Of a stretch of DNA of 60,740 nt, positions 1 through 60,740 are shown piece after piece. Positions within the stretch are counted from its first letter, which is position 1, and the number at the start of each line of letters is the position of its first letter. The position numbers were made by a program, and so were the translations under genes. The notes under the pieces are model-generated. The model was not told the origin of the DNA. It did no database searches and saw only the letters and a program-made list of their open reading frames with translations. This DNA is from a bacterium (GTDB lineage: Bacteria; Planctomycetota; UBA11346): positions 1-60,740 of the forward strand of contig JAIFND010000039.1 of assembly GCA_020047915.1 (NCBI GenBank). The letters are read 5' to 3'.

Positions 1-144
1 GGCGGAAGGCGGAAGGCGGAAGGCGGAAGAGTTGCTGAATCGAGTTGATGGGGGCCTGTCGTAGCGCCGACCCATTTTCGACTTCACGACTAGGCCGGCA
101 GTCCAATCCGCATTTCTTCCGCCTTCCGCCTTCCGACTTCCGCC
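1..144. repeat. Inverted tandem-heptamer element E1. (GGCGGAA)x4 arm at 1-29, 86-nt spacer, (TTCCGCC)-type arm at 116-144. The left arm may be cut by the window edge.
   Basis: Read directly: ggcggaaggcggaaggcggaaggcggaag ... cttccgccttccgccttccgacttccgcc. The arms are reverse-complementary with 1 mismatch. Confidence 0.85.
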
Positions 145-602
145 TTTCCAAGGTCAATGCCCTTAACGCAACGCCATTGGGTCCGGATCGCACACGCCGG
201 ATCGGTTGAGGCTTGGTCATGCAACTCGCCCAAACGTGCCGCGATGGCCAGATCGCCGAGTCTCAGCGCCGCGGTGATCCCGGCCCGCAGGGCGCGCACC
301 CGCCCAGAACTCGCCGTCGGCATGGCAGGCTCGTCTGCCATGCACGCACCAGGCCGGGACAGGGACGTATCCGCGGCAGACATACCCGATTCACATGTCG
401 GTTGATCATGCTCATTCACGTTCGCCATGGTGGGCAGCATCATCGCCTTCACGAGTCTCCGCCATGGGGTGAACTCCCCAGTCCCGCATGCAGGGATAAG
501 GGCCATGTCATTGATCAGGACCTGAGACCACCCCCGATCGGTCACCAATACGATGCAGCCGAGGCGCGTCAGGACGGCCGGCGGCTCGCACAAGCCCGCC
601 AT
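90..602 (-). CDS. Hypothetical protein; start uncertain. The 3' end runs into repeat E1.
   Basis: Open frame with strongly G/C-biased third positions in the stretch sampled (421-480). No recognisable motif. The C-terminal residues RRKAEE are a translation of the repeat arm. Confidence 0.3.
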   Translation of the reverse strand: MAGLCEPPAVLTRLGCIVLVTDRGWSQVLINDMALIPACGTGEFTPWRRLVKAMMLPTMANVNEHDQPTCESGMSAADTSLSRPGACMADEPAMPTASSGRVRALRAGITAALRLGDLAIAARLGELHDQASTDPACAIRTQWRCVKGIDLGKAEVGRRKAEEMRIGLPA

Positions 603-862
603 ACCATGGATATCAGCCGACCGCCAAGCAGCGCCAGGCTGAAAAATGACGGTTTTCCAGGCGCCCCAGTTGCCGCCGTTCCTGTTCCAAGAAAACCCGC
701 CACCACCGCGAGGACGGTGGAGGACAAGGTCTCGGCCCGCGCGGCCCCTCCTGCGACCGCACCAAAAGCCCTACCCAGTCTGGCCAGTTCGCTGGCCAAC
801 TGGGCCCGGTTCAGGTCGCTTTCCGCAAGCAACAAGCGCTTCTGCGCTTCGAGCCGATTCAT
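569..862 (-). CDS. YqjK-like small protein, third gene of an ElaB/YqjD-YqjE-YqjK type operon.
   Basis: N-terminus MNRLEAQKRLLLAESDLNRAQL is typical of YqjK-family proteins. The start overlaps the upstream stop (ATGA at 859-862). Confidence 0.55.
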   Translation of the reverse strand: MNRLEAQKRLLLAESDLNRAQLASELARLGRAFGAVAGGAARAETLSSTVLAVVAGFLGTGTAATGAPGKPSFFSLALLGGRLISMVWRACASRRPS

Positions 863-1248
863 GCCCGGAGGTCGGCGAGGCAGACGCGGTCCTTGCGCAC
901 CTGGTCAAGCGTCGCCGCGAATGGCGACCACTGACGCAGATGCCTGGTCAGAAGCCAGCTCAGAGCCGCGGCGACAGAGGCATAACCTGCCGCCAGGATG
1001 AGCAGCACTCCCAAGGGGGACCACGCCCACCCCTGCAGCACGATGGCGGCCGTGATGGCGATGCCGCAGAGCAGGCCGCAGCCGGCGATGCCCAGCACCA
1101 GCACCAACGCGTGCAGGAGGCGGTTGCGTTCCTCCTGCACCTCCACCGTGACCAGGGTCAGACGGTTCTCTGCGATGGTCAACACCTGTTCGGCGATACG
1201 TCGGGTCGTCACGGCAACCTGCAGACATCCATCCATGGTTTCCGCCAT
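859..1248 (-). CDS. YqjE-like membrane protein (DUF1469 / holin-X superfamily fold).
   Basis: ATG at 1246-1248. Two hydrophobic helices (LVLVLGIAGCGLLCGIAITAAIVL, GVLLILAAGYASVAAALSWLL). Lies between ElaB-like and YqjK-like genes. Confidence 0.6.
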   Translation of the reverse strand: MAETMDGCLQVAVTTRRIAEQVLTIAENRLTLVTVEVQEERNRLLHALVLVLGIAGCGLLCGIAITAAIVLQGWAWSPLGVLLILAAGYASVAAALSWLLTRHLRQWSPFAATLDQVRKDRVCLADLRA

Positions 1249-1255
1249 TGCGCGC

Positions 1256-1561
1256 TCAGCCACAGGAGCGCGTGCAGCGACGCGCGAGCAGGAATCCGAC
1301 CAGGGCGCCGACTCCGACCGCGACGCCGATGGCCACGTACGGATGCTTGTGGACGGCACTGTCGGTGGCCTTGGCGCCCTCGACGACCTTGTCCTTGACC
1401 TGTCCGAGAATCTTCTTGCCGCTCTCCAAGGCGATGGCCAGGCGCTTGCGGGCCTCGGCGACCTTCTCGCCGCCCACATCAGCAGTAGCGGTCATCAGGG
1501 CGAGGGCATCCTCGGCCAGGGTGCCAATGGTGTTGCCACCTTCGTGGGTTTCAGTGCTCAT
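1256..1561 (-). CDS. ElaB/YqjD/DUF883 family membrane-anchored ribosome-binding stress protein.
   Basis: ATG at 1559-1561. Helical N-terminal part followed by the characteristic C-terminal anchor HPYVAIGVAVGVGALVGFLLARR. Confidence 0.75.
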   Translation of the reverse strand: MSTETHEGGNTIGTLAEDALALMTATADVGGEKVAEARKRLAIALESGKKILGQVKDKVVEGAKATDSAVHKHPYVAIGVAVGVGALVGFLLARRCTRSCG

Positions 1562-1875
1562 GGGAGGCTTCGCTTTCTTCTTCTCTGTGTGGCGTCCTAG
1601 GACGGCAGGGCCGGTCGGCTGTGCTGACCAGAACCTAATGCGAAGGCCGACCATCGACGATGGGGCGTTCACCCCTTGGGGTATCGACTCAGGGCCCGAG
1701 CCCCGTCGCACAGCATGACAAGGGCATTGCGATAAGGTGGGGCCTGAACGCGGTGTTGCGCAGCCGACGACGACCACGCGACGAGGCCCCTCGTTTCGTG
1801 GCGATTCCATACTGGGGTAATCACCCCATGGCCATGATTGGCGTCGCATTGATCGTCCGCACCCCGGGGCACCGC

Positions 1876-2553
1876 ATGAAGAAGATCTCCATCCTGATAG
1901 CCGAAGACCATCAGGTCGTCCGCGAAGGCCTCTTGCGTCTCCTTGGGCTTGATGCGGATCTGGACGTGGTCGGCGAGGCCCAGGATGGGCGTACTGCGGT
2001 GGAGATGGCTACGCGTCTGCATCCCGACGTCATCCTCATGGATATCGCCATGCCACAACTCAATGGCCTGGAGGCCACACGCCAGATCCTCAAGAACCGC
2101 CCGGCAACCAAGATCATCATCCTGTCGGCGTACAGCGAAGACTCCTTCATCAATACCGCCACCGAGGCCGGGGCGGTCGGTTTCCTCCTCAAGCAGTCTT
2201 CGGTGCGCAACGTCTGCGATGGCATCCGCTCCGTCATGGCGGGGCAAACCTGTTTCAGCGATCCGATCACCCGACGTATTGCGAACCCAGGTCACTCGAC
2301 TCCCGTGCCCGGCGGACAACCACTGCCGAAACGTGTCGTGCTGACCTCGCGGGAAAACGAGGTGCTGCAATTGGTGGCGGAAGGCAAGGCCAACAAGGAG
2401 ACGGCAGTGGCCTTAGGCATCGGTATCAAGACCGTCGAAAAGCACCGTGAGCATCTCATGTGCAAACTCGGCATCCATGACACCGCCGGCCTGACCCGCT
2501 ATGCCATTGGCGCAGGCATCATCGAGAGCCCGGTCCAGGTCACTATACTCTAA
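1876..2553 (+). CDS. Response regulator, NarL/FixJ family (REC plus LuxR-type HTH).
   Basis: MKKISILIAEDHQVVREGL...PDVILMDIAMP is a REC domain. LTSRENEVLQLVAEGKANKETAVALGIGIKTVEKHREHLMCKLG is a LuxR HTH. Confidence 0.9.
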   Translation: MKKISILIAEDHQVVREGLLRLLGLDADLDVVGEAQDGRTAVEMATRLHPDVILMDIAMPQLNGLEATRQILKNRPATKIIILSAYSEDSFINTATEAGAVGFLLKQSSVRNVCDGIRSVMAGQTCFSDPITRRIANPGHSTPVPGGQPLPKRVVLTSRENEVLQLVAEGKANKETAVALGIGIKTVEKHREHLMCKLGIHDTAGLTRYAIGAGIIESPVQVTIL

Positions 2554-2627
2554 CAGAAAGAATTGTGTCGCTATATGAACCCCGCTGCGACAGTGACGCG
2601 TGTGAATATGCTTCATATACAGGTGGC

Positions 2628-3827
2628 ATGCGACTGGCTTTCATGGGAAACCCGATGAGCCTCTTCCCAGCAGCCTGGGGATCCCGACCCAGCCTCTCGC
2701 TTCTCTATCAGTCCGCCCTGCAGGCCTACCTGAAGCCGGGATCCGACGACAACCTCGATCTGGCGTGCGAGGTGGGTCGTCTCGCCGTGACCCTCGGCCT
2801 GGAGACGATCGACCTGGCCTGGGTACATGAACGCGCGTTCTCCAGCCTGGCTCGGCCGGATTCGTCATCCGCTTGCACGCACTTATATCGGGCCGCGCGA
2901 TTCTTCGCCGAAGTGCTCACCGCGATCGAACGGCCGCAGCGCAGGGCGCTTGAGGACAACAAGCTGTTGACCGCCGAGGTCCAAGAACTCAGCCAGCGCA
3001 ATCTGCATCTGTCCGAATCAGTTGAAGGGCTGCAGCAGGAAATCATCCAGCACCGATCCCTCGAAGAGTCCCTTCGCCTGAGCGAACAGGATGCGCATGC
3101 CAACGAAGTCGGGATGCGCTCCATGTCGCACCTGCTGCTGACCGCCCAGGAGGATGAACGCGGCCGGATCAGCCGGGAACTCCATGACGTCATCGCCCAG
3201 ACCCTGAGCGGCATCAACCTGCGCCTCTCCGCCCTGCACGTTGAGTCCACCACGGGCATCAACCAGGATGACCTCCGACAGAGCATCCGGATCACCCAAC
3301 AGCTGGTCGAGCATTCGGTGGACATCGTGCATCGCTTCGCCCGTGACCTGCGCCCGACCATGCTCGACGACCTCGGCCTGATCCCTGCGCTCCAGGCTCA
3401 TCTGCGCGACTACACGGAGGGCACGGGCATCCGCGTCCATCTTACGGTGTTCGCTGGCATTGAACGCTGCAGCAGCGACCTCCGCACGACCCTGTACCGG
3501 GTCGCCCAGGAGGCCCTGGTCAACGTGGCACGCCATGCCCAGGCCTCCCGGGTGGCCATCACCATCCAGGAACTGGCCGGCCGCATCTTCATGCGCATCG
3601 AAGATGATGGCCTCGGGTTCGAGGTCCTCGGCAAGTCCAGCGCGAAGCGCAACAACCGCCTGGGCCTGATGGGGATGCGCGAACGTGTCGAAATGCTCGG
3701 GGGCGTATTCACGCTGAGTTCTGCGCCGGGCAAGCCGACCGTCATCCTGGCCGAGATCCCCTCTGGAGCGTCGGCCAGGAAAAGCGTGCCCGTCCGACGC
3801 CTTCCGCTGCTGGCCGCACAGGGATAG
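2628..3827 (+). CDS. Sensor histidine kinase (HisKA_3 plus HATPase_c) with an RsbU-N-like N-terminal domain. Start uncertain; the ORF opens at GTG 2565.
   Basis: H-box RISRELHDVIAQTL, then RIEDDGLGF and GLMGMRERVEMLGG. Directly follows the response regulator. Confidence 0.85.
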   Translation: MRLAFMGNPMSLFPAAWGSRPSLSLLYQSALQAYLKPGSDDNLDLACEVGRLAVTLGLETIDLAWVHERAFSSLARPDSSSACTHLYRAARFFAEVLTAIERPQRRALEDNKLLTAEVQELSQRNLHLSESVEGLQQEIIQHRSLEESLRLSEQDAHANEVGMRSMSHLLLTAQEDERGRISRELHDVIAQTLSGINLRLSALHVESTTGINQDDLRQSIRITQQLVEHSVDIVHRFARDLRPTMLDDLGLIPALQAHLRDYTEGTGIRVHLTVFAGIERCSSDLRTTLYRVAQEALVNVARHAQASRVAITIQELAGRIFMRIEDDGLGFEVLGKSSAKRNNRLGLMGMRERVEMLGGVFTLSSAPGKPTVILAEIPSGASARKSVPVRRLPLLAAQG

Positions 3828-3852
3828 GTCTCCTCATTCCCCCATCGAAAGC

Positions 3853-3879
3853 AAAAACCCCGGCTTTCGCCGGGGTTTT
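3853..3879 (+). terminator. Rho-independent terminator after the kinase gene, abutting the 3' end of the convergent tRNA.
   Basis: aaaaaccccgg-ctttcg-ccggggtttt: GC stem followed by a T run. Confidence 0.7.
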
Positions 3880-3882
3880 CTC

Positions 3883-3969
3883 TGGTGCGCGGGGGGGGAC
3901 TCGAACCCCCACGAATTTTACTTCGCTAGCACCTCAAGCTAGTGCGTCTGCCAATTCCGCCACCCGCGC
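3883..3969 (-). tRNA. tRNA-Leu (anticodon GAG), class II with a long variable arm and encoded CCA.
   Basis: Reverse complement is GCGCGGGTGGCGGAATTGGCAGACGCACTAGCTTGAGGTGCTAGCGAAGTAAAATTCGTGGGGGTTCGAGTCCCCCCCCGCGCACCA. Anticodon stem is CTAGC/GCTAG and the loop is TTGAGGT. Confidence 0.9.
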
Positions 3970-4075
3970 AGGTGGAGCGCGGGATGGTAGGACGCCTGCC
4001 TCGTCGTCAAGACCGGGTATTCCGTGCCGGCAACCGACCATCTCAGCAGCACGCTGCCATCGCCGGCGACCGTGA

Positions 4076-4231
4076 TCAATCCACCCTCCACGCGACGGCT
4101 TTTTGGATCGTTGCGAAGGGGCTTGCCGGAGTGCCCGAATTGAGGTTCGAGCCATTGACGCCATCGACGGTGTAGTCGGCGGCGGTCAGGGTGGCGGCAG
4201 AGAGCAGAAGCAACGCGCGAGAGGTGAACAT
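4076..4231 (-). pseudogene. Possible remnant: signal peptide plus the N-terminus of a secreted parallel-beta-helix (DUF1565/pectate-lyase-like) protein, truncated next to the tRNA.
   Basis: The 51-aa ORF reads MFTSRALLLLSAATLTAADYTVDGVNGSNLNSGTPASPFATIQKAVAWRVD*. A related continuation (GGLITVAGDGS) is only readable in another frame and then runs into the tRNA. Confidence 0.3.
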
Positions 4232-4416
4232 GCCACCAGGGTAGCCGATCCCGTCTCATCGGGATGGCCCATTGCGCACGGTCGCTGGCGATTTGCGCAT
4301 ATCACATGCTGTTTGCCGCCTGCGCGGAAGATCCCTTCCCCGAAGCTGACGTCAGCCGGAAACGATGCGGGCGCAGCAGTGGCGCGATGGGGTCAGGGCT
4401 GGCATCATCGCCGGTG

Positions 4417-5109
4417 ATGACCGTCACCTTCATCGGGGATGTGCACGGCTGGCCGGAACGCCTCGCGGCCGTGCTCGCACGGTCCGAAGGTGAACTCGTG
4501 TTCATGGGCGATCTGATCGATCGCGGACCTGACACGCCGGCCGTGCTCGATCACGTCCGCACCCTGACCGACGAAGGCCGGGCCCGCTGCCTGCTGGGCA
4601 ACCATGAATACGCCCTGCTGCGCGGTCTGGGCGCCCCCGACCTCGACTTGGCACCGGATCCGGTGTGGTTCGGCCTGTGGCGCGACCGCCATGGGGGACG
4701 CAGCGTGCTGCGCGACTACCGCGCTGATGATGCGGCCTCTCTACGCCAGGCGATGGGGCCGGCGCTGATCAGCTGGCTCGCCGGCCTGCCGTGGTGCCTG
4801 GAAGGTCCCGGTTGGCTGGCCGTCCACGCCGCCCTGCGCCAGGATCAACCGTTCGCCGAACAGCTGGCCTGCCTACGCGACGGCTGGCGGCATCTGCTTC
4901 ATGAACCCGACCATCTGTACGAGAAGCCGGGGGTACTGCTCGATCATCCTGAACTGCCGCCGGGCGTCGTCCTGGTCAGCGGTCATCTGCCGCTGCCGGA
5001 GCCGTTGATCACCTCGCGACGCATCCTCTGCGACACCTCGGGCGGACTGCCCGGGCGGGTGCTGTCGGGCGTGGTGTGGCCGGGTGGCCGCGTAGTGACC
5101 TCAGCGTAA
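4417..5109 (+). CDS. Metallophosphoesterase, PPP family (ApaH/PrpE-like Ser/Thr phosphatase or diadenosine tetraphosphatase).
   Basis: Motifs GDVHG, GDLIDRGPD and GNHE starting at MTVTFIGDVHG. Confidence 0.8.
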   Translation: MTVTFIGDVHGWPERLAAVLARSEGELVFMGDLIDRGPDTPAVLDHVRTLTDEGRARCLLGNHEYALLRGLGAPDLDLAPDPVWFGLWRDRHGGRSVLRDYRADDAASLRQAMGPALISWLAGLPWCLEGPGWLAVHAALRQDQPFAEQLACLRDGWRHLLHEPDHLYEKPGVLLDHPELPPGVVLVSGHLPLPEPLITSRRILCDTSGGLPGRVLSGVVWPGGRVVTSA

Positions 5110-5403
5110 CGGGGTCGAGCCGTCGCCGGAACGGATGCGGGCCGCGAGTGCACGCTCGATGATCGCGGCGACGCCAAGTCCGCCAGCGGCGTGCTCGGCC
5201 ATGCCATCGACGAACAGGCCCTGGAAGGCGGACGAGCCGGGATCCTCGCCGAACAGGTCGGAGGTCGCTTCGCTGCGCTCGCCCATCGGCTTGAGCAACT
5301 GGCTGACGAACTGCTGCTCGAAGGCCTTGGCCGCCTGATGCAGCTTCTGGCGTGGATCGGCGGCATCGAGGCGGCCGGCACCGGTGATCGAGAGATCAGG
5401 CAT
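5101..5403 (-). CDS. Flagellar rod-binding protein (FlgJ N-terminal-domain-like, no muramidase domain).
   Basis: LHQAAKAFEQQFVSQLLKPM is a Rod_binding motif. ATG at 5401-5403, 3 nt after the flgI stop. Confidence 0.7.
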   Translation of the reverse strand: MPDLSITGAGRLDAADPRQKLHQAAKAFEQQFVSQLLKPMGERSEATSDLFGEDPGSSAFQGLFVDGMAEHAAGGLGVAAIIERALAARIRSGDGSTPLR

Positions 5404-5405
5404 GG

Positions 5406-6533
5406 CTACATGATCTCCAGTTCGCCGTGCAGCGCCCCGGCCCGGTTGATCGCCTCGAAGATCGACACCAGATCGCGCGGCCGTGCGCCCATCGCGTTCA
5501 GCGCATTGGCGATCTGCTCGACCGTCACGCCTTCGACCATGCCCAGGGTGCCAGGGACGATCGGCGGCTGGATGCCGGCCGGCGGCTGGTCGCCGCGCAG
5601 CTTGGTCACCGGATCGCTCCACTGTACCCCGGTCGGCTGGCCATCGGGCCCGACCGGCTTGGCGGTCGGGGTGATGCGCAGCGACAGGCCGCCATGGCTG
5701 ACCGCGACCGCGCCGATGGCGACGGTCGAGCCGACCACGATCGTGCCGGTGCGGGCGTTGATCACGACGCGCGCGCGGACGTCGGGCGAGACGCGCAGAT
5801 CCTCGATACGGGCCAGGGATTCGACCACTTCTTGCGGTGTCGGCGGGCTGGCGAAGCGCAGCGCGATGGCGCGCGCATCCTCGGCGACGACACGTTCCTG
5901 GCCGAACACCTCGGCCAGCGCCTTGGCGACGCGCGAGGCGGTGGTGAAGTCGGGATCGCGCAGCACCAGGCGCAGGCGGTCCTTCTGCACCAGCGTCGCC
6001 GGCACCTCGCGCTCGACGATCGCTTCGATGACCGCGACAGTCTCGATGTTCTTATGATCGGTGCCTACCGGCCCGGGATTGGCCGGCGAGGCGGCACCGT
6101 AACCGCCGATCGAGACCGGACCCTGGGCGACGGCGTAGATCTTGCCGTCCCACGCATCGAGGGGCGTCTGCAGCAAGATGCCGCCGCGCAAGCTGGTGCA
6201 GTCGCCGATCGCTGACAGTTGGCTGTGCAGCCGGGTGCCGGCCTTGCTGAACGAGGGGATGTCGGCGGTCAGCGCGACCAGCGCCACGTTGCGCGAGTCG
6301 AGATCGCTTTCCGCCAGCGCCTGGTTCTTGCGTGCCAGCACCTGGCGCAGCAGCCGCTTGGTCGCCGGGCTCTTGTCGCCGGTGCCGGACAGGCCGACCA
6401 CGATGCCGATGCCATTGAGCTGGTTGTCGCGCACCCCGTCGATGGTGCACAGATCCTTCAGCCGCACGCCGTGCTGCGCTTCGCCGCCCGCCAGTATGGC
6501 AACGAGAGCCATGGCTAGAGCGATGTACCACAT
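5406..6533 (-). CDS. flgI: Flagellar P-ring protein FlgI.
   Basis: Full-length similarity pattern (GVRDNQLNGIGIVVGLSGTGD, LLQTPL, GPVSIGGY, ELEIM terminus). Signal peptide MWYIALAMALVAILAGG. ATG at 6531-6533. Confidence 0.92.
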   Translation of the reverse strand: MWYIALAMALVAILAGGEAQHGVRLKDLCTIDGVRDNQLNGIGIVVGLSGTGDKSPATKRLLRQVLARKNQALAESDLDSRNVALVALTADIPSFSKAGTRLHSQLSAIGDCTSLRGGILLQTPLDAWDGKIYAVAQGPVSIGGYGAASPANPGPVGTDHKNIETVAVIEAIVEREVPATLVQKDRLRLVLRDPDFTTASRVAKALAEVFGQERVVAEDARAIALRFASPPTPQEVVESLARIEDLRVSPDVRARVVINARTGTIVVGSTVAIGAVAVSHGGLSLRITPTAKPVGPDGQPTGVQWSDPVTKLRGDQPPAGIQPPIVPGTLGMVEGVTVEQIANALNAMGARPRDLVSIFEAINRAGALHGELEIM

Positions 6534-6554
6534 CCGTGATGCTGTCACCGAAAA

Positions 6555-6677
6555 GGCGGAAGGCGGAAGGCGGAAGGCGGAAGATCGGCACGCAGGCGAG
6601 TTGGAATGGGCATCAGGCAGGCACGCGCAGCGCGCAGCAATTCTTCCGCCTTCCGCCTTCCGCCTTCCGCCTTCCGG
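6555..6677. repeat. Inverted tandem-heptamer element E2. (GGCGGAA)x4 at 6555-6583, 59-nt spacer, (CTTCCGC)x5 at 6643-6677. Sits in the flgH-flgI intergenic gap.
   Basis: Read directly; four units pair perfectly. Confidence 0.9.
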
Positions 6678-6700
6678 CATGAAGGTATCCTCAAGACAAG

Positions 6701-7312
6701 CTAGAACGGCCATACGGTGTCCAATATCTTACCCAGCCACCCCTCCTGCTGGGCGCGGGTGAGCGGACCTTCCCCGACGATCGACACCTGCAGGTCGTAG
6801 AGCTTCTCGGACAGCACGGTGTTGTCGCTCTTGATGTCGCTGGGCCGGACGATGCCGGCGATCTGGATGGTCTTGCGATCTTCGTTGATCAGCACTTCGC
6901 GCGATCCGCGGATGACCAGCGAGCCGTTGTCGAGGACATCGACCACCTGCACCGCGATTGACGACCGCACCTTGTGGGTCAGGTCGAACTTGCCCTCGCC
7001 CTGGAACTGCTTGGACGAGTCCACATCCAATCCGGGCAGCTTGCCGAGTGCGGTCTCGCCCACGGCGGCCGGCAACTGGTTCGTTCCGGGCAGCAGGTTG
7101 ACGCCGATGTTGGCCTTGTTGTCCCGTTTGTTGTCGGTCTTCTCGTTCTCCGAGACCGAGGTCGTCTCCTGGATGACCACGGTCAGCAGATCACCACGCC
7201 GGCGCGCGGTGGCGTCGGCGTAGAGATTGCCGTCGGCAAGGGTCTCGGCCTGCCACAGGCTCTCGGCGGCCAACGAGGCGGCGAGGCACAGGAGGATCAG
7301 CAATGGTCGCAT
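6701..7312 (-). CDS. flgH: Flagellar L-ring protein FlgH.
   Basis: RGDLLTVVIQETTSVSE, LVIRGSREVLINEDRKTIQIAGIVRPSDI, LGKILDTVWPF. Signal peptide MRPLLILLCLAASLAA. ATG at 7310-7312. Confidence 0.9.
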   Translation of the reverse strand: MRPLLILLCLAASLAAESLWQAETLADGNLYADATARRRGDLLTVVIQETTSVSENEKTDNKRDNKANIGVNLLPGTNQLPAAVGETALGKLPGLDVDSSKQFQGEGKFDLTHKVRSSIAVQVVDVLDNGSLVIRGSREVLINEDRKTIQIAGIVRPSDIKSDNTVLSEKLYDLQVSIVGEGPLTRAQQEGWLGKILDTVWPF

Positions 7313-7384
7313 GTCGGGTTCCTCGACGGTGGCTCGGCTGACGGTCGTAGACGCAACGACCGTGCCAGGCACAGGTCACCGATA

Positions 7385-7419
7385 CTTAATTACAATTAAG
7401 GCAAGCACTTACGTGTCCT
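7385..7419 (-). promoter_or_regulatory. AT-rich 7-2-7 palindrome (cttaatt-ac-aattaag, 7385-7400) next to a weak GG-N10-GC (sigma-54-like) motif upstream of flgH.
   Basis: The minus strand reads AGGACACGTAAGTGCT (7419-7404) followed by the palindrome. This is the most AT-rich stretch I noticed in the window. Confidence 0.25.
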
Positions 7420-7431
7420 AATCCGACTTTC

Positions 7432-7625
7432 CACACAGAGGACCAGAGCACCAGAGGTGAAGGCATGGCTGTGCACGATTTCACTGGTGCACCGGCATGA
7501 ATTTCAGCGCACCGTACAACGCCTCTTGCCTCTGATTCTTTTGGTGCCCTGTGTGACTACTTCTTCAATTGAAAACCACCACTTCGCAGCCCGATGCTTC
7601 CTCTGGTCCTCTGGTCCTCCTTGTG
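7432..7625. repeat. Inverted tandem-octamer element H1. Arms at 7432-7463 and 7597-7625 built from (NACCAGAG) units, with a 133-nt comparatively AT-rich spacer.
   Basis: cacacagaggaccagagcaccagaggtgaagg ... cttcctctggtcctctggtcctccttgtg. Confidence 0.85.
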
Positions 7626-7646
7626 AATACAATGCGAGGTAAGGGA

Positions 7647-9152
7647 TCATGCCGTGGCCGGCTGACCCAGGACCGTAATATAGACCACAGCCTGGTCGCG
7701 CGGGATGCCGAGCAGGTCGGCGGTGTGGTCGTCGAAGAAGCCGCCGATGCCGCTCGCCCCCAGACCTTCGCCCAGCGCAGCCAGGTTCATGCGCTGGCCG
7801 ATGACGCCCGCATCCAGGTGGAGATAGCGGTAGGTGCGGTCGCCCTGGGCGCGCACGCAGGCCTGCAGGTCGGCGGTGTGGAAGATCATCGCCCCGGCGT
7901 CGCCACCGAGATCCTGACCGAGGGCGATGAAGCGCGCCGCCTCGCGCGGGTCGCCCGGCCGCACCGGCCGCAGCTCGAGCTGGTGCGGAGCAAGGTAGTA
8001 CACGCCGGGCGCGACCCCCTCGACGCTGATGATGGCGATGAAGGTCGAGAGACTGCCGCGATCGAAGGAGGGCTGTTCGCCGAGCGCGACCTGCTCGGGC
8101 AGATAGGACGCGGCGAGGATGCGCGCCAGCGCATCGCGGCTGATCGGTCCGGGGTGGAAACGGCGGCAGCTGCGCCGGCGCAGGATGGTGCCGAGCTGGT
8201 CGCCAGCCAGCGGCACGGGGCCGGCGCAACCCGCTCCGCGCAGACGGTCGCCCGAGGCCCAGCCATGCGCCAGTTCCAGGGCGTCCGAGGCGACCTCGCC
8301 CTGCGCGACCAGGCGCGGCCGCACCTCGGGCAGCCGGCTGGCGCGATGCAGCAGATCGAGCGACGGAGCGCTGGCCGCATCGCTAGCCGGGCTGGGCAGG
8401 GCGGTCCACGATGGCCGCTCGGCCGGACCGGGGAGATTCAGCGCCAGCAGGGCGAGCACGCCTTCGTGCTCGCCTTCGAGGCGCAGGGCGTCATCGGCAC
8501 GCTGGTCGCAGAACGCGGCAGTGGCATGCAGGCGCAGGCCGAGGGCATGCGCGACCAGGCCGGCGTTGCCGATGAGGTGGCCGATGTCGAGCAGGATGCG
8601 GCGGTAGGCGCGTTCCTGGTAGCGCCAGCGACTGCGCTGCCACACCCCGGTGACGGCGGCGATCACCGGCGCAGCGGCCAGGGCGGCGTTGCCATAGGCG
8701 GACGCGGTCAAGGCGGCATGCAGATCGCCACCATCGGCCAGCAGCACCAGGCGGTGCCGCCGCGGATCATAGCCGTACAGTCCGGGTTCGAGGCCGGGCC
8801 AGTCGCGTACCGCGAGATACATCTCTGCCGGGTACAATCCGCCTGCCGACGGGGCGGCACGCAGCAGCAGGTCGCGGCCCGGATTGCGCATCACGGCGGT
8901 GACGCCGTAGGTGAAGTAGATCCAACGCGACAGCGCCGCCAGGGTCCGCCCCTGCCACGCCCCGGTCGCCTGCGGCGGCTTGCCGGTGAAGGGGTTGGGG
9001 TCGAGGGGCAGGAGATGGGCGAGTTCAACCCCGCCATCGCTGTGGTATTCCTTCCACGCCAGCGGCTGGCTGTCCCAATCGAGTCCGGGATGCCCGCCGA
9101 TCGTCTCGGGGGCGTACTTGGTCGATTGGTGGTAGCGTATAGCCAGGCTCAT
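7647..9152 (-). CDS. SagB-type dehydrogenase / tandem nitroreductase-fold protein.
   Basis: N-terminus MSLAIRYHQSTKY and PSAGGLYP motifs. Two nitroreductase-like halves over 501 aa. Confidence 0.7.
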   Translation of the reverse strand: MSLAIRYHQSTKYAPETIGGHPGLDWDSQPLAWKEYHSDGGVELAHLLPLDPNPFTGKPPQATGAWQGRTLAALSRWIYFTYGVTAVMRNPGRDLLLRAAPSAGGLYPAEMYLAVRDWPGLEPGLYGYDPRRHRLVLLADGGDLHAALTASAYGNAALAAAPVIAAVTGVWQRSRWRYQERAYRRILLDIGHLIGNAGLVAHALGLRLHATAAFCDQRADDALRLEGEHEGVLALLALNLPGPAERPSWTALPSPASDAASAPSLDLLHRASRLPEVRPRLVAQGEVASDALELAHGWASGDRLRGAGCAGPVPLAGDQLGTILRRRSCRRFHPGPISRDALARILAASYLPEQVALGEQPSFDRGSLSTFIAIISVEGVAPGVYYLAPHQLELRPVRPGDPREAARFIALGQDLGGDAGAMIFHTADLQACVRAQGDRTYRYLHLDAGVIGQRMNLAALGEGLGASGIGGFFDDHTADLLGIPRDQAVVYITVLGQPATA

Positions 9153-9258
9153 CGCCGGTGATTCTCAGGGGCGACGCCATCGGCCAACGGGAAAGACCAC
9201 TGGCCTGGACAGCCAGCATCCATTGCCCCAGGCGCGCGGGCCGCGCGCGATCCCAGGT

Positions 9259-9702
9259 TCAGGCCGGCGGGGCGGCGGGTACCGCGCCGGCGGGGACGCC
9301 GGGGGGCGTCGCCGCGCCAGCCGGACGCACCGCCATCTGGGTGGGGTCGAAGGGGATCATCGGCAGGCCGGCGTGCATCAGCAGGTTGTTGAGCTGAACC
9401 ATGACCTTGCCCGCACCGACGACCAGGAGCTGGCCCATGAACGCGTGGTTCTGGTGCTCGCGCGGGTCGCACTTCACGTCGCTGGTGAAGAGGAAGCGCC
9501 AGCCGCCGCGCGCGAAAGGCTGATCGCCCTCGCCGATGAACAGGGCGAAGCTGACCACGGCGGTATGCATGGTGCCGTCAGTGCTGCTGGGCATGAAGTG
9601 CAACTGGCCGCCGGCGCGGATCTGGGCCTCCTGACCGCTCTTCACCTGGGGGTGCTGCATCACGATCCCGTCGAGGAAGTCGCGGCTGAGGTCGAACTGC
9701 AT
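9259..9702 (-). CDS. Hypothetical 147-aa protein with an Ala/Pro-rich tail, immediately upstream of the SagB-type gene.
   Basis: ATG at 9700-9702. The rest of the 403-aa track ORF is antisense to the ABC ATPase gene. A hairpin gcgcgcgg-g-ccgcgcgc at 9232-9248 follows the stop. Confidence 0.5.
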   Translation of the reverse strand: MQFDLSRDFLDGIVMQHPQVKSGQEAQIRAGGQLHFMPSSTDGTMHTAVVSFALFIGEGDQPFARGGWRFLFTSDVKCDPREHQNHAFMGQLLVVGAGKVMVQLNNLLMHAGLPMIPFDPTQMAVRPAGAATPPGVPAGAVPAAPPA

Positions 9703-9861
9703 GGTCTGGCTCCGGTCAAGCGGGGTGAAGGCCGCACCTGACGCAAGTCGCCGCCAACCGCAAGGACCAGTTGCGGCCCTGGACGACCCCCGCACCATCC
9801 GCCACCCCGCCGGTAAGGTGCGCAGCCCGTGCGCGTCTCCCGGATCCGTAACGGAGTTCCG

Positions 9862-10608
9862 ATGACCGATACCGCTCCAGCCACCGCCGCGCCGCTCATC
9901 GAAGCGGTCGGCCTGTGCAAATACTATGGCGCCTTCACCGCCGTGCAGGATGTCAGCTTCGCCGTGCCGCAGGGCTCGGTGACCGCCTTCCTCGGCCCCA
10001 ACGGCGCCGGCAAGTCCACCACCATGAAGATGCTGACCGGCTTCCTGGCGCCCAGCGCCGGAACCGCACGCATCGCCGGCATCGATGTCGATACCGACCG
10101 TATCGCGGCGGCGCGCCAGCTCGGCTACCTGCCCGAGAATGGCCCCCTCTACCCCGAGATGACCCCGGCCCAGCAGCTGGCCTACGCCGGCCGCGTGCAC
10201 GGCATCCCGGCCGCCCGCCTCAAGGACGCGCTCGACCGCGTGGCCAGCTCCTGCCGCATCGACGAGGTGTGGCACAAGCCGATCCGCAAGCTGTCGAAGG
10301 GCTTCCGCCAGCGCGTCGGCCTGGCCCAGGCCATCCTGCATGATCCCAAGGTGATCATCCTCGACGAGCCGACCGCCGGCCTCGACCCCAACCAGATCCA
10401 GCTGGTGCGCGACCTGATCCGCCAGCTCGCCAAGGACAAGACCGTGCTGCTCTCCACCCACATCCTGCAAGAGGTCGAGGCGATCGCCGATCGCGTCGTC
10501 CTGATCAGCGAAGGCCGGCTGCGCTTCTCGGGCACGCCCGCCGAGCTGGCCAACGGCGGCAGCCTCGAAGAGCGCTTCCGCGAGCTGACGAAGGGAGTCG
10601 CGGCATGA
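9862..10608 (+). CDS. ABC transporter ATP-binding protein (ABC-2 / GldA-like).
   Basis: Walker A GPNGAGKST, signature LSKGFRQR, Walker B IILDEPTAGLD. GGAG lies 6 nt before ATG 9862. Confidence 0.9.
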   Translation: MTDTAPATAAPLIEAVGLCKYYGAFTAVQDVSFAVPQGSVTAFLGPNGAGKSTTMKMLTGFLAPSAGTARIAGIDVDTDRIAAARQLGYLPENGPLYPEMTPAQQLAYAGRVHGIPAARLKDALDRVASSCRIDEVWHKPIRKLSKGFRQRVGLAQAILHDPKVIILDEPTAGLDPNQIQLVRDLIRQLAKDKTVLLSTHILQEVEAIADRVVLISEGRLRFSGTPAELANGGSLEERFRELTKGVAA

Positions 10609-13370
10609 ACACCCTCCACTGGTCCGGCATCGACGCCACCGCCCGCCGCCAGCTGTCCAGCTTCCTGGGCAACCCGCTCGGCTACGTCTTCATCCTCGCC
10701 TTCGTGCTGATCGCCGGCGCCGTCCTGTTCTGGATCGAGACCGGCAGTTCCAACTACTTCGCGCGCAACATCGCCGATCTCGGCCCGTGGCAGCGCGAGA
10801 ACGCCTTCGGCTGGCTGCTCGCCGTGCTGCTGCCCGCCCTGGGCATGGGCGCGTGGGCCGCCGAGCGCGACCACGGCACCGAGGAACACCTGCTGACCCT
10901 GCCGCTGTCGCCGCTCGATGCGCTGATCGGCAAGTGGGCCGCGGTGTCGATCTTCTTCACCATCGCCCTGCTGTGCACCCTGGCGCACGTCTTCGTGGTC
11001 GCCTGGCTGGGCACCCCGGACTGGGGCATGGTCTTCGCCAACTACCTCGGCTGGTGGCTGGCCGGCCTCGCCTTCGCCGGCATCGCCGTTCTCGCCTCGA
11101 CCCTGGTCAGCATGCCCGCCGTCGCCTTCGTGCTCGGCGTCATCGGCTGCGCCGCGGCGCAGTGGTCGTTCAACTTCTGGGAGTTCTACGACGGCTTCGG
11201 CCGCGGTGTGATCTCCTTCGGCGCCGTCGCCGTGGCCCTGGCGGTGGCCGCCGCCGCGCTCGGCGCCGCCACCTTCGTGCTGTCCAGCCGGCGCTGGCGC
11301 CCGGGCAGCCAGGCGATGGTCGCGGTGCAGGTGATGAGCCTGATCTTCGCCGTCGTCCTGGTCGCCAACCTCAGCCGTCTTGCGGCGCGCGGCGGCGTCG
11401 ATGCCGACACCACCGCCGAGGGCCTGTCCTCGGTCTCGCCGGCCTCGATCGCCGCGCTCAAGGAACTGAAGGAGCCGGTCACCGTCACCGCCTTCATCTC
11501 CAAGGACCTGCCGCCCGAACTGGCGCTGAAGGGCAAGGAGGTGGTGGATAAGCTGAAGGCCGTCCAGCGCGCCTCGCCGTCCACCGTCAAGCTCGACATC
11601 CGCTACCCCGCCGACGCCCTCGACGAGGCCGGCGCCCTGGCGCAGACCGAGTTCAACCTCCGGCCGCGCAAGCAGGTCGTCGATTCGGCCAGCGGTCGCC
11701 GCATGGCCGACGTCTTCCTCGGCGCCGCCATCGCCAGCGCCGGACGCAGCCAGGTGATCGAGCACTTCGATCCCGGCTTGTCGGTCGAATACGAACTGGT
11801 GCGCGCCATCCGCGGCGTCGCCGACGTGAAGAAGCGCGTCCTCGGCATCGCCACCACCGATCTCGAGGTGATGGGCGGCTTCGACTACAAGACCATGGGC
11901 ATGACCCAGGGCTGGGAGATCGTCGAGGAGTGGAAGCGCCAGTACGAGGTGCGCAGCGTGTCGCTCGACAGCGATGTCGCGGCGGACATCGAGGTGCTGG
12001 TCGTGCCGCAGCCGAGCACCCTGACGCAGCCGCAGATGGAGAAGCTGCACGACTACATCTGGAACGGCCGGCCCGCCCTGATGCTGGAAGACCCGATGCC
12101 CTTCTTCCAGGTGGTCCAGGGGCGCGGCGATCTGATCCCCAGCCAGCCGAAGAAGAACCCGCAGCAGAACCCGATGATGGGCATGCAGCAGCCGGACAGC
12201 GGCCCGCCCAAGGGCGACCTGCGCCCGCTGATGAAGGGTCTGGGCCTCGACTGGCGCCCGGATGAGGTCACCTGGAGCGACTACAACCCCAGCCACTACT
12301 TCCGCGAGCTGATCCCGGCCAACTTCGTCTGGCTGGTCAAGGACCGCAGCTCGATCGAAAGCGAGGAGCGCTCGGCCGTGACCACCGGCGTCAACGCCCT
12401 GCTGCTGCCCTATCCCGGCAACGTGCAGGCCGCCGCCGACAAGCCCGCCTCGCTCACCGTCACCCCCCTGCTGCTGCCCGGCACCGGCAGCCCGTGGGGC
12501 GTCAACCTGATCATGGACCTGACCCAGCCGAGCTGGCAGGGCCAGGTGCAACTCAAGCGCCCCGACGAGGTGAAGCGCCGGCCCTACCCCGACCAGGGCA
12601 AGCGCCCGGCGCTGGCGGTCGAGATCACCGGCGCGATGCCCAGCGCCTACCCGCGCCTGGTGCCCGGCGCCAAGGCCGAGGAAGGCAAGGAGGCGCCCAA
12701 GCCGCAGACCGGCGCGCTGTCCGGCAAGCCGGTCAAGGTCGTGGTCGTCGCCGACCTCGACCTGGTGGACAACGAGTTCTTCCGCTTCTACCGCGACCAG
12801 GGCAACCAGATGGGCAAGCAGGATGAACTGCGCGTCCTGATGAACCTCAAGAACGTGCAGTTCGTCGCCAACGCGGTGGACGCCCTGTTCGATGACAAGA
12901 GCTACCTCGCGCTGCGCACCCGCCGTCCGCTGCCGCGTCCGCTGCTCAAGCTCGAAGCGGTCGCCACCGAGGCCCAGGAACGCCGCCGCGCCCAGATGGA
13001 GTCGGTCAACACCGACCTGCAGGCCAAGATCGAGACCATCCAGTCCGACTTCCAGGCAAGCCTCACCAAGATCGACGCCCGCGAGGACATCGACGAGGAG
13101 AGCAAGGCGCACGAGAAGAGCCGCGCCCAGATCGTCGGCCAGCGCCGCATCGAGCGTGAGATCAACGACATCAAGCTGAAGATCGAACAGGAGGAGCGGA
13201 AGCTGGAGATCCAGCAGAGCCGCACCGTCGAGGCCTACCAGTGGTGGGTGAAGTTCCTCGCCGTCGCCATCCCCTCGGCCGTGCTCGCGGTCATCGCCCT
13301 GGCGGTCTTCGCCAACCGGGTGGTGCGTGAGAAGAGCCACATCCCGGCCGCCCGCCGTCGTCAGGGCTGA
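10605..13370 (+). CDS. Fusion of an ABC-2 permease (GldF-like, about the first 240 aa) with a GldG-like auxiliary domain, a C-terminal coiled coil and a TM anchor.
   Basis: Six N-terminal hydrophobic helices, then the pattern PVTVTAFISKDLPPEL...VLVVPQPS...KVVVVADLDLVDNEF typical of ABC_transp_aux. ATGA overlap with the ATPase gene. Confidence 0.75.
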   Translation: MNTLHWSGIDATARRQLSSFLGNPLGYVFILAFVLIAGAVLFWIETGSSNYFARNIADLGPWQRENAFGWLLAVLLPALGMGAWAAERDHGTEEHLLTLPLSPLDALIGKWAAVSIFFTIALLCTLAHVFVVAWLGTPDWGMVFANYLGWWLAGLAFAGIAVLASTLVSMPAVAFVLGVIGCAAAQWSFNFWEFYDGFGRGVISFGAVAVALAVAAAALGAATFVLSSRRWRPGSQAMVAVQVMSLIFAVVLVANLSRLAARGGVDADTTAEGLSSVSPASIAALKELKEPVTVTAFISKDLPPELALKGKEVVDKLKAVQRASPSTVKLDIRYPADALDEAGALAQTEFNLRPRKQVVDSASGRRMADVFLGAAIASAGRSQVIEHFDPGLSVEYELVRAIRGVADVKKRVLGIATTDLEVMGGFDYKTMGMTQGWEIVEEWKRQYEVRSVSLDSDVAADIEVLVVPQPSTLTQPQMEKLHDYIWNGRPALMLEDPMPFFQVVQGRGDLIPSQPKKNPQQNPMMGMQQPDSGPPKGDLRPLMKGLGLDWRPDEVTWSDYNPSHYFRELIPANFVWLVKDRSSIESEERSAVTTGVNALLLPYPGNVQAAADKPASLTVTPLLLPGTGSPWGVNLIMDLTQPSWQGQVQLKRPDEVKRRPYPDQGKRPALAVEITGAMPSAYPRLVPGAKAEEGKEAPKPQTGALSGKPVKVVVVADLDLVDNEFFRFYRDQGNQMGKQDELRVLMNLKNVQFVANAVDALFDDKSYLALRTRRPLPRPLLKLEAVATEAQERRRAQMESVNTDLQAKIETIQSDFQASLTKIDAREDIDEESKAHEKSRAQIVGQRRIEREINDIKLKIEQEERKLEIQQSRTVEAYQWWVKFLAVAIPSAVLAVIALAVFANRVVREKSHIPAARRRQG

Positions 13371-13380
13371 GGAGCATATC

Positions 13381-15135
13381 ATGGAACAGAACACTTCCTG
13401 CGCGACCACCTCCTGCTGCGGCGGCTCGAAGGCCACCATGCCGGTGGTCCTCGGCCTGCTCGCCATCGCCACCGCCATCCCGGCCTGGATCCTGCCCGCC
13501 ATGTCGGGTGGCCCCACCGCGGCGGTGGCCAGCACCGGCGGCACCCTCGGCCGGGCCGGGGTCGCCCCCGAGACAATCACCGGTCTGCGCGTCGTCAGCT
13601 GGGACGAGGCGCTGTCCGGAGCGACCATCTTCGAGGTCAAGCGCGACGGCGACCGCTGGATCATCCCCAGCAACCACGCCTATCCTGCCGACGGCAACAC
13701 CCGCGTGACGCGCACGGCCGCAGGTGTGCTCGGCGTGGCCAAGGGCCGCGTCGTCACCGACAAGCCGGCCGAGCACGAGGCGCTTGGCGTGGTCGATCCC
13801 CTGGAACACGGCGCCGACGCCAAGAAGGGCTTCGGCAAGCGCATCACCCTGACCGATGCGACCGGCGCCACCGCCGTGGACATCGTGGTCGGCAACCGCG
13901 TCGAAGGAGCCGATGGCCTCTACTACGTGCGCGAGGTCGGCAAGAACGACGTGGTGACCGCCAAGGTCGAGAGCGACATCTCGACCAAGTTCGTGGATTA
14001 CGTCGAAGTCGATCCCTTCAAGATCGAGCGCGACGGCGTGCGCGGCGTGGCGGTGGTGGACTACCAGCTCGATCCGGACAAGGGGCAGATCACCCCCGGA
14101 CCGGTGACCAAGGCCGCGCGCCCAGCCGCCGACAAGGATTGGGAGAGCACCAACGCCCCAGCCGACAAGCGCCTGGCCAAGGCCAAGGTGGATGAGGTGC
14201 TGTCCGAGCTGGCCGCCCTGCGCCTGCAGGGCGTACGCCCCTTCGACCTGCGCTGGCTGCAGACGCGCGGCTTCTACCTCGCCGACCAGCCGCAGGCCTT
14301 CCAGCTGCCCAACGCCCTCACCGTGCAGCTGGGCGGCAAGCCCTACGCCCTGTTCGGCACCGAAGGCCGCACCGACATCACCACCAAGGACGGCCTGCGC
14401 TACTCGCTGATGTTCGGCAAGGTCGCCCTGGGCGACGACCAGGACAAGGACGCCGAGCAGAAGGCCGAGGAGAAGAAGGACGACAAGCCGGCCGAGGGTG
14501 CGAACCGCTACGTCGCCGTCTTCGTGACCTACGACGCCGCGCTCGACGAGGAGTCCAAGGCCGAGGCGGACAAGAAGCCGGACGAAGCCAAGCCAGCCAA
14601 AAAGAAGCTGACCGGCAAGGAACGCGCCGCCAAGGCGCAGGAGCGCTTCCAGCGCTTCTTCTACGTGGTCAGCGACAGCACCTTCAAGAAGCTGCGCCCC
14701 GATCTTTCCACCTGGTGGGAAGACAAGCCGAAGGAACCGATGGCCGGCGCCAGCGGCAAGACGGTGAAGCAGTGGCTGGCCGACAACGCCGCCCTGCCCG
14801 GCATCACCACCACCCCCAGCGGCCTGCAGTACCAGACCCTGGCGAGCGGCGCCGAGGGCGGCGTCAAACCGACCAGCAGCGACAGCGTCACCGTGGCCTA
14901 CAAGGGCACGTTGATCGACGGCGAGCAGTTCGACGCCAACGACACCGCCAGCTTCGCCGTCACCGGCGTGATCAAGGGCTGGACCGAGGCGCTGCAGCTG
15001 ATGAAGCCGGGGGACAAGCTGAAGCTGTTCATCCCGCCCGAGCTCGGCTACGGCGAAGCCGGCAGCCCGCCCAAGATCGGCGCCAACCAGATCCTCGTCT
15101 TCGAGGTCGAGCTGAAGTCGATCGCCGGGAAGTAA
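13381..15135 (+). CDS. DUF4340-like membrane-anchored protein fused to a C-terminal FKBP-type peptidyl-prolyl isomerase.
   Basis: GAGGAG RBS 7 nt before ATG 13381 and an N-terminal TM. C-terminus GLQYQTL...VTVAYKGTLIDGEQFD...VIKGWTEALQLMKPGDKLKLFIPPELGYG is an FKBP_C domain. Confidence 0.8.
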   Translation: MEQNTSCATTSCCGGSKATMPVVLGLLAIATAIPAWILPAMSGGPTAAVASTGGTLGRAGVAPETITGLRVVSWDEALSGATIFEVKRDGDRWIIPSNHAYPADGNTRVTRTAAGVLGVAKGRVVTDKPAEHEALGVVDPLEHGADAKKGFGKRITLTDATGATAVDIVVGNRVEGADGLYYVREVGKNDVVTAKVESDISTKFVDYVEVDPFKIERDGVRGVAVVDYQLDPDKGQITPGPVTKAARPAADKDWESTNAPADKRLAKAKVDEVLSELAALRLQGVRPFDLRWLQTRGFYLADQPQAFQLPNALTVQLGGKPYALFGTEGRTDITTKDGLRYSLMFGKVALGDDQDKDAEQKAEEKKDDKPAEGANRYVAVFVTYDAALDEESKAEADKKPDEAKPAKKKLTGKERAAKAQERFQRFFYVVSDSTFKKLRPDLSTWWEDKPKEPMAGASGKTVKQWLADNAALPGITTTPSGLQYQTLASGAEGGVKPTSSDSVTVAYKGTLIDGEQFDANDTASFAVTGVIKGWTEALQLMKPGDKLKLFIPPELGYGEAGSPPKIGANQILVFEVELKSIAGK

Positions 15136-15138
15136 GCA

Positions 15139-15259
15139 GGAGCGCGGGCGCCCCCGCCCGACCGGACCGCGGGCGCCCTCGCCCGCGGCGCATGAGGCAG
15201 GGTCAACTGCTGCGGGCGGGGGCGCCCGCAGGCCGGTCGGGCGGGGGCGCCCGCGCTCC
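15139..15259. repeat. GC-rich nested inverted repeat. A perfect 27-bp outer arm pair (15139-15165 / 15233-15259) encloses a second imperfect copy of the same unit (15168-15187 / 15211-15230), with a 22-nt loop.
   Basis: ggagcgcgggcgcccccgcccgaccgg ... ccggtcgggcgggggcgcccgcgctcc. The unit GCGGGCGCCCCCGCCCG is repeated twice per arm. Confidence 0.85.
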
Positions 15260-15313
15260 GTCCGCAGCATGACGGTTGCCGTTTGGCATCCACACCCGCC
15301 CCCTCACGATCAC

Positions 15314-16618
15314 GCCATGACCCCCGCCGATCTCGCCGTCAAGCAGGTGCGCCGCTGCACCATGCCCACCACCCATCGCTTCGCCGGCCGTGGCCAGGGG
15401 CCGGCGATGACCTATGTGCCCGACGATGCTCGGGTGCTGGTCGATGCGATGCAGGGTGGCGACCCGAATCTCGCTTTCGAGAAGGCCGGTCCACGCGAGT
15501 CCATCGCCTTCGATCCCGCCACCACCACCGCAGCCATCCTCACCTCGGGCGGCCTGTGCCCGGGTCTCAACGCGGTGATCTCGTCGGTGTTCATGTCGCT
15601 GCACCACCATTACGGGGTGCGTCGGATACTCGGCGTACCCAACGGCTACGCCGGCCTGATGCCCGGGCGCAGCGCCGGGATCAAGCCGCTCGACCGCGAT
15701 GTGATGAAGTCGATCGCACGCACCGGCGGCTCGTTCCTGGGCAGCGCGCGCATCAAGCCCGATGTGCCGGCGATCGTCGATACCCTGCAGGCCTATGGCA
15801 TCAACCTGCTGTTCTCGATCGGCGGCGACGGCACCCAGCGCGGCACGCATGCGATCCACCAGGAGATCGCCAAGCGCGGCCTGGAGATCGGCGTGGTCGG
15901 CATCCCCAAGACGATCGACAACGATATCTCGTGGGTGCAGAAGACCTTCGGCTTCGAGACCGCCTCGGAGATCGCCCGCCAGGCCATCGCCGCCGCCAAC
16001 ACCGAGGCCGAAAGCGCTATCAACGGCATCGGCCTGGTCCGCCTGATGGGCCGCGATTCCGGCTTCATCGCCGCCGCAGCTTCGATCGCCGCCGCCGACG
16101 CCAACTATTGCCTGGTGCCCGAGGTTCCCTTCGACCTGGAGGGCGAGCACGGCCTGCTTACTGAACTGGAACGCCGCCTGGCCCGGCGCGGCCACGCTGT
16201 GATCGTGGTCGCCGAAGGCGCCGGCCAGGAGCACATGCCCAAGGCTGAGGAGCAGCGCGACGCTTCAGGCAACAAGCTGCACCAGGACATCGGTACCTTC
16301 CTGCGCGACCGCATCGCGGCCCATCTGCGTTCGCGCCAGATCGACTTCGCCCTGAAATACATCGATCCCAGCTACATCATCCGCGCCGCCCCCGCCAACG
16401 CCGCCGACCAGGTGCTCTGCACCATCCTCGGACACGGCGCGGTGCACGCCGCGATGGCCGGACGCACCGACATGATCGTCGGCAGCTGGAACGGCATGTT
16501 CACGCACGTGCCGATCCCGCTCGCGGTCGAGGGTCGCAAGCAGGTGGTGCCGCAAGGCGAGTTGTGGCGGACGGTGCTGGAGACGACGGGGCAGGGGCCC
16601 CTGGTGGCGCCGAGGTAG
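15314..16618 (+). CDS. pfkA: 6-phosphofructokinase; ATP versus PPi specificity not resolvable by eye. Start uncertain (15269, 15314, 15362 or 15407).
   Basis: TSGGLCPGLNAVI, FSIGGDGTQRG, PKTIDNDI, MGRDSGFIA. Confidence 0.88.
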   Translation, partial: AMTPADLAVKQVRRCTMPTTHRFAGRGQGPAMTYVPDDARVLVDAMQGGDPNLAFEKAGPRESIAFDPATTTAAILTSGGLCPGLNAVISSVFMSLHHHYGVRRILGVPNGYAGLMPGRSAGIKPLDRDVMKSIARTGGSFLGSARIKPDVPAIVDTLQAYGINLLFSIGGDGTQRGTHAIHQEIAKRGLEIGVVGIPKTIDNDISWVQKTFGFETASEIARQAIAAANTEAESAINGIGLVRLMGRDSGFIAAAASIAAADANYCLVPEVPFDLEGEHGLLTELERRLARRGHAVIVVAEGAGQEHMPKAEEQRDASGNKLHQDIGTFLRDRIAAHLRSRQIDFALKYIDPSYIIRAAPANAADQVLCTILGHGAVHAAMAGRTDMIVGSWNGMFTHVPIPLAVEGRKQVVPQGELWRTVLETTGQGPLVAPR

Positions 16619-16624
16619 TTGGGG

Positions 16625-16754
16625 TCACACAGAGCCCCAGAGTGACCAGAGGGGAAAGTCTTTGCATGGTACATCGACATGCACCGCCCGGGTGAACCCG
16701 AGAAATCGAGCAAATCCTTGTCTTGACCTCTGGTGGCTCTGGTTCTCTGTGTGA
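16625..16754. repeat. Inverted tandem-octamer element H2. Arms at 16625-16652 and 16727-16754 match at 24 of 28 positions, with a 74-nt spacer. Lies between convergent pfk and the rhodanese gene.
   Basis: tcacacagagccccagagtgaccagagg ... cctctggtggctctggttctctgtgtga. Shares the TCACACAGAG...CCAGAGG arm design with H1. Confidence 0.85.
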
Positions 16755-16775
16755 AATGCTGGGTTTAGGTTCACC

Positions 16776-17327
16776 TCATGCCTTCGCCGTCAGCACGCAG
16801 CATGAACCGCCACTCTTGGCCGAGCGGTTCCACGGCAGGCGGGCGACCAGCAGGGCGAGCGGGCACAGGTCGGTGATGCCGGCCATCAGCAGACCGCCAC
16901 CGAAGAACGCGCTGATCACGGCGAACCAGGGATCGACGGTCAGGGCGAGGATCGCGCCGGTCAGCACCCCGGCTCCGATGATGCTGCGCACCTGGCGCTC
17001 GACGCCGAAGACCGCGCCGCCCGAGCCGTCGATCGGCAGTCCGGCCGCCTTCCAGGCATTGGTCCCGCCACTGATGTCGATCAGTTCGCCGAGGCCGGCG
17101 GTAGCCAGCTTCTCGCACGCTTGACGGCTGCGCACCCCGCTTTGGCAGATCACATGCACCGGGCCGCTGCCGAGACTGGCAGCGTCCAACGCATCAAGGG
17201 GCATGCTGCGGGCGCCAGGAACATGGCCGGCCGCGTATTCAGCCGGGGTGCGGACATCGATGAGGTTCAGCGGACCGGCCTTGAGGCGGTCGCTCAGGGC
17301 GCGCGGGTCAAGTGTGGTGATGGGCAT
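16776..17327 (-). CDS. Rhodanese-domain inner-membrane protein (YgaP-like: rhodanese plus DUF2892).
   Basis: LIDVRTPAEYAAGHVPGA, active-site loop VICQSGVRS, and a C-terminal two-helix membrane domain. Confidence 0.8.
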   Translation of the reverse strand: MPITTLDPRALSDRLKAGPLNLIDVRTPAEYAAGHVPGARSMPLDALDAASLGSGPVHVICQSGVRSRQACEKLATAGLGELIDISGGTNAWKAAGLPIDGSGGAVFGVERQVRSIIGAGVLTGAILALTVDPWFAVISAFFGGGLLMAGITDLCPLALLVARLPWNRSAKSGGSCCVLTAKA

Positions 17328-17409
17328 GGCCGCGAGGGATAGCACGCGGATGTGTCAGGTATACCCGCACCAGCCATTCCTTCGGCACGCCCTGCCGCAT
17401 CATGCCGCC

Positions 17410-19311
17410 ATGCGCGTCCTGCTCGCCCTGCTCCTGCTGACCAGCCTGATCGCCGAGGAATCCTTCTTCTCGCGCCACGGCGTCACCGTCTCGGTGGAAC
17501 TTGAGACCACGGCCGATGGCCCGGTGATCGCGGCGACCTTCCAGCCGCGGCCGCAGGATCCTCCGCTGCATCTCTACGGCATGGGCCTGACACCGGGCGG
17601 GGCCGGCGTGCCGACCAACCTGCGCCTGGCGCCCGGATCGCCGGTGCGCGCGCGCGGTCCGCTGCGCGACGACCAGCCGGTGCACGACCTCGATGGCCTG
17701 CCGGTCTATCCCGATGGCACGGCGGTGACGCTGCGTCTGCCGATCAGCGCGCCGGCGGGCAGCGGCGAGATTCCGGTCGAGGTGCGCGTCTCCTACATGG
17801 CTTGCACCGCCGAGGCCTGCCTGGTGCCGGTCAACGATGCACCGTTGATCCTGCGCGTCCCGGGCGACGGATCTGCACCCGCGGCCGTAGGGGGCGGCGC
17901 CGCGCTCGACGATATCCGCGCCGTGATCCGCGAGGAGTTGGCCGGGACGCAGGCCAAGCTGCGCGCCGAACTGCGGGCCGAGCTGGCGGCTGCCGCAGAG
18001 CCACATGCGATCCGTTGGCGCCGTCCCGCCGACCGCGCCGCCGCCGAGGCGCTGATCGCCGAGGCGCACGCCGCCGGCAAGGCGGCGATCCTCGACTTCA
18101 CCGGCCCGAGCTGCATCAACTGCCTGCTCATGGCCAAGACGGTGTTCCGGGTGCCGGCGGTGGCGCGGGCGTGGAACAGCGGCGTGCCGATCGAGATCGA
18201 CACCGACCCGCCGCACGAGGATCTCGCCGCCTGGCAGCAGGAGCGCTTCGCCACCCAGAACCGCCCGCTCTACATCCGCATCGCACCGGATGGCAGCGAG
18301 GTGCGCTGGGACCGCGTCTTCGATCCTTCCGACACCGCCACCCTCGAACGCCTCGTCGCCCTCCTCGAACGCGGCGAGAGCGCCGCCGGCGATGCGACCG
18401 GCACCGGCTCGGGGTGGGGCGAGTTCCTGCTGCTCGCCGTGCTCGGCGGGCTGTTCACCTTGGTGATGCCGTGCACCTACCCGATGATCCCCTTCACCGT
18501 CAACATGTTCACCAAGCAGGCGGCAGGCGGAGCGAAGCTGCTGCCCCTCGCGGCCGCCTATGCCCTGGGCATCATCGCCTGCTTCGTCGGCCTGGGCGTG
18601 CTGATCACCGGCGTCTTCGGCGCCTCGCTCACCACCCTGGCCGGCCACCCGATCACCAACCTGCTGATCGGCGTCCTCTTCGTCGTGCTCGGCCTGTCGC
18701 TGCTCGGCGCCTGGTTCCTCACCCCGCCGAGCTGGCTGCAGAACGCGGCCGGCGGCGCGCGCGGTGGTTACTTCGGCGCGCTGCTGATGGGCCTGACCTT
18801 CGCCATCACTGCCTTCACCTGCACGGCCCCCTTCGCCGGGGCGGTGCTGGCGGCCGGCGTCGCGCACGGCGCGTGGGGATCGGCCGTGCTCGGCATGGCG
18901 ATCTACAGCGGCACCATCGCCCTGCCCTTCTTCCTGCTCGCCCTCGCTCCCGGCTGGCTGGCGCGACTGCCGCGCGCCGGGGCATGGATGAATGAGTTCA
19001 AGGTGGTGGGCGGGCTGGTTGAGATCGCTGCCGCCTGCAAGTTCCTCGCCATCTGCGACCATGCCTGGGGCTGGGGTATCATCGGACGCACCTTCTGCCT
19101 GGCGAGCTGGAGCGCCATCGCCCTGGCCATCGCCGCCTATGTCCTCGGCTGGTGGCGCCACGACGGCGATGAGAGCATCAAGCACGCCGGCCTCGGCCGG
19201 CTGAGCGCCGCCATCATCTGCGCCGCCCTGGCGATCTGGCTGGCGTCAGGCTTGGCCGGCAACCATCTGGGATTGATCGAGAGCTTCTTCCCGGGTGATG
19301 CAGCGCCGTAG
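17410..19311 (+). CDS. DsbD-like thiol:disulfide interchange protein with permuted domain order (alpha-like, thioredoxin-like, then transmembrane).
   Basis: Signal peptide MRVLLALLLLTSLIA, alpha-like YMACTAEACLVP, Trx-like ILDFTGPSCINC, and a DsbD/CcdA TM core with LVMPCTYPM and AFTCTAPF. Confidence 0.8.
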   Translation: MRVLLALLLLTSLIAEESFFSRHGVTVSVELETTADGPVIAATFQPRPQDPPLHLYGMGLTPGGAGVPTNLRLAPGSPVRARGPLRDDQPVHDLDGLPVYPDGTAVTLRLPISAPAGSGEIPVEVRVSYMACTAEACLVPVNDAPLILRVPGDGSAPAAVGGGAALDDIRAVIREELAGTQAKLRAELRAELAAAAEPHAIRWRRPADRAAAEALIAEAHAAGKAAILDFTGPSCINCLLMAKTVFRVPAVARAWNSGVPIEIDTDPPHEDLAAWQQERFATQNRPLYIRIAPDGSEVRWDRVFDPSDTATLERLVALLERGESAAGDATGTGSGWGEFLLLAVLGGLFTLVMPCTYPMIPFTVNMFTKQAAGGAKLLPLAAAYALGIIACFVGLGVLITGVFGASLTTLAGHPITNLLIGVLFVVLGLSLLGAWFLTPPSWLQNAAGGARGGYFGALLMGLTFAITAFTCTAPFAGAVLAAGVAHGAWGSAVLGMAIYSGTIALPFFLLALAPGWLARLPRAGAWMNEFKVVGGLVEIAAACKFLAICDHAWGWGIIGRTFCLASWSAIALAIAAYVLGWWRHDGDESIKHAGLGRLSAAIICAALAIWLASGLAGNHLGLIESFFPGDAAP

Positions 19312-19373
19312 TTCAGGGGCTTCGCCCAATGGTGTTCAGCCAGGACTCGCGCAGGACTAGGTGTGCCATTGAT

Positions 19374-19438
19374 GTGGCATGGGCGTCCCGCCCATGTGCA
19401 TGAGCCTCGTCGATCACGGGCGAGACGCCCGTGCCACA
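19374..19438. repeat. Two adjacent small GC hairpins (catgggcg-tcc-cgcccatg and cacgggcg-aga-cgcccgtg). The second (19407-19438) is repeated exactly at 32975-33006.
   Basis: A 32-nt identity, tcgtcgatcacgggcgagacgcccgtgccaca, occurs at both loci. Confidence 0.8.
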
Positions 19439-19498
19439 CGCGGCAGGTCGTGTTTAGCTGAACAGGCGGCGGGCCCTGGACCCGGCCGCAAACGACAC

Positions 19499-19528
19499 GG
19501 CGGTGGTCCGCTTGCGCGAACCACCGCC
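19499..19528 (-). terminator. Hairpin downstream of the selenoprotein gene; possible terminator.
   Basis: ggcggtggt-N12-accaccgcc. On the minus strand it is followed by gtgtcgtttg. Confidence 0.4.
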
Positions 19529-19550
19529 ATTGTGCGTCACGGGAAGCAGG

Positions 19551-20486
19551 CTAATTGCTGCCGGCGAGGACCCCGTACACGGTGTCGGGCATGGCCTTGG
19601 CCAACGCGGCCATGCCGTCGCGGCCAGCGGCCTGTTCCTTGGGTTTGCTTGAACCGGTCAGGCGCTTGCACTCCATATAGACCGAACGCGCTTTCAGCTC
19701 CTTCTTGATGACCGGGTCCTTGCCGAGTTCCGACAGGCGGCTCTTCAAGGCCTTGAGATCAAGACCGTCGAAGCGGCGGGACAGCCCCTCCAGCTTCTCG
19801 TAGGCCGCGAAACCTTCGCCTGCGGCAGCCAGGCCAGCCTCCAGCGCAGTGGTCGCCGAGGTGATCACCAGTTGGGACTGCTCGCCGACCGCGTTCTTGC
19901 GCTTGGCGGCACCGACCAATTCCTTGAGCGCCCCGGGCACCAGCCCGCGGTTGGCCTTCCACCACACTTCGATGACCCCGGCCTCGGTCAGGCCCTCGAC
20001 CGGGATGGCATGGGTGCCACCGGTCAGTCCCTTGAGGAAGGGCAGGGGCTTGCCCTTGCCGTAGGTTTCAGCCGTGCTGACGGTCTGCAGCGTGCCGTCA
20101 GGCTTCAGCAGTTCCGTCCACATCGTGGTCTTCTTGCCGACCCCGTTGGGATTGTTCGGGTCGTAGGCGCCGAGCGTGCGCTCGATGCCCTTCGACTTCA
20201 GCAGATCGGCCATCGCCTGCGGCTCGAAGTGCGGCGAGGTGACGATCACCCACACCGGCACCTTCTCCTTCTCAATCCAGTCCACCGCTTCTTTGACGCC
20301 CTCACCGAGGGACGCGACGCAGTGGGGTCAATGACCCGAGAATTGGTAGAGGAGGACGTGCTGTCCGGCGAAATCGGCGCTCGTACGCGAGACGCCGTCG
20401 CTGAACTGGAGCCTGGCGATCGGGTCGGCGGCGGCTAAGAAGCCGGCGACGACCAGCGCGAGACAGAGTCGGGCGAATATGGCCAT
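19551..20486 (-). CDS. Secreted thioredoxin-fold (TlpA/redoxin-like) selenoprotein with an in-frame TGA (Sec) at 20328-20330 in a U-P-H-C redox motif. Merges track ORFs 20328..20852 (C-terminal part) and 19551..20285.
   Basis: Reads MAIFARLCLALVVAGFLAAA...GQHVLLYQFSGH-TGA-PHCVASLGEGVKEAVDWIEKEK... in one frame. WCxxC-type context, SECIS-like hairpin 15-34 nt after the TGA, and selD/selA adjacent. Confidence 0.7.
20296..20315 (-). promoter_or_regulatory. Candidate bacterial SECIS stem-loop for the TGA at 20328-20330.
   Basis: mRNA is UGA-N12-GCG[U]CCCUC-GGU-GAGGGCGU: an 8-bp stem with a bulged U on the 5' side and G/U in the apical loop, at a spacing close to the E. coli fdhF SECIS. Confidence 0.5.
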
Positions 20487-20640
20487 ATATCGATTATGGA
20501 CAGCACGCCGACCAAGACAAGAAACAACCCGCCTCGTATCGCACGCCCGTGCGGGTAGCGCCAGACGGGGATTTGAGCCGCATGCCGATCGACTAGGGTC
20601 CGCCATGCCCGCCATCAATCTGCCCCGCCGCCGTGAAGTC

Positions 20641-22356
20641 ATGAAGCGCTCGATCGCGCTCGGCCACTGCATCTGCGATCCGCGCCTGGGCTGCCCCTGT
20701 CCGACCCTGAAGAACGAGGACCGCTGCCCCTGCGCCGGCGAAACCGCGCCGGAACCACCCGCCGATGCCGTGATCCGGCTGACCCAGAGCGTCAAGGCGG
20801 CGGGCTGCGGCGCCAAGATCGGCAAGGCGCAACTCGCGAGCCTGCTCGGCAACCTGCCGGTGATCGATGATCCGCGCGTCCTGATCGGGTCGGCGGCCGG
20901 CGACGATGCCGCCGTGCTGCGCCTGGACGGGTCGCGCGATGACCTGGTGCAGACCGTCGATGTGCTCTCGCCGCCGGTCGATGATCCCTACAGCTACGGC
21001 CGCATCGCCGCCGCCAACGCCCTGTCCGACATCTGGGCGATGGGCGGCCGCGCGGAATGCTCCCTGTCGGTGGTCGGTTGGCCGATGCACGACCTACCGC
21101 CCAGCGCGCTGGCCGAGGTGCTGCGCGGCGGGGCCGAGGCGATGCGCGAGGCCGGCGTGCCGGTGGTCGGCGGGCAAAGCGTCAACGCCGCCGAACCCTT
21201 CGCCGGCTACAGCGTCACCGGCACCGTGGCCGCCGGGCGCGCGATCCGCAATCAGGGCGCGCAACCGGGCGATGTGCTGGTGCTGAGCAAGGCGCTGGGC
21301 GGCGGGTTCCTGGGGTTCGCGCAGCAGATCGGCCTACTCGCGCCCGAGCACCTCGCCGCCTGGACGGCGCAGATGGCGGCCTTCAACCGCGCCGCCGGCG
21401 AGGCCATGGCGCGGCATGGCGCGCATGCCGGCACCGATGTGACCGGCTTCGCCCTGCTCGGCCATGCGATCGAGATCGCCATGCGCTCGCCGTGCGATCT
21501 GGTCATCGATTTCGATCGCCTGCCGATCCATCCCGGCGTCCAGGACCTGGCCCGCCGCGAGGTGTGGCCGGGAGCCCTGGAGCGCAACCGCGAGGCAGTC
21601 GCGCCCGAGCGCCTTGACCTCGCCGGTCTGAGCCCCGCCCAGATCGCCGTCCTGTTCTGCCCCGAGACCTCGGGCGGCATCCTCGCCTTCCTGCCCGCCG
21701 ATGCGGTGTTTGGCTACCGTGCCGACTGCGCCACCGCCGGGGTGGCGACCAGCGTGATCGGCGAGGTCGTGGCCGGCACCGGGCGCATCCGCGTCACCAC
21801 CAGCGATGCCGCCGCGTGGTCGCCGCTGGGCATCCCGAAATCTAAGGCTCCGGCGCCGACCGCCGCCAAGCTGGCGGCCATGGAAAAAGCTGGAGGCTGG
21901 AAGCTGGAGGCTGGAAGCGTGGCCATCCAGGACCTCGCTACCATCGCAGATCCTGCACATCGCCTCGCCACTGCGATCGCCGCCGCTCCTCCAGCCTCCA
22001 GCCCCCAGCCTCCAGCCCTCCTCCCCGAGACACCGTGCTGCGCCGAACCGCCCGCCACGGCCAACGCCATGGCCCCGCTGCCTACCGTCAGCGGCCTGCC
22101 GCCCGCCGCCGCTGCAGCGGCCTTCACCGCCTACATGCAGGCGGTGACCGCGCCGGGCGCCCTCGACGCGCGGACCAAGAAGCTGATCGCGCTGGCCCTG
22201 TCGGTGGCCGGGCGCTGCGAACCGTGCGTCGGCATCAACGCCGAGGGCGCGCAGAAGGCCGGCGCCGACCAGGCGCAGATCGCCGAAGCAGTGGCCCTGG
22301 GCATCGCCTTCGGTGGCGCCCCGACCGCGATGTTCTACAACGGCCTGCGGAAATAA
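20641..22356 (+). CDS. selD: Selenophosphate synthetase SelD (Cys form) with a Cys-rich N-terminal extension, fused through a repeat-derived linker to a C-terminal AhpD/carboxymuconolactone-decarboxylase-like CxxC domain. Alternative start at 20605.
   Basis: IRLTQSVKAAGCGAKIG, DDAAV, FGRIAAANALSDIWAMGG-type motifs. No stop until 22354-22356. C-terminus ALSVAGRCEPCVGINAEGAQKAG is an AhpD-like core. Confidence 0.85.
   Translation: MKRSIALGHCICDPRLGCPCPTLKNEDRCPCAGETAPEPPADAVIRLTQSVKAAGCGAKIGKAQLASLLGNLPVIDDPRVLIGSAAGDDAAVLRLDGSRDDLVQTVDVLSPPVDDPYSYGRIAAANALSDIWAMGGRAECSLSVVGWPMHDLPPSALAEVLRGGAEAMREAGVPVVGGQSVNAAEPFAGYSVTGTVAAGRAIRNQGAQPGDVLVLSKALGGGFLGFAQQIGLLAPEHLAAWTAQMAAFNRAAGEAMARHGAHAGTDVTGFALLGHAIEIAMRSPCDLVIDFDRLPIHPGVQDLARREVWPGALERNREAVAPERLDLAGLSPAQIAVLFCPETSGGILAFLPADAVFGYRADCATAGVATSVIGEVVAGTGRIRVTTSDAAAWSPLGIPKSKAPAPTAAKLAAMEKAGGWKLEAGSVAIQDLATIADPAHRLATAIAAAPPASSPQPPALLPETPCCAEPPATANAMAPLPTVSGLPPAAAAAAFTAYMQAVTAPGALDARTKKLIALALSVAGRCEPCVGINAEGAQKAGADQAQIAEAVALGIAFGGAPTAMFYNGLRK
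21889..22024. repeat. Inverted tandem-heptamer element F1. (GCTGGAR)x4 at 21889-21918, 66-nt spacer, (CYCCAGC)-type arm at 21985-22024. Lies inside the selD ORF.
   Basis: gctggaggctggaagctggaggctggaagc ... gctcctccagcctccagcccccagcctccagccctcctcc. Translated in frame as AGGWKLEAGS ... APPASSPQPPALLP. Confidence 0.85.
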
Positions 22357-22360
22357 CCGC

Positions 22361-23734
22361 ATGGACACCGACCTGCTGCGCCGCATCCCAGCCGCCGGCA
22401 CACTGCTTAACCGACCGCCGGTGCAGGCCTTGGTGGCCGCGCACGGCCACGGCCTGGTGCGCCACTGCCTGCGCCTGCTGCTCGACGAGCTGCGCGCCGC
22501 CGCCAAGGCCGGTTCAACACCGCCCGCCGCCGAGGAGCTGGAGCGCGAACTCACCGCGCGCGTCCGGCGCATCGCCGTGCCCGCGCTGCGCCGCGTGGTC
22601 AACGCCAGCGGCGTGCTGCTGCACACTGGCCTGGGCCGCAGCCCATTGTGCGATGAGGCGGTGGCGGCGCTGACCGCAGCCGCCGGCTACAGCGCGGTGC
22701 AGGCCAGCCTGGGCAGCGGCGACCGCAGCCTGCGCGAAGAACGTATCGAGCGCATGCTGTGTGAGCTGACTGGCTGCGAAGCGGCGACCGTGGTCAACAA
22801 CAACGCCGCCGCGACCATGCTGATGCTCGCGACGCTCGGAGGCGGCCGCGAGGTGGTGGTGTCGCGCGGCCATCTCGTCGAGATCGGCGGCAGCTACCGC
22901 ATGCCCGATGTCATGGCCATGAGCGGCTGCACCCTGGTCGAGGTCGGCTGCACCAACCGCACCCACCTGCGCGACTACGAACGCGCGATCACCCCGCAGA
23001 CCGCCGCGCTGCTGCATGTCCACACCAGCAACTACCGCATCCGCGGCTTTGCCGGCACGCCCGGCATTGCCGAGCTGGCGGGCCTGGCCAAGGCCAAGGG
23101 CGTGCTGGCCCTCGACGACATCGGCAGCGGCGCGCTGGTGCCGCTCTCCACCGTCGGGGTCGAGGACGAACCGCTGGTCGCAGCGAGCATCGCAGCCGGG
23201 GCCGAAATCGCCTGCTTCAGCGGCGACAAGCTGATCGGCGGCCCGCAGGCCGGCATCCTGGTCGGCAGCCGCGCCGCCATCACCCGCCTGCGCGCCAACC
23301 CCTACGCGCGCATGTTCCGCGTCTGCAAGCTGACCCTCGCCGCCCTCGAGGCGACCCTGGTGCACTACCTCAACGGCACCTGGCGCGAGGCCATCCCGTT
23401 CTGGGCTATGGCCTCGCGGCCGGCCAGCGAGATCGCTGCCGACGCTGCGGCCCTGGCGGCGCGCTGCGCCGACATCTCCGGCCTGCGGGCGCGGGTAGTC
23501 GAAACGGTGGCCTTCGTCGGCAGCGGTTCGGCGCCCGACGAGGGCATCGCCAGCGCCGGACTGCGCCTGAGCGCCGTCGGCATCGAGGCCGGCGAGCTGG
23601 CCAGACGCCTGCGCACCGGCGAACCAAGCGTTTTCGTGCGCCTTGAGGACGGTGCCTGCATCGCCGACTGCCGCACCCTGCGCCCGGGTGACGCCGAGCA
23701 GTTGCTGGCGGCTCTGCGTCGGGCGATGGGGTGA
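22361..23734 (+). CDS. selA: L-seryl-tRNA(Sec) selenium transferase SelA.
   Basis: N-terminus MDTDLLRRIPAAGTLLNRP, body VNNNAAATMLML...FSGDKLIGGPQAGILVG (PLP Lys region). Starts 5 nt after the selD stop. Confidence 0.9.
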   Translation: MDTDLLRRIPAAGTLLNRPPVQALVAAHGHGLVRHCLRLLLDELRAAAKAGSTPPAAEELERELTARVRRIAVPALRRVVNASGVLLHTGLGRSPLCDEAVAALTAAAGYSAVQASLGSGDRSLREERIERMLCELTGCEAATVVNNNAAATMLMLATLGGGREVVVSRGHLVEIGGSYRMPDVMAMSGCTLVEVGCTNRTHLRDYERAITPQTAALLHVHTSNYRIRGFAGTPGIAELAGLAKAKGVLALDDIGSGALVPLSTVGVEDEPLVAASIAAGAEIACFSGDKLIGGPQAGILVGSRAAITRLRANPYARMFRVCKLTLAALEATLVHYLNGTWREAIPFWAMASRPASEIAADAAALAARCADISGLRARVVETVAFVGSGSAPDEGIASAGLRLSAVGIEAGELARRLRTGEPSVFVRLEDGACIADCRTLRPGDAEQLLAALRRAMG

Positions 23735-23737
23735 TGG

Positions 23738-23829
23738 GCTGGAAGCTGGAAGCTGGAAGCTGGAAGCTGGAAGCATGATCCATCCACGGCTTCTCGTTCC
23801 TGTCGCCCCTCCAGCCTCCAGCCTCCAGC
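23738..23829. repeat. Inverted tandem-heptamer element F2. (GCTGGAA)x5 at 23738-23774, 33-nt spacer, (CCTCCAG)x3 at 23808-23829. Fills the convergent selA/pmbA gap.
   Basis: Read directly. Each unit carries an A-versus-G difference, so the pairing is uninterrupted (G-U) only in a minus-strand transcript. Confidence 0.88.
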
Positions 23830-23834
23830 GTCCC

Positions 23835-25205
23835 CTACACCGCCACCATAGCGTGCATACGCATCCACTCGGGGCCGTGCCAGCCGCCGACGGTGGCGAC
23901 TTCGCGGCTGAACGAGGCGCCGGTCATCGCCTCGCGCAGGACGCCCGACACGCTGCCGCCCTTCACCGCGATGCGTGAGCCATCGGGGGCGTTCCACCAG
24001 CCGAAGCGGATCTCGCCGGAGAAGGCGCCGGTGTCGTGGCGCGGATGGAACTCGCTGAAGCGCACCACCTCCAGCGAGCCGTGGCGCAGTTCGGCGGCGC
24101 CATGCCGGCCGGGCGGGGCGACCAGGGTGGCGAGCTGCCCGCGCGGCTGGCGCTCAAGCACCTGCATCCAACGCCCGGCACCGTGCAGCGCGGTCAACAC
24201 GCCGTCCTGGATGAAGTCCTGGCGGCAGGCGGCGTAGCCGTGCTCGTCGAAGCGGTAGGCGGCGAGGCTGGGGACGATCGCATCGCTGCTGAGATTCAGG
24301 CGGTCGCCGCCGCACGGCTCGACCACCGGGGCGTCGAGGGTCAGCGCGGCGATGTTGCGCACATGCTGGGCGGCATCGGCATGCGCGGCGTACCAGCCCA
24401 TCAGCCCGGCCAGATACTCGCCGCCGATCAGCACCGGCAGGCGGCCGGCTGGCGGCGGACCCGCCGCAGCACCGTCGCGCAGGCAGTCGGCGGCGTCGGC
24501 GACGCGCTCGGCCAGGCGCAACTCGCCCAGTGAGGCTGCCTCACAGCGGTCGTAGTATTCGCTCTCCTCGCCGTTGGCGCCGCGATGCAGCAGCACGAAC
24601 TCGGCGTAGCAGCGCGTGCGCCGCTCGGACAGGTCGAGGCCACGGTGGTTGACCAGGCGACGGTCGTCGATGCTGGCGAACAGCTCCAGCGCACTCGGTC
24701 GCGTCCACGGTGCGGCATGCACCGCATCGCCGAACAGGGCGATGTTGCCATGCAGCGCCTGGCCGGGATCGCGCGTGATCTGCTGGTCGGCGAGGAAGTC
24801 GGTGGCGGTGGCCATCTGCGCCCCGGTAGCGGCGCCACCGGCGACGTTGCAGGCGACCACGCCACCGCGCCAACCCGCCGCAGCGCCATTGTCACCCGGA
24901 CCGGGCAGCTTCCACGCGCGGTTGGGCGCCGACTGCGCGCTGGTCACCGCGGCGTCCAGCAGCACGCGCAGGTCGGGGCCGCCATGCACCGGCGTGACGG
25001 TGAAGCCAGCCTCGCCCTGCGTCCCATCCGGGTTCGGCGGCAGGGCTATCCACACCTGCCAGCGCACCGACGAGGCCTCGCGCTCGCTCTCGGGCTTGAG
25101 GAAAGTGAGATAACGCTCGAAGCGGCGGCTGCGCCGTTCGGTCACCTGCCACTGGGCGATCTCCGAGCGGCCAGCGAGGACATTCTGGATGAGGCGCAGG
25201 TCCAT
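23835..25205 (-). CDS. pmbA: PmbA/TldE-family metalloprotease partner.
   Basis: TldD/PmbA-family length and position. The start ATG shares one base with the tldD TGA (TGATG at 25203-25207). Confidence 0.78.
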   Translation of the reverse strand: MDLRLIQNVLAGRSEIAQWQVTERRSRRFERYLTFLKPESEREASSVRWQVWIALPPNPDGTQGEAGFTVTPVHGGPDLRVLLDAAVTSAQSAPNRAWKLPGPGDNGAAAGWRGGVVACNVAGGAATGAQMATATDFLADQQITRDPGQALHGNIALFGDAVHAAPWTRPSALELFASIDDRRLVNHRGLDLSERRTRCYAEFVLLHRGANGEESEYYDRCEAASLGELRLAERVADAADCLRDGAAAGPPPAGRLPVLIGGEYLAGLMGWYAAHADAAQHVRNIAALTLDAPVVEPCGGDRLNLSSDAIVPSLAAYRFDEHGYAACRQDFIQDGVLTALHGAGRWMQVLERQPRGQLATLVAPPGRHGAAELRHGSLEVVRFSEFHPRHDTGAFSGEIRFGWWNAPDGSRIAVKGGSVSGVLREAMTGASFSREVATVGGWHGPEWMRMHAMVAV

Positions 25206-26596
25206 CAGGCCACCACCGCTTTCAGGCGCAGGGCCGGTCCGCCGTCCGTCACCTTGACCCACTCCTTGTAGCCCTTGCCGCACATGCCGAGGCTGGCCTC
25301 GACCACCTCGCGGCCGACGCCGCTGACCGACTGCAGCAGGCGCGGCACCGAGCCAGTGACGACAACCGGACTGAAGACCTTGCCGGTCAGGCGACCGTCG
25401 ATGATCTCCTCCGCCATCGCGCCTTCGAGCTGGATGCCCCAGCCCTTGGGGTCCTCCATGCCGTTGCTGGGATGGGTGAGGAAATAGCCGCGCCGCACCG
25501 CACCGATGAGCTGCTGCGTGGTCGCATCGCCCGGCCCGAAGAAGGTGTTGGTCATGCGCGTGTAGGGCTTGTGGTCGTAGCTTTCGCGCCGGCCGTTGGC
25601 GGTCTTGGCGACCTGCTGACCGCGACGGGCCAGTTCGGCCTGGCTGTGGCGGTCATTGAGCCCGGCGACCAGCACGCCCTTCTCGACAATACGCGTCGGA
25701 CTGGCGAGCACGCCTTCGTCGTCGAAGAAGTAGGACGCGGCCCAGCCGTTGCTGGGATCGTCGTACATATCGACCAGCGGCGAGGCCACCGGTTTGCCGA
25801 GGAACTCGGCGCCGCGCGCGCGGTCCTTGAGGAAGAGGTCCTGTTCGGTGCCATGGCCGAAGGCCTCGTGCGCGAAGATGCCGGCGAAGTGCCCGTCGAA
25901 CACGCACTCGTGCTCGCCGGGATCGGGGATGCGCGGGGCACCGAGGATGCGCGGACCGTCGCGCACCACCTCGGCCGCGACCGCTGCCGGATCGGCGAGG
26001 CGCTCCCAGCCGCCGATCGCCTCGCGGCCGTGGTGCAACTGCGCCTGCTGGGCGCCATCAGCGAAGATGCCGAGGCAGACCTGGCGCACGCGGTGCAGAC
26101 GCTGGTGCATCTGGCGGGTGCGATCGACGTACACGACCTCGGCGTGCACATCGCCGACCATGCCGACCGCCTCGCGGCAACGCGGACCAGCCAGCACGGC
26201 GGCGCGCAGGGCGCGGGCCGCCTCGATCTTGGTTGCGGCCGACAGGCTGCGTGGGTCGTGCTGCATCGGCTGCTCGAAACGGCGTTCGAGGCGGTCGAGC
26301 GATTCGATGCGACGCTCCCAGTCGACATGCGCATGGCGCACCCGGTCGGCCAGACGATGCGTCGCCTCGCGCACCGCTTCGGGACTGGGATCGTCGCTGC
26401 TGATCTCCAGGAAGCGGTCGCCGGTCCACGCCGAGAGGGTGAAACCGGCCTCGGGCGGCAGCGGCTGGCACGACACCGAGGCGCTGTCGACGCGCACCTG
26501 GGTGCCGGCGTTGCGCCGCGCGTAGGCGCTGGCGTTGGGCGCCAGGCGTTCGAGCGTCGCGACGGCGGTGGCGAGGGCGGGGATGAGGCTGTCCAC
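25205..26596 (-). CDS. tldD: Metalloprotease TldD.
   Basis: HEAFGHGTEQD zinc motif and the TldD family pattern throughout. GTG start at 26594-26596. Confidence 0.88.
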   Translation of the reverse strand: MDSLIPALATAVATLERLAPNASAYARRNAGTQVRVDSASVSCQPLPPEAGFTLSAWTGDRFLEISSDDPSPEAVREATHRLADRVRHAHVDWERRIESLDRLERRFEQPMQHDPRSLSAATKIEAARALRAAVLAGPRCREAVGMVGDVHAEVVYVDRTRQMHQRLHRVRQVCLGIFADGAQQAQLHHGREAIGGWERLADPAAVAAEVVRDGPRILGAPRIPDPGEHECVFDGHFAGIFAHEAFGHGTEQDLFLKDRARGAEFLGKPVASPLVDMYDDPSNGWAASYFFDDEGVLASPTRIVEKGVLVAGLNDRHSQAELARRGQQVAKTANGRRESYDHKPYTRMTNTFFGPGDATTQQLIGAVRRGYFLTHPSNGMEDPKGWGIQLEGAMAEEIIDGRLTGKVFSPVVVTGSVPRLLQSVSGVGREVVEASLGMCGKGYKEWVKVTDGGPALRLKAVVA

Positions 26597-26611
26597 GGTG
26601 GATCCTTGGGC

Positions 26612-29600
26612 TCAGCGCGCGGCGGTGACCGGCAGGGTGCCGCCGAGCAGGGCTGGGACGGCATCATCCGGAGTGAGCGGCAGGTCGTGGCGATGCAGCA
26701 CGACGTCGGTGGCGCCGTCGGCCCAGCGCAGGCGCAGGCGGTTCTCGCCAGCCTTCAGCAGCCAGGCAGGCAGTTCGGCGCTGGCCGATGCAGGGAAGCG
26801 CACCACATCGCGCTGCCCGTCGGCATTCTCGACGATGACATAGGTGAGACCGACCGATTCGATGTGCGCCGTGCGACCGACCTCGGCCACCAGGCGGGCG
26901 CCAGGCGTGCGTGCCGGCATGGCGATCTCACCCTGCCAGGCGAGGGGCCGGTCGTCGGCGGCGATGGCAGGATTGGAGGCCAGGCGCAGGCTGTAGGTGA
27001 CGCCGGGACGGAAGTCGCCGACCAGGCGCACGCGGCCATCACTGATGCTGGTCTGCAACGGCACGCTGGGCGTGATCGCGATCTCGCCCAGCAGAGCAGC
27101 GGGATTCAACGGCACGCGGTTGAGTTGCAGTTCGATGATGCCAGGGCCGAAGGCGGGCAGACTGGCACTGGGCGCCGAGACCGCCACTGCCGGCAGCGTG
27201 CGCACGGTGAAGCTCGGCACGCGCTCGCGCGCGAAGCGGAAGCCGCCCAGGGCGCGCAACTCGTCGCTGAACGCCAGGCTGACGGTGGCGTCGGCAGGCA
27301 GTTCGCCAGCCGGCGTGAACACGCAGGTGCGGGCATCCTGCCAGGCGCAGGTGCCGGCCCCGGCCGGCGTGACGACGGGCAACGGCGCGGCTGTCCGCGT
27401 CGCCTCGTCGAGCGGCAGATTGAGCGTCCACGCCACGCTCTGGCTGCGCGACACGATCGCTCCATCGCTCGGACCGCTGGCTGCCAGCACATCCCTCGGC
27501 TGATCCATCCACGCCACGAGCACGCCGACGGCCAGCACCAGGAGTGCGAGCATCGCTGCGGTCGGAAGGTGGCGGGGGCGGGACATCGTGGCGGGCTTGG
27601 GCGGGGGTGAGGTCGGGGCGGGGGTGGGTGCGGTGTTGGCGGTCTCGGGCCGGATCGGCGGCGGATCCGGGTCAGGATCCGGTGGTGGCGATGGTGGCAC
27701 TTCCGCGACAGGTGCGGGCTCGGCGATCACCGGTGCGACCGGCTCGGGTTCCGGCGGCGGCACGACCGCCTGGACGGTCTCCACCACGGCTGACACGACG
27801 AGCTGTGGAGCTGGCGCCACGGTTTCCGGGACGACCAGCCTAGCGACCGGCTCGGGGGCCGGCTCCGGAGCACACACGACGGCGACTGGTTCCGGCTCTG
27901 GGGCGGGGGCAGGAGGAACCACGACCGGAGCAACGGTGAGGGGTTCCGGCTCGGGAACAGAAGCCATCGCTACCGGTTCCGGTTCCGGTTCCGGTTCCGG
28001 TTCCGGCGCAACGGCTACTGGTTCCGGTTCCGGCGCAACGGCGACTGGTTCCGGTTCCGGCGCGGGTTCGGGCTCGGGCACAACGGCGACTGGTTCCGGT
28101 TCTGGCGTAGCGACGACCGGCTCCGGTGCCGCCGCGATCGCGACCGGTTGGGCTTCGGGATCGCTTGGCGCAGCCCGGGCAACCGGGGCTTCCTCGGCCT
28201 GCGGCACAGGCTCGGGTGGTGCTTCCGGCGCTGCGATCGGTACGACCAGCGGCGCACCGGCCTCGGGCAGCGGCAGCACGATGGGTGCCCCCGGCAACGG
28301 GTCCGGGATCACGACGCCCAGCGGCACGACCTCGAAGCTGGGCGGGGTCGGCCCGTCGGCGGTCGGCTGCGGACCCTGCGGCGTCATCTGCGGAGCGCCG
28401 GCGGCGGGATCGGGGATCGGCGGCGGAGCCTCGATGGCGGGTTTGACAACCTCGGCCACCGGCCGGGGACGCGGCGGGGCTCGCTTCGGCTTGGGCGGCT
28501 CGTCGGGCTTGGCGACCACCTCCACCACCACAGGTGGCGGGGGTGGTGGTGGCGGGGCAGGCTTGACCACGCCCGGTGGCAACGGCTCGCCGGGATGCGT
28601 CTCCTCCCACCAGGCGATGAAGCCGAGTTCGAGATCGGAAGCGCGGCCGAGCAGGCGCTCGACCCCGATCTCGCTTTCGAGGTCGCGCAGGAAGCGCTGC
28701 TCCTCGTTCTCGACCGCCGGCTCGGCCTCGTCGCCGGTCTTCTCGTCCTCGATCTCGGCGGCGCTGCCGCCGCGCGGTTGCCAGGTGACCAGGGGCGGCC
28801 GGCGCTGGCGCTTGGGCAGCTGCTCGGCCGGGCCGGGGTCGCCACCCGCGATGGCGCGCTCGTCCTCGGGCCGGAAGCGCAGGTGGACGTCGCCGTACTG
28901 CTCTTCCTGGCGCACCGTCAGCATGCGCTGACGCGTGCCTTCGAGGATCGCCATGACGATGCCGACCCGGGCGATCAGGCCGTCATCCAGGGCGAAGAGC
29001 TCGGACATGCGACCTTCGCCACGGCTGCGCATCGATTCGACGACCTGGGCGATGCGCACGCCCATCGGCACATCATCGACGATGACGGTGCGCGGGCCGA
29101 GACTGTCGATGCGCTTGAGCAGATCGAACCACAGGTTGGCCAGCGTCCCGGCCCCGACGTCCTTCAGCTCCCAGGCATCGACCTCGGCCGGATCGTCGGG
29201 CACCACCTCGCGATGACCTCGTTCGTGACGCAGGCGGCGCTCGTCGTCGCGGCGGTCGAGATCGAAGGCCGCCTCCTTGGCGGCGCGATAGACCAGCAGC
29301 TTGCGGATCAGGCCGGCGCGCGGGTCGAACTCGTCCTCGCCGTCGTCCTCGACCTCGGTGCCCTCGGGCGGCGGGGCGACCTGGCGCGCCTTGATCTCCA
29401 GCAGGGTCGCGGCCATGACCACGAAGTCGCCGGCGGCTTCGAGGTCGAGGGTGGTGCCGGCCGCCGCCGCGACCCAGGTCGCGAACTGGTCGGCGATGGT
29501 GGTGATCGGCAGATCTTTGATGTCCACCTCGGTGCGGCGCACCAGGTAGAGCAGCAGATCCATCGGGCCGCTGAACTGGTCGAGGGCGACGGTGATTCCG

Positions 29601-29677
29601 ACATCCCCGGCCGGCGTCGACTCGTCGGTCGGCGGCGGGGCGGGCGGCGCAGCAGTGCCGTCAGGGCCCTCGGGCAT
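26612..29677 (-). CDS. scpA: ScpA-like kleisin N-terminal region continuing in frame into a ~390-aa Pro/Glu/Val-rich low-complexity linker, one TM helix and an extracytoplasmic Ig-like C-terminal region.
   Basis: LDQFSGPMDLLLYLVRRTEVDIKDLPITTIADQF...ATLLEIKAR is ScpA. Followed by (PEPEPVAVA)n, then TM AAMLALLVLAVGVLVAW, then PSDGAIVSRSQSVAWTLNLPLD. No stop codon over 1021 codons. Confidence 0.6.
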   Translation of the reverse strand: MPEGPDGTAAPPAPPPTDESTPAGDVGITVALDQFSGPMDLLLYLVRRTEVDIKDLPITTIADQFATWVAAAAGTTLDLEAAGDFVVMAATLLEIKARQVAPPPEGTEVEDDGEDEFDPRAGLIRKLLVYRAAKEAAFDLDRRDDERRLRHERGHREVVPDDPAEVDAWELKDVGAGTLANLWFDLLKRIDSLGPRTVIVDDVPMGVRIAQVVESMRSRGEGRMSELFALDDGLIARVGIVMAILEGTRQRMLTVRQEEQYGDVHLRFRPEDERAIAGGDPGPAEQLPKRQRRPPLVTWQPRGGSAAEIEDEKTGDEAEPAVENEEQRFLRDLESEIGVERLLGRASDLELGFIAWWEETHPGEPLPPGVVKPAPPPPPPPPVVVEVVAKPDEPPKPKRAPPRPRPVAEVVKPAIEAPPPIPDPAAGAPQMTPQGPQPTADGPTPPSFEVVPLGVVIPDPLPGAPIVLPLPEAGAPLVVPIAAPEAPPEPVPQAEEAPVARAAPSDPEAQPVAIAAAPEPVVATPEPEPVAVVPEPEPAPEPEPVAVAPEPEPVAVAPEPEPEPEPEPVAMASVPEPEPLTVAPVVVPPAPAPEPEPVAVVCAPEPAPEPVARLVVPETVAPAPQLVVSAVVETVQAVVPPPEPEPVAPVIAEPAPVAEVPPSPPPDPDPDPPPIRPETANTAPTPAPTSPPPKPATMSRPRHLPTAAMLALLVLAVGVLVAWMDQPRDVLAASGPSDGAIVSRSQSVAWTLNLPLDEATRTAAPLPVVTPAGAGTCAWQDARTCVFTPAGELPADATVSLAFSDELRALGGFRFARERVPSFTVRTLPAVAVSAPSASLPAFGPGIIELQLNRVPLNPAALLGEIAITPSVPLQTSISDGRVRLVGDFRPGVTYSLRLASNPAIAADDRPLAWQGEIAMPARTPGARLVAEVGRTAHIESVGLTYVIVENADGQRDVVRFPASASAELPAWLLKAGENRLRLRWADGATDVVLHRHDLPLTPDDAVPALLGGTLPVTAAR
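27975..28112. repeat. Hexanucleotide microsatellite (GGTTCC)x5 followed by about three copies of a 27-nt unit; encodes the (PE)n / PEPEPVAVA repeats of the ScpA-linker.
   Basis: ggttccggttccggttccggttccggttccggcgcaacggctactggttccggttccggcgcaacggcgactggttccggttccggc... Confidence 0.85.
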
Positions 29678-29723
29678 GGCGGGATGCTAGGAGCGTCGGA
29701 GCGGGGGGGAAGGCCCCCGACCT

Positions 29724-30989
29724 CTATTCTTCGCCAGCGTCGTAGCCCCGGGCGGGATAGGCGCGGGGGTCCTCGAACACCGCCCGGCCGGAATCCCCGG
29801 CCATGGGCATGGCGCGGTCACCAAAGGCTCGGCCGGAGTCGTCATACAGGAACCGGCCCAGGGCGCCCTTGAAGTCCTTCCACTCCTTGCCGGCATAGGA
29901 GATGAAGCGGCGCATCGAGGCCTGCAGTTCGGCAGCGTCCTCGCGCGGGTTCTCAATCAGGGCGATGCGCAGGTCCTCGCGCAGCAGGATGCCGAGACCG
30001 ATGTTGGAACGCCACCAGCGACGCACATCGGCACCCAGCGGTCCGCACTCGCGTTCATAGACGATGAAGAAGCGGTCGACGTCGGCGATCAAGGCCGGCA
30101 GCAGGTCGATCTGGTGGTTGGCGAAGCGGCCCAGGTCGTCGATCAGTTTCAGCGTATCCTCGTGGATCCCCTCGCCGAAGCGCACGATCTCGTTGCCCAA
30201 CGCGGTAAGCTCCTGGGGCGGCAGTTGGGCCCAGCGGTAGACATCGGCGATCAGGCGCGGTGGCATGGCGCCGGCCTCATAGGCCCACCACTGCTTGAGG
30301 TCGGCCACCAGGTAGTTCGCTTCGAGGGCGCGGGCGGCTCGGAAGCGACGCAGGTCCTCGCGCATGCGTTGACCCTGAACGCGCTCGATCGACATGAAGT
30401 TGTCCGTACTCGACACCAGGCGGCGCCATTCGCGTTCGCGCCATTGCAGGAAGGTGAGCAGGTCGACCTGCAGGTTGCCCGCCTCCCAGCCGAGGCGCTC
30501 GTAGGCCTCGCGCAGTTCGCGGCGCAACGGCAGCCATTCGCGGTCCTGCCATTCGACGAACATCGCGACGTCGCGGACCAGGCCGGCCCATTCGAATTCG
30601 GCATGCTCGAAGAAGAGCACGATGTCCTTGGTCAGCTTCGGGAAGTTGCGGATCTCGTAGCCGTAGAAACGCGCCGCATCGAGAGTCAGCTGCTCGATGG
30701 TGCCCCATTCGTAGGCGATCAGCACCGCCAGGTCGTCGCGCAGCCGCCACCATTCGCGATGCCGCCAGGCGAAGAAGGCGGCAGCATCGTGCGGCATCTC
30801 ACTGGCGACACCCAGCTCAGCGCGGCCGTAACGGGCCAGATCACGCGTGATCTGCTCGACCTCGGCCCCGCGCGCCTGGCGGAAGCGGCGCAGGTCGTCG
30901 CGCACCTCGTTGCGTTCCGCCTGGCTGCCGCATCCGCTGAGGATGAGCAGCGCCAAACAGGCGAGCAGGCACGCGAGAACACGAGGCAT
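29724..30989 (-). CDS. Hypothetical lipoprotein made of at least 7 copies of a ~35-40 aa Trp/Arg-rich helical repeat.
   Basis: Lipobox LILSGC. Recurring F-x-x-W-x-x-R-E-W-x-x-L-x-x-D pattern (FFAWRHREWWRLRDDL, FVEWQDREWLPLRREL, FLQWREREWRRLVSS ...). Confidence 0.6.
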   Translation of the reverse strand: MPRVLACLLACLALLILSGCGSQAERNEVRDDLRRFRQARGAEVEQITRDLARYGRAELGVASEMPHDAAAFFAWRHREWWRLRDDLAVLIAYEWGTIEQLTLDAARFYGYEIRNFPKLTKDIVLFFEHAEFEWAGLVRDVAMFVEWQDREWLPLRRELREAYERLGWEAGNLQVDLLTFLQWREREWRRLVSSTDNFMSIERVQGQRMREDLRRFRAARALEANYLVADLKQWWAYEAGAMPPRLIADVYRWAQLPPQELTALGNEIVRFGEGIHEDTLKLIDDLGRFANHQIDLLPALIADVDRFFIVYERECGPLGADVRRWWRSNIGLGILLREDLRIALIENPREDAAELQASMRRFISYAGKEWKDFKGALGRFLYDDSGRAFGDRAMPMAGDSGRAVFEDPRAYPARGYDAGEE

Positions 30990-31222
30990 GCTGGCATGTT
31001 CAGCGTCCATCGCCCCGGACCAAGCTGGCGGATTGCCCGTTCCATCCCGTGTGTGAAAGACGACGGGGATGGTGATGGTTGCGTATCCGTTCCAACCACT
31101 ATCGTCCGCCCCCGCACAGCTGGACCCCGGGAGCAGGAAGCCTCCGAATCTGGTCAGGCCTTGACGGGAGCAGCCATAAGGTGGCGGCCAGCGTCCCGGG
31201 TCATCTGGCTGTGCATTTCTCC

Positions 31223-31255
31223 GACCTGGCCCGCCGCATTGCGGCGGGCCAGGTC
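31223..31255 (+). promoter_or_regulatory. Perfect 15-bp GC hairpin with a 3-nt loop, followed by ATTT, 15 nt before the glycerate kinase start codon.
   Basis: gacctggcccgccgc-att-gcggcgggccaggtc-atttcc. Confidence 0.45.
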
Positions 31256-31270
31256 ATTTCCGGACCACGC

Positions 31271-32578
31271 ATGACCGATCCGCTCGTTGCGATGCTCCAT
31301 GCCGCGCTGGGGGCAGTCGAGCCCGGCAACGCGGTGCGGCGGCACCTGCGCCGGGATGGTGGACGCCTGGTCCTCAGCGACGGCCGCTCGCTGCCGCTTG
31401 GACGGCGCACCGTCGTGGTCGGCGCCGGTAAGGCCTCGGCACCGATGGCCGCCGCCCTCGAGGACCTGCTTGGCCAGGACCTGGATGCTGGCGTCGTGGT
31501 GGTGAAACATGGGCATACCTGTCCATTGCAGAAGATCCGGCTGATCGAAGCCGGGCATCCGGTGCCCGACGACCAGGGGCTGGCCGGGGCCACAGCCCTG
31601 ATGCAGGCGGTGAGCGGACTCACGTCCGATGACCTGGTGATCTGCGCCCTGTCGGGCGGGGCCAGCGCCCTGCTGCCGGCTCCGGTCGCCGGACTGGATC
31701 TCGCGGACAAGCAGGCCGTCACCCGGTTGCTGCTCGCCAGCGGTGCCGACATCCAGGCGGTGAACACCGTGCGCAAGCATCTCTCGCGCCTCAAGGGTGG
31801 CCGTCTGGCGGTGCAGGCCGCCCCGGCTCCGCTCCTGACCCTCGCCATCTCGGACGTGATCGGTGATGATTGGGGGACGATCGGCAGCGGTCCGACCGTA
31901 GCGGATCCGACCACCCTGGGCGAGGCGCAAGCGGTCTGCCGCGCCGCCGGCATCTGGGACGCCCTGCCGCCAGCCGCCCGCACGGCGCTGTGCGATCCCC
32001 GGCATGAGTCGCCCAAGTCCGATCACGCCTGCTTCACCACCGCCAGCTGTCTGCTGGTCGCGAGCAACGCCCTGGCCCTGTCCGCGATCGCGGCCGCCTG
32101 TCCGGATTACGGTTTCCGGGCCCAGCTCGATCCCGCCGTTCTGCACGGCGAGGCCGCCGAGGCTGCCCTCCGCTTCGTCGCCCAGGCGGCGGAACTCGCC
32201 CGGGCCGGCCGGGCGACAGCCCTGATCGCAGGCGGCGAGACCACGGTCACGCTGGGCGCGCACCCCGGCCTGGGTGGTCGCAACCAGGAGTTCGCCCTCG
32301 CCGCCGCCCTCGCGCTCGAGCGCCTGGACCCGAGCCTGTCCCGCCGCATCCGCATCCTGGCGGCCGGCACCGACGGTAATGACGGCCCGACCGATGCGGC
32401 CGGTGGCCTGGTCGAGGCCACTACGGCCGCCCGCATGCGCCAGGCCGGGCGCGACCCGCAGCGCGACCTGCTGTCCCATGACGCCTACCCATGCCTGGCC
32501 GCAGCCGGGGCCCTGCTGCGCACTGGGCCGACCTGCACCAACGTCATGGACGTCGCGATCGCGCTGATCGCGGCGTGA
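31271..32578 (+). CDS. Glycerate 2-kinase / hydroxypyruvate reductase family (DUF4147 plus MOFRL).
   Basis: VVGAGKASAPMAAALE, SGGASALL, IAGGETTVTL, AAGTDGNDGPTDAAG, GPTCTNVMDV. Confidence 0.85.
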   Translation: MTDPLVAMLHAALGAVEPGNAVRRHLRRDGGRLVLSDGRSLPLGRRTVVVGAGKASAPMAAALEDLLGQDLDAGVVVVKHGHTCPLQKIRLIEAGHPVPDDQGLAGATALMQAVSGLTSDDLVICALSGGASALLPAPVAGLDLADKQAVTRLLLASGADIQAVNTVRKHLSRLKGGRLAVQAAPAPLLTLAISDVIGDDWGTIGSGPTVADPTTLGEAQAVCRAAGIWDALPPAARTALCDPRHESPKSDHACFTTASCLLVASNALALSAIAAACPDYGFRAQLDPAVLHGEAAEAALRFVAQAAELARAGRATALIAGGETTVTLGAHPGLGGRNQEFALAAALALERLDPSLSRRIRILAAGTDGNDGPTDAAGGLVEATTAARMRQAGRDPQRDLLSHDAYPCLAAAGALLRTGPTCTNVMDVAIALIAA

Positions 32579-32619
32579 CTGCCGCCGCCGCCACATAGCC
32601 TGCGCCCAACGAGGGAACG

Positions 32620-32967
32620 ATGCTGCGAGAAATGCTGATCGGCAAACTGCACCGGGGTTCGGTCACCGAGTGCCGCATCGACTACGAAGGCAGCCTAACG
32701 GTCGACCAGGATCTCATCGACGCCGCCGGCATGCTGCTGCACCAGAAGGTCCAGGTGCTGGACATCGACAACGGCGCCCGCATCGAGACCTACCTAATCG
32801 CCGGCGAGCGCGGCAGCCGCCACATCATGGTCAACGGCGCCGCCGCCCGCCTGTTCCACAAGGGCGACCGCGTCATCGTCTGCGCCTACGGCATCTGCGA
32901 CGAGACCGAGGCCCGCACCCTGGTCCCCAAAGTCGTCCTCCTCGACGCGGCCAACAACCAGATCTGA
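32620..32967 (+). CDS. panD: Aspartate 1-decarboxylase PanD.
   Basis: MLREMLIGKLHRGSVTECRIDYEGSLTVD (self-cleavage G-S), then NGARIETYLI...VNGAAAR. Confidence 0.92.
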   Translation: MLREMLIGKLHRGSVTECRIDYEGSLTVDQDLIDAAGMLLHQKVQVLDIDNGARIETYLIAGERGSRHIMVNGAAARLFHKGDRVIVCAYGICDETEARTLVPKVVLLDAANNQI

Positions 32968-32974
32968 CCCGTCA

Positions 32975-33006
32975 TCGTCGATCACGGGCGAGACGCCCGT
33001 GCCACA
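32975..33006. repeat. Second copy of the 32-nt hairpin element (cacgggcg-aga-cgcccgtg core).
   Basis: Identical to 19407-19438. Confidence 0.8.
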
Positions 33007-33020
33007 TGCGCCGTAACGCA

Positions 33021-33046
33021 AAGACCCCGGTATCCACCGGGGTCTT
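33021..33046 (+). terminator. Rho-independent terminator of panD.
   Basis: aagaccccgg-tatcca-ccggggtctt followed by gtctttcc. Confidence 0.6.
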
Positions 33047-33062
33047 GTCTTTCCTATAAGGT

Positions 33063-33394
33063 CCAGCGCGCCAGCGCTGGCGGCCGCCAGGGGCGCGGGC
33101 GGCATACAATCGGCGCAGCCGATGCCGCCCTGGTTTCCGAGCGCAGCGAGGAAACCAAGCCCCGCCCGTGGCCGAGGGGCAGGCCCCCGGTCGTCCGGGG
33201 GCCGTGGGGACGCAGTCCCCAAGCAGAAAAACCAGCGCGCCAGCGCTGGCGGCCGCCAGGGGCGCGGGGCGGATACAATGGGCGCTAGCCCATCCGCCCC
33301 TGGTTTCCGAGCGCAGCGAGGAAACCAAGCCCCGCCCGCGGCCGAGGGGCAGGCCCCCGGTCGTCCGGGGGCCGTGGGGACGCAGTCCCCAAGC
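33063..33394. repeat. Two tandem copies (33063-33224 and 33232-33394) of a ~162-nt multi-hairpin unit in the convergent panD / outer-membrane-protein gap.
   Basis: The units are near-identical except in one hairpin (33097-33130 versus 33266-33300), where both stems change in a compensatory way. Other hairpins are tggtttcc-N12-ggaaacca, ggcccccgg-tcgt-ccgggggcc and tgggga-cgcag-tcccca. Confidence 0.85.
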
Positions 33395-34288
33395 TTACTG
33401 CGGCTTGTAGTCGAGTCCCACCGAAATCACGAAGTCCCCACCATCCTGGCCGCCATTGCGGAAGTTGTTACGGATTTCCTGCGACAACCAGAACGACGCC
33501 TCGGTCTCGACGAAGGCGTACACGTCCTGCACAAACACCGGGGTGGTGATGCGAGCGCCGGCGGCCAGGGTGGTGAGACCCGTGCTGTCCTTGCCGCCGA
33601 TCGTGTTGCGGTATTCGCTGTCGGCGAAGTTCAGTTTCTGCCACAGGGCGATGTCGAGTGAGTTGTACTGGATGAACTCGCGGCCACCGATACCGCCGCG
33701 CGTGGCGCGCCACTCGCTGCTGATGTTCTGCTCGATGCCGGCGCCGACTTCGACGCCTTCGATCGGCAGGGCCAGCCAAGCATCAGCGCCAAACCAGCGC
33801 TGCTTGCCCTTCAGGTAGTTGCGGTAGCCAGGCACATCATACGAACGCTGGTGCGGATAGGTGATCCAGGTGAAGTGCGGAATGATCTGCAGCAGGGGGA
33901 TCGAGGTGTCGCGCGGGTCGCGGATCTCAAGGGCCCAGTCCAGCTTGAGTTCAGCACGCTGCCACTGGCCGGGGCTGGTGTGGGAGCCCGGACGGCTGAC
34001 GTCCGGAGCCTGGCCGAGCGACCAGTCGGTGTTCAGGGCGATGCCGAGGCCGTAGGCGCGGAACTGGCCGTCGAGGCCGAGGGCGGCATCGTCATGCACC
34101 ACGCGGTAGTCATCGGTGATCTTGCTCTGCAGCGACGCTTCGAGACCGACATAGTACTCGGGGGTGCTGCCGGGGGCGGCACCGAGCACCAGCGGAGCGA
34201 AGGCGAACTCGTGGTCCAGGGCAGCGGCGGAGCCGGCAGCGCAGAGGGCGAGGATCGCGGGGACGAGACGGGAGGCGGAGCGAGTCAT
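33395..34288 (-). CDS. Putative outer-membrane beta-barrel protein.
   Basis: Signal peptide MTRSASRLVPAILALCAAGSAAA. Alternating hydrophobic pattern and a C-terminal VISVGLDYKPQ. The start overlaps the gpsA stop (ATGA at 34285-34288). Confidence 0.55.
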   Translation of the reverse strand: MTRSASRLVPAILALCAAGSAAALDHEFAFAPLVLGAAPGSTPEYYVGLEASLQSKITDDYRVVHDDAALGLDGQFRAYGLGIALNTDWSLGQAPDVSRPGSHTSPGQWQRAELKLDWALEIRDPRDTSIPLLQIIPHFTWITYPHQRSYDVPGYRNYLKGKQRWFGADAWLALPIEGVEVGAGIEQNISSEWRATRGGIGGREFIQYNSLDIALWQKLNFADSEYRNTIGGKDSTGLTTLAAGARITTPVFVQDVYAFVETEASFWLSQEIRNNFRNGGQDGGDFVISVGLDYKPQ

Positions 34289-35259
34289 GCGTCGTCTTCC
34301 TTGGGGGAGCGGGAAAGGAGCTGATGCACGGCCTGGGCGACCGGGACGGACTCCCAGATGACGGAGGCCACCTGGGATGCGATCGGAAGTTCGACGGCCA
34401 CACGCCGCCCGAGCTCGACCGCCGCTCGGCAGGTCCATGCACCTTCGGCCACGGTGCTTGATTGGGATAGAAAGTCCATGGGGTTTTGCCCGCGCGCCAG
34501 CGCCAGCCCCAGGGCACGGTTGCGACCGTGCGGGGCATAGCAGGTGGTCATCAGATCGCCGACCCCGGCCACTCCGGCGAAGGTCGCATCCTGGGCGCCC
34601 AGGGCCCGGCCCAGGCGGCGCATCTCGGCCAGGCCGCGGGCGACCAGGGCGGCGCGCGCGTTGTCGCCCAAGCCCAGCCCCTCGCACATGCCGCTCGCCA
34701 CCGCGATGACGTTCTTGAGTGCCCCGCACAGTTCCACTCCCAGCAAGTCGCTGGAGGTGTAGATGCGCAGGCGCTGGCCGTGCAGCACCTCGACCAGGCG
34801 TCGGCAGGCGGCGGCGTCGCCGGCGGCGACCAGGCAGGCAGGCAGGCCACGCAGCACTTCGATGGCATGGCTGGGCCCAGAGAGGACTGCGACCGGCCGG
34901 CCGGGCAGCTCGGCGGTCAGGATTTCACTGACCCGGGCCAGCGAGCCCTGCTCGAGGCCCTTGGCCAGGGATACCACCGGCACGGTCGAGATCGCGGCCG
35001 ACAGTTCGCGCGCCTGGGCGCGGGTATGCTGGGTCGGCACGCCCCACAGGATGAGGTCGGCGCTACGCAGGCGCTTGGGATCGGAGACGATCTCAACGGC
35101 GGCAGGCAGCGGCAGGCCGGGCAGCTGGGGATGCTGGCGGTCGGCGGCGATGCGCGCCGTCTTGGCCGGATCACGGCCCCACAGCAGGACCGGCTCGCGA
35201 GCGGCGATCAGACAGGCGGTGGCCGTGCCCCAGGATCCGGTGCCGACGACGGCAATCAC
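34285..35259 (-). CDS. gpsA: NAD(P)H-dependent glycerol-3-phosphate dehydrogenase GpsA.
   Basis: IAVVGTGSWGTA, GPSHAIEV, LKNVIAVASGM, GDLMTTC. Confidence 0.9.
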   Translation of the reverse strand: MIAVVGTGSWGTATACLIAAREPVLLWGRDPAKTARIAADRQHPQLPGLPLPAAVEIVSDPKRLRSADLILWGVPTQHTRAQARELSAAISTVPVVSLAKGLEQGSLARVSEILTAELPGRPVAVLSGPSHAIEVLRGLPACLVAAGDAAACRRLVEVLHGQRLRIYTSSDLLGVELCGALKNVIAVASGMCEGLGLGDNARAALVARGLAEMRRLGRALGAQDATFAGVAGVGDLMTTCYAPHGRNRALGLALARGQNPMDFLSQSSTVAEGAWTCRAAVELGRRVAVELPIASQVASVIWESVPVAQAVHQLLSRSPKEDDA

Positions 35260-35425
35260 CCGAAAAGCCGCATTTCACAAGGAGGAACAAAGGCAACAGA
35301 GCTCGCAACGACACATTGCGAGCGATAGGACAGATACGATTCGCGGGAGTGATCGGCTGTGTTCCACGTCATGTCGCCTCCGTTACCTTCGTTCCTCCGT
35401 GTGAATCCGGATGCGATCTCCAGGA

Positions 35426-35842
35426 TCACAGGTCTGGCAGAGCCTTCGGATCGGTGGGATCAGGCGCCGCCGGTTCGGGGACGGTGCCACCGTCAGGATC
35501 GGTACGCCGGGCGCGGCTGATGATCTCGTCCATACGGTCGCGCTTCTGCTCGCGGTCATCGAACAGCAGGCGCAGGTCGGGAACCAGGCGGGTGCGCACC
35601 GCCGGGGCGAAGCTGCGCCGCAGATGCGGACGGGCGCTTTCCAGGGCGTGCTCGGCCAGCTTGCGCTCGCGCATGCCGCCCAGCACCGTCCAGTAGGCGG
35701 TGACCAACTGCAGATCGCCGGTCAGTTCGACCCGGGTGATCGTCACCAGGCCCATGCGCGGGTCGTCGAGCCCGCGCACCGCGGTGGCGATCTCGCGGTG
35801 CAGGAGCGAGGCGAGGCGCTGCTGACGGGTCGGAGCGGACAT
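35426..35842 (-). CDS. rbfA: Ribosome-binding factor A.
   Basis: RLASLLHREIATAV...DPRMGLVTITRVELTGDLQLVTAYWTV. Lies downstream of infB. Confidence 0.88.
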   Translation of the reverse strand: MSAPTRQQRLASLLHREIATAVRGLDDPRMGLVTITRVELTGDLQLVTAYWTVLGGMRERKLAEHALESARPHLRRSFAPAVRTRLVPDLRLLFDDREQKRDRMDEIISRARRTDPDGGTVPEPAAPDPTDPKALPDL

Positions 35843-35845
35843 GGG

Positions 35846-35983
35846 GTAGCTTAGAGCTTAGAGCTTTGAGCTTTGGGCTTTGAGCCCGAAGCGGTGCGTG
35901 ATTATTGGATTGCTGTGCAGCATAGGAAAAGTTCAGCGCAAAGTGAATGGTCTGCGGACTCTAAGCTCTAAGCTCTAAGCTTA
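35846..35983. repeat. Inverted tandem-heptamer element G1. (TAGAGCT/TTGAGCT)-type arm at 35846-35885, 72-nt AT-richer spacer, (CTAAGCT)x3 arm at 35958-35983 that overlaps the infB stop codon.
   Basis: gtagcttagagcttagagctttgagctttgggctttgagc ... actctaagctctaagctctaagctta. Confidence 0.88.
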
Positions 35984-38900
35984 GGAGGCGGCAGCCTTCC
36001 TCGGCACCTTTTCCTTGAGGTAGAACTCCATCAGGTCGCCTTCCTTGATGTCCTGGAAGTTCTCGACCGTCAGGCCGCACTCGAAGCCCTCGCGGACCTC
36101 CTTGACGTCCTCCTTGAAGCGCCGCAGCGAGCCGACCTTGCCGGCATGGAGGATGTTCGAGTCGCGGGTGATGCGCATGAAGGCGTCGCGGCGCACCAGG
36201 CCGTCGACCACGCGCAGACCGGCGACCATGCCCGTCTTGCTGATCTGGAAGGTCGTCTTCACCTCGGCGTGACCGATGATGTTCTCGCGCGTCTCGGGTT
36301 CGAGCATGCCGGCCGCGGCCAGCTTCAGCTCGTCGAGCAGCTCGTAGATGATGGTGTAGCTGCGGATGTCGACGCCGTTGTCGTCGGCGATCATGCGCGC
36401 CTTCGAGTCGGCGACGACGTGGAAGCCGATGACCGTGGCCTTGGACGCGACCGCCAGGGTCACGTCGCTGCTGTTGATGCCGCCGACGCCGCTGTGGATG
36501 ATCGCGACGCGGACATCCTGGCTGGTCAGGTCGTTGATCGTCTTCTGCAGCACTTCCAGCGAGCCGCTGGCGTCGGCCTTCACCACCACGCGCAGCTCCT
36601 TCTTCTTCGATTCGGCGATGTCGCCGAGGATCGAGCTGCTGGTGATGTTCTTGGCCTTGGCCATCAGTTCGCGGTCGCGGTTCTTCTGCCGGCGGACTTC
36701 GGCTGCCTCGGCAGCCTGGGCGAGGTCCTCCATCACCCGGAAGCTGTCGCCGGCGCGCGGCATCTCGTCGAGGCCGATGATCTCGGCAGCGGTCGAGGGT
36801 CCGGCGATCTCGGCGCGCTCGCCCTTCCAGTTGGTCAGGCTGCGCACGCGGCCATAGGCCGCACCGGCCAGCACGACATCACCGATCGCCAGCGTGCCAC
36901 GCTGCACCAGGAAGGTGGCGGTGACGCCCTGGCCTTCGCTGCGGTTGGCTTCGAGCACGGTGCCGGAGGCGGGGGCGAAGTGGTTCGCCTTCAGTTCCTT
37001 GACGTCGGTCTCGAGCGCGAGACGCGAGAGCAGGTCCTCGATGCCGACGCCGGTGATCGCGCTGGTGCGCACGACGCCGATCTCGCCGCCCCATTCCTCG
37101 GCCTGCAGACCCTGCTCGGCGAGCTGGCGGATGACGCGCTCCTGCGCCTGCGGGGTGGCCTCGGGCTTGTCGCACTTGTTCATCGCCACGACCACCGCGA
37201 CGCCGGCGGCCTTGGCGTGGTTGATCGCCTCGATGGTCTGCGGCATGCAGCCGTCCACCGCATCGACGACGATGACCGCGATGTCGGTCACCTTTGAACC
37301 ACGCGCGCGCATCTCGGTGAAGGCCTGGTGGCCGGGGGTGTCGATGAACGTCACCTCCATGCCGTTGGGCGCGGTCACGGTGTAGGCGCCGATATGCTGG
37401 GTGATGCCGCCGGCCTCGCCGGCCGCGATCTCGGTCTTGCGGATCGCATCGAGCAGGCTGGTCTTGCCGTGGTCAACGTGGCCCATGATGGTCACGATCG
37501 GCGGACGCGGGGTCAGGTCCTCGGGCTTGTCGGCGGTGATGACCTGGGTCTCGGCCTCGATCTCCTCGTCGAGATCCTTCGGCTCGGTGATGGTCACCGT
37601 CTTCTTGAATTCCTGGGCCAGCAGCTCGACCTCGGACTTGCCGAGCACCGAGTTGATGTTGGCCATCACGCCGGCCATGAACAGCTTGGCGATGATCACG
37701 CTGACCTTGACGCCGCCGGCCTCGGAGAACTCGCGCACCGTGCACGGCACGGCGATCGAGAACTCGGTGACGCCGCTGATGTCCTCGTCGAGCGACGAGC
37801 GCAGGCGGCGACGGGTGAGGTTGCCTTCCTGCTCGTTGGGATCGTCCTTGCCGGGCACCGCACCACGCGCGCCGCCGCGAGCCGGACCGCGGTTGGGACC
37901 ACCGGGGCCGCGGTTGGGGCCGCCCGGGCCGCGTCCAGGACCGCCGGGTCCGCGACCGGGACCGCCGGGTCCGCGGCTGAGGCCGCCTGGGCCGCCGGGC
38001 GTCTTGGTGCGGTCGATGGTGCGGAAGCCAGGACGCTTCGCCGCGGCCTTGGCCTCGGCGACCTTCTTGGCCATCTCCATGTTGCGCTGGATGTTGGCCT
38101 GGATGAGGCGGCGGCGTTCTTCGGGCGACAGCGGCTGGTCGGGCAGCACCGGGGTGCCGGCGGCGGGCGCGACGGGCGCGGGCGGCTTGGGTATCGCCTT
38201 GATCGTGTGGTCGGCCTTCTCGTGGGTCTGCTTGGCCATCGCGGCCAGCTTCGAGCCGACGCCGGCGACGGTCTTCAGGACCGGGGCGGCAGGCTTGGCG
38301 ACGACCGGCTTGGGGGCCAGGGCGGGGGCCCGCGCCGGCTCGGGGGTCGGGGCCAGTTCGGGCTGCGACTCGGCGATCGTGGTGAGGGTGGCGGGCGTCT
38401 GGGCCGGCGTGGCGGGCACGACGGCGGGCGTCTCGGCGACCGGGGTGACGGCCGGGGCGGCGGCAGGCGTGGCGGGCTGGGCTGCGGCGGCGGCTGCCGC
38501 AGCGGCATCGGCGCGCGCGGTGGCCTGGTTCTGCTTCATCGTGGCAAGCTGTTCGGCGATACGCTGGGCTTCGCTCTCGCGGCGGCGCAGCTCGTCCTCG
38601 GCGACGATGCGCTGGCGTTCCAGGTCCTGGCGGACGCGCTCGTCCTCTTCCAGGCGCTTGCGCTCGGAGGCCTCGTCGGCCACGCGCTTGGCGTCGTCCT
38701 CGGCCTGGCGGCGGGCCAGCTCCTCGGCGTGCTTCTTGCGCTCCTCGATGAGCTTGCGCTCCTCGTCGGCCTTGGCCTTGGCGGCCTCCTCCTCGGCCTT
38801 CTTCTTGCGCGTCTCCATGCCCTTCTTGGCCTGGAGCTTCTTCTGGTGCTTCTCTTCGAACTCCTTGGCGATGATCGGAGTGAAGGGCTTGCCGTCGGCG

Positions 38901-39058
38901 GTCTCGAGGCCGTCGCAGGCCAGGATGCGGGCGACCTCTGCTTCCTTCAGCACCGACTCGGCGCCTTTGGTAAGTTTGATCTTGAGATCGACCTCGACGA
39001 CCTCGACCAGGAGGTCGAGGGAGAGGTTATGGGCCTTGGCCAACTCGGCGAGCTTCAT
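35981..39058 (-). CDS. infB: Translation initiation factor IF-2.
   Basis: [22 protein letters not shown]-domain. Charged and Gly/Pro-rich N-terminal region. 1025 aa. Confidence 0.95.
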
Positions 39059-39125
39059 GCAGTTTCCGTAGGGGCGAACACGATGGCGCGGTTCCGGCCG
39101 CGCTCAAGCGGCGGTCTGCGCCGTG

Positions 39126-40433
39126 TCAGGAGGCCGCCGAGGACGAGGTCGGGGCCGGCTGGGCGGCGGCGGTGGCGGCGGCGGCGATGGCGCGCGCCTC
39201 TTCTTCCTGGGCACGGCGCTCGGCCTCGGCGCGCTGTTCAAGCAGCTTCTGCTTGTCGGCGCGCTGCTCGGGGGTGAGCAGCTCTTCGGCCTTGGCGATC
39301 AGCTTGGTGGCCAGCTCGAGATCGACCGGGGCGCCCTGCAGGCCCTCGACCAGGCGCTCGGGCACCTGGGCGGCAAGCACCGAGAGGGCGTCGAGGTGGT
39401 TGTCGAGGAAGGTCTCGCGCAGGAAGTCGTCGAGCAGCTTGGCGTCGATGAGCAGCTGGAGCTCTTCCGAGCCCTTCTGGCGCTTCTCGGTCTGCGCCTC
39501 TTCGCTCATCACGTCGATCTTGTAGCGGGTCAGGCGGGCCGACAGGCGGACGTTCTGGCCGGCCTTGCCGATCGCCAGGGGCAGCTGGTCCTGCGACACC
39601 ACGACGCGGGCGCGGTCGCGGAAGTGGTCGTAGCTGATGCGCAGGATGCGGGCGGGCTTGAGCGAGTTCTCGATGTACTGCGCCGAGTCCTCGGCCCACG
39701 GGATGATGTCGATCTTCTCGCCGCCGAGTTCATCGGTGACCTTGCTGATGCGGCTGCCGCGCATGCCGACGCACGAACCGACCGGGTCGATGCGCGGATC
39801 AGTGCTGGCGACCGCGATCTTGGTGCGGCGGCCGGGCTCGCGCACGATGCCCTTCACCTCGATCAGGCCGTCGGCGATCTCGGGGATCTCGGCACGGAAC
39901 AACTCGCGCACGAAGTTGGCGTGGGTACGCGAGAGGACGATGCGCAGGCGGCTGCCCTTCTTCTCGCACTTCAGCACGTAGGCGCGCACCACCGCACCGG
40001 GGCGGTACACCTCGCCGGGCAACTGCTCCTCTTTCGGCATGATCGCCTCGGCGCGGCCGCCCAGGGCGATGATCGCCATGCCGTGCTCTTCACGCATGAC
40101 CGTGCCTGAGACGACGGTGTGCAGACGGGGTGAGAAGTCGTCGTAGAGGCGGTCTCGCTCGGTCTCGCGCAGGCCCTGCACGAAGACCTGCTTGGCGACG
40201 TTGGCGACGATACGGCCGAGCGTCTCGAGATCGACCGGCTTGTCGTCCTCGAAGGCGCGGATCTCGCCGCTCTCGCGGTCGATCGTCACGGTGAAGTCGC
40301 CGGTCGCGTCGAAACGCTTCTGGGCGGCCTGCTGCATCGCGCGCTCGATGTGGTCGATGATCACGGATTTGTCGACGCCGCGCTCCTTGGCGAGGGCTTC
40401 GACGCGCTGCAGGAAATTGGCGGCGTTGAACAT
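39126..40433 (-). CDS. nusA: Transcription termination/antitermination factor NusA.
   Basis: N-terminal domain, S1, two KH domains (GACVGMRGSRI-type motif) and an acidic C-terminal repeat. Upstream of infB. Confidence 0.95.
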   Translation of the reverse strand: MFNAANFLQRVEALAKERGVDKSVIIDHIERAMQQAAQKRFDATGDFTVTIDRESGEIRAFEDDKPVDLETLGRIVANVAKQVFVQGLRETERDRLYDDFSPRLHTVVSGTVMREEHGMAIIALGGRAEAIMPKEEQLPGEVYRPGAVVRAYVLKCEKKGSRLRIVLSRTHANFVRELFRAEIPEIADGLIEVKGIVREPGRRTKIAVASTDPRIDPVGSCVGMRGSRISKVTDELGGEKIDIIPWAEDSAQYIENSLKPARILRISYDHFRDRARVVVSQDQLPLAIGKAGQNVRLSARLTRYKIDVMSEEAQTEKRQKGSEELQLLIDAKLLDDFLRETFLDNHLDALSVLAAQVPERLVEGLQGAPVDLELATKLIAKAEELLTPEQRADKQKLLEQRAEAERRAQEEEARAIAAAATAAAQPAPTSSSAAS

Positions 40434-40565
40434 CTGGATCGTCCTAGACGAAAAAAGCGTGAGCCGGAGGGCCCACGCTTCCGGTTTCCCGAAAGGTTGA
40501 GACGGCAGGAGGGTATCGTCTTTCGCGGGTGGTCAATGTGGATCCGGCGGGGCAGGGGGAGGGGA

Positions 40566-40712
40566 GGCGGAAGGCGGAAGGCGGAAGGCGGAAGAGTCGC
40601 TTGATGCGTGCGATCGGCATCAGTCCGGTTCACGGGCCAATGCTGCGCCCGGCGGATGGCGACGATCGCGCAACTTGGCAATTCTTCCGCCTTCCGCCTT
40701 CCTCCTTCCGCC
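40566..40712. repeat. Inverted tandem-heptamer element E3. (GGCGGAA)x4 at 40566-40594, 89-nt spacer, (TTCCKCC)x4 at 40684-40712. Lies between the RACo-like gene and nusA.
   Basis: Read directly. One unit carries a G-to-T change (cttcctcc). Confidence 0.9.
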
Positions 40713-40728
40713 TTTCGACCTGGGTGTG

Positions 40729-42216
40729 CTACGCCCCCGCCCCCGGAAATGCCATCGCATCTATGTACGTGTCGTCGAAGCTGGGTTCGATCTTCAGTTC
40801 GACCTGGCGGGTCAGCGAGCGGATCGCGGTATAGGCATGATCATCATCATGCAGGGCCAGGCGCGCGCCGAGCAGGGCGCTGTTGCCCGACGGGCTGATG
40901 CGCTCGGGGGCGATGGGCAGCAGGCCGATACGCACCGCAGAAACGATGCGCACGTAGTTGCCGAAGGCGCCGGCCAGGAAGACCCGACGCAGGTCGTGCA
41001 CCGTGCCACCGCGCGCCTTGCACAGCAGATGTATGCCGGCCGCGATCGCGCCCTTGGCAAGCTGCAGCTGGCGCACATCCATGCCCTGCAGGGCGAGGCC
41101 GGGCGCCAGCGGCAGGTCGGTGCGGCCGCGCGCCAGTCGCCCCGAGGGCACGATCCAGCCGAGTTCAAGGGCGGCGGCGACCGCATCGACCAGACCACTG
41201 CCGCAGATGCCGCGCGGCGCACCGCCACCCAGCACCTCGGGCGCCAGGGCACCGTCCACCGCCTGCACCGCGCCGATCGCGCCGGTCGCGGCGCGCATGC
41301 CGATCGAGATGCCGGCGCCCTCGAATGCCGGCCCGGCGGCGGTGCTGGCGCACACCAGGCCATCGCGCCCGCCGCACACCAACTCGCCGTTGGTGCCCAG
41401 GTCGATGAGCAGGTTGAGGCCATCGAGACGGTGCAGCCCGGTGGCGAGGATGCCGGCAGTGAGGTCCGAGCCGACGAAGCCGCCGAGGCAGGGCAGGACG
41501 CGCACCGGGGCGTCGATGCCCCAGCCGAGATCGCGCGCCTGCAGGTCCAGCAGTCCATCCTCCACCGGCCGGTAGGGCGGGGTGGACAGCGGCGTGACGT
41601 CGATGCAACCGAACAGGTGGTGCATCGCGGTGTTACCGACCACCACAACGAGGCGCACCGGGACCGGCGCGAGGACGGCCAGTTCGCCGGCCATGCGGCC
41701 CAGTTCGCCGCGCACCAGGCCGGCCAGCTCGGCGGCGCCGCCACGCTTGGCGTGGTCGATGCGCGTCATCAGGTCGGCACCGAGACGGGCCTGCGGATTC
41801 AGCGCGGTGCGCGTCGCCAGCACCCGGCCATCGCGGCGATCGACCAACTGGGCGACCAGGGTGGTGGTGCCGAGGTCGATGGCGATGCCGCAGCCGTCAC
41901 GCGGCGCGACCGTCACCGGGGTGTCATCGGCGAGGACCGGGCTCGACCAGCGCGCCAGCTCCAGGACCAGGCCATCGTACGCCGCCATGCGGCAGCCGAG
42001 GCGCCAACCGGCGGCAAGCTGGTCCGGGGTGAACGAGCGCAGGTCGGCCTCGACCGGGGGCGGTGGCACCGACAGCACGCGCACCCGGCAGGCCTTGCAC
42101 GTGCCGCGCCCGCCGCACGGGAACTCGACCCCATGCGGGAACAGCAGCTGCTGCAGCGGCGTCCCGGCAGCGACCTCGAGTGTGGTTCCGGCGGGCAGCA
42201 GGCGGACCGTCGCCAT
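40729..42216 (-). CDS. Corrinoid reductive activase (RACo/AcsV-like): 2Fe-2S ferredoxin domain plus an ASKHA ATPase domain (DUF4445).
   Basis: N-terminus CGGRGTCKACRV plant-type ferredoxin motif. IAIDLGTTTLV and LLIDLGTNGE ASKHA phosphate motifs. Confidence 0.8.
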   Translation of the reverse strand: MATVRLLPAGTTLEVAAGTPLQQLLFPHGVEFPCGGRGTCKACRVRVLSVPPPPVEADLRSFTPDQLAAGWRLGCRMAAYDGLVLELARWSSPVLADDTPVTVAPRDGCGIAIDLGTTTLVAQLVDRRDGRVLATRTALNPQARLGADLMTRIDHAKRGGAAELAGLVRGELGRMAGELAVLAPVPVRLVVVVGNTAMHHLFGCIDVTPLSTPPYRPVEDGLLDLQARDLGWGIDAPVRVLPCLGGFVGSDLTAGILATGLHRLDGLNLLIDLGTNGELVCGGRDGLVCASTAAGPAFEGAGISIGMRAATGAIGAVQAVDGALAPEVLGGGAPRGICGSGLVDAVAAALELGWIVPSGRLARGRTDLPLAPGLALQGMDVRQLQLAKGAIAAGIHLLCKARGGTVHDLRRVFLAGAFGNYVRIVSAVRIGLLPIAPERISPSGNSALLGARLALHDDDHAYTAIRSLTRQVELKIEPSFDDTYIDAMAFPGAGA

Positions 42217-42242
42217 CAGCGATCCTCACCCGATGCAGGCAA

Positions 42243-42408
42243 GGCGGAAGGCGGAAGGCGGAAGGCGGAAGAGTTGCCAAGCCGGGACGATGGACGCTGT
42301 CCGCCTGGATCAGCCCACCGCCCGTTCGGACCCAGGGCGCACGCTAAAGCTGTATCCCCGAGCGCGCAGATCCGCATTTCTTCCGCCTTCCTCCTTCCGC
42401 CTTCCGCC
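42243..42408. repeat. Inverted tandem-heptamer element E4. (GGCGGAA)x4 at 42243-42271, 108-nt spacer, (TTCCKCC)x4 at 42380-42408. Lies between the DUF1638 gene and the RACo-like gene.
   Basis: Read directly. Shares the junction motifs gagttgc and atccgcatttcttcc with E1. Confidence 0.9.
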
Positions 42409-42427
42409 TTCGTCGGCCTGCCCGCCC

Positions 42428-43186
42428 TCACGCTTCCGCCCCGATCAGGCTGCCATCGTAACGCGGCACGATGCGGCTTCCGGGCGGCACGACCAGGAAG
42501 CGCTGCTCGTCCCACGGCCCGTTGACCAGGGCCTCGATCCAGGCGGTGTCGCCGGGCATCACCTCCAGGCGCCAGCCCTGGCTGGCGGCGCGACGGGCGG
42601 CCTCGGCGCGCACCCCCTCCTGCGGACCAACCCCGGTATCGATGTAGGCCAGACGCTCGTAGTGACGGCATTGCGCCTGCATCTCGTCCCACAGGTAGCG
42701 GGCGTTGTCCTCGCCGTACTTCTCCAGCATGCGCCGCCAGGCCGGGTCATCGGCCGGCGGATCCTTGGGCGTGTTGGCCAGCCAGTCGCTGGCGTCGCCG
42801 CGAAAGCGCTCGATCCAGCCGATCGACAGCCAGTAGGTGCCAGGGGCCTTGGCGTGCTCGTCGGTGAAGCGCTTGGCCGAGCCGAGCAGGCAGGCGATGC
42901 AGTCGTGGCTACGCAGGGCGACCAGCGGAGCGTGGCGCGCCTGCAGGCCGAGGATGCCGTTGTTGCACAGGGCGTAGCCGAGGATCACCGCGTCGTAGCC
43001 TTCGGCCGGTACGGCATCGATCGCAGCCTGGATCTCGCGCGCCATCGGCTTGCCGCCCTGGCTGTGCAGGTTGGCGGGCAGGAAGCGGATATCCACGAGG
43101 TTGGGCGAGCGCGCCGCTGCGGCGGCCAGTTCACGCGTGAACACGCCGCAGCCGATCGCAGCGTAGCGCTTGGCCACGATGGTCAT
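42428..43186 (-). CDS. DUF1638 domain protein (typical neighbour of corrinoid methyltransferase systems).
   Basis: Family-like N-terminus (AAIGCGVFTREL) and conserved context with a B12-binding protein. Starts 3 nt after the upstream stop. Confidence 0.65.
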   Translation of the reverse strand: MTIVAKRYAAIGCGVFTRELAAAAARSPNLVDIRFLPANLHSQGGKPMAREIQAAIDAVPAEGYDAVILGYALCNNGILGLQARHAPLVALRSHDCIACLLGSAKRFTDEHAKAPGTYWLSIGWIERFRGDASDWLANTPKDPPADDPAWRRMLEKYGEDNARYLWDEMQAQCRHYERLAYIDTGVGPQEGVRAEAARRAASQGWRLEVMPGDTAWIEALVNGPWDEQRFLVVPPGSRIVPRYDGSLIGAEA

Positions 43187-43188
43187 CG

Positions 43189-43827
43189 TCAGGCCGGCGC
43201 GACCAGGCGCCGGGCCAGGGCGACGGCAGAGCTGGCGTTGTCGCTGTAGCCGTCAGCGCCGATCTCCTTGGCGTAGGCGTCGGTGATCGGCGCGCCGCCG
43301 ATCATCACCTTGACCTTGCCGCGCACGCCCGAGGCGTTGAGCGCCGCCAGGGTGTCCTTCATCGCCGGCATGGTGGTGGTGAGCAGGGCGGAGAGGGCGA
43401 TGATGTTGGCCCCCTTCTCGTTCACCGCGGCGACGAACTTGTCGGGCGCGACGTCGACACCGAGGTCGATGATCTCGAAGCCGCCGCCTTCCAGCATCGC
43501 GGCGACCAGGTTCTTGCCGATGTCGTGCAGGTCGCCCTTGACCGTGCCGATGGCGACCTTGCCGACCGGCTGCACGCCACTCTTGGCGAGCAGCGGACGG
43601 ATCAGCTCCATCGAGCCCTTCATCGCGCGGGCCGAGATCAGCAGCTCGGGCACGAAATACTCGTTACACTCGAAGCGGCGGCCGACCTCGTCCATGGCCG
43701 GGATCAGCGCTTTGCCGAGCAGGTCGCCGGGGGAGACGCCGGCCTTGATGGCGGCGTCGGTCAGCGCCTTGGCGGTCTTGGCGTCGCCATCGACAACGGC
43801 GTCATGAAGGGGCTTGAGATCGGTCAT
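43189..43827 (-). CDS. Cobalamin-binding corrinoid protein (MtaC/MtbC-like).
   Basis: B12-binding-2 helical cap plus a Rossmann domain with GTVKGDLHDIGKNLV (DxHxxG) and the SALLTTT motif. Confidence 0.85.
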   Translation of the reverse strand: MTDLKPLHDAVVDGDAKTAKALTDAAIKAGVSPGDLLGKALIPAMDEVGRRFECNEYFVPELLISARAMKGSMELIRPLLAKSGVQPVGKVAIGTVKGDLHDIGKNLVAAMLEGGGFEIIDLGVDVAPDKFVAAVNEKGANIIALSALLTTTMPAMKDTLAALNASGVRGKVKVMIGGAPITDAYAKEIGADGYSDNASSAVALARRLVAPA

Positions 43828-43907
43828 GGTCGGGCTCCTGGCGGAAGGCGTGGTTGCTGGCTGCGATGATAGGTCGGCACACGGACAGACACCTATCTTT
43901 TACGATC

Positions 43908-44819
43908 ATGGATGCGACCATTACGATCATGGCCAGGAACCCCGCGCAGTTCACCATCGTCACTGACTTCCCGCCCCGCACCTGCGACACCTCGCCGTCC
44001 TTCGCCCGCTCGCTGGCCAGCCTGGCGCTGCCCCAGGTCAGCGCCGCACTCTACGCATGCACCGCCGCCTGGCGCATTCCGCGCCGGCGCCAACGCCATG
44101 ATCTGCTGCTGCTGCCGCTGGCCGGTCGCCTCAAGGCCGGCATCGATGGGCGCTGGTACGCCCTCTCCCCGCGCCGGCTGCTGCTCGCCCCGCGTGGCAG
44201 CTGGGTGCAGGCCGAGGCCGATCCAGCCGCCCCGCCGCGCCTGGCCATCATCGTCCTGCGTGCCGACACCGCGGGCGGGATACCGGTGCAGGTGGCGGCC
44301 GGACTGCCGTGGGCGGTGCAGCTGCGCGACGAGGACGGCGTCGAGGCCCTGCTGCTCGCCGCCTGCCGCGAGGACGCGCAGCGCGCTCCTGGCTGGCAGC
44401 CGGCCGTGCATGCCCTGGTCATCCAGGCGCTGGTGGCGGTCGCGCGCCGCGCCGGAGCGCGCACCGCCATCCGCAACCCGGCTTCAGCCGGCGCGCTGGC
44501 ACGCATCAGTCCGGCCCTGGCGGTGATGAGCCAGGACCTCGCCCAGCCGCTGCGTATCCCCGAGCTGGCGCTGGCCTGCGGACTGGGCGCGGTGCAGTTC
44601 CGCCGCCTGTTCCGCGCCGCCCTGGCGCGCACGCCGATCCAGCACCTGCACCGCCTGCGTCTGGCCGAGGCGCAACGCCTGCTCGCCGGGGGGGCGCTGG
44701 TGCATGAGGCGGCCGAGGCGGTGGGTTACCGCTCCAGCGCCTGCCTCGACCGTATCTTCCGCCGCCTCGCCAACGCCCCGCCGGGGCGCTGGCGGCAGAC
44801 GGCGCTGGGCCTCACCTGA
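43908..44819 (+). CDS. AraC-family transcriptional regulator.
   Basis: C-terminal double HTH (IPELALACGLGAVQFRRLFR ... EAAEAVGYRSSACLDRIFRR). Divergent from the corrinoid genes. Confidence 0.78.
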   Translation: MDATITIMARNPAQFTIVTDFPPRTCDTSPSFARSLASLALPQVSAALYACTAAWRIPRRRQRHDLLLLPLAGRLKAGIDGRWYALSPRRLLLAPRGSWVQAEADPAAPPRLAIIVLRADTAGGIPVQVAAGLPWAVQLRDEDGVEALLLAACREDAQRAPGWQPAVHALVIQALVAVARRAGARTAIRNPASAGALARISPALAVMSQDLAQPLRIPELALACGLGAVQFRRLFRAALARTPIQHLHRLRLAEAQRLLAGGALVHEAAEAVGYRSSACLDRIFRRLANAPPGRWRQTALGLT

Positions 44820-46449
44820 TCGCCGGCACCCCGTCCCACGCCAGGATCAGGGCGCCACGCCGCGCCAGGTCGGCCCACACCGCGATGCGCCGGGCCCCGG
44901 GCACGAAGGCCGTGGCATCGACCAGTCCCAGACGCGCGGCCAGGCCACTGCCCTTGGGAAAGCGTTCGAGCGGCAAGGGGGCAGCCTCGCCGGCGAAGGC
45001 GCGCGCCCGCGCCACCGCGCTCGCCAGGGTGCCCAGGCCATCAGCCAGGCGCTCGGCGACCGCCTGCTCGCCGGTGAAGACCCGGCCCTGGGCGAGGGTG
45101 TCGATGCGCTCGCGGGGCAGGTTGCGGCGCTGCGCGACCAGGCGGCGGAACCGGTCGTCGACATCGGCGATGACCCGGCGATACACCGCCTCGCGCTCGG
45201 CCGTCCAGCCGAAGGGCGACATCAGCGCCCCATGCGGCGCGGCCAGTTCGACGTGGCGGCGCACGCCGAGGAGGTCGGCGGCCCCCTGCAGATCGGGGAC
45301 CATGGCGAAGGCGCCGATCGACCCAGTGATGGTGGCGCGGTGGACGCGGATCTCGCGCGCCGCGCAAGCGATCCAGTAGCCGCCGCTGGCGGCCACGCCA
45401 TCCATCAGGCAGACCACCGGCTTGGCCTCGTCGAGGCGGCGCACAGCGTGGTGGATGCGGTCGCTGGCGGTGGCATCGCCGCCCGGCGAGTCGATGCGCA
45501 GCACCACCGCCGCAACCCGGCGGTCGTCGCGCAACCGGTCGAGCAGGGCGCAAGTGTCGCCATCAGCGACGGTGTCGCCGGGCATCGAATGCTCGCCTGG
45601 GATGATCATGCCGGCCAGCTCGACCACCGCGACCGAGCGCGCCGGACGCGCCGCGGAATCACCGCCGAGCAACTGGCCCCAGAAGCGCATCATCCCGGCG
45701 AAGCTGCTGAGGTCGGGAACCTCGGCCCCGAAACGCACGCGGCGCAAGGGCGTGGGCTGCGCCGCCAGCCAGGCGCCCGGCTCGACCGCCTGAGTGACCA
45801 GGCCAAGGCCCTTGGCCGCGCTGCCGGTCTGCAGGCCCTCGGCCCGCGCCTTGGCCAGGTCCAGGCCCGGACGCGCCGCCAGGGACACCAGCACACGGTC
45901 CATCCCCTCGATCAGTTGGCGCATCTCGGCCCGGGCGGCATCCGAGGGCCCCTCACGGGTGAAGGTCTCGGGAGCGGTCTTGAACTCGCCGCTGGCCACG
46001 GCGTGGAAGCGCACCCCGACCCGCGCCAGCGCAGGGGCCAGGTACCAGCCCTCGGCCGCCAGGCCATGCACCGCGAGGACGCCAGCGGCGGGCATCACCA
46101 CCTCGTCGCAGGCCGCGGCGATGACCAGGGCGGGGTCGCCGACCCGGTCGAGCAGGCAGGCGACGCTGGTACCGGGGCCGCGCTCGCGCAGCACCGCTGC
46201 GATCTCCTCGGCGGCGGCCAGGCCCCCCGAAAAACCGCGCGACAGGTCGAGGACGAGGCGTGCCTCGCCCGCCGCCAGGGCGTCGCGCAGCTTGGTGGTC
46301 ACCTCGTGCAGCGACGGGTCACCGCCGCCGAGGAAGCCTTCGGAGGGGCGCAGGGCGAGATCCCCGTTCAGGGTCAGCAGCACCGTCCCGCGCGCCTCGC
46401 CGGCGGCGAGGGCGAGGGTGGCGAAAAGCGCCAGGATGATGCGAAGCAT
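44812..46449 (-). CDS. sppA: Signal peptide peptidase SppA, two-domain (67K) type.
   Basis: Two ClpP/crotonase-fold halves, GVAASGGYWIA (Ser nucleophile region), signal anchor MLRIILALFATLALAAG. ATG at 46447-46449. Confidence 0.85.
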   Translation of the reverse strand: MLRIILALFATLALAAGEARGTVLLTLNGDLALRPSEGFLGGGDPSLHEVTTKLRDALAAGEARLVLDLSRGFSGGLAAAEEIAAVLRERGPGTSVACLLDRVGDPALVIAAACDEVVMPAAGVLAVHGLAAEGWYLAPALARVGVRFHAVASGEFKTAPETFTREGPSDAARAEMRQLIEGMDRVLVSLAARPGLDLAKARAEGLQTGSAAKGLGLVTQAVEPGAWLAAQPTPLRRVRFGAEVPDLSSFAGMMRFWGQLLGGDSAARPARSVAVVELAGMIIPGEHSMPGDTVADGDTCALLDRLRDDRRVAAVVLRIDSPGGDATASDRIHHAVRRLDEAKPVVCLMDGVAASGGYWIACAAREIRVHRATITGSIGAFAMVPDLQGAADLLGVRRHVELAAPHGALMSPFGWTAEREAVYRRVIADVDDRFRRLVAQRRNLPRERIDTLAQGRVFTGEQAVAERLADGLGTLASAVARARAFAGEAAPLPLERFPKGSGLAARLGLVDATAFVPGARRIAVWADLARRGALILAWDGVPAIR

Positions 46450-46457
46450 ATCCGTGG

Positions 46458-46552
46458 GCTGGAGGCTGAAGGCTGGAGGCTGGAGGCTCCCAGCCACCCG
46501 CCGACAGGTCCCGCGGCCCCCAGCTTCCAGCCTCCAGCTTCCAGCCTCCAGC
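46458..46552. repeat. Inverted tandem-heptamer element F3. (GCTGRAG)x4 at 46458-46487, ~32-nt spacer, (CAGCYTC)-type arm at 46520-46552. Lies between a small ORF and sppA.
   Basis: gctggaggctgaaggctggaggctggaggc ... ccagcttccagcctccagcttccagcctccagc. Confidence 0.88.
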
Positions 46553-46556
46553 TTTC

Positions 46557-46844
46557 TCATATCAGCCCCTTGCGGCCATAGGCCCGTTCGATCACCCCGG
46601 GCAGGTGGTCGTAGGCATTGCGCAGGTCGCCGGGTTCGCCGTGCACGGCAGTGAAGAAGTCGGCTCCCCGGTCGGTCGGCTTGATCCCGACCAGGACGAA
46701 GCTCATCCCGCCGAGCACGACCTGGATCGCCTTGCGCTGGTCCTCGCTCAGCCCGTCAAGGCCGGCCGGGGCGGCCGGTTCTGGTGCCGGCGCGGCCGGC
46801 TTGGCCCCTGCCGCACCAGGGAAACGGATGATCTTGTCGCTCAT
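46557..46844 (-). CDS. Hypothetical 95-aa protein.
   Basis: ATG at 46842-46844, with codon bias consistent with coding. No recognisable motif. Divergent from pilM. Confidence 0.45.
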   Translation of the reverse strand: MSDKIIRFPGAAGAKPAAPAPEPAAPAGLDGLSEDQRKAIQVVLGGMSFVLVGIKPTDRGADFFTAVHGEPGDLRNAYDHLPGVIERAYGRKGLI

Positions 46845-47048
46845 GCCGGGACGGTCGGAGGTTGACCAGGAGGCGCAAGGGCGCGTCCGGACTTCCAGAC
46901 AGCGGACTCCGCCCATCAGCCCCTCCACGGGTGACACACACACGCTCACCGTACGAACCGCGCCCCTTGGTCCCCGGCAGCGGCCCCGCTAGGGTGGCGC
47001 TACATCCCGGTATGCACCGGGCCGCATCCACCAGCGGGGAAACGCGTT

Positions 47049-48059
47049 ATGGACTCCCATCCGGTCGCCTGGGGCCTCGACATCGGTCACTCGTCGATCA
47101 AGGCCGTCAAGCTGTCGCGCAGTGGCGGCAGCGTCACTGTGCTCGGTTACGCCATCGAACCGGTCACCGTGCCGGAAGGCGGCGACCGTGACCAGGCCGT
47201 CACCGCCGCCATACAGGCGATCGTCGCGCGCGAGGAGTTCGGCGCCACGCCGGTCTTCGCCGCGATCTCGGGCCGCCAGGTGTTCACCCGCCCGGTGAAC
47301 GTCCCGGTGATCAACCCGAAGAAGATGCACACGATGGTCGAGCTGGAGGCCAAGCAGCAGATCCCGGGCAACTTCGACGAGGTCGAATGGGGCTACCACA
47401 GCTCACCCGCCCCCGACGGCGCCTCGCTCGACGTCGCGCTGTTCGCGGTGAAGCGTGAGGTGATCCAGCAGATCATCAGCAAGTGCAAGTCGGTGGGCAT
47501 CAACCTGACCGGCGTGTCGGTGCCCTCGCTGGCGCTCTATAACTTCATCAAGTTCGACCAGGAGTTCCCCGACGGCGAAGCCGTCATCATCCTCGATGTC
47601 GGCGCCGACAACACCGATCTGGTGGTGTACCAGGGCGACCAGCTGTGGATGCGTTCGCTGACCGTGGCCGGCAACGACATCACCCAGGTCTTCGCCAAGA
47701 AGTTCCGCGTCAGCGTGCCCGAGGCCGAAACACTGAAGCGCCAGGTCAACGACAGCCGCCAGGCCGACAAGATCATCAAGGTGATCGAAAGCGGCCTGTC
47801 GGAACTGACCAGCGAGATCAACCGCAGCCTCGGCTTCTACCGCACCCAGAACGCCAGCGCCACGCTCGACAACCTGGTGATCTCGGGCAACACCTTCCGC
47901 CTGCCCGGCCTGCCCGAGTACATGGCCGAGAAGCTGCGCCTGACCATCAACATCCTCGAGGACCTCGACCGCATCCCATGCAGGATCTGCAGTCGCTGGG
48001 CGTCGCCATGGGCCTCGGCCTGCAGGCGACCGGGGTGTCGCGCGCCAACGTCAACCTGA
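47049..48059 (+). CDS. pilM: Type IV pilus assembly protein PilM (actin-like ATPase fold). The last ~30 codons of this frame look out of frame (see frameshift finding).
   Basis: GLDIGHSSIKAVKL, ILDVGADNTDLVV, ISGNTFRLPGLPEYMAEKL. Confidence 0.8.
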   Translation: MDSHPVAWGLDIGHSSIKAVKLSRSGGSVTVLGYAIEPVTVPEGGDRDQAVTAAIQAIVAREEFGATPVFAAISGRQVFTRPVNVPVINPKKMHTMVELEAKQQIPGNFDEVEWGYHSSPAPDGASLDVALFAVKREVIQQIISKCKSVGINLTGVSVPSLALYNFIKFDQEFPDGEAVIILDVGADNTDLVVYQGDQLWMRSLTVAGNDITQVFAKKFRVSVPEAETLKRQVNDSRQADKIIKVIESGLSELTSEINRSLGFYRTQNASATLDNLVISGNTFRLPGLPEYMAEKLRLTINILEDLDRIPCRICSRWASPWASACRRPGCRAPTST

Positions 48060-48862
48060 TGCCGAGCGCGCTGCAGACCGAGAAGCTGCTCGCGACCAAG
48101 CGCTGGGCGGCGGCTGCCATTGTCGCCATGCTCGCCGGCACGGTCTATGCCGACTACGCTATCGCCAGCAGCGCCAACGACACCAACGTGCGCCTGGCGC
48201 AGACGGTGAAGCGTTACGCCGACGAGAACCGTGATCGCATGAGCGAGTCCACCGAGGTTTTACGCCTGGTCCAGGACCTCGCCCCCCAGCTGGCCCGCTT
48301 CGACGCCATCGGCTCCAACCAGGGCCTGGCCCACGCCGCGCTCGCTGGGGCGACCGGCATCGTGCAGATGATCGCCACGACCCCCGAACTGCGCCCGACC
48401 ATCCCGGCGGCGCTGGCCGAGAGCACGCCGGCCCTGCAAGCGGCCTACCTGCGCAGCGTCGAGCTGCAGCCCAGCACGGAAGGCGGCGGCAAAGTGGCCG
48501 ATCCGTTCAACCCGTTGGGCAGTCCGCGTACCGTCACCGTCCAGGTGGACATCCCCAGCGGCGCCCGCCAGGGCGAGGTGCGCTCGTCGCTGCTCAAGGC
48601 GCTGCGCGAGATGCCGGTGCCCGCCCACCTCCAGGACCTGACCAGGACGCCGACCCTGTTCAGCGAGGTGCAGGCGACCAGCGACATCGAGGGTACGATC
48701 GACTGGTGGTATCTCGATCGCAACCATCTGGATGACAAGGGCGATGCGAAGCCGATCGAAGAGCGCAAGAGCCTCTCGACCAGCGTCACCACCTACACCT
48801 GCACCATCGCCGCGCCCTCGGCGCCTGCCGCACCTGTCGTGGCCGTGGAGACCAAGCCGTGA
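47978..48862 (+). CDS. PilN-like membrane protein that carries the missing PilM C-terminus at its N-terminal end.
   Basis: LGVAMGLGLQATGV (PilM C-terminal GLALR-type motif) followed by ANVNLMPSAL (PilN INLLP motif) and TM WAAAAIVAMLAGTVYADYAIA. Confidence 0.6.
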   Translation: MQDLQSLGVAMGLGLQATGVSRANVNLMPSALQTEKLLATKRWAAAAIVAMLAGTVYADYAIASSANDTNVRLAQTVKRYADENRDRMSESTEVLRLVQDLAPQLARFDAIGSNQGLAHAALAGATGIVQMIATTPELRPTIPAALAESTPALQAAYLRSVELQPSTEGGGKVADPFNPLGSPRTVTVQVDIPSGARQGEVRSSLLKALREMPVPAHLQDLTRTPTLFSEVQATSDIEGTIDWWYLDRNHLDDKGDAKPIEERKSLSTSVTTYTCTIAAPSAPAAPVVAVETKP

Positions 48863-49872
48863 AGCACATCTTCTGGATCGTCTGCGGCGCCCTGTCCCTG
48901 CTCATCCTCGTCGCCTGGTTCGTGGTCGTGCCCACTGCCGACGCGCAGAGCGCCAAGCAGAAGCTCGACCAGCAGGCCAAGGATCTCAAGGATCTCGAGC
49001 GGCGCGCCCTGGCCGGCAACCCGCCCGGCGTGTGGGATGCCGAAAACGCCGCCGAGACCGAGCGCCTCTCGCGTGAATTCCTGATCACCGACCGGTGGAA
49101 GAACACCCTCCAGCCGCACGTGGACAAGTACAAGAAGCAGCTCGAGGACATCCGCACCCAGCTGCTCGGCCGTTCAGGCTGGCTGGCCAAGCCGATCGCC
49201 CCGACCAGCAACGTGCTGGAATGGTACAACGCCTACATCCAGGCCAGCGAGGCGGTTATCGCCAACCTGCGCTCGCGCGGCTGCATGGTCGCGGCCAGCC
49301 CCACCGAAGTGGTCTCGGCGGCCGGTGAAAGCCCCAGCAACGTGCGCGCCGTGATCGGCCTCTACACCAAGTCCGGCTCCTTCCCCGATCCCAAAGAGCA
49401 CCCGCTGCTGACCGCGCGCCTGCGCGTGATCGAACTGCTCGCCGACCGGCTGATCGCGGCCCGCACCGCCATCGCCGACAATCCCCTGGTCGGCCCGACC
49501 GGGCGCAGCGACGACCGCGCCGGCTCCAGCCCGGTGGTGGTGTCGCTCGAATGGACCTCGGCCGGACAGGGCGAGATCGGCCAGACGATCGAGACCACGG
49601 TCTCGAGCCTGGTGACGGTGCGTTCAGTCGGCGTGCGCCTGACGCTGGCTGGTCCGGTCAGCGCCCTGCTCGCCGCCAGCTCGGCCATCGAGGGCAACAC
49701 CAGCACCGACCGGCCGCTGCTGAGCATCGCCAACGCCAGCCTCAGCAAGCGCACGGAATTCGCCGCCGGCGAGCGTTTCGACGCCGCCGCCGAGGCCGCC
49801 CGCCTGGTGCTGACCATCAACGTCCTCGATTTCGCCGCCGTCGCCGCGACGGCCACGCCGGGAGTGAACTGA
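48859..49872 (+). CDS. Membrane-anchored coiled-coil protein in the PilO position.
   Basis: GTGA start/stop overlap, N-terminal TM IFWIVCGALSLLILVAWFVVV, then a coiled coil. Confidence 0.5.
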   Translation: MKHIFWIVCGALSLLILVAWFVVVPTADAQSAKQKLDQQAKDLKDLERRALAGNPPGVWDAENAAETERLSREFLITDRWKNTLQPHVDKYKKQLEDIRTQLLGRSGWLAKPIAPTSNVLEWYNAYIQASEAVIANLRSRGCMVAASPTEVVSAAGESPSNVRAVIGLYTKSGSFPDPKEHPLLTARLRVIELLADRLIAARTAIADNPLVGPTGRSDDRAGSSPVVVSLEWTSAGQGEIGQTIETTVSSLVTVRSVGVRLTLAGPVSALLAASSAIEGNTSTDRPLLSIANASLSKRTEFAAGERFDAAAEAARLVLTINVLDFAAVAATATPGVN

Positions 49873-49873
49873 C

Positions 49874-51721
49874 ATGAGCGCCAAGTCCTTCCTCATCGCG
49901 CACGGCGAGAAGTTGGCCGTGGTGGCCGTCGCCGGGGGCTGCGCCCTGGTCCTGTGGAGCGCCGCGTCCGACGAAAGCATCCGGCCCAAGGACAACCAGC
50001 AGCAGATCGAGGCGATCAACGCCAAGATCAGCCAGGGCTTCCTCAAGAACGAAGCCCCGGTCATGAAGGAGCCGCGGCCCTACCTCGACCAGCTGCTCGG
50101 CCGGCTCTCTGAACAGGCCCCGATCACCCCGACCATGGCCTGGTTGACCGCCCCGCCTGACAAGGGCAAGGGAACCGCCGGCGGCGGTCCGGGGGATGGC
50201 TTCTATTATTTCTACGAACTGCTGACCCCGACCGTGTCGATCAAGGATGCGGTCGGCGCCCTGGAGATCGGCGTCAACGCCCCGGAAACGACCCAGCAGG
50301 GTCTCGGTCGCCGGGTCAGTTCCGAGGCCTCGCGCCGCTGGGAACGCAACGACAAGGGCCCGATCATCAACACTGGCCGCCACCTGGCGCTGCAGGTCGA
50401 GATCAAGATCGGCGATGGCGAATGGCGCCCCCTGGCCCTGCCCGGCGGTTCCAAGGACGGCATCCTGCCGCTGGCCAGCCTCACCCGCGACGCCCTGCGC
50501 AGCATCCCCACGCCTGAACCGTGGCAGTTGCACCAGATCCGCGCCCGGATCATCGCCGCCGCCACCGCCCTCGACCTGGCCGCCCCGTGGGTCGAACGGC
50601 CACGCGCCAGCGTCCTGGTCACCTCCGGACCCGCCTCCGAGGGGCCGACCAAGGACGAAGCCCTGCTCGGCCAGGCGGCCCGCGAGGTCAAGGCCAAGGA
50701 CGGCGCGCTATTCAAGAGCCTGCTGCGTCCGGTCGAGGGGCCACTGCCCCCCGGCACCAAGCTCGAAGCCAACGAGCGGCTGTTCCTCGGCCCGTGGAGT
50801 CCGGTCGCCGCGGTCGAGGCCACCGCCAGCGTGCGCTTCGCCCTGGTCGGTCTCAGCACTGGCATGGATCCCAACGATCCGACCAAGAGCCGCGACGTCG
50901 GCCGCTTCCTCCTGCTGCGCCTGTTCGCCAAGGGTGCAGAACGCAAATGGATGGAGAAGCCGATCGAGGAGAAGTTCGGCCAGGGCGATGTGCTGGGGAT
51001 CAAGGACCACACCATGGTCGACCCCTTCGGCGCGGCCAAGATCCGCGTCGATCTGCCCACCCCCTTCGTGGTCGAAAAACTGGTCAAGGACCAGAAGCGC
51101 ATCATCTACTGGTCGCTCAAGCCGAAGGCCCGCCCTGCCGGTGGCAAGGACCGCGACCTGGTGCTCGACAAGAAAGAGGTCGCGACCGACATCGTGGTGC
51201 TGAAGAACCCCGACAGCGGCAGCGAACTGGTGCTGACCAAGCTGATCTCGATCAGCCCGCCAGCCAACGCCGACACCCTGATCTATCCGCACCGCACCGC
51301 GACCTACTCGGAGAAGGACGAGTTCGCCAAGGCGCCCAGTGATTTCCGCCAGTGGGGCCTGCAACCCGAGGCGCCCAAGGCGTATGAGGCCGGCACCGGC
51401 CCCCTCGCCGACCTCTACCGGGCGCGCAAGGACGAAGGCGCCCTCGATGCCGAAAACTACGCTACCGATACCACCTACTACGTCATGCCGGATGCCCGGG
51501 TGGTCTGGTGGGATACGGTCGAGCACAAGGTCAAGATCGAGGACCCGCGCGGCGTCATGACGGCCAAGAGCGAAGCTCCGGCCGCACCGCCCGCTGGCGA
51601 TCCGGCCGGCGAAGCGGCGCCAGCGCCGCAGCAGCCCGGACCGGCCCCCAAGCCGGCGGCCCCGTCCGGCGCAGCCTTCGGCCAGCCCCCGCCCCCCACT
51701 CTCCCCGGCAAGCGTCCCTGA
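49874..51721 (+). CDS. Hypothetical 615-aa membrane-anchored protein with a Pro-rich C-terminus.
   Basis: ATG 1 nt after the previous stop, N-terminal TM LAVVAVAGGCALVLW. No recognised domain. Confidence 0.5.
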   Translation: MSAKSFLIAHGEKLAVVAVAGGCALVLWSAASDESIRPKDNQQQIEAINAKISQGFLKNEAPVMKEPRPYLDQLLGRLSEQAPITPTMAWLTAPPDKGKGTAGGGPGDGFYYFYELLTPTVSIKDAVGALEIGVNAPETTQQGLGRRVSSEASRRWERNDKGPIINTGRHLALQVEIKIGDGEWRPLALPGGSKDGILPLASLTRDALRSIPTPEPWQLHQIRARIIAAATALDLAAPWVERPRASVLVTSGPASEGPTKDEALLGQAAREVKAKDGALFKSLLRPVEGPLPPGTKLEANERLFLGPWSPVAAVEATASVRFALVGLSTGMDPNDPTKSRDVGRFLLLRLFAKGAERKWMEKPIEEKFGQGDVLGIKDHTMVDPFGAAKIRVDLPTPFVVEKLVKDQKRIIYWSLKPKARPAGGKDRDLVLDKKEVATDIVVLKNPDSGSELVLTKLISISPPANADTLIYPHRTATYSEKDEFAKAPSDFRQWGLQPEAPKAYEAGTGPLADLYRARKDEGALDAENYATDTTYYVMPDARVVWWDTVEHKVKIEDPRGVMTAKSEAPAAPPAGDPAGEAAPAPQQPGPAPKPAAPSGAAFGQPPPPTLPGKRP

Positions 51722-51852
51722 CCCGCCGGTGAGAGTGACACCACGGACGCCGGCAGGGCCTTAGCCCTCCGGCCTCCGCCCCCCATCCTAGCATCCACCA
51801 GCCCGCCGGCATGCCTTCGCACGCATGCCACCATCGCCCAGAGGGACGCCCC

Positions 51853-54348
51853 ATGCGCTCGCGTTCACCCCTCCATAACCACCGCCTGCCGCTGACTCCG
51901 CTGCTGCTCGCCATCGCCGCCATGGTGCCAGCTGCAGAGCCCGCCGTGCAGCCGGAGGCGCCTGGAGATACGGCCGTCGCCAGCCAGCCCGGCCAGGCTG
52001 AAGTGGCTGCCGACGCCAAATACACCGAGGCCCTCGGCCGCTACCGTGCCGGCGCCTTCGCCGAGACCCTTGATCTGGTCGAGCAGGCCGTCGCCCTGTA
52101 TCCGCCCCATCGCGGCGCCCAGCAGTTGCGCAGCGATGTGCTGGCCGTGCTGTCCAACCGCGCCAACCGCCTGCGCATGGCGGCGAGCTGGTTCGGCAGC
52201 CTGCAGGACATCCGCACCCAGGAGACCGCCGTCCGCCTCAGCGCCCTGCTCGAGCGCGGCGACAAGGCGATGGCTGCGGGTGACTTCGCCGCCGCCGAGC
52301 TGGACTACGACCGGGTCGAGATCGGCATCCGCTCGTTCCCGTACAAGTTCGACTGGGGCGAACTGCCCAAGCAGGTCGCCGACAAGCGCAACGCCGCCCG
52401 CGACCGGGCGCGCGGAGCCGAACTGCAGCGTCAGCAGGACGACCGCACCGCCGCCGCCGAGACCGCCCGCCAGCAGGCCGACCTGCAGGCCGAGGCCCTG
52501 CGCCTCAAGGTCGATGAACTGATGCGCCGCGCCACCGCGGCCTTCAACCGCAAGGACTACCGTCGCTCCGAGGTCGAGGCGTGGAACGCCTACGAACTCG
52601 ACCGCCGTCGCGAGGACGCCCGCGAACTCTACCTCGATTCGCGCCGCGAAGGCCATTACTCCTTCGACGTCGCCTACCGCGTCGAGCGCACCGAAGGCAT
52701 CGCCCGGGTCGCCGAAGAGGTGCACAAGTCGCTGATCCCGCAGAACGAACTGCTGGTCTATCCCGAGGACTGGCAGCGCCGCACCTTGCGCAAGCCGCGC
52801 GAGATCGGCACCTCGAAGGCCGAGCCGTGGATGGCCGCACTCAACGACCGCATGGAACAGCGCGTCACCTTCGACTTCCAGGACCAGAGCTTCGAAGATG
52901 TCGTCACCTTCCTGCGCCAGGTGACCGGCGTGAACATCATCGTCGCGCCCGAAGTGCTGGCCGCTGCCGGCGGCGGCACGGTCACGCTCAAGGTGCGCGA
53001 CATGCGCTTCCGCGATGCGCTGAAGTGGATCCTCGAGATCACCGGCCATCACATGGCGATCCAGGACCAGGCGATCTTCATCAACAACCAGCCGGTGACC
53101 GGCGCGGTGGTGCTGCGCCTCTACGACGTCACCGACCTGATCACCCCGGTGAAGGACGAGCCGGGCGCCGAATTGGCCTACTCGGCCGCCAGCGGCGGCA
53201 GCGGCGGCGGCGACCTGCTGGGCAGCTCGGGCGGCGAAGAGACGGCTGCCGCCGACCCCGAAGCCCTGGTCACCTTTATCAAGAACAACGTCACCAAGGA
53301 CGCCTGGGACAAGGATGACGTCAGCATCCAGCAGCGCAGTGGTTCGACCCTGTTCGTCAGCCAGACCCCCGAAGGCCACGAACTGGTCGCCCAGTTGCTC
53401 GCCAACCTGCGCAACCAGACCGCCATGCAGGTCAACGTCAGCGTCCGCCTGCTTGATGTGCGCAAGGGATTCTTTGAGGAGATCGGGGTCGAGTGGCACA
53501 ACAACCCGACCAACATGATCAGTTCGCCGATCGCCAACAACTCCGGCGTCTATAACGTCACGACCAACGGCAACGCCACCTCCGGCTCGGGCACCAGCCT
53601 GGGCGGCACCCTGTACCAGCAGCTGCCCGGCAACGCCACCTCGATCGGCTATGGCATCACCCCGACGATCAACCTCGGGCAGGCCCTCCCCAAGGGCCTG
53701 GTCCTGGAAGGATTCGCCCAGGGATTCCTCGGCATGGACCAGGTCAACGCGATCTTCAGCGCCGCTGAAGACGAGACCGACGCCACGGTGCTCAACCACC
53801 CGCAGATCACCTGCTTCAACGGCCAACGTGCCAACGCCGCCTTCATCGGTCAGTACGCCTACATCAAGGACTACGAGATCGTCTCCAGCAACTACGATCC
53901 GGTGATCGAGGTGCTGAACTACGGCGACCTGCTTGATGTGCGCCCGGTGATCTCCAGCGACCGTAAGTATGTCACCATGGAGATCCGTCCGACCAACGTC
54001 GGCCTGGTCGGTGTCTTCGTCGAATACATCGCCGCCTACCAGATCGTTGGCAACACCGGTACGACCGGCGGCGTAGTCGTCCCCGCCACCTTCCCGATCG
54101 AGTTGCCGAACGTGCAGGTGCAGACCCTGCGCAGCACGGTGATGATCCCCGACCGCGGCAGCCTGCTGATCGGCGGCTTCAACCGCTCGCTGCGCCAGCG
54201 CACCCACAGCGGCATCCCCTTCCTCAGCCACATCCCCTTCCTCGGTCGTCTGTTCAGCCGCAACGGCACCTACGACGAAAGCCGCAAGATCTTCTTCCTG
54301 CTCTCCGCAACCATCCTCGACCTGGCCGAGAGCGAGCAGCAGCAGTGA
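51853..54348 (+). CDS. Secretin (GspD/PilQ family), paralogue 1, with a TPR/coiled-coil N-terminal region.
   Basis: N-domain VTFDFQDQSFEDVVTFLRQVTGVNIIV. Secretin core from NVSVRLLDVRKGFFEEIGVEW to SGIPFLSHIPFLGRLFS. Confidence 0.85.
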   Translation: MRSRSPLHNHRLPLTPLLLAIAAMVPAAEPAVQPEAPGDTAVASQPGQAEVAADAKYTEALGRYRAGAFAETLDLVEQAVALYPPHRGAQQLRSDVLAVLSNRANRLRMAASWFGSLQDIRTQETAVRLSALLERGDKAMAAGDFAAAELDYDRVEIGIRSFPYKFDWGELPKQVADKRNAARDRARGAELQRQQDDRTAAAETARQQADLQAEALRLKVDELMRRATAAFNRKDYRRSEVEAWNAYELDRRREDARELYLDSRREGHYSFDVAYRVERTEGIARVAEEVHKSLIPQNELLVYPEDWQRRTLRKPREIGTSKAEPWMAALNDRMEQRVTFDFQDQSFEDVVTFLRQVTGVNIIVAPEVLAAAGGGTVTLKVRDMRFRDALKWILEITGHHMAIQDQAIFINNQPVTGAVVLRLYDVTDLITPVKDEPGAELAYSAASGGSGGGDLLGSSGGEETAAADPEALVTFIKNNVTKDAWDKDDVSIQQRSGSTLFVSQTPEGHELVAQLLANLRNQTAMQVNVSVRLLDVRKGFFEEIGVEWHNNPTNMISSPIANNSGVYNVTTNGNATSGSGTSLGGTLYQQLPGNATSIGYGITPTINLGQALPKGLVLEGFAQGFLGMDQVNAIFSAAEDETDATVLNHPQITCFNGQRANAAFIGQYAYIKDYEIVSSNYDPVIEVLNYGDLLDVRPVISSDRKYVTMEIRPTNVGLVGVFVEYIAAYQIVGNTGTTGGVVVPATFPIELPNVQVQTLRSTVMIPDRGSLLIGGFNRSLRQRTHSGIPFLSHIPFLGRLFSRNGTYDESRKIFFLLSATILDLAESEQQQ

Positions 54349-56606
54349 CCGCAGCGGCCGGCAGGACGACGATTCGGGGGCTCGCGCGCCAGCGCGTGAC
54401 GCGCCCCGTCGTCGCCATCCTGCTGGTCGCCGCCAGCCTGGCGGGCGGCGAGGCCCTGCCGGCAGACCGGGTTGAACAACGCCAGGCCGACGAGCAGGCG
54501 CGCACCGCGGCTTTGGGACCGGCGCTGGATGACGCCCGCTTCCTGCTTGCTGCCGGCCAGGCGCGGGTGGCGGCAGACCACCTGCGCAGCGCCCTGGTCG
54601 GCGTCCCCGCCGACGCCCCGCGGCGCGCCGAGGCCGCCAGCCTGCTGGCCGAGGCTGAGTCCGCCCAGGCAGCCAACGATCTGAGCGCGGAAGACGCCGC
54701 CCGTCAGAGCAGCGCCGCCAACGCCACCGCCGGCGCCGCCCGCGAGGCCGGCGTCCGCAGCAGCCTGCGCGCCGAGCGCCTGGCCCGCATCCGCGACCTG
54801 CGTCAGCGCGAACACCACGAACTGGCCCTGGCGCACTGCCGCGTGCTGTTGCGCGACCTGCCAGCCGACACCGAGGTCGAAGCCGAGTACCGGGAACTGC
54901 TCGACCTCGCCCATGCCGCCCGCCGCAGCAGCATCGCCGAACGCGAGCGTGACCTGCGTTCCGAGATCGCCCTGTTGGTCGAACGCTCGCTGATCCCCGA
55001 AGGCTTCGATGGCGAACCGGTGTGGCCCGCGGACTGGGACCAACGCCGGGCCGGCCGGCGCAGCCGCCTGGATGCCGGCCCAGAGGCAGCGAGCGACTCG
55101 GATGCGGTACGCGACCGCCTGGCCCAGCGCGTAACCATCATCTTCGACGCGACTCCAGCTGTCGATGCCCTGGCCCAACTTGCCCGCCTCGCCGGGATCA
55201 GCATCGTGGTGGCGCCCGAACTGCAGGCCGCCGCCGACCGCATCGTCACCCTGCGCGCAGCGCGCATGCGGCTTGAAGATGTGCTGACCTGGATCACCGA
55301 ACAGGGCGGGACGCGCTGGTCGATCACCAAGGGCGCCGTCTTCGTCGGCGACCAGGCGACCAGCGACCGCACCGTCGCGCTGCATGACATCGGCGGCCTG
55401 ATGCTCGGCGCGGTGGACCAGCCCGGCCCGGTGATGGCCATGAGCACCGCCGACGGCGCCTCTGGCGGCGCCAGTCTGGTCGCCGCCGAACCGGCGGCCA
55501 CGGCCGTCGCGACCGGGGACGACATCGCCGACCTGATCCGCCGCGTGGTCAGCCCGCGGCTCTGGGAACAAGAGGGCAATGCCATCGTCGTGCGCGGGAC
55601 GACCCTGCTGGTCACCGCCCCGCAAGAGGCGCAGACCCTGATCCGCGAGTTCATCCGGGCCCAAGAGGCGCAACGCAGCCTGGCGGTGCGCATTGATGCC
55701 CGCTGGCTGGAACTGACCGACCGCTTCGTCGAGGAGATCGGCGTCCAGTGGACTTCGGGGGCCGGCACGATGGTCGCCCCGGCCAACGGCCAGCCCTCGG
55801 CTGGCTTCCTGCGCCGGACCGGTGCCTGGTCGGTGGCAGCCAACTCCACCAACCAGTTGCCAGGCACCGCCATGTCCGTGGTCCCCGCGACCAGCGGCAC
55901 CGGCCTGACCCTGCAGACCTCGTTCTTCGGTGAGAACAAGTTCAACGCCATCCTCAGCGCCCTGGAACGCAATGCCCAGGGCCGCGTGCTGCAAGCCCCC
56001 GAGGTCACCTGCCTGAACGGCCAGCAGGCGCACGCCGTCTTCGCCAGCCAGTTGGCCTACATCAGCGACTACGAGATCGTCGCCAGCTATCCCGATCCGG
56101 TCATCTCGGTGCTGAACCTGGGCACGATGATCGAGGTCCGCCCGATGATCAGCGCGGACCGCAAGTATGTCACCCTGGACCTGCGCACCTCGGTCAGTTC
56201 CGCGACCCTGTTCACGGAATACATCGACTACTTCGTGACCATTCCAGGCACCTTGCTGGATCCGAATGCGCTCACCCCGCCGCCGAATGCGGATGACGTC
56301 GGTACCCAGTACCTCGACAACCTGCTGCTCATCGAAACGTCCGCCCGCGCCCCGATCGAATTGCCGAACGTCGCCGTGCAGGCGACCGCCACCACGGTGA
56401 TGGTGCCGGATCGCGGCAGCCTGCTGGTCGGCGGCTTCACCCGCAGCCTCGACCAGTTCAGCTCGACCCGGGTGCCGCTGCTCGGATCGATCCCCTTCCT
56501 CGGCCGGCTGTTCGGCGCCCGTGGGCGCTACGCCGACCGCACCAAGCTCTACCTGATGTCCACCGTCTCGATCATCAACTACCCGGAACTGGAGGCCCGC
56601 CTGTGA
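54345..56606 (+). CDS. Secretin (GspD/PilQ family), paralogue 2.
   Basis: GTGA overlap. VTIIFDATPAVDALAQLARLAGISIVV, AVRIDARWLELTDRFVEEIGVQW, RVPLLGSIPFLGRLFG. Confidence 0.85.
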   Translation: MTAAAGRTTIRGLARQRVTRPVVAILLVAASLAGGEALPADRVEQRQADEQARTAALGPALDDARFLLAAGQARVAADHLRSALVGVPADAPRRAEAASLLAEAESAQAANDLSAEDAARQSSAANATAGAAREAGVRSSLRAERLARIRDLRQREHHELALAHCRVLLRDLPADTEVEAEYRELLDLAHAARRSSIAERERDLRSEIALLVERSLIPEGFDGEPVWPADWDQRRAGRRSRLDAGPEAASDSDAVRDRLAQRVTIIFDATPAVDALAQLARLAGISIVVAPELQAAADRIVTLRAARMRLEDVLTWITEQGGTRWSITKGAVFVGDQATSDRTVALHDIGGLMLGAVDQPGPVMAMSTADGASGGASLVAAEPAATAVATGDDIADLIRRVVSPRLWEQEGNAIVVRGTTLLVTAPQEAQTLIREFIRAQEAQRSLAVRIDARWLELTDRFVEEIGVQWTSGAGTMVAPANGQPSAGFLRRTGAWSVAANSTNQLPGTAMSVVPATSGTGLTLQTSFFGENKFNAILSALERNAQGRVLQAPEVTCLNGQQAHAVFASQLAYISDYEIVASYPDPVISVLNLGTMIEVRPMISADRKYVTLDLRTSVSSATLFTEYIDYFVTIPGTLLDPNALTPPPNADDVGTQYLDNLLLIETSARAPIELPNVAVQATATTVMVPDRGSLLVGGFTRSLDQFSSTRVPLLGSIPFLGRLFGARGRYADRTKLYLMSTVSIINYPELEARL

Positions 56607-59149
56607 AGCCCCTGACCTGCCGCCACACCCGCCGCCTGGCGCTTACCGCCACCATGCTCGCCCTGTGCGCCGCCTCGCTGCAGTCGGGCGAGGCCGTCCC
56701 GCCGGCCCAAAGCGGTGCGGCCGCTGAACTCGAGCGCTACGCCGCCGAACGCGCCGCCCACCAGGCCGGGGGCAACCAGGCCGCCGAGTTCCACTACGTG
56801 CGCGGCATGCGCGCCAAAGAGGAGAACCGGCTCGCCGAAGCGGTGCGTGAACTGACCCTGGCGGTCGATTATGCCCCAAGCAACGAGGCCTACGGCAAGG
56901 AACTGAGCGCGGTACGCGCCCTGGCCGGCCTCGAGCGCGATCCGCGCTCGCAGCAGATCGACCGCCTGGTCGATGAGGCCCAGGTCAAGGACCAGGAACT
57001 GTGGAACGAGGCCCAGGCCAAGAAGGAGGCCGGCATCGCCGCGATGCAGTCCGGTGACTTCAACCTCGCCGACCGCTCGTTCCAGATGGCCCTGGTGCGC
57101 CTGGAAAGCCTGCCCTTCGCCGACGAGCGCAAGCTGGCGGCGTTGCGCGAGGTCGAGACCCTGGCCTCTGACGCGCGCAGCCGCCGCGAAGCCAAGGACC
57201 GCACCGTCGCCGCCGAGCGCAACCGCAGCGCCCAGGACCGCAGCCAGCAGTTGCGCGACCTTGGACTGCAGCTCGAGCGCGACCGCATCGACGCGATGCT
57301 GCGCCGCGCCCTGCGCGCCCGTGAGCGCCGCGACTACGACGAGTCGATCCTGATCTGCGAACAGGTGCTGAAGCTGAACCGCGCCGACGAACGCGCCGCC
57401 GACCTGCTGGCCAAGTGCCGGCGCGAACGCCACGTCTATATCCGCCAGATGACCGCCGACCGCTGGGACGAAGAGCACCGTCTCCTCTCCGAGTCGATCC
57501 GCAGCTCGATGCTGCCGCAGCTCGAACTGGTGCGCTACACCACCGAGTGGCCCGAGCTCGACGCCCGGCGCAGCGCCCCGGTGCAGGGTCTCGAGGAGAA
57601 GAACGAGGCCTGGCGCAAGGAGATCGCCAACCAGCTCGAACAGGAGATCACCCTCGACTTCTCCGATACCGACCTGGTCGATGTGGTCGGCTTCCTGCAG
57701 CGCGTGACCAATGCCAACATCGTCCTCGACCCGCGCGTGGCGGCCGGCAGTCCGGCCCCGGTGACGCTGCGCGTCGATCGCATGAAGATGCGCTTCGTCC
57801 TCGATTTCATCATGCGCATCACCAATCTGAAATACACGTTGCGCAACGAGGCGATCTACATCAGCAACGAACAGGGCACGCGCGGCGACCTGTTCATGAA
57901 GATGTACGACGTCCGCGACCTGACCCACGCGATGGACAGCTTCCCCGGCCCCAGCCTGGAGATCCCCAAGCCGGGTGGCACCGGCAGCCAGCTGCTGCCC
58001 CCGACCGCGGCCGAGACCAAGCCGGAGACCTCGGAGTTCATCGAGATCATCCAGCAGGTCGTCTCCCCGGCCAGTTGGAGCCCGGATGCCGGCACCACGA
58101 TCGAGGAATACAACGGCGCGATGGTGGTGAACCAGAGCGGCGAGGTGCATATCCAGATCGACGAGCTGCTGCGCGCCCTGCGCAACCAGCGTGGCTCGCA
58201 GATCCACGTGAAGTGCAAGTTCCTGTCGGTCGAGAACTCGATGCTCGAGGAGATCGGGGTCAGCTGGCAGAACTACAATGCCGCCAACCGCCCCAATGGA
58301 CCCGGTGGCACGCTACCAGGGTATAATGCTGGCGGCGATCCCAATGGCACCACCACCGGCACCACCGCCCCCGACCTCCAGGTCGGCGGCGCCTGGGGTG
58401 CACCCACCGACCAGATCCTGACCGCCGGGCGCATCAACAACCAGTTGCTCAGCTACACCAGCGGTACCACCCTGGCCACCGGTGGCGGTCTGAACCTGCA
58501 GACCCAGAGCTGGCAGTTGGCCTCGAACTTCTGGGCCAGCGCCATCCTCAACGCGGTCGAGAAAGACCGCCGTTCGAACGTCACTTTCGAGCCCGACATC
58601 ACGTTGTTCAATGGCCAGCAGGCCCACATCGTGAACATGAACCAGCAGTCCTACATCTCGGACTACGACGTGGTCCAGGGCCAGTACGACCCGATCATCT
58701 CGATCCTGTCCTACGGCACCGTGCTGGACGTGAAGGCGATCGCCTCGGCCGACAAGAAGTACATCACTCTGAGCCTGCGCCCGACCAACGCCCAGGTGCA
58801 GGCCTGGCGCCGCTTTGGCCCGCCCGCCGTCGGCTGGCCGGGCGGCCCGGTCGATCAGACCGGCTCGGCCGTGGCAGCTGGCTTCGGCAGCTTCCCGCTG
58901 CTCATCCCGCAGTTGTCCTACAATGCCGTGCGCACCTCGGTCACCGTCCCCGACGGCGGCTCGCTGGTCATCGCCGGCATGACCAACGGCGACAGCCGGC
59001 GCAGCCATGCTGGCGTGCCCTTCCTGTCCCACATTCCCTTCCTCGGTCGCCTGTTCAGCTCGAACGGTCGCACCGAGGCCGAGATTCGGCAGTTGATCAT
59101 CGTGCAGGCGGACCTGATCCTGTTCGACGAGATCGAACAGAAGCTCTGA
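56603..59149 (+). CDS. Secretin (GspD/PilQ family), paralogue 3.
   Basis: GTGA overlap. ITLDFSDTDLVDVVGFLQRVTNANIVL, HVKCKFLSVENSMLEEIGVSW, AGVPFLSHIPFLGRLFS. Confidence 0.85.
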   Translation: MKPLTCRHTRRLALTATMLALCAASLQSGEAVPPAQSGAAAELERYAAERAAHQAGGNQAAEFHYVRGMRAKEENRLAEAVRELTLAVDYAPSNEAYGKELSAVRALAGLERDPRSQQIDRLVDEAQVKDQELWNEAQAKKEAGIAAMQSGDFNLADRSFQMALVRLESLPFADERKLAALREVETLASDARSRREAKDRTVAAERNRSAQDRSQQLRDLGLQLERDRIDAMLRRALRARERRDYDESILICEQVLKLNRADERAADLLAKCRRERHVYIRQMTADRWDEEHRLLSESIRSSMLPQLELVRYTTEWPELDARRSAPVQGLEEKNEAWRKEIANQLEQEITLDFSDTDLVDVVGFLQRVTNANIVLDPRVAAGSPAPVTLRVDRMKMRFVLDFIMRITNLKYTLRNEAIYISNEQGTRGDLFMKMYDVRDLTHAMDSFPGPSLEIPKPGGTGSQLLPPTAAETKPETSEFIEIIQQVVSPASWSPDAGTTIEEYNGAMVVNQSGEVHIQIDELLRALRNQRGSQIHVKCKFLSVENSMLEEIGVSWQNYNAANRPNGPGGTLPGYNAGGDPNGTTTGTTAPDLQVGGAWGAPTDQILTAGRINNQLLSYTSGTTLATGGGLNLQTQSWQLASNFWASAILNAVEKDRRSNVTFEPDITLFNGQQAHIVNMNQQSYISDYDVVQGQYDPIISILSYGTVLDVKAIASADKKYITLSLRPTNAQVQAWRRFGPPAVGWPGGPVDQTGSAVAAGFGSFPLLIPQLSYNAVRTSVTVPDGGSLVIAGMTNGDSRRSHAGVPFLSHIPFLGRLFSSNGRTEAEIRQLIIVQADLILFDEIEQKL

Positions 59150-59197
59150 CCCGGGGGGCGCTTTTGCCCGGGGGGCTCCGCGGCTACGGCCCGGCGT

Positions 59198-59235
59198 GAA
59201 AGAAGGGGGAGCGCTCAGCCGCTCCCCCTTCTTTC
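59198..59235 (+). terminator. Rho-independent terminator of the pilM-secretin operon.
   Basis: A 16-bp stem gaaagaagggggagcg-ctcagc-cgctcccccttctttc followed by atttt. Confidence 0.7.
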
Positions 59236-59375
59236 ATTTTCGCCGGGCCTGCGCCGCTCCCGCCCCCCGAACCCCCCGGCCTCGGCGCGTCCGGCATCTT
59301 CGCTGCGCTCCGATACCTACCGCACCGAGGCTTGCCTTCCCTGGGAGCGCAGGCTTCAGCCTGCATCGAGGGCAA

Positions 59376-60740
<1,365 letters not shown>

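Follow-up and report, generated by a model that had tools for sequence, protein, structure and literature searches.

Mirrored heptamer-repeat hairpins past stop codons in a planctomycete genome: probable lineage-specific foldback insertions

How does a bacterial genome come to hold, mostly in the gaps between its genes, one hairpin after another whose arms are short tandem repeats mirrored across a spacer? This question is raised by a stretch of 60,740 nucleotides from a member of the Planctomycetota (contig JAIFND010000039.1), referred to here as the window. A sequence-only reading had listed 11 loci of shared hairpin architecture; all 11 are long hairpins, and a twelfth, H3, had been missed and is added (Table 1). 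The 11 loci are the top matches of an inverted-repeat search, with arms of 23-51 nt that are 86-100% complementary. RNA folding energies of nine elements range between -46 and -133 kcal/mol, at z between -4.3 and -14.8, and none of 200 dinucleotide shuffles is equally stable; DNA folding gives z of -5.5 to -9.6. Inverted repeats scoring at least 17 number 10 in the window, nine of them listed elements, versus a total of one across 20 dinucleotide shuffles, so the claimed recurrence does lie far beyond chance. In E1-E4, F1-F3 and G1 the two arms are each detected as period-7 arrays by Tandem Repeats Finder, whereas the period-8 arrays that it detects in H1 are weak, with 2.6 copies. Each clean heptamer array of the window has a mirrored partner, and therefore none is solo. 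The spacers measure 27-142 nt, rather than the 22-133 nt first given.

Table 1. The twelve hairpins of the window, their arms and their neighbouring genes
Element	Coordinates	Strand	Structure	z	Setting
E1	1..146	.	(GGCGGAA)4 arm, 86-nt spacer, (TTCCGCC)4 arm	-9.0	contig begins exactly within left arm
E2	6553..6676	.	perfect 32-bp (GGCGGAA)4 stem, 57-nt spacer	-10.6	24 nt past flgH stop, 19 nt ahead of flgI ATG (6533)
H1	7432..7625	.	H-family; termini CACACAGAGG...CCTCCTTGTG; weak 8-nt periodicity; H2-like unit plus additional 3' arm		22 nt past nitroreductase-gene stop
X	15139..15259	.	GC-rich 51-nt arms, 92% complementary; two ~25-nt units per arm, every unit a small palindrome (REP/BIME-like)	-14.8	4 nt past FKBP-gene stop
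H2	16625..16754	.	H-family	-6.6	between convergent PFK (stop 16618) and rhodanese (stop 16776)
F1	21887..22017	.	(GCTGGAR)4 arms, translated as AGGWKLEAGS and PPASSPQPPAL	-8.2	inside ORF, in frame in inter-domain linker of SelD(AIRS)-CMD fusion protein
F2	23738..23833	.	(GCTGGAA)5 / (CCTCCAG)3.7 arms	-4.3	between convergent SelA (stop 23734) and PmbA (stop 23835)
H3	35274..35405	.	H-family; termini TTCACACGGAGG...CCTCCTTGTGAA	-7.7	rbfA-gpsA gap
G1	35846..35983	.	(AGAGCTT)n arms	-7.5	entire infB-rbfA gap; first heptamer contains infB stop TAA; rbfA ATG 4-5 nt past last heptamer
E3	40562..40714	.	(GGCGGAA)4 arms	-10.6	15 nt past RACo stop, ~130 nt ahead of nusA
E4	42239..42411	.	(GGCGGAA)4 arms; matches in repeat and inverted-repeat searches		17 nt past DUF1638 stop, 23 nt ahead of RACo start
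F3	46454..46554	.	(GCTGGAG/GCTGAAG) arms	-7.2	5 nt past small-ORF stop, 4-8 nt ahead of sppA ATG (46449)

The element sequences are no assembly artefact. H2, F1 and F2 are recovered at 99.98-100% in two further assemblies of this organism (L206, L207), E2 and H1 at 99.64% in a same-species contig from a different sample (L234, with E2 unchanged), and E4 is identical in the independent ENA contig L001. Assembly breaks do fall at elements, the window contig starting in E1 and the independent assembly L206 breaking inside X, as is expected of multi-copy repeats.

The elements fall into families. All E copies share GGCGGAAG-ARTTGC, and E1 and E4 share the inner ends GGAAGAGTTGC and ATCCGCATTTCTTCC; the spacers of E3 and E4 are significantly similar in opposite orientation (z 5.6), and the interiors of H1 and H2 are 73% identical (z 9.5). 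Within one family there is a common arm sequence and a few common non-repeat bases of the inner stem, with spacer homology in some pairs. The description of the spacers as non-conserved does not hold for the H1/H2 and E3/E4 pairs. The E unit (GGCGGAA) and the F unit (GGCTGAA/GGCTGGA) are only one or two bases apart, so that five unrelated arm sequences was an overstatement. H1-H3 and X are classes apart from the heptamer hairpins, the former MITE-like and the latter REP-like; X, together with a repeat at 19366-19440, is a closer match to REP than are the heptamer hairpins.

Pfam assignments agree with the reported gene contexts, seven co-directional (flgH/flgI, SagB-like nitroreductase/flgH, FKBP/PFK, infB/rbfA, RACo/nusA, DUF1638/RACo, small ORF/sppA), two convergent (PFK/rhodanese, SelA/PmbA) and one inside an ORF. 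The elements persist only where genes stay intact, in convergent gaps, in an in-frame linker or past a stop codon, the distance from upstream stop to element start being 0-24 nt in all nine measurable window elements. Across all loci, 43 of 61 hairpins have an ORF of at least 150 codons ending no more than 40 nt from an edge (6.8 for random placement), and nine of 61 have such ends at both edges (0.3 for random placement).

Comparison with orthologous intergenic regions reveals whole elements present or absent. In the relative L204 (nusA DNA 94% identical, RACo 90%), E3 is absent and the RACo stop runs directly into the nusA leader; the window holds ~196 nt more, with three further RACo codons and a new stop, a difference readable as gain or as loss. 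G1 is absent in L201 and in the contig of P0004, where the infB stop, 4 nt and the rbfA ATG stand against 138 nt in the window. E2 is absent in L233 (flgH TGA, 5 nt, flgI ATG), and at the same site L230-232 have, in place of E2, another copy of a 170-bp repeat found in the window. The H1 site of L230 is filled by 742 nt of other, unrelated sequence. F1 is absent in L205, which encodes a 548-aa SelD-CMD fusion, the window protein being ~44 linker residues longer. F-type hairpins are present in L201 at other sites, and none occurs in L199, L200 or L202-L205. Whole units have thus been gained or lost at gene junctions that measure 0-5 nt in relatives. The gained DNA exceeds the hairpin by ~25-28 nt per side for E2 and E3, with flanks that differ between copies, and the true element ends are therefore undefined.

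The empty sites of E2, E3 and G1, the replacement at H1 and the in-frame position of F1 therefore point to lineage-specific insertions. On balance, the elements are probably non-autonomous foldback insertions of MITE/REPIN type, with stems mostly of four 7-nt units. A MITE/REP-type origin had been dismissed; the empty sites and the family homology speak for it. Only 3-4 copies of each family are visible, so that copy-and-paste is inferred from few cases. The lack of a transposase, of a clear target duplication and of CRISPR-like spacing is upheld for the window: neither a transposase nor a RAYT nor any other mobilising candidate is among its genes, and there is no consistent target-site duplication, with TA at both junctions in G1 only. 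Where mirrored arrays lie 0.4-5 kb apart, the enclosed genes are housekeeping genes, without transposases. Replication slippage may generate the arrays and keep their units uniform, which would account for E left arms alike at 29 of 29 positions beside spacers that have drifted to only ~60-70% identity. Strand switching templated by the hairpin may additionally keep both arms matched.

The design reaches well beyond the window, as the E arm by itself is found at more than 117 genome loci in many phyla and on 21 viral contigs. The hairpin design is present in many phyla with more than 50 different heptamers, and in other genomes heptamer arrays are both solo and paired. Period 7 predominates among tandem arrays, also in loci chosen without regard to repeats, and the arm length mode is four units. 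The 5' arm is G-rich, with 41 distinct units G-first versus five C-first (p 4e-8), an order that holds nearly always and on both strands. Such polarity over unrelated heptamers is unexpected for ordinary transposon ends and points to an added constraint. It is one of several observations that fit structured RNA or DNA elements grown in place, in which slippage lengthens an existing stem, selection favours a long duplex past the stop codon for operon punctuation, RNA stability or RNase III processing, and similar heptamers recur through convergence or a genome-specific slippage bias. The polarity and the mode of four units, which hold across phyla and heptamer sequences, resemble a structural or functional constraint, the arms are much better conserved than the spacers, and solo arrays too favour the G-rich strand after stop codons (40 versus 14). 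Orthologous hairpins in L137, L140 and L143 also keep one site while unit number and order differ, which indicates slippage in place. We nevertheless consider growth in place rather unlikely as the origin, as the ancestral junctions of 0-5 nt at infB-rbfA, flgH-flgI and RACo-nusA offer no hairpin to extend and now hold 124-196 nt. The inner-stem bases and spacer homology common to copies, the F1 copy within a protein, and the different repeat at flgH-flgI in another relative also argue for insertion.

Three further readings concern what the arms are. Ribbon-helix-helix proteins, such as the plasmid omega protein, bind heptad repeats, and the arms could be site arrays for a protein that reads 7-bp units, mirrored for reasons of protein geometry on double-stranded DNA and not of pairing. 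The strict 7-nt period, the roughly four units per arm, the coexistence of solo and paired arrays elsewhere and the preference for gene ends would suit such landing pads. We hold them to be very unlikely, and the proposal finds no support here, because at least three heptamers in this genome and more than 50 across genomes would require many binding proteins, no candidate gene is linked to the elements, and for 28-35 nt each arm is the exact reverse complement of the other, adjoining non-repeat bases included, as pairing predicts. That the elements are factor-independent bidirectional terminators is highly unlikely, even though H2 and F2 sit snugly between convergent genes and all elements lie just past stop codons: no U-tracts follow the stems, loops span 27-142 nt, and the terminator scan calls none of them, so that none is a terminator in the canonical sense, while the genome has ordinary terminators at 33021-33046 and 59197-59236. 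Termination would, moreover, do harm at the seven or eight elements that lie inside conserved operons such as flgH-flgI and infB-rbfA. A G-quadruplex or i-motif role is extremely unlikely. It has been put forward for GGGAATC repeats of Xanthomonas and GGGGAYT repeats of Nostoc, in which four units give four G-tracts, and the former do form G4 in vitro (PMC4692102); the G-rich 5' arms and four-unit mode of the present elements recall this. However, the E arms have GG runs only, the F and G arms (GCTGGAR, AGAGCTT) lack G-tracts for stable tetrads, many non-G-tract heptamers share the four-unit mode, and wherever two arms are paired, the duplex is a strong competitor at -46 to -100 kcal/mol.

Foldback insertion has parallels among known repeats. 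In eukaryotic foldback transposons, long inverted arms built from short tandem repeats flank a variable centre, an arm design like that of the window elements, although they are much larger and show no sequence relationship. Rickettsia palindromic elements can insert in frame into protein-coding genes, which resembles F1, again in different hosts and without sequence relationship. REPINs and REP-BIMEs (PMC3116915, PMC3337134, PMC3733652) likewise fold into a long hairpin from two inverted units separated by a spacer of lower conservation. They are dense in intergenic regions, lack target duplications, form several families within one genome and act at the 3' ends of mRNAs, as the window elements may. 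However, a REP unit carries a GTAG or CGTC tag and is in itself an imperfect palindrome of 20-40 bp; the tandem heptamers of the E, F and G arms show neither trait. REPINs also come with RAYT transposases, of which no gene is seen in the window. Correia elements of Neisseria (PMC2649163) and ERIC are similarly 100-200 bp long with terminal inverted repeats beside genes, vary in presence between strains and are co-transcribed with neighbouring genes as hairpins, as the window elements are presumed to be. Correia hairpins are bound by RNase III, which either cleaves or protects them (PMC2649163). The TIR of Correia elements is defined and 26 bp long, their core is conserved and their target duplication is TA, while the window elements have tandem arrays as TIRs, weakly conserved cores, and no known consistent duplication or parent IS.

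Heptanucleotide arrays as such are also familiar. Cyanobacterial STRR and the TAACTGA repeats of Beggiatoaceae (PMC4679880) are, like ours, abundant intergenic arrays of two to six or more units near ORF ends, in scattered phyla and with no mechanism given; they are almost all direct (one inverted set among 169 in 'Maribeggiatoa', few in Nostoc), unlike the paired arrays of the window. The closest system is found in Xanthomonas campestris and X. axonopodis, with inverted pairs of G-rich heptamers (GGGAATC)n (Rehm et al. 2015, PLoS One, PMC4692102). There too the tandem units are 7 nt long, four per array is commonest, and two nearby arrays converge from opposite strands, giving the G-first polarity seen here. 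The Xanthomonas arrays are 89-93% intergenic and lie far closer to the upstream ORF end, on average 28 nt away, than to the next start, at 160 nt; they are rare between divergent genes and transcribed, and no function was found (PMC4692102). The window differs in phylum and in its heptamers, which lack G3 tracts, so that the Xanthomonas G-quadruplex rationale does not transfer; in addition, its clean arrays are all paired, whereas most Xanthomonas arrays are solo.

The design itself has thus been known from Xanthomonas since 2015 (PMC4692102), a precedent absent from the sequence-only reading. What is added here, beyond that paper, is that insertion is polymorphic, that spacers can be homologous, that one copy is coding and in frame, and that the polarity extends across phyla. 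Lying inside operons such as flgH-flgI and nusA-infB-rbfA, the elements would be transcribed into perfect RNA duplexes of 28-35 bp, expected, by analogy with Correia and REP elements, to be RNase III substrates and/or blocks to 3' exonucleases. The few arm mismatches, read directly, show no bias of G-U over A-C on the transcribed strand. The G-first order may be selected, as the C-rich arm would then never be exposed as a Rho loading site. A role in RNase III processing or RNA stability is plausible, and for this planctomycete the most likely effect of the insertions would be a co-transcribed 28-35 bp RNA duplex just past stop codons, which would serve as an RNase III or 3'-end element.

The hairpins of the window are genuine and striking features, of a kind already recorded in the literature. 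The window is a metagenomic contig of 60.7 kb with 69% G+C, and is partly identical to NCBI assembly GCA_003482625.1. Homologues of its NusA, FlgH, and SelA assign it to the Planctomycetota. All eleven stem-loops listed by the sequence-only reading were confirmed by Tandem Repeats Finder, by an inverted-repeat search, and by folding against shuffled sequences. Tandem Repeats Finder returned period-7 arrays of 3.3-5.4 copies, with 83-100% matches, in both arms of E1-E4, F1-F3, and G1. The element loci stand at the head of the inverted-repeat ranking, with arms that are 86-100% complementary, and our own scan found ten inverted repeats with a score of at least 17 in the window versus one in twenty dinucleotide shuffles. 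The predicted RNA folds reach -46 to -133 kcal/mol (z -4.3 to -14.8), with 0 of 200 shuffles equally stable, and DNA folding gives z -5.5 to -9.6. The density of 12 hairpins in 60 kb would extrapolate to several hundred per genome.

An assembly artefact is ruled out, because the element sequences recur in two further assemblies of this organism and in a contig of another sample, so that three assemblies and a second sample agree. Contig L054, of about 1 Mb, also has hairpins; we assume that its MAG was built from long reads. Assembly breaks tend to fall inside the elements: the window starts in E1, contig L206 starts in X, and contig L208 spans F1 to F2. The elements disrupt short-read assemblies and mislead ORF callers. 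The true starts behind the over-extended ORFs are ATG 6533 for flgI and ATG 46449 for sppA, and gene callers make the same over-extension in related contigs, such as the 440-aa flgI product of L232. When window positions 1-492 were compared with L234, a contig of the same species from another sample, L234 (8681-8772) was found to diverge completely into AT-rich sequence left of position 492; therefore, either the samples differ at the E1 end of the window, or one contig is a chimera.

Repeat elements and associated features of the window
Feature	Position	Description
E1	1-146	heptamer-armed hairpin
E2	6553-6676	heptamer-armed hairpin
E3	40562-40714	heptamer-armed hairpin
E4	42239-42411	heptamer-armed hairpin
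F1	21887-22017	heptamer-armed hairpin
F2	23738-23833	heptamer-armed hairpin
F3	46454-46554	heptamer-armed hairpin
G1	35846-35983	heptamer-armed hairpin
H1	7432-7625	H family
H2	16625-16754	H family
H3	35274-35405	rbfA-gpsA gap; H-family termini, fold z -7.7; twelfth hairpin, missed by the sequence-only reading
X	15139-15259	GC-rich REP/BIME-like element
ORF called through E2	5406-6713	mechanical ORF call
ORF called through F3	44812-46560	mechanical ORF call
ORF called through F1	20479-22356	mechanical ORF call
Ordinary intrinsic terminator	59197-59236	17-bp stem, 6-nt loop, A/T-rich flanks
Ordinary intrinsic terminator	33021-33046	11-bp stem, T-rich tail
REP-like repeat	19366-19440 and 32974-33006	TCGTCGATCACGGGCGAGACGCCCGTGCCACA, with small CACGGGCG/CGCCCGTG hairpin
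170-bp unit	33063-33394	rich in GC hairpins, tandemly duplicated after panD
SelD-CMD fusion gene	20605-22356	
Synteny block	40521-44822	4.3 kb, between sppA and nusA

The elements fall into three classes, namely the heptamer-armed hairpins E, F, and G, the hairpins H1-H3, and the single element X. Two or more tandem 7-nt units are found in E, F, and G, and in neither H1-H3 nor X. There are four copies of E, three of F, and three of H in the window, with partly conserved cores. H1, H2, and H3 have the termini TTCACACRGAGG...CCTCYKTGTGAA in common, their 8-nt periodicity is weak, and they are an ordinary MITE-like family. X consists of GC-rich units, each a small palindrome, as in REP/BIME clusters. 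The arms had been described as at least five unrelated sequences. Several heptamers are indeed in use, but the units of E (GGCGGAA) and F (GGCTGAA/GGCTGGA) are not unrelated, because only one or two bases separate them. The spacers had been called non-conserved, yet some are related: the spacer of E3 resembles that of E4 significantly when the two are set in opposite orientation (z 5.6), and the interiors of H1 and H2 are 73% identical. The inner stem end GGCGGAAG-ARTTGC is common to all E copies, and E1 and E4 also have ATCCGCATTTCTTCC in common. Of the two occurrences of the REP-like repeat in the table, one is an inverted doublet that lies between convergent genes, and the other follows panD.

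Close relatives supply the strongest evidence on the nature of the elements, and they show cleanly that a hairpin is present or absent as a unit. E2, E3, G1, H1, and F1 are each absent from relatives, as the comparison of orthologous intergenic regions proposed by the sequence-only reading revealed. The E3 site is empty in L204 (nusA DNA 94% identical), where the RACo stop leads directly into the nusA leader; the window carries about 196 extra bases here, E3 among them, and its RACo is three codons longer, with a new stop. The G1 site is empty in two relatives (L201 and the contig of protein P0004; NusA 93% identical), which pass from the infB stop through four bases to the rbfA start, while the same gap in the window holds 138 bases. 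The E2 site is empty in L233 (FlgH 84% identical), with a flgH-flgI gap of 5 bases. The same gap in L230, a 91% relative, holds a copy of the 170-bp unit exactly in the place of E2 (6651-6755, 81% identity), so this unit is a dispersed repeat and probably mobile too. At the H1 site, L230 has unrelated DNA instead. F1 lies within the linker of a SelD-CMD fusion, and its arms are translated in frame as inter-domain linker; relative L205 has the fusion without F1, and the window protein is about 44 residues longer. L201 carries F-type hairpins at sites of its own, and after its rbfA (8347-8768) F-type arms 360 nt apart form a nested element around a (CCGCGAA)4.7 array and more strong hairpins. 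Six other related contigs have no hairpins. In the same-species contig L234, at 99.64% identity, E2 is unchanged and the H1 arms carry two substitutions. Since sites are filled or empty among relatives and E2 is unchanged at 99.64%, the hairpins are gained or lost as whole units, at a pace slower than the divergence of strains and faster than that of species. The empty sites of 0-5 nt rule out that single arms inserted separately into existing spacers, and the spacers therefore arrive along with the arms. A RACo protein search of metagenomes returned relatives at no more than 57% identity, which are unsuitable for orthology and were kept as an unselected control of about 1 Mb.

Unit number also changes at a fixed site. 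In a separate trio of related contigs (L137/L140/L143), an orthologous hairpin keeps its site while the number and order of units change and the variants are not mirrored, which is the pattern that slippage in place predicts. The arrays may be made and homogenised by slippage, which would account for near-identical arms beside drifted spacers. As for the gene that hosts F1, it encodes a natural fusion of selenophosphate synthetase (AIRS domains) with a carboxymuconolactone-decarboxylase-family (CMD) domain, in the window and also in the relative. In L205, the gap after selA (5870-6030) contains a tRNA-like 3' part, GGTTCGACTCC, which could be tRNA-Sec; in the window, selA instead precedes F2 and the convergent pmbA.

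The gene neighbours of the elements were confirmed with Pfam. Every measurable element starts 0-24 nt past the stop codon of the gene reading into it, and several end 4-23 nt ahead of the next start codon. G1 occupies the entire infB-rbfA gap, with the infB stop codon inside its first heptamer. The divergent gaps of the window contain no element. The sequence-only reading had proposed bidirectional terminators as one possible role, which finds no support in its canonical form. An intrinsic (Rho-independent) terminator has a short G+C-rich stem, a loop of 3-8 nt, and a U-tract; the loops here are 27-142 nt, a T-run of five or more follows the 3' arm at none of the elements, and a promoter/terminator scan of window 6000-24500 and 32500-47500 called none of them. 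The genome does not lack canonical terminators, given the two ordinary ones in the table. No Rfam 15 family matches any element at gathering score, the matches in the window being tRNA-Leu and SRP RNA only. Regarding synteny, the block between sppA and nusA comprises an AraC-type regulator, a B12-binding protein, DUF1638, E4, RACo, and E3; sppA and nusA are adjacent in relative L200 (NusA 95% identical), and in every relative examined synteny breaks upstream of nusA.

Among known element types, MITEs are recognised by terminal inverted repeats around a short non-coding core in several copies, and these features are present. The statement that no transposase is visible stands: a Pfam scan of the window proteins revealed neither a transposase nor a RAYT, with no PF01797-type hit among the 40 proteins scanned, and the window holds no autonomous parent IS. 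Mirrored arrays 0.4-5 kb apart among 200 loci were considered as ends of such a parent and rejected, as they enclose lepA, secE-rplA, or a beta-propeller gene, not transposases. As for target-site duplication, the flanks read by eye revealed no consistent direct repeat at the junctions of E2, E3, E4, F3, and H1-H3; G1 alone has TA on both sides, and a divergence of 6-18% from the empty-site relatives leaves the element ends poorly defined. A REP/REPIN unit is an imperfect palindrome of 20-40 bp with a GTAG or CGTC tag, whereas the arms of E, F, and G are built of direct repeats in tandem, with neither self-folding nor tag, unlike the palindromic units of X. A CRISPR array has regularly spaced direct repeats of 24-48 nt, separated by unique spacers; here the repeats are inverted, in single pairs, and irregularly 1.5-14 kb apart, in agreement with the sequence-only reading. 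The architecture also rules out integron attC, tRNA-linked, and retron-like readings. Whole-unit insertion is seen in the relatives and family structure among the copies, and the best-supported reading takes E, F, and G as a MITE/REPIN-like family of non-autonomous foldback insertion elements whose arms are heptamer arrays.

The design extends beyond the window; the sequence-only reading had named restriction to the window as a result that would speak against it. An exact search with three and a bit E units matched at least 117 loci (one genome per species) in many phyla, the matches listed including Chloroflexota, Planctomycetota, Verrucomicrobiota, Acidobacteriota, Bacteroidota, Actinomycetota, and others. 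About one quarter of the E-arm loci among the matches listed have a mirrored arm, downstream of the G-rich arm with one exception. A generic repeat detector was applied to these loci and to 80 unselected ones; the commonest tandem-repeat period was 7, with more than 50 different units. Horizontal spread is not needed for the recurrence of GGCGGAA across phyla, because genomes with heptamer arrays hold dozens of other heptamers and no inner motif is common across phyla. Three rules emerge from this survey, which covered about 200 loci. The first arm is the G-rich one, in 41 distinct hairpin unit types versus 5 with the C-rich arm first over all loci (p 4e-8), as in 8 of 8 heptamer hairpins of the window. 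The commonest arm length of the hairpins is four units, irrespective of the unit sequence. The position is right after stop codons, as 43 of 61 hairpins abut the end of a long ORF versus 6.8 under random placement, a control that chiefly shows hairpins to lie in intergenic positions close against the ends of genes; solo arrays, which have no mirrored partner, place the G-rich strand after the stop codon in 40 cases versus 14. The E arm is present in 21 viral contigs, 4 of which have the hairpin, again G-first. In a Gammaproteobacteria MAG (L008), lepA is preceded at a distance of about 80 nt by (GGCGGAA)4 (2880-2908) and followed, directly past its stop, by the mirrored (CCGCCTT)4 (4786-4816), so that this housekeeping gene is bracketed by mirrored arrays 1.9 kb apart.

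The closest precedent is in Xanthomonas, where two genomes carry about 185 (GGGAATC)n arrays each, mostly of four units, with convergent inverted pairs in 70-75 cases (Rehm et al. 2015, PMC4692102). Those arrays are mostly intergenic, at a mean of 28 nt from the upstream ORF versus 160 nt from the next one, are rare between divergent genes, and are transcribed; the authors favoured a G-quadruplex and identified no function (PMC4692102). A 2007 survey cited there also noted that tandem repeats of 7 nt are in excess among bacterial genomes. Other heptamer arrays are the cyanobacterial STRRs, noted since 1990, and the TAACTGA repeats of Beggiatoaceae (PMC4679880). Like the Xanthomonas pairs, E, F, and G have convergent tandem 7-nt arms with the G-rich one first, are intergenic, lie near the 3' end of the upstream ORF, and are absent from divergent gaps; unlike GGGAATC, the units GGCGGAA, GCTGGAR, and AGAGCTT lack a GGG run (no G3+ tracts). 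A four-unit mode in heptamers that are unable to form G-tetrads argues against the quadruplex as a general explanation. Our literature search found no paper on the exact E arm sequence, and nothing that describes elements of this kind in Planctomycetes, the polarity rule, or the insertion polymorphism.

The universal polarity is not predicted by ordinary transposon ends. The G-first order might avoid an exposed C-rich Rho loading site, and, by analogy with Correia and REP elements, the duplexes of 28-35 bp that would form on transcription could be RNase III substrates or exonuclease blocks. As a test of selection at the RNA level, G-U was compared with A-C oppositions on the transcribed strand; the mismatches were too few and showed no trend. 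We consider it improbable, yet worth stating, that heptamer hairpins form one cross-phylum class that spreads independently of arm sequence and without target duplication, and could serve as operon punctuation read by RNase III. Such a class would be marked by a G-rich first arm, about four units per arm, and a place right after stop codons, and might arise or spread through repeat formation templated by hairpins or through a still undescribed route of single-strand mobilisation. If true, it would provide a mechanism and a function for the long-noted excess of 7-nt repeats, whose paired version is very dense in the window. Should the hairpins prove to be RNase III cleavage sites or barriers to exonucleases, they would reshape expression within core operons, including the flagellar genes and nusA-infB-rbfA.

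Follow-up and report, generated by a model that had tools for sequence, protein, structure and literature searches.

The window analysed here, a planctomycete stretch of 60,740 nt, holds four elements (E1–E4) in which two arrays of the heptamer GGCGGAA face each other across a short core (Table 1). When arrays were counted as (GGCGGAA)3 with at most two mismatches, the window gave 17 matches at four sites, where 100 shuffles gave an expectation of 0. Pfam matches place E2 between flgH (7372 to 6704) and flgI (6512 to 5409), both on the minus strand, and show that E4 separates a DUF1638 gene (stop codon at 42428-42430) from a RACo-like gene (start at 42216), as a preliminary description of the sequence had proposed. 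Both elements are flanked by co-oriented genes, in keeping with its placement of the repeats inside operons. E3 starts 13 nt past the RACo stop codon, with a terminator-like hairpin (40450-40485) and nusA downstream of it. The window begins inside E1, whose left arm is cut by the start of the contig.

Arms and neighbours of the hairpins

The left arms of all four elements have an identical stretch of 30 nt, (GGCGGAA)4GA (GGCGGAAGGCGGAAGGCGGAAGGCGGAAGA), with its complement on the right side, and a degenerate 7-nt inner box, GRRWYGC, is common to them. The inverted arms of E2 are perfectly complementary over 32 nt (6553-6584/6642-6673), and complementarity is 92% in both E3 (40565-40600/40678-40713) and E4 (42241-42277/42374-42410) and 86% in E1 (1-43/102-144). 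The junction motifs described earlier were recovered: E1 and E4 have GAGTTGC at the left junction and ATCCGCATTTC at the right one, E2 and E3 have GCAATTC at the right, and the right junction of E3 is 95% complementary to the left junction of E4 over 41 nt. The spacers previously given as 59, 86, 89 and 108 nt correspond to array-to-array distances of 61, 88, 91 and 110 nt, the sole difference being where the end of the arm is placed. The predicted folds have stems of 28-35 bp, and folding as DNA gave -52.4, -54.2 and -58.0 kcal/mol for E1, E2 and E3, with z = -8 to -10 against chance. The arm mismatches (G-A in E1, C-T in E3 and E4) are not of the wobble type. Each arm is a tandem (AAGGCGG)n array without self-complementarity, and pairing takes place between the two arms only.

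Table 1. Coordinates of the heptamer-armed elements and associated features in the window
Feature	Position	Description
E1	1-147	(GGCGGAA)4, GAGTTGC, 88-nt core, GCATTTC, (TTCCGCC)4 including one TTCCGAC unit
E2	6553-6677	arms 6553-6584 and 6642-6677, core 6585-6641
E3	40565-40715	(GGCGGAA)4, GAGTCGC, 91-nt core, GCAATTC, (TTCCGCC)4 including one TTCCTCC unit
E4	42241-42411	(GGCGGAA)4, GAGTTGC, 110-nt core, GCATTTC, (TTCCGCC)4 including one TTCCTCC unit
B1	21887-22017	hairpin, arms (GCTGGAR)4 and (YTCCAGC)4; -44 kcal/mol, z = -8.1
B2	23738-23833	hairpin (GCTGGAA)5 ... (CCTCCAG)3
B3	46457-46554	hairpin (GGCTGGA)4 ... (GCCTCCA/GCTTCCA)5
C1	35848-35981	hairpin (AGCTTWG)5 ... (CTCTAAG)3
Right arm of the outer IS4-like MITE that carries E1	148-179	...CCTTAACGCAACGCCATTG, ends at 179
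Target duplication of the outer MITE of E1	180-189	10 bp, GGTCCGGATC
Extra block at the flgH-flgI junction	6514-6705	186 nt; E2 is its central 125 nt

Four further heptamer-armed hairpins built on other units (B1, B2, B3 and C1) had been overlooked. B1 lies in a frame that is open from selD across the hairpin into a CMD-domain gene, B2 fills the gap between the stop of selA (23734) and the stop of a convergent gene (23835), B3 fills that between the stop of an upstream ORF (46557) and the start of sppA (46449), and C1 lies in the interval from the infB stop (35981-35983) to the rbfA start (35842). The MAG GCA_003482625.1 contains the same rbfA locus. All eight elements of the window have annotated domains or genes on either side. 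Open reading frames pass through E2, B1 and B3, and elements of this kind mislead gene callers. Arrays of period 7 number 14 in the window, against 0-2 for each of the periods 5, 6, 8 and 9 (0 for period 8), and 205 against 5 of period 8 in the 548 kb sampled. In one genome, the hairpin architecture recurs with about a dozen different heptamers, including families without G tracts (CGGCGTT, ACGTTCG, AGAGCTT).

The nearest genomes are Planctomycetota, and an alphaproteobacterial origin, a reading from GC content and flagellar genes, was rejected on that ground; FlgI of the window had no exact match on record. The flgH-flgI junction can be compared directly with relatives. It reads TAG-CC-ATG in two of them (L081 and L084) and TGA-C-ATG in a third (L083), so that in all three the two genes are spaced by 1-2 nt and E2 is absent. 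The extra block in the window is larger than the hairpin itself, and its edges carry a direct repeat, GCTAGA, at 6514-6519 and 6700-6705.

A dispersed family with sharp ends

A metagenome scan with the arm and inner-box pattern returned 83 loci, 56 of which come from assembly JFJP01, which adjoins the window at E1; locus counts are biased, because the loci were picked by the repeat pattern itself. From these, 57 paired elements were recovered, confirming that many further copies exist. E1–E4 are related members of one family. The inner-box pattern had only two matches among 185,579 species genomes, and the box is lineage-specific. The family unit can be written as 5'-(AAGGCGG)~4-AA-GRRWYGC, a core of 40-113 nt, and GCRWYYC-TT-(CCGCCTT)~4-3', with inverted ends of about 35 nt that each consist of four tandem heptamers and one degenerate inner heptamer. 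Elements start with AAGGCGG and finish with CCGCCTT, and four units on either side is the mode (24 of 54 pairs).

The spacers had been described as unrelated, and this did not hold. The 88-nt core of E1 recurs in 14 copies, and the cores of E2, E3 and E4 each have a relative of 58-70% identity: the E3 core matches an equal-length core (L132) at 67 of 96 positions (about 70%), that of E4 matches another (L143) at 78 of 121 (64%), and E2 has a GCGCGC module in common with three loci (L116, L138 and L140). For these three cores the sampled loci contained diverged relatives only, and no identical copies. Core subfamilies of 14, 5 and 4 x 2 copies occur in unrelated flanks, and the similarity among the copies of a subfamily ends sharply at the outer border of the arrays. 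Arms plus core form the unit common to unlinked loci. That the elements are inserted DNA is shown by the flgH-flgI junction of the three relatives and by the nesting in MITEs and the in-frame hairpins of other phyla described below. Arms are about 100% identical where cores are 58-70% identical, a pattern that selection by the host for an intact stem could produce as well.

The proposal that the elements can sit in either orientation stands for their asymmetric inner ends, since the E1 subfamily contains 8 forward and 6 reversed copies, but not for the arms, which keep one polarity, since the G-rich arm leads in all 54 neighbouring arm pairs and follows in none. A lack of co-variation between left and right arms had been named in advance as a refutation. 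Unit numbers of 3-12 in the two arms were indeed uncorrelated (Spearman 0.15, p = 0.29), and variant units in one arm are not compensated in the other, which argues against matched-arm maintenance and not against a family. Across the available assemblies heptamer number is not polymorphic: C1 has one and the same sequence in 8 independent assemblies, and E2, E3 and E4 each recur unchanged in a second one (E2 in the independent JGI contig L086, E3 and E4 in the ENA contig L261). Variation in unit number was seen between paralogous copies only, where each arm drifts in unit number independently of the other and cores undergo deletions.

E1 is itself the cargo of a second element, an outer IS4-like MITE of 165-265 bp. 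Its 19-bp terminal inverted repeat, CAATGGCGTTGCGTTAAGG, matches the end of E. coli IS4, TAATGCCGATCAGTTAAGG, at 14 of 19 positions, and target duplications of 10 bp (0-1 mismatch) border 7 of 9 intact copies. The end of another contig (L111) carries the left half of the MITE of E1 with the same GGTCCGGATC that follows its right half in the window. Heptamer elements are nested in two different MITEs with clean 10-bp duplications, an arrangement which shows that some copies, E1 among them, landed in IS4-like MITEs whose amplification then multiplied them. Two loci (L108 and L112) considered as independent core insertions were rejected, as they are deletion derivatives of these MITEs.

The heptamer elements themselves have sharp ends with neither target duplication nor target consensus. 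In 42 stand-alone copies, the best match between the flanks abutting the arms was 1-4 nt, equal to that of mismatched-flank controls, and direct repeats of at least 9 nt farther out were found only in copies nested in IS4-like MITEs. We found no target motif or flank consensus around the elements, and no excess of palindromes extending into the flanks, as insertion in pre-existing hairpins would leave. No filled/empty pair was found within the species of the window. When species genomes were scanned with RACo for empty sites of E3, E4 and C1, only relatives of at most 57% identity came out, and no empty site.

The heptamer is present in many phyla; arrays were seen in Planctomycetota, Verrucomicrobiota, Chloroflexota and Bacteroidota. 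In other phyla 65 of 83 (GGCGGAA)n arrays are unpaired, and hairpins of the same heptamer stand in frame inside hemW and inside a ValRS-like ORF with the KMSKS motif. Two hemW alleles, from another organism, differ solely by a 93-nt hairpin indel, and this filled/empty pair, the single one at nucleotide level, reads better as a deletion leaving a 1.5-unit footprint than as an insertion.

Origin of the family and competing explanations

On balance, E1–E4 probably belong to a foldback repeat family that is dispersed and non-coding, a form of selfish DNA akin to REPINs, REP dimers or MITEs. Such a family would spread via a putative enzyme that recognises the hairpin or the element ends; the most plausible candidate would be a single-strand transposase (HUH/RAYT- or TIRYT-like) encoded elsewhere in the genome. 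The surviving copies would be those that landed in the scarce intergenic bases that code for nothing, or that inserted in frame where a protein loop tolerates them. In operon mRNAs, duplexes of 28-35 bp would uncouple the translation of adjacent genes, and they could be targets of RNase III or obstacles to exonucleases; such RNA effects would be a side effect and not the reason for the existence of the elements. A tblastn search with E. coli RayT against the window, 82 metagenome loci and the contig L086 (about 548 kb, part of the genome) gave nothing significant, and E. coli InsG, the IS4 transposase, had no significant homologue in the same sample. The two longest weak matches in the transposase search were rejected, as they belong to a UbiE methyltransferase and a GH39 glycosidase. 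We also found no long, autonomous element bounded by arms, as no arm pair in the sample encloses more than 300 nt. It should be noted that a single sequence-specific transposase does not explain how about a dozen heptamers come to share the architecture, or why one heptamer is found across many phyla.

The elements may instead be host-selected RNA punctuation, whose mRNA duplexes serve as RNase III sites, 3' stabilisers or attenuators that tune the expression of neighbouring genes, and we regard this as possible but rather unlikely. The stems are very stable, they fill stop-to-start gaps in operons (flgH-flgI, DUF1638-RACo, infB-rbfA, upstream of sppA), their arms are conserved far above their cores, and the elements are unaltered in independent assemblies. 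REPs of E. coli stabilise the mRNA upstream of them, and RNase III cleaves transcripts of Correia elements; from what is generally known of RNase III, cutting of the present stems by a double-strand RNase, as suggested previously, would be reasonable. However, orthologous junctions in relatives do without the elements, copies also occur within MITEs and coding regions, and the arm mismatches are not of the wobble type. The alpha or beta inner end lies 5' in the mRNA sense in a ratio of 6:3, without orientation bias relative to transcription, and gene contexts match ordinary gene-pair frequencies, with 2 of 41 convergent; nothing in these counts points to a function specific to transcript sense. 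A consensus scan of 35000-47000 called no intrinsic terminator at any of the five elements there, a TTTTC follows the stem on the mRNA strand in E2 only, and there is no consistent T-run behind the stems. A terminator role was rejected on the empty scan and the few convergent contexts. With Rfam 15 at the gathering threshold, the window matched one tRNA and the SRP RNA only, and the hairpins matched no family. The RNA runs that we found contain just 5-18% of infB words and therefore come from distant relatives of the window organism.

Three further explanations are less likely still. Arrays that expand in situ by polymerase slippage, which has been put forward for the known heptanucleotide excess, with the inverted partner arising from intrastrand template switching, would account for the excess of period 7, the many different heptamers, the wide and independent range of unit numbers in the two arms and the partnerless arrays of other phyla, and an excess of heptamer repeats with inverted pairs is on record for Xanthomonas (PMC4692102). 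This reading is already disfavoured, and we consider it very improbable: it leaves unexplained the common inner box and common cores in unrelated flanks, the strict four-plus-four mode and invariant polarity, the in-frame blocks in conserved genes, and a core of 61 nt at a site where only 2 nt separate the genes of relatives. That same polarity is what symmetric 3'-end addition predicts, in which G-rich arrays would be made onto the two 3' ends of a chromosome break, or C-rich ones onto a captured fragment, through a template-dependent polymerase or a reverse transcriptase that advances in a 7-nt register, with the core as filler, as in head-to-head telomere fusions. Heterogeneous cores, the missing target duplication, and one architecture made with many heptamers in many phyla would also suit it. 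The conserved inner box and multi-copy cores, on the other hand, speak for whole-unit copying, the fixed four-unit mode is unlike processive addition, no such enzyme was seen in the sampled loci and we know of none in these bacteria; we judge this origin to be even more improbable. Least credible of all is a role as protein-binding or non-B-DNA sites, read by a heptamer-specific protein or folded into a two-tetrad G-quadruplex or i-motif that regulates the neighbours. (GGCGGAA)n has a GG tract every 3-4 nt, the ends of many family copies lie at a distance of 3-25 nt from a start codon, and G4-forming heptamer repeats near ORFs have a precedent (PMC4692102), but the heptamer families that lack G tracts adopt the same architecture, and a nearby complementary arm favours a duplex or hairpin over a G4.

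Relation to known repeats and consequences

On the best reading, the heptamer-armed hairpins would correspond, in bacteria, to REPIN/MITE or foldback elements. REP dimers have spacers of 20-100 bp, conserved or not, insert in small palindromes and include copies within genes (PMC3733652). Like the elements here, REP dimers and REPINs are short, abundant and intergenic, with two conserved inverted ends of 25-35 nt around a spacer and sharp ends without target duplication, and they occur in other palindromes and occasionally in frame in genes. REPINs, however, consist of self-palindromic REP units with a RAYT tyrosine transposase, whereas the ends here are tandem heptamers that lack the GTAG or CGTC tag of REPs, about a dozen heptamers build one architecture in one genome, and no homologue of the cognate RAYT of REPINs was found in the sample of about 548 kb. 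Operon-resident MITEs (Correia/NEMIS of Neisseria, ERIC, RUP, BOX) resemble the elements in size (about 100-200 bp), terminal inverted repeats, intergenic location and long RNA hairpins, and they are co-transcribed in operon mRNAs. They have a target duplication (TA for Correia) and a conserved interior; the elements here do have terminal inverted repeats (about 35 nt), but these are made of tandem repeats, the interiors are diverse and no duplication of fixed length abuts them. The outer MITE of E1 agrees with the IS4 family in its terminal sequence and in its 10-bp target duplication (9-13 bp in that family, 12 bp for IS4 in K-12), but no transposase gene was found for it in the sample.

The foldback (FB) transposons of Drosophila and relatives have long inverted ends of short tandem repeats and a variable central loop; their arms are of unequal length, both from copy to copy and within a single copy. 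FB elements are eukaryotic and of kilobase scale, with 9-bp target duplications, and the likeness is one of architecture only, with no homology implied. In-frame palindromes in conserved protein genes are represented by the Rickettsia palindromic elements (RPE) and the intragenic REPs of Opitutus; the hairpins in hemW and the ValRS-like ORF, and B1 in its open frame, resemble RPE in this respect, although RPE have other sequences and not tandem heptamers.

The closest description of the arms concerns simple sequence repeats. Rehm et al. (2015) reported GGGAATC repeats in Xanthomonas, with 70-75 convergent pairs per genome and a proposed G-quadruplex role, as well as the cyanobacterial STRR, and heptanucleotide repeats are the most over-represented long simple sequence repeats in many bacteria, with no mechanism given for the inverted pairs (PMC4692102). 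As here, the Xanthomonas pairs are intergenic tandem heptamers near ORFs, always convergent with the G-rich strand first, and their unit numbers vary between species at conserved positions; variation at the strain level was not met with in our case, where copies are identical across the available assemblies. They were described without an inner box, core families, nesting or evidence of insertion, whereas the arrays here are the ends of a copied unit with an inner box and core subfamilies. Our literature search gave no match for the sequence itself, and no paper treating inverted repeats with ends of tandem heptamers as mobile units in bacteria.

Arrays that form the ends of a copied, inserted unit offer a possible mechanism for the heptanucleotide excess, which now becomes a testable mobile-element problem. 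More speculatively, and with considerable doubt, heptamer-armed foldback hairpins might be a cross-phylum class of self-propagating elements without target duplication, moved or made by a putative enzyme in a 7-nt register. If so, much of the bacterial excess, including the cyanobacterial STRR, the Xanthomonas GGGAATC repeats and the arrays of the four phyla seen here, would have been born as arms and as excision footprints of 1-2 units, and not by plain slippage. Since the duplexes lie between translationally coupled genes (flgH-flgI, infB-rbfA) and in essential genes of other phyla, they are likely to affect operon expression and protein loops. They also fragment metagenome assemblies, as where the window itself opens within E1.

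Heptamer-armed hairpins in the window

A search of the window for (GGCGGAA)3 that allowed two mismatches returned 17 overlapping matches at four places, with none expected from 100 shuffles. These places are the hairpins E1–E4, in which inverted tandem heptamer arrays (arms) enclose a core (see the table). As the preliminary description had it, the left arms are identical, with a common 30 nt, (GGCGGAA)4GA, and a complementary array closes each element. The junction likenesses that it pointed out are all present (the right junction of E3 and the left junction of E4 are 95% complementary over 41 nt), and Pfam bears out the gene pairs that it named as separated by E2 and E4. The flgH, flgI, DUF1638 and RACo-like genes beside E2–E4 all lie on the minus strand. 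Folded as single strands, the elements reach -52 to -58 kcal/mol, 8–10 standard deviations below shuffles. The hairpins E1–E4 are a real feature; as dispersed palindromic repeats they are of an ordinary kind, though their form is unusual and has been little described.

Heptamer-armed hairpins of the window
Element	Position	Type	Details
E1	1-147	(GGCGGAA)4-armed hairpin	right arm with one variant unit, TTCCGAC
E2	6553-6677	(GGCGGAA)4-armed hairpin, 32-nt arms	perfect complementarity; between flgH and flgI (Pfam)
E3	40565-40715	(GGCGGAA)4-armed hairpin	right-arm variant unit TTCCTCC; starts 13 nt past the RACo stop codon
E4	42241-42411	(GGCGGAA)4-armed hairpin	right-arm variant unit TTCCTCC; between DUF1638 gene and RACo-like gene (Pfam)
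B1	21887-22017	(GCTGGAR)n-armed hairpin
B2	23738-23833	(GCTGGAR)n-armed hairpin
B3	46457-46554	(GCTGGAR)n-armed hairpin
C1	35848-35981	(AGCTTWG)n-armed hairpin	infB-rbfA gap

Tandem Repeats Finder and direct reading of the window revealed four further hairpins with tandem-heptamer arms of other sequence (B1–B3 and C1). The window holds 14 arrays of period 7, compared with 0–2 for periods 5, 6, 8 and 9, and about a dozen heptamers form the same hairpin architecture in one genome; other heptamer families, CGGCGTT and ACGTTCG among them, occur at related loci. Hairpins on heptamers other than GGCGGAA fill almost the whole stop-to-start gap between infB and rbfA, upstream of sppA, and between selA and its convergent neighbour. 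The selD frame (AIRS domains; 20350-22353, plus strand) has no stop before B1 and continues uninterrupted across the hairpin into a CMD-family (AhpD-like) domain that immediately precedes selA. B1 may have fused or extended ORFs here.

No terminator signature was found at the five elements in the scanned stretch 35000-47000, and no Rfam family matched the elements. Relative to transcription the asymmetric ends favour neither orientation (6:3), and convergent gene pairs are not enriched among the settings (crude gene calls give 31 co-directional, 8 divergent and 2 convergent). From what is established for such duplexes, the hairpins would be predicted to break stop/start coupling and to form RNase III or exonuclease-blocking stems. 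Downstream of E3, at 40450-40485 on the minus strand, lies a terminator-like hairpin, GCGTGGGCC-CTCC-GGCTCACGC followed by TTTTTT, with the nusA start only about 20 nt further on; the hairpin may terminate the RACo transcript or be a nusA leader. In the arms of E1–E4 and B1–B3, AAGGCGG, the G-rich unit (variant AAGGAGG), looks like a Shine-Dalgarno sequence, and CCGCCTT, its C-rich counterpart (variant CCTCCTT), like the 3' end of 16S rRNA; a start codon lies 3–25 nt from the end of many copies.

A dispersed family with conserved arms and diverged cores

Further copies exist, as the preliminary description had implied: the window, together with the loci found with the pattern GGCGGAAGGCGGAAGARWYGC (arm plus inner box), yields 57 paired elements. 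The pattern itself occurs at 83 loci, 56 of them in the mat-metagenome assembly JFJP01, and the arm with the inner box GAGTYGC has only 2 matches among 185,579 species genomes. The arm alone, (GGCGGAA)4GA, turns up in a very wide range of phyla, at no fewer than 80 places; roughly one in five of these has an inverted partner, and other heptamer arrays are also plentiful at these loci. Elements begin with AAGGCGG and finish with CCGCCTT, the G-rich arm leads in all 54 neighbouring arm pairs, and the inner 7 nt follow GRRWYGC, of which two forms are common, alpha (GAGTTGC) and beta (GAAATGC). Core lengths range from 40 to 113 nt. In the Bacteroidota/Rhodothermia isolate Rubrivirga litoralis (L014, L035, L040, L041, L045, L049, L050, L059 and L076), (GGCGGAA)5-9 arrays are one-sided and each is followed by a common GATGCCCACCCCGCCC motif, and we therefore consider them a different repeat family on the same heptamer.

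The spacers had been taken to be unrelated, a view that clustering of the cores overturned. E1 belongs to a subfamily of 14 members with an 88-nt core, present in both orientations and with several internal-deletion variants, and the clustering also gives one 5-member subfamily and four pairs. No core identical to that of E2, E3 or E4 occurs in the sampled loci, but each of the three has a diverged relative: E3 matches locus L132 at 67/96 positions with equal core length, E4 matches L143 at 78/121, and E2 shares a GCGCGC-containing module with the L116/L138/L140 group. The arms are therefore conserved far better than the cores. In every core pair the similarity ends exactly at the outer array edge, and the flanks are unrelated.

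Arms of 4+4 units are the mode (24/54 pairs). The expectation that the two arms co-vary did not hold, since unit numbers (3–12) show no correlation between left and right (Spearman 0.15, p = 0.29); variant units are inherited within a subfamily without compensation in the opposite arm. Nor did unit number, whose possible polymorphism the preliminary description had proposed to check, vary between independent assemblies of one population: eight assemblies have an identical C1, and E3 and E4 together, as well as E2, are each identical in a second. In their behaviour the arrays are repeats that slip slowly; they do not act as contingency loci.

Insertion, nesting and probable loss

The window sequence itself occurs in microbial-mat metagenomes, and its nearest genomes by FlgI are Planctomycetota MAGs at 65–88% identity. 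In three relatives 1–2 nt separate flgH from flgI at the orthologous junction (TAG-CC-ATG or TGA-C-ATG), and E2 is therefore gained DNA. The extra block in the window measures 186 nt between direct repeats GCTAGA (6514-6519 and 6700-6705), with E2 as its central 125 nt, and thus exceeds the hairpin somewhat in length. In two other relatives this junction is occupied by something different, a cluster of small GC-rich hairpins about 200 nt long. A 170-bp tandem duplication (95% identical) of such a cluster lies at 33063-33394 in the window; because the same hairpin types occupy the flgH-flgI gap in the two related genomes, it belongs to a separate REP-like family.

None of 42 stand-alone copies has a target-site duplication (TSD) abutting the arms, and we found no flank consensus at the elements and no extension of the palindrome into the flanks. 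The E1 subfamily is nested in a larger, IS4-like MITE (small non-autonomous element) with a 19-bp terminal inverted repeat (TIR), CAATGGCGTTGCGTTAAGG, and clean 10-bp duplications; for E1 this MITE is represented by window positions 148-189 and 13435-13537 of locus L111, with the TSD GGTCCGGATC. The missing left half of E1, with the same 10-bp flank, forms the end of JFJP01 contig JFJP01020346.1, which therefore adjoins the window at E1, the assembly having broken in the heptamer array. The TIR agrees with the end of E. coli IS4 at 14/19 positions, the IS4 duplication there being 12 bp. A second subfamily is nested in another MITE, which shares the terminal CAATGGCGT. Type-2 MITE ends occur at L110, L111, L119, L120, L128, L145 and L157; this MITE inserts into small GGGC-N3-4-GCCC hairpins, with duplications that include GGGCTTCGCC, GGGCGAAGCC and GGGCAGAGCC. 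At least two different MITEs have thus acquired the heptamer hairpin, and it has been amplified along with them. Copies in which one outer arm seemed to be missing are deletion derivatives in which the duplications are retained.

Some copies lie inside genes. A Singulisphaera MAG (L051, 2990-3085) has a (GGCGGAA)4 hairpin in frame within hemW, and a Chthoniobacter MAG (L007, about 880-960) has a (GGCGGAA)n hairpin in frame in a putatively ValRS-like ORF with a class I aminoacyl-tRNA-synthetase KMSKS motif. A second hemW allele from another sample (L260) is identical over 1143/1143 nt except for a 93-nt indel that removes the hairpin; GCCTTC flanks the indel as a 6-nt direct repeat, and CCTTCCGCCTT, or 1.5 units, remains in the short allele. 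We read this pair as the result of a deletion that the palindrome stimulated and that left a footprint behind. In the same loop, a third hemW orthologue (P0123) carries a different insert.

Relation to known repeats and other features of the window

The evidence shows that the unit is copied, inserted and sharply delimited and that its inverted ends are under constraint; we read it as a selfish foldback repeat. Our confidence in this reading is moderate, mainly because neither the variety of about a dozen heptamers nor the recurrence of the same heptamer across phyla is accounted for by one sequence-specific enzyme. In the window and the sampled metagenome loci no homologue of the RayT or IS4 transposase was found, no arm pair in the sampled loci encloses a gene, and the mobilising enzyme of the family is putative.

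Eukaryotic foldback elements have inverted ends made of tandem repeats, unequal arms and a variable loop, an architecture that the heptamer family shares by way of analogy. In behaviour the family is closest to REP dimers/REPINs and MITEs. It differs from REPs in lacking a self-palindromic unit and a GTAG/CGTC tag, and from DDE MITEs in lacking a TSD, which are the defining features of those groups. In common with the family, published REP dimers have 20–100-nt spacers, insert into small palindromes and also occur within genes (PMC3733652). The family also matches the convergent heptamer-repeat pairs described in Xanthomonas (PMC4692102), a description to which the inner box, core families, nesting and insertion evidence are added here.

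The window has other repeats and RNA genes as well. A long GC-rich palindrome (15139-15259; 51-nt arms, 92% complementary, 19-nt loop) lies at the boundary of two plus-strand ORFs. Degenerate 27-nt (9-codon), GGTTCC-rich tandem repeats at 27861-28159, within a 1021-aa minus-strand ORF, probably encode a repetitive low-complexity protein segment. A tRNA gene (3886-3969, minus strand) and a small SRP RNA gene (31117-31214, plus strand) are present. Three adjoining plus-strand ORFs of 750–850 aa at 51811-59149, with common repeated segments (families D2, D5 and D16), are probably tandem paralogous genes.

Follow-up and report, generated by a model that had tools for sequence, protein, structure and literature searches.

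Bacterial selenoproteins are mostly thioredoxin-fold proteins with a UxxC or CxxU motif, and the hairpin of the E. coli fdhF type is a known bacterial SECIS element. The closest annotated relatives of the protein described here are planctomycete proteins of the TlpA disulfide reductase/redoxin family (PF08534/PF00578) of ∼330 aa, for example ResA of Anatilimnocola aggregata (P0171). ResA, TlpA, CcmG/DsbE and the M. tuberculosis DsbF/DsbE proteins resemble it in predicted fold, in export and in the placement of the redox motif at helix α1. A similar architecture, a thioredoxin-like domain followed by a C-terminal helical domain, is found in NCBIfam NF041382 (VPGUxxT thioredoxin-like (seleno)protein type 1). 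Sec-containing peroxiredoxin (Sec-Prx, TxxU) is another known selenoprotein type (PMC13188914, Table 1). We analyzed a planctomycete DNA stretch of 60,740 nt (hereafter the window) in which a TGA codon on the minus strand is very probably, judging from the sequence comparisons below, the selenocysteine codon of a secreted thioredoxin-fold redox protein. The features of the locus are listed in Table 1.

Table 1. Features of the predicted selenoprotein gene and the adjacent selenium genes (window coordinates).
Feature	Position	Strand	Basis
Predicted selenoprotein CDS, 311 codons including Sec53, plus stop TAG (19553-19551)	19551..20486	-	translation
Residues 1-20, forming a predicted Sec-type signal peptide cleaved after AAA	20427..20486	-	inspection and hydrophobicity
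Predicted thioredoxin-fold (TlpA/ResA-like) domain, about residues 24-160	20007..20417	-	AF2 pLDDT 85.5, Foldseek, hhalign
Putative Sec-UGA codon (codon 53)	20328..20330	-	column shared with the TGA of 13 further sequences and with TGC/TGT (Cys) of full-length homologues
Cys56, +3 partner of Sec53 (U-P-H-C)	20319..20321	-	shared arrangement in relatives
Core of the predicted SECIS hairpin, with 3 bp and 5 bp on either side of the bulged U (20312) and a GGU apical loop (20306-20304)	20296..20315	-	fold and comparison
Predicted extended SECIS stem-loop, lower stem CACUGC/GCGGUG around the core	20283..20324	-	MFE fold
Conserved all-α C-terminal domain, about residues 161-311, 8 predicted helices	19554..20006	-	AF2 pLDDT 94.6
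selD (Cys form), sharing its reading frame with an AhpD/CMD-like domain	20479..22356	+	TIGR00476 (314 bits), PF00586, PF02769, PF02627
selA (selenocysteine synthase)	22313..23734	+	PF03841 (403 bits), PF12390

The initial annotation described two ORFs on the same strand and in the same frame, parted only by a TGA, and translation of the minus strand confirmed this: the frame runs from the ATG at 20486 to the TAG stop with the TGA at codon 53 as its sole interruption, and the ORF list holds it as the pieces 20328..20852 and 19551..20285. Read-through around the TGA gave ...DFAGQHVLLYQFSGH*PHCVASLGEGVKEAV..., with the residues ...YQFSGH-U-PHCVASLGEGVK spanning codon 53, and the joined protein sequence quoted earlier matches this translation exactly. 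Homologues cover the joined protein at 93–100%, and the N-termini of the full-length ones are consistent with a start at ATG 20486. The N-terminus (MAIFARLCLALVVAGFLAAA, with D following the predicted cleavage site) showed on inspection a basic residue, a hydrophobic core (residues 7–20, mean Kyte-Doolittle 2.7) and an A-x-A site. N-termini of the same kind in the homologues agree with the signal peptide proposed for this protein; the AF2 model renders the region as an N-terminal helix at low confidence.

The TGA occupies one alignment column in 14 sequences, which are the window, 12 close-family loci and one locus of a TlpA-like branch (L001, L004-L010, L025-L027, L084 and L087). The TGA-bearing homologues are spread over several sub-clades, and the TGA keeps its column down to ∼35–50% identity. 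Proteins P0003-6 and P0014 and dozens of representatives carry Cys there; no other Cys of the family is near-universal, and a Pro follows this one. A neighbor-joining tree placed the Sec forms scattered among Cys forms. Among syntenic orthologues, one Cys form (L085) and two Sec forms (L006 and L084) lie behind the same upstream gene of 373 aa, which is 82–93% identical between these loci and absent from the window. As the initial annotation had claimed, the TGA takes the place of the first Cys of the motif: the Cys of full-length homologues, which are single proteins and not two genes, aligns at this position in the family and profile alignments, and the predicted fold is ResA-like. Of the 38 codons upstream of the TGA compared between the window and L008, 14 are identical, 12 differ synonymously and 12 non-synonymously, and both flanks of the TGA are, by such comparison, under purifying selection. 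The retention of the TGA at its column in 13 further sequences, together with the constraint on its two flanks, is taken to put the split-gene observation beyond chance.

The residues around the column vary. The window protein reads S-G-H-U-P-H-C (UxxC); its nearest relatives are mostly C-G-H-U-P (CxxU) or C-G-H-C-P, with the partner Cys at −3 and not at +3. The +3 partner is present as well in L007 and L008, in the Cys-only proteins P0016, P0042 and P0047, and in the TlpA-like branch (CPxC). Some members contain one Cys without a partner (S-G-x-C-P-x-A).

Additional loci were sought with pattern and profile searches. A first metagenome scan with the family alignment as query returned no loci, and a second scan with the exact TGA-plus-hairpin pattern returned one additional locus (L084). 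A degenerate TGA-plus-hairpin pattern run against GTDB genomes gave 57 matches, essentially all of them chance hits in high-GC genomes, with L001 as the only family member. When the window was crudely scanned for additional in-frame TGAs in coding-like sequence, an off-frame artefact and an ordinary gene boundary were the only results; the real case escaped the filter on account of its short upstream coding part, so the scan does not speak against further cases.

The core hairpin downstream of the TGA has the sequence GCG-U-CCCUC-GGU-GAGGG-CGU and begins 15 nt downstream when counted from the first base of the TGA codon, or 12 nt past the codon's last base. It forms an 8-bp stem with the 3-nt GGU loop located 21 nt after the UGA (ΔG −9.7 kcal/mol), and it conforms to all four constraints of the published bSECIS consensus model (PMC13188914, section 5). 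No other stretch of the gene is as codon-invariant as the hairpin (five of seven codons invariant vs. 10.8% gene-wide), and the bulged U of the hairpin is invariant. Across nine distinct Sec forms, pairing reached 94.4% with three compensatory pairs, compared with 44–60% in slid controls. In Cys forms the hairpin is absent, with 1–4 of the eight positions paired and ΔG of −3 to −4. The SECIS-like hairpin with bulged U and GGU loop reported at this distance from the TGA is thus upheld by its agreement with the bSECIS model, its covariation in Sec forms and its loss in Cys forms. The comparison supports the core alone, as the lower stem could not be aligned across sub-clades; RNAalifold on close Sec forms likewise recovered only the invariant core. 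The local RNA fold energy was modestly better than that of shuffled sequences (z −1.65), as expected at 69% GC. Rfam scans at gathering and permissive settings matched no SECIS family and gave only a chance sRNA match. The stem sequence is unrelated to that of the E. coli fdhF-type SECIS, and the SECIS of L087 differs from that of the window in its GUU loop and its distance of 16 nt from the UGA.

Foldseek comparison of the predicted thioredoxin-fold domain gave ResA as best match (3c71, E 2.6e-5, TM to target 0.70), followed by DsbF, CcmG and PrxQ; the probability was 1.00 for ResA, DsbF and CcmG. The AF2 model places the redox motif at the N-terminal end of helix α1. Identity to ResA, TlpA, CcmG and DsbF is 15–17%. 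The window protein differs from them in having Sec for Cys and an extra helical domain of 150 residues. The WCxxC context ascribed to the motif by the initial annotation stands for the first-Cys position and falls for the Trp, which is missing before the motif in the window protein, unlike in these proteins. TlpA-like proteins typically have a cis-Pro loop; inspection of the alignments did not reveal one here, the expected position reading N-I-x-Q-T in relatives.

Homology to the planctomycete TlpA family extends over the full length (hhalign A1 vs. A8, 99.7%, E 5.3e-26, 277 columns) at ∼19% identity. Both share the signal peptide, the thioredoxin fold, the C/U-P-x-C column and the C-terminal helical domain, and a profile search from the window family reached annotated TlpA-family proteins. 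In the alignment to the TlpA-family profile, the window U falls on the leading Cys of CPRC, the position at which TlpA/ResA-like redoxins (cd02966) have the first Cys of their canonical CPxC. The motifs themselves differ, being F-S-G-H-U-P-H-C in the window protein and F-F-E-E-x-C-P-x-C-x-x-x-W-P in the planctomycete TlpA-family proteins. The TlpA-like branch has a Sec form too (L087, FFEEG-U-PRC), and Sec/Cys pairs occur there.

No Pfam or NCBIfam model reached threshold on the window protein (Pfam E ≤ 0.01; NCBIfam E ≤ 0.1), the Pfam AhpC-TSA model remaining below its cut-off (15 vs. 26 bits, E 0.024). By description, the catalogued thioredoxin-fold UxxC selenoproteins are of the same kind, with Sec at the nucleophilic position and the SECIS in the coding sequence. 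However, their domain models do not recognize the window protein, and its sister clade is CxxU with the Sec at the same column. HUIPC (NF047660), WAxxUGC (NF041054), TUGYCR (NF053656) and SaoT (NF040730) gave no match to the window protein and only weak ones to a few distant relatives. NF041382 did not match it either, the highest score among its relatives being 43.8 bits where the cut-off is 350, and the motifs differ (S-G-H-U-P-H-C vs. V-P-G-U-x-x-T); the C-terminal part of this model (profile positions ∼200–348) was matched by 35 of the 122 family representatives. A PDB sequence search with the family profile found nothing significant. The C-terminal domain carries the conserved motifs WW..RG, KPKEQAAGRD and P.T.YG. 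The statement that these ∼150 residues belong to no recognizable family holds for Pfam, where no match was found, and for PDB folds (best E 0.73), and needs amending in that the domain is homologous to the C-domain of the planctomycete TlpA-family redoxins. Fold matches to GST-C, BamD and TPR-like proteins were weak and were rejected as not meaningful.

The neighboring genes are in line with the initial annotation, which had placed selD divergent from the selenoprotein gene and selA close by. The true start of selD is probably at 20605 or 20641. Neither selB (among the ORFs scanned) nor tRNA-Sec was found within the 60.7-kb window.

The sequence evidence gives strong support to decoding of UGA53 as selenocysteine through a SelB-type SECIS hairpin located within the coding sequence; Sec-tRNA would be made by the genome itself, with selA and selD adjacent. 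The signal peptide would take the protein across the cytoplasmic membrane. In the alignment and the predicted model, Sec53 occupies the N-terminal end of helix α1, where CPxC proteins have their nucleophilic Cys. Sec53 would attack an oxidized substrate, which may be a disulfide, a sulfenic acid or possibly a peroxide. Cys56 would act as the resolving residue and give rise to a Sec53–Cys56 selenenylsulfide. A membrane electron shuttle might then return this selenenylsulfide to the reduced state; to name the DsbD-like protein encoded downstream as that shuttle is a guess, since its gene is not conserved beside the homologues. The helical C-terminal domain might supply substrate or partner specificity. 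Members with a single Cys (S-G-x-C-P-x-A) do not fit a strict dithiol–disulfide mechanism. We regard a genuine selenoprotein gene as highly likely, and such a gene combined with a general redox role as likely too. A periplasmic thiol/selenol oxidoreductase is our best guess for the protein, and thiol–disulfide oxidoreduction, as opposed to peroxide reduction or another activity, has roughly an even chance of being its activity.

Could the TGA be a true stop, leaving a pseudogene or a 52-residue peptide and a 244-residue protein started at GTG 20285? Gene callers split all such loci there. Yet the retention of one TGA column at such divergence with both sides under selection, the homologues that are single proteins with Cys at that position, and a hairpin specific to the TGA forms make this hardly credible; a start at 20285 would also remove strand β1, the active site and half of helix α1 of the predicted model. 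UGA-C is a leaky context in many bacteria, so that the codon could be read through, or it could be reassigned to Trp, Cys or Gly, without any selenocysteine. TGA is however the usual stop and ends 24 of the 36 genes in the window, which argues that it has not been reassigned, and the SECIS-type hairpin, the presence of selA and the classic Sec/Cys signature of the column leave this reading next to no weight.

The remaining alternatives accept selenocysteine and concern the function. The protein might be an exported peroxiredoxin-like selenoperoxidase, in which peroxide would convert Sec53 to a selenenic acid to be resolved by Cys56 or an external thiol. The local pattern [S/C]-x-x-[U/C]-P-[T/S/H] resembles T/S-x-x-C-P-T of peroxiredoxins, one-Cys family members exist, AhpC-TSA is the only Pfam hint, Foldseek matched PrxQ (5io2, E 8.5e-5, 20% identity), and Sec-Prx already provides a precedent. 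Against the peroxiredoxin motif PxxxT/SxxC/U, however, the window has S-x-x-U and lacks the Pro. A conserved Arg at the peroxiredoxin position was not seen by inspection, and at −3 most relatives have Cys rather than Thr or Ser. ResA, DsbF and CcmG scored better (TM to target 0.6–0.7 vs. 0.57 for PrxQ), and the annotated distant relatives are TlpA-type proteins with CPxC; we consider a selenoperoxidase rather unlikely. The gene also lies in a cluster with a rhodanese-YgaP gene (16776-17345), the DsbD-like gene (17203-19311), selD-AhpD and selA, and the DsbD-like protein shows weak similarity to the rhodanese/DsbD selenoprotein TsoB. These proteins could together form a module for selenium (or sulfur) acquisition or relay that handles periplasmic selenite or selenotrisulfide and not protein disulfides. 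But the DsbD-like gene, rhodanese and selD are not found beside the homologues (L002, L004-6, L008, L084 and L085 have other neighbors), Cys forms are numerous, and the closest GTDB genome, whose SelA is only 73% identical, carries family member L001 on one contig and selA (L011) on another. We therefore find such a module improbable, and slimmer still is the chance that the exported selenoprotein is the periplasmic entry point of a dedicated selenium relay encoded in the cluster instead of a general disulfide reductase; were the relay reading true, the selenoprotein would help feed its own biosynthetic pathway.

The family is new to Pfam and NCBIfam models but of the commonest bacterial selenoprotein kind, and the general picture of bacterial selenoproteins is unchanged. 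Gene callers have divided the window gene and at least 13 homologous loci from metagenomes and MAGs into a stub of 48–56 residues and a "hypothetical protein" of 230–260 residues. The joined reading restores a predicted exported redox enzyme and enlarges the selenoproteome of Planctomycetota. Its 150-residue helical C-terminal domain combines a confident predicted structure with the lack of a PDB match. The Se/S nucleophile is fixed at one column while the partner Cys is at +3, at −3 or absent. Close, syntenic relatives alternate between Sec and Cys forms, and the question of selenocysteine versus cysteine use might be studied well in such a family.

Translation of the minus strand from 20486 to 19551 gave one frame, interrupted solely by the TGA at 20330-20328 (codon 53) and read through as ...HVLLYQFSGH-U-PHCVASLGEGVKEAVDWIEK... 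The initial annotation had proposed a single redoxin gene split at this TGA, and both same-frame pieces are present in the mechanical ORF list. The N-terminus of the read-through protein is MAIFARLCLALVVAGFLAAA followed by DP; inspection supports the proposed signal peptide, with a basic residue, a hydrophobic core (mean Kyte-Doolittle 2.7) and an A-x-A site. The codon-position G+C pattern is that of the other genes in the window (G+C 69%). TGA is an ordinary stop that terminates 24 of the 36 gene-like ORFs in the window, so a reassigned genetic code does not apply here.

Features of the window and of related loci
Feature	Position	Strand	Remarks
Probable selenoprotein gene	ATG 20486 to TAG 19553-19551	-	311 residues with read-through
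Hairpin	20315-20296	-	GCG-U-CCCUC-GGU-GAGGG-CGU; 3 bp, bulged U (20312), 5 bp, GGU loop (20306-20304)
selD ORF	20479-22356	+	Cys form, G-C-G-A-K
DsbD_TM protein	17203-19311	+	702 aa; convergent with selenoprotein gene; periplasmic thioredoxin-like S-C-I-N-C (CxxC)
Rhodanese + YgaP-TM membrane protein	16776-17345	-	beyond DsbD_TM gene
Palindromic element	21889-22016, 23738-23829, 46458-46552		(GCTGGAR)n facing (YTCCAGC)n heptad repeats
PmbA/TldD-type metallopeptidase genes	23835-25283, 25205-26596	both -	adjacent
SRP RNA	31117-31214	+
tRNA-Leu(GAG)	3883-3969	-
373-aa gene, locus L085	380-1501		no Pfam family
373-aa gene, locus L006	2500-3621		no Pfam family
373-aa gene, locus L084	4270-5391	-	no Pfam family

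A search of 5.8 billion proteins returned 14 matches. Five, of full length (306-325 aa), have Cys at the TGA position, the alignment that the proposed check for Cys homologues was to look for. The other nine are fragments of 231-258 aa starting just past that point; in the DNA of all nine, an in-frame TGA occupies that column, and the sequence ahead of it encodes a conserved signal peptide and beta-strand. The Sec motif is S-[GS]-[HR]-U-P-H-C in the window and in loci L007 (94% identical) and L008 (65%), C-G-H-U-P-[TSG]-[SA] in L001, L004-6, L009, L010 and L084, and C-[SA]-[HS]-U-P in the more distant L025-L027. Cys forms (L002, L003, L085/86 and many others) read C-G-H-C-P-x-A. In L010 the stretch upstream of the conserved part (3-200) is unrelated to the family signal peptide, which could reflect a chimeric contig or a replaced N-terminus.

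Profile search of 1.84 billion representatives gave a family of 219 members. Alignment of 77 full-length members indicated that the TGA column holds the only near-universal Cys, followed by Pro; among distant members this Cys opens a canonical C-P-x-C (F-F-E-E-x-C-P-x-C-x-x-x-W-P or S-W-C-P-x-C). The position of the partner Cys varies: it is +3 in the window protein, the distant branch and representatives P0016, P0042 and P0047, and -3 in most close members, and some members have no partner (S-G-x-C-P-x-A). The one-Cys members, with no partner at -3 or +3 (P0020, P0027, P0040, P0041, P0044, P0046 and P0049), hint that a single nucleophile could suffice for the family chemistry. Many distant-branch representatives of 245-270 aa start right past the active site (P0061, P0065, P0069, P0083, P0087, P0097, P0103, P0112 and others) and may be further TGA-split Sec forms; DNA was consulted for P0219 only, through the 91%-identical locus L087.

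Comparison of the 38 codons upstream of the TGA between the window and L008 showed 14 identical, 12 synonymous and 12 non-synonymous codons, a pattern indicating that this segment is translated. The Cys form L085 and the Sec forms L006 and L084 all lie behind one 373-aa gene (82-93% identical) and are syntenic orthologues differing by Cys or Sec. In a rough NJ tree (quick distances), Sec forms are interspersed among Cys forms at at least five places. The codon pattern, the syntenic pairs and this scatter support a functional Sec/Cys exchange. The 373-aa gene stands directly upstream of both Cys and Sec redoxin forms in group-B relatives; no homologue of it was found within the window.

The hairpin past the TGA had been described as SECIS-like. 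The published bacterial model specifies a loop of 3-9 nt with G at the first two positions, an upper stem of 4-16 bp, a UGA-loop spacing of 16-37 nt and an MFE of ≤ -7.5 kcal/mol (PMC13188914); the hairpin (spacing 21 nt, dG -9.7 kcal/mol) agrees with it on all four counts. In nine Sec forms, no other run of seven codons in the gene is as codon-invariant as codons 58-64 (5 of 7 unchanged vs. 10.8% overall). Across 9 distinct sequences, divergent Sec forms included, pairing holds in 94.4% of cells for the 8 pairs, three of which have changed on both sides (G-C/C-G, C-G/U-A and C-G/G-C), and the bulged U is invariant. In a control with the 3' partners slid by 1-3 columns, 44-60% paired with at most one two-sided change pair; the Sec-form sequences are related, so this control is indicative and not a probability. 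In the three Cys-form DNAs used for comparison, 4, 4 and 1 of the 8 positions pair, and the corresponding segment has a folding energy of -3 to -4 kcal/mol. No Rfam family matched. The local fold z-score is weak (-1.65), which is unsurprising at the G+C content of the window.

No Pfam or NCBIfam model matched the window protein at threshold (best Pfam score, AhpC-TSA, 15 bits vs. cut-off 26). The AlphaFold2 model with the family alignment was confident (pLDDT 85.5). It begins with a helix of low confidence (the signal peptide), continues with a beta-alpha-beta domain of thioredoxin type, in which U lies where helix 55-74 begins, and ends in a C-terminal half made of helices. By inspection, a cis-Pro is not evident. 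The top PDB match in Foldseek is ResA (3c71, E 2.6e-5, TM to target 0.70). Below it come DsbF/DsbE of M. tuberculosis, CcmG and further extracytoplasmic thiol-disulfide oxidoreductases, with PrxQ slightly lower. The distant branch is made up of proteins from planctomycetes whose annotations name TlpA disulfide reductase, ResA or the redoxin family (PF08534/PF00578). Profile-profile alignment of the window group with this TlpA-like branch (99.7% probability, E 5e-26, 277 columns) spans both domains and pairs U with the first Cys of CPRC. Locus L087 is a Sec form of that branch (FFEEG-U-PRC, TGA at about 2935); its hairpin, GGGCC-GUU-GGCCC with the GUU loop 16 nt past the UGA, is unlike that of the window, and beside it stands a Cys form from another MAG (L088, FFEEGCPRC). 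Modelled alone, the C-terminal domain folds very confidently into eight helices (pLDDT 94.6), and a PDB fold search found no counterpart (best E 0.73). It had been called a part with no recognisable family, and the only database echo is the weak similarity of relatives (≤43.8 bits vs. cut-off 350) to the C-terminal part of NF041382, the VPGUxxT family thioredoxin-like (seleno)protein type 1.

The selD and selA genes were found as initially placed, selD divergent from the selenoprotein gene and selA 2 kb away. No tRNA-Sec or SelB-like ORF was found within the 60.7-kb window; Sec use is documented in Planctomycetes (PMC4807772). Since the first ATG of the selD ORF overlaps the selenoprotein start by 8 nt, the true selD start is probably at 20605 or 20641. 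A Cys-rich stretch, HCICDPRLGCPCPTLKNEDRCPCAGE, precedes the SelD core, and the frame stays open into an AhpD/CMD-like domain (PF02627, residues 544-618, C-E-P-C motif). Because one copy of the heptad palindrome (arms of 35 nt, 86% complementary; 13 pattern matches vs. 0 expected) sits in the linker, this apparent fusion may be a pair of genes linked by a REP-like element in which an in-frame stop is lacking by chance. The DsbD_TM protein weakly resembles the DsbD part of the rhodanese/DsbD selenoprotein TsoB (NF045694, 105 bits vs. cut-off 805). Together, rhodanese-YgaP, DsbD_TM, selD and selA have the flavour of a redox/selenium cluster.

Comparative evidence strongly supports a conserved Sec-UGA with a SECIS-type hairpin, a thioredoxin-fold protein and a nucleophile position for Sec; readings as a pseudogene, two genes or read-through are contradicted by the conservation pattern. 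After export by its signal peptide, the protein would attack an oxidised substrate through Sec53, and Cys56 would resolve the intermediate to a selenenylsulfide, which a DsbD-type shuttle could re-reduce; the helical C-terminal domain may have a role in specificity. The chief competing view of the chemistry is a selenoperoxidase of the peroxiredoxin kind. The [S/C]-x-x-[U/C]-P-[T/S] motif, the members with one Cys and the matches to PrxQ point that way; against it, the Pro and Arg signature is missing (Arg judged by inspection) and family relatives carry CPxC. Only the gene cluster of the window points to a role in selenium handling. None of the selD, selA, DsbD_TM and rhodanese neighbours is conserved beside the homologue loci checked. 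The nearest GTDB genome is a Planctomycetota MAG whose SelA is 73% identical, and there the family member is on one contig and selA on another.

UxxC or CxxU proteins with a thioredoxin fold form the most frequent type among the 119 prokaryotic selenoprotein families of a published catalogue, which includes TlpA-, redoxin- and thiol-disulfide-isomerase-like Sec families (PMC13188914, Table 1). The window gene would work like these. Its product is homologous to TlpA-family redoxins, yet every curated family model tested failed to recognise it, and it is therefore filed as a divergent, unmodelled subfamily of a known thioredoxin-fold selenoprotein type. For specialists, the interest lies in a C-terminal domain without a structural match, a partner Cys that shifts or disappears (+3, -3 or none) while the Sec/Cys stays in place, and repeated Sec/Cys switching between syntenic orthologues.
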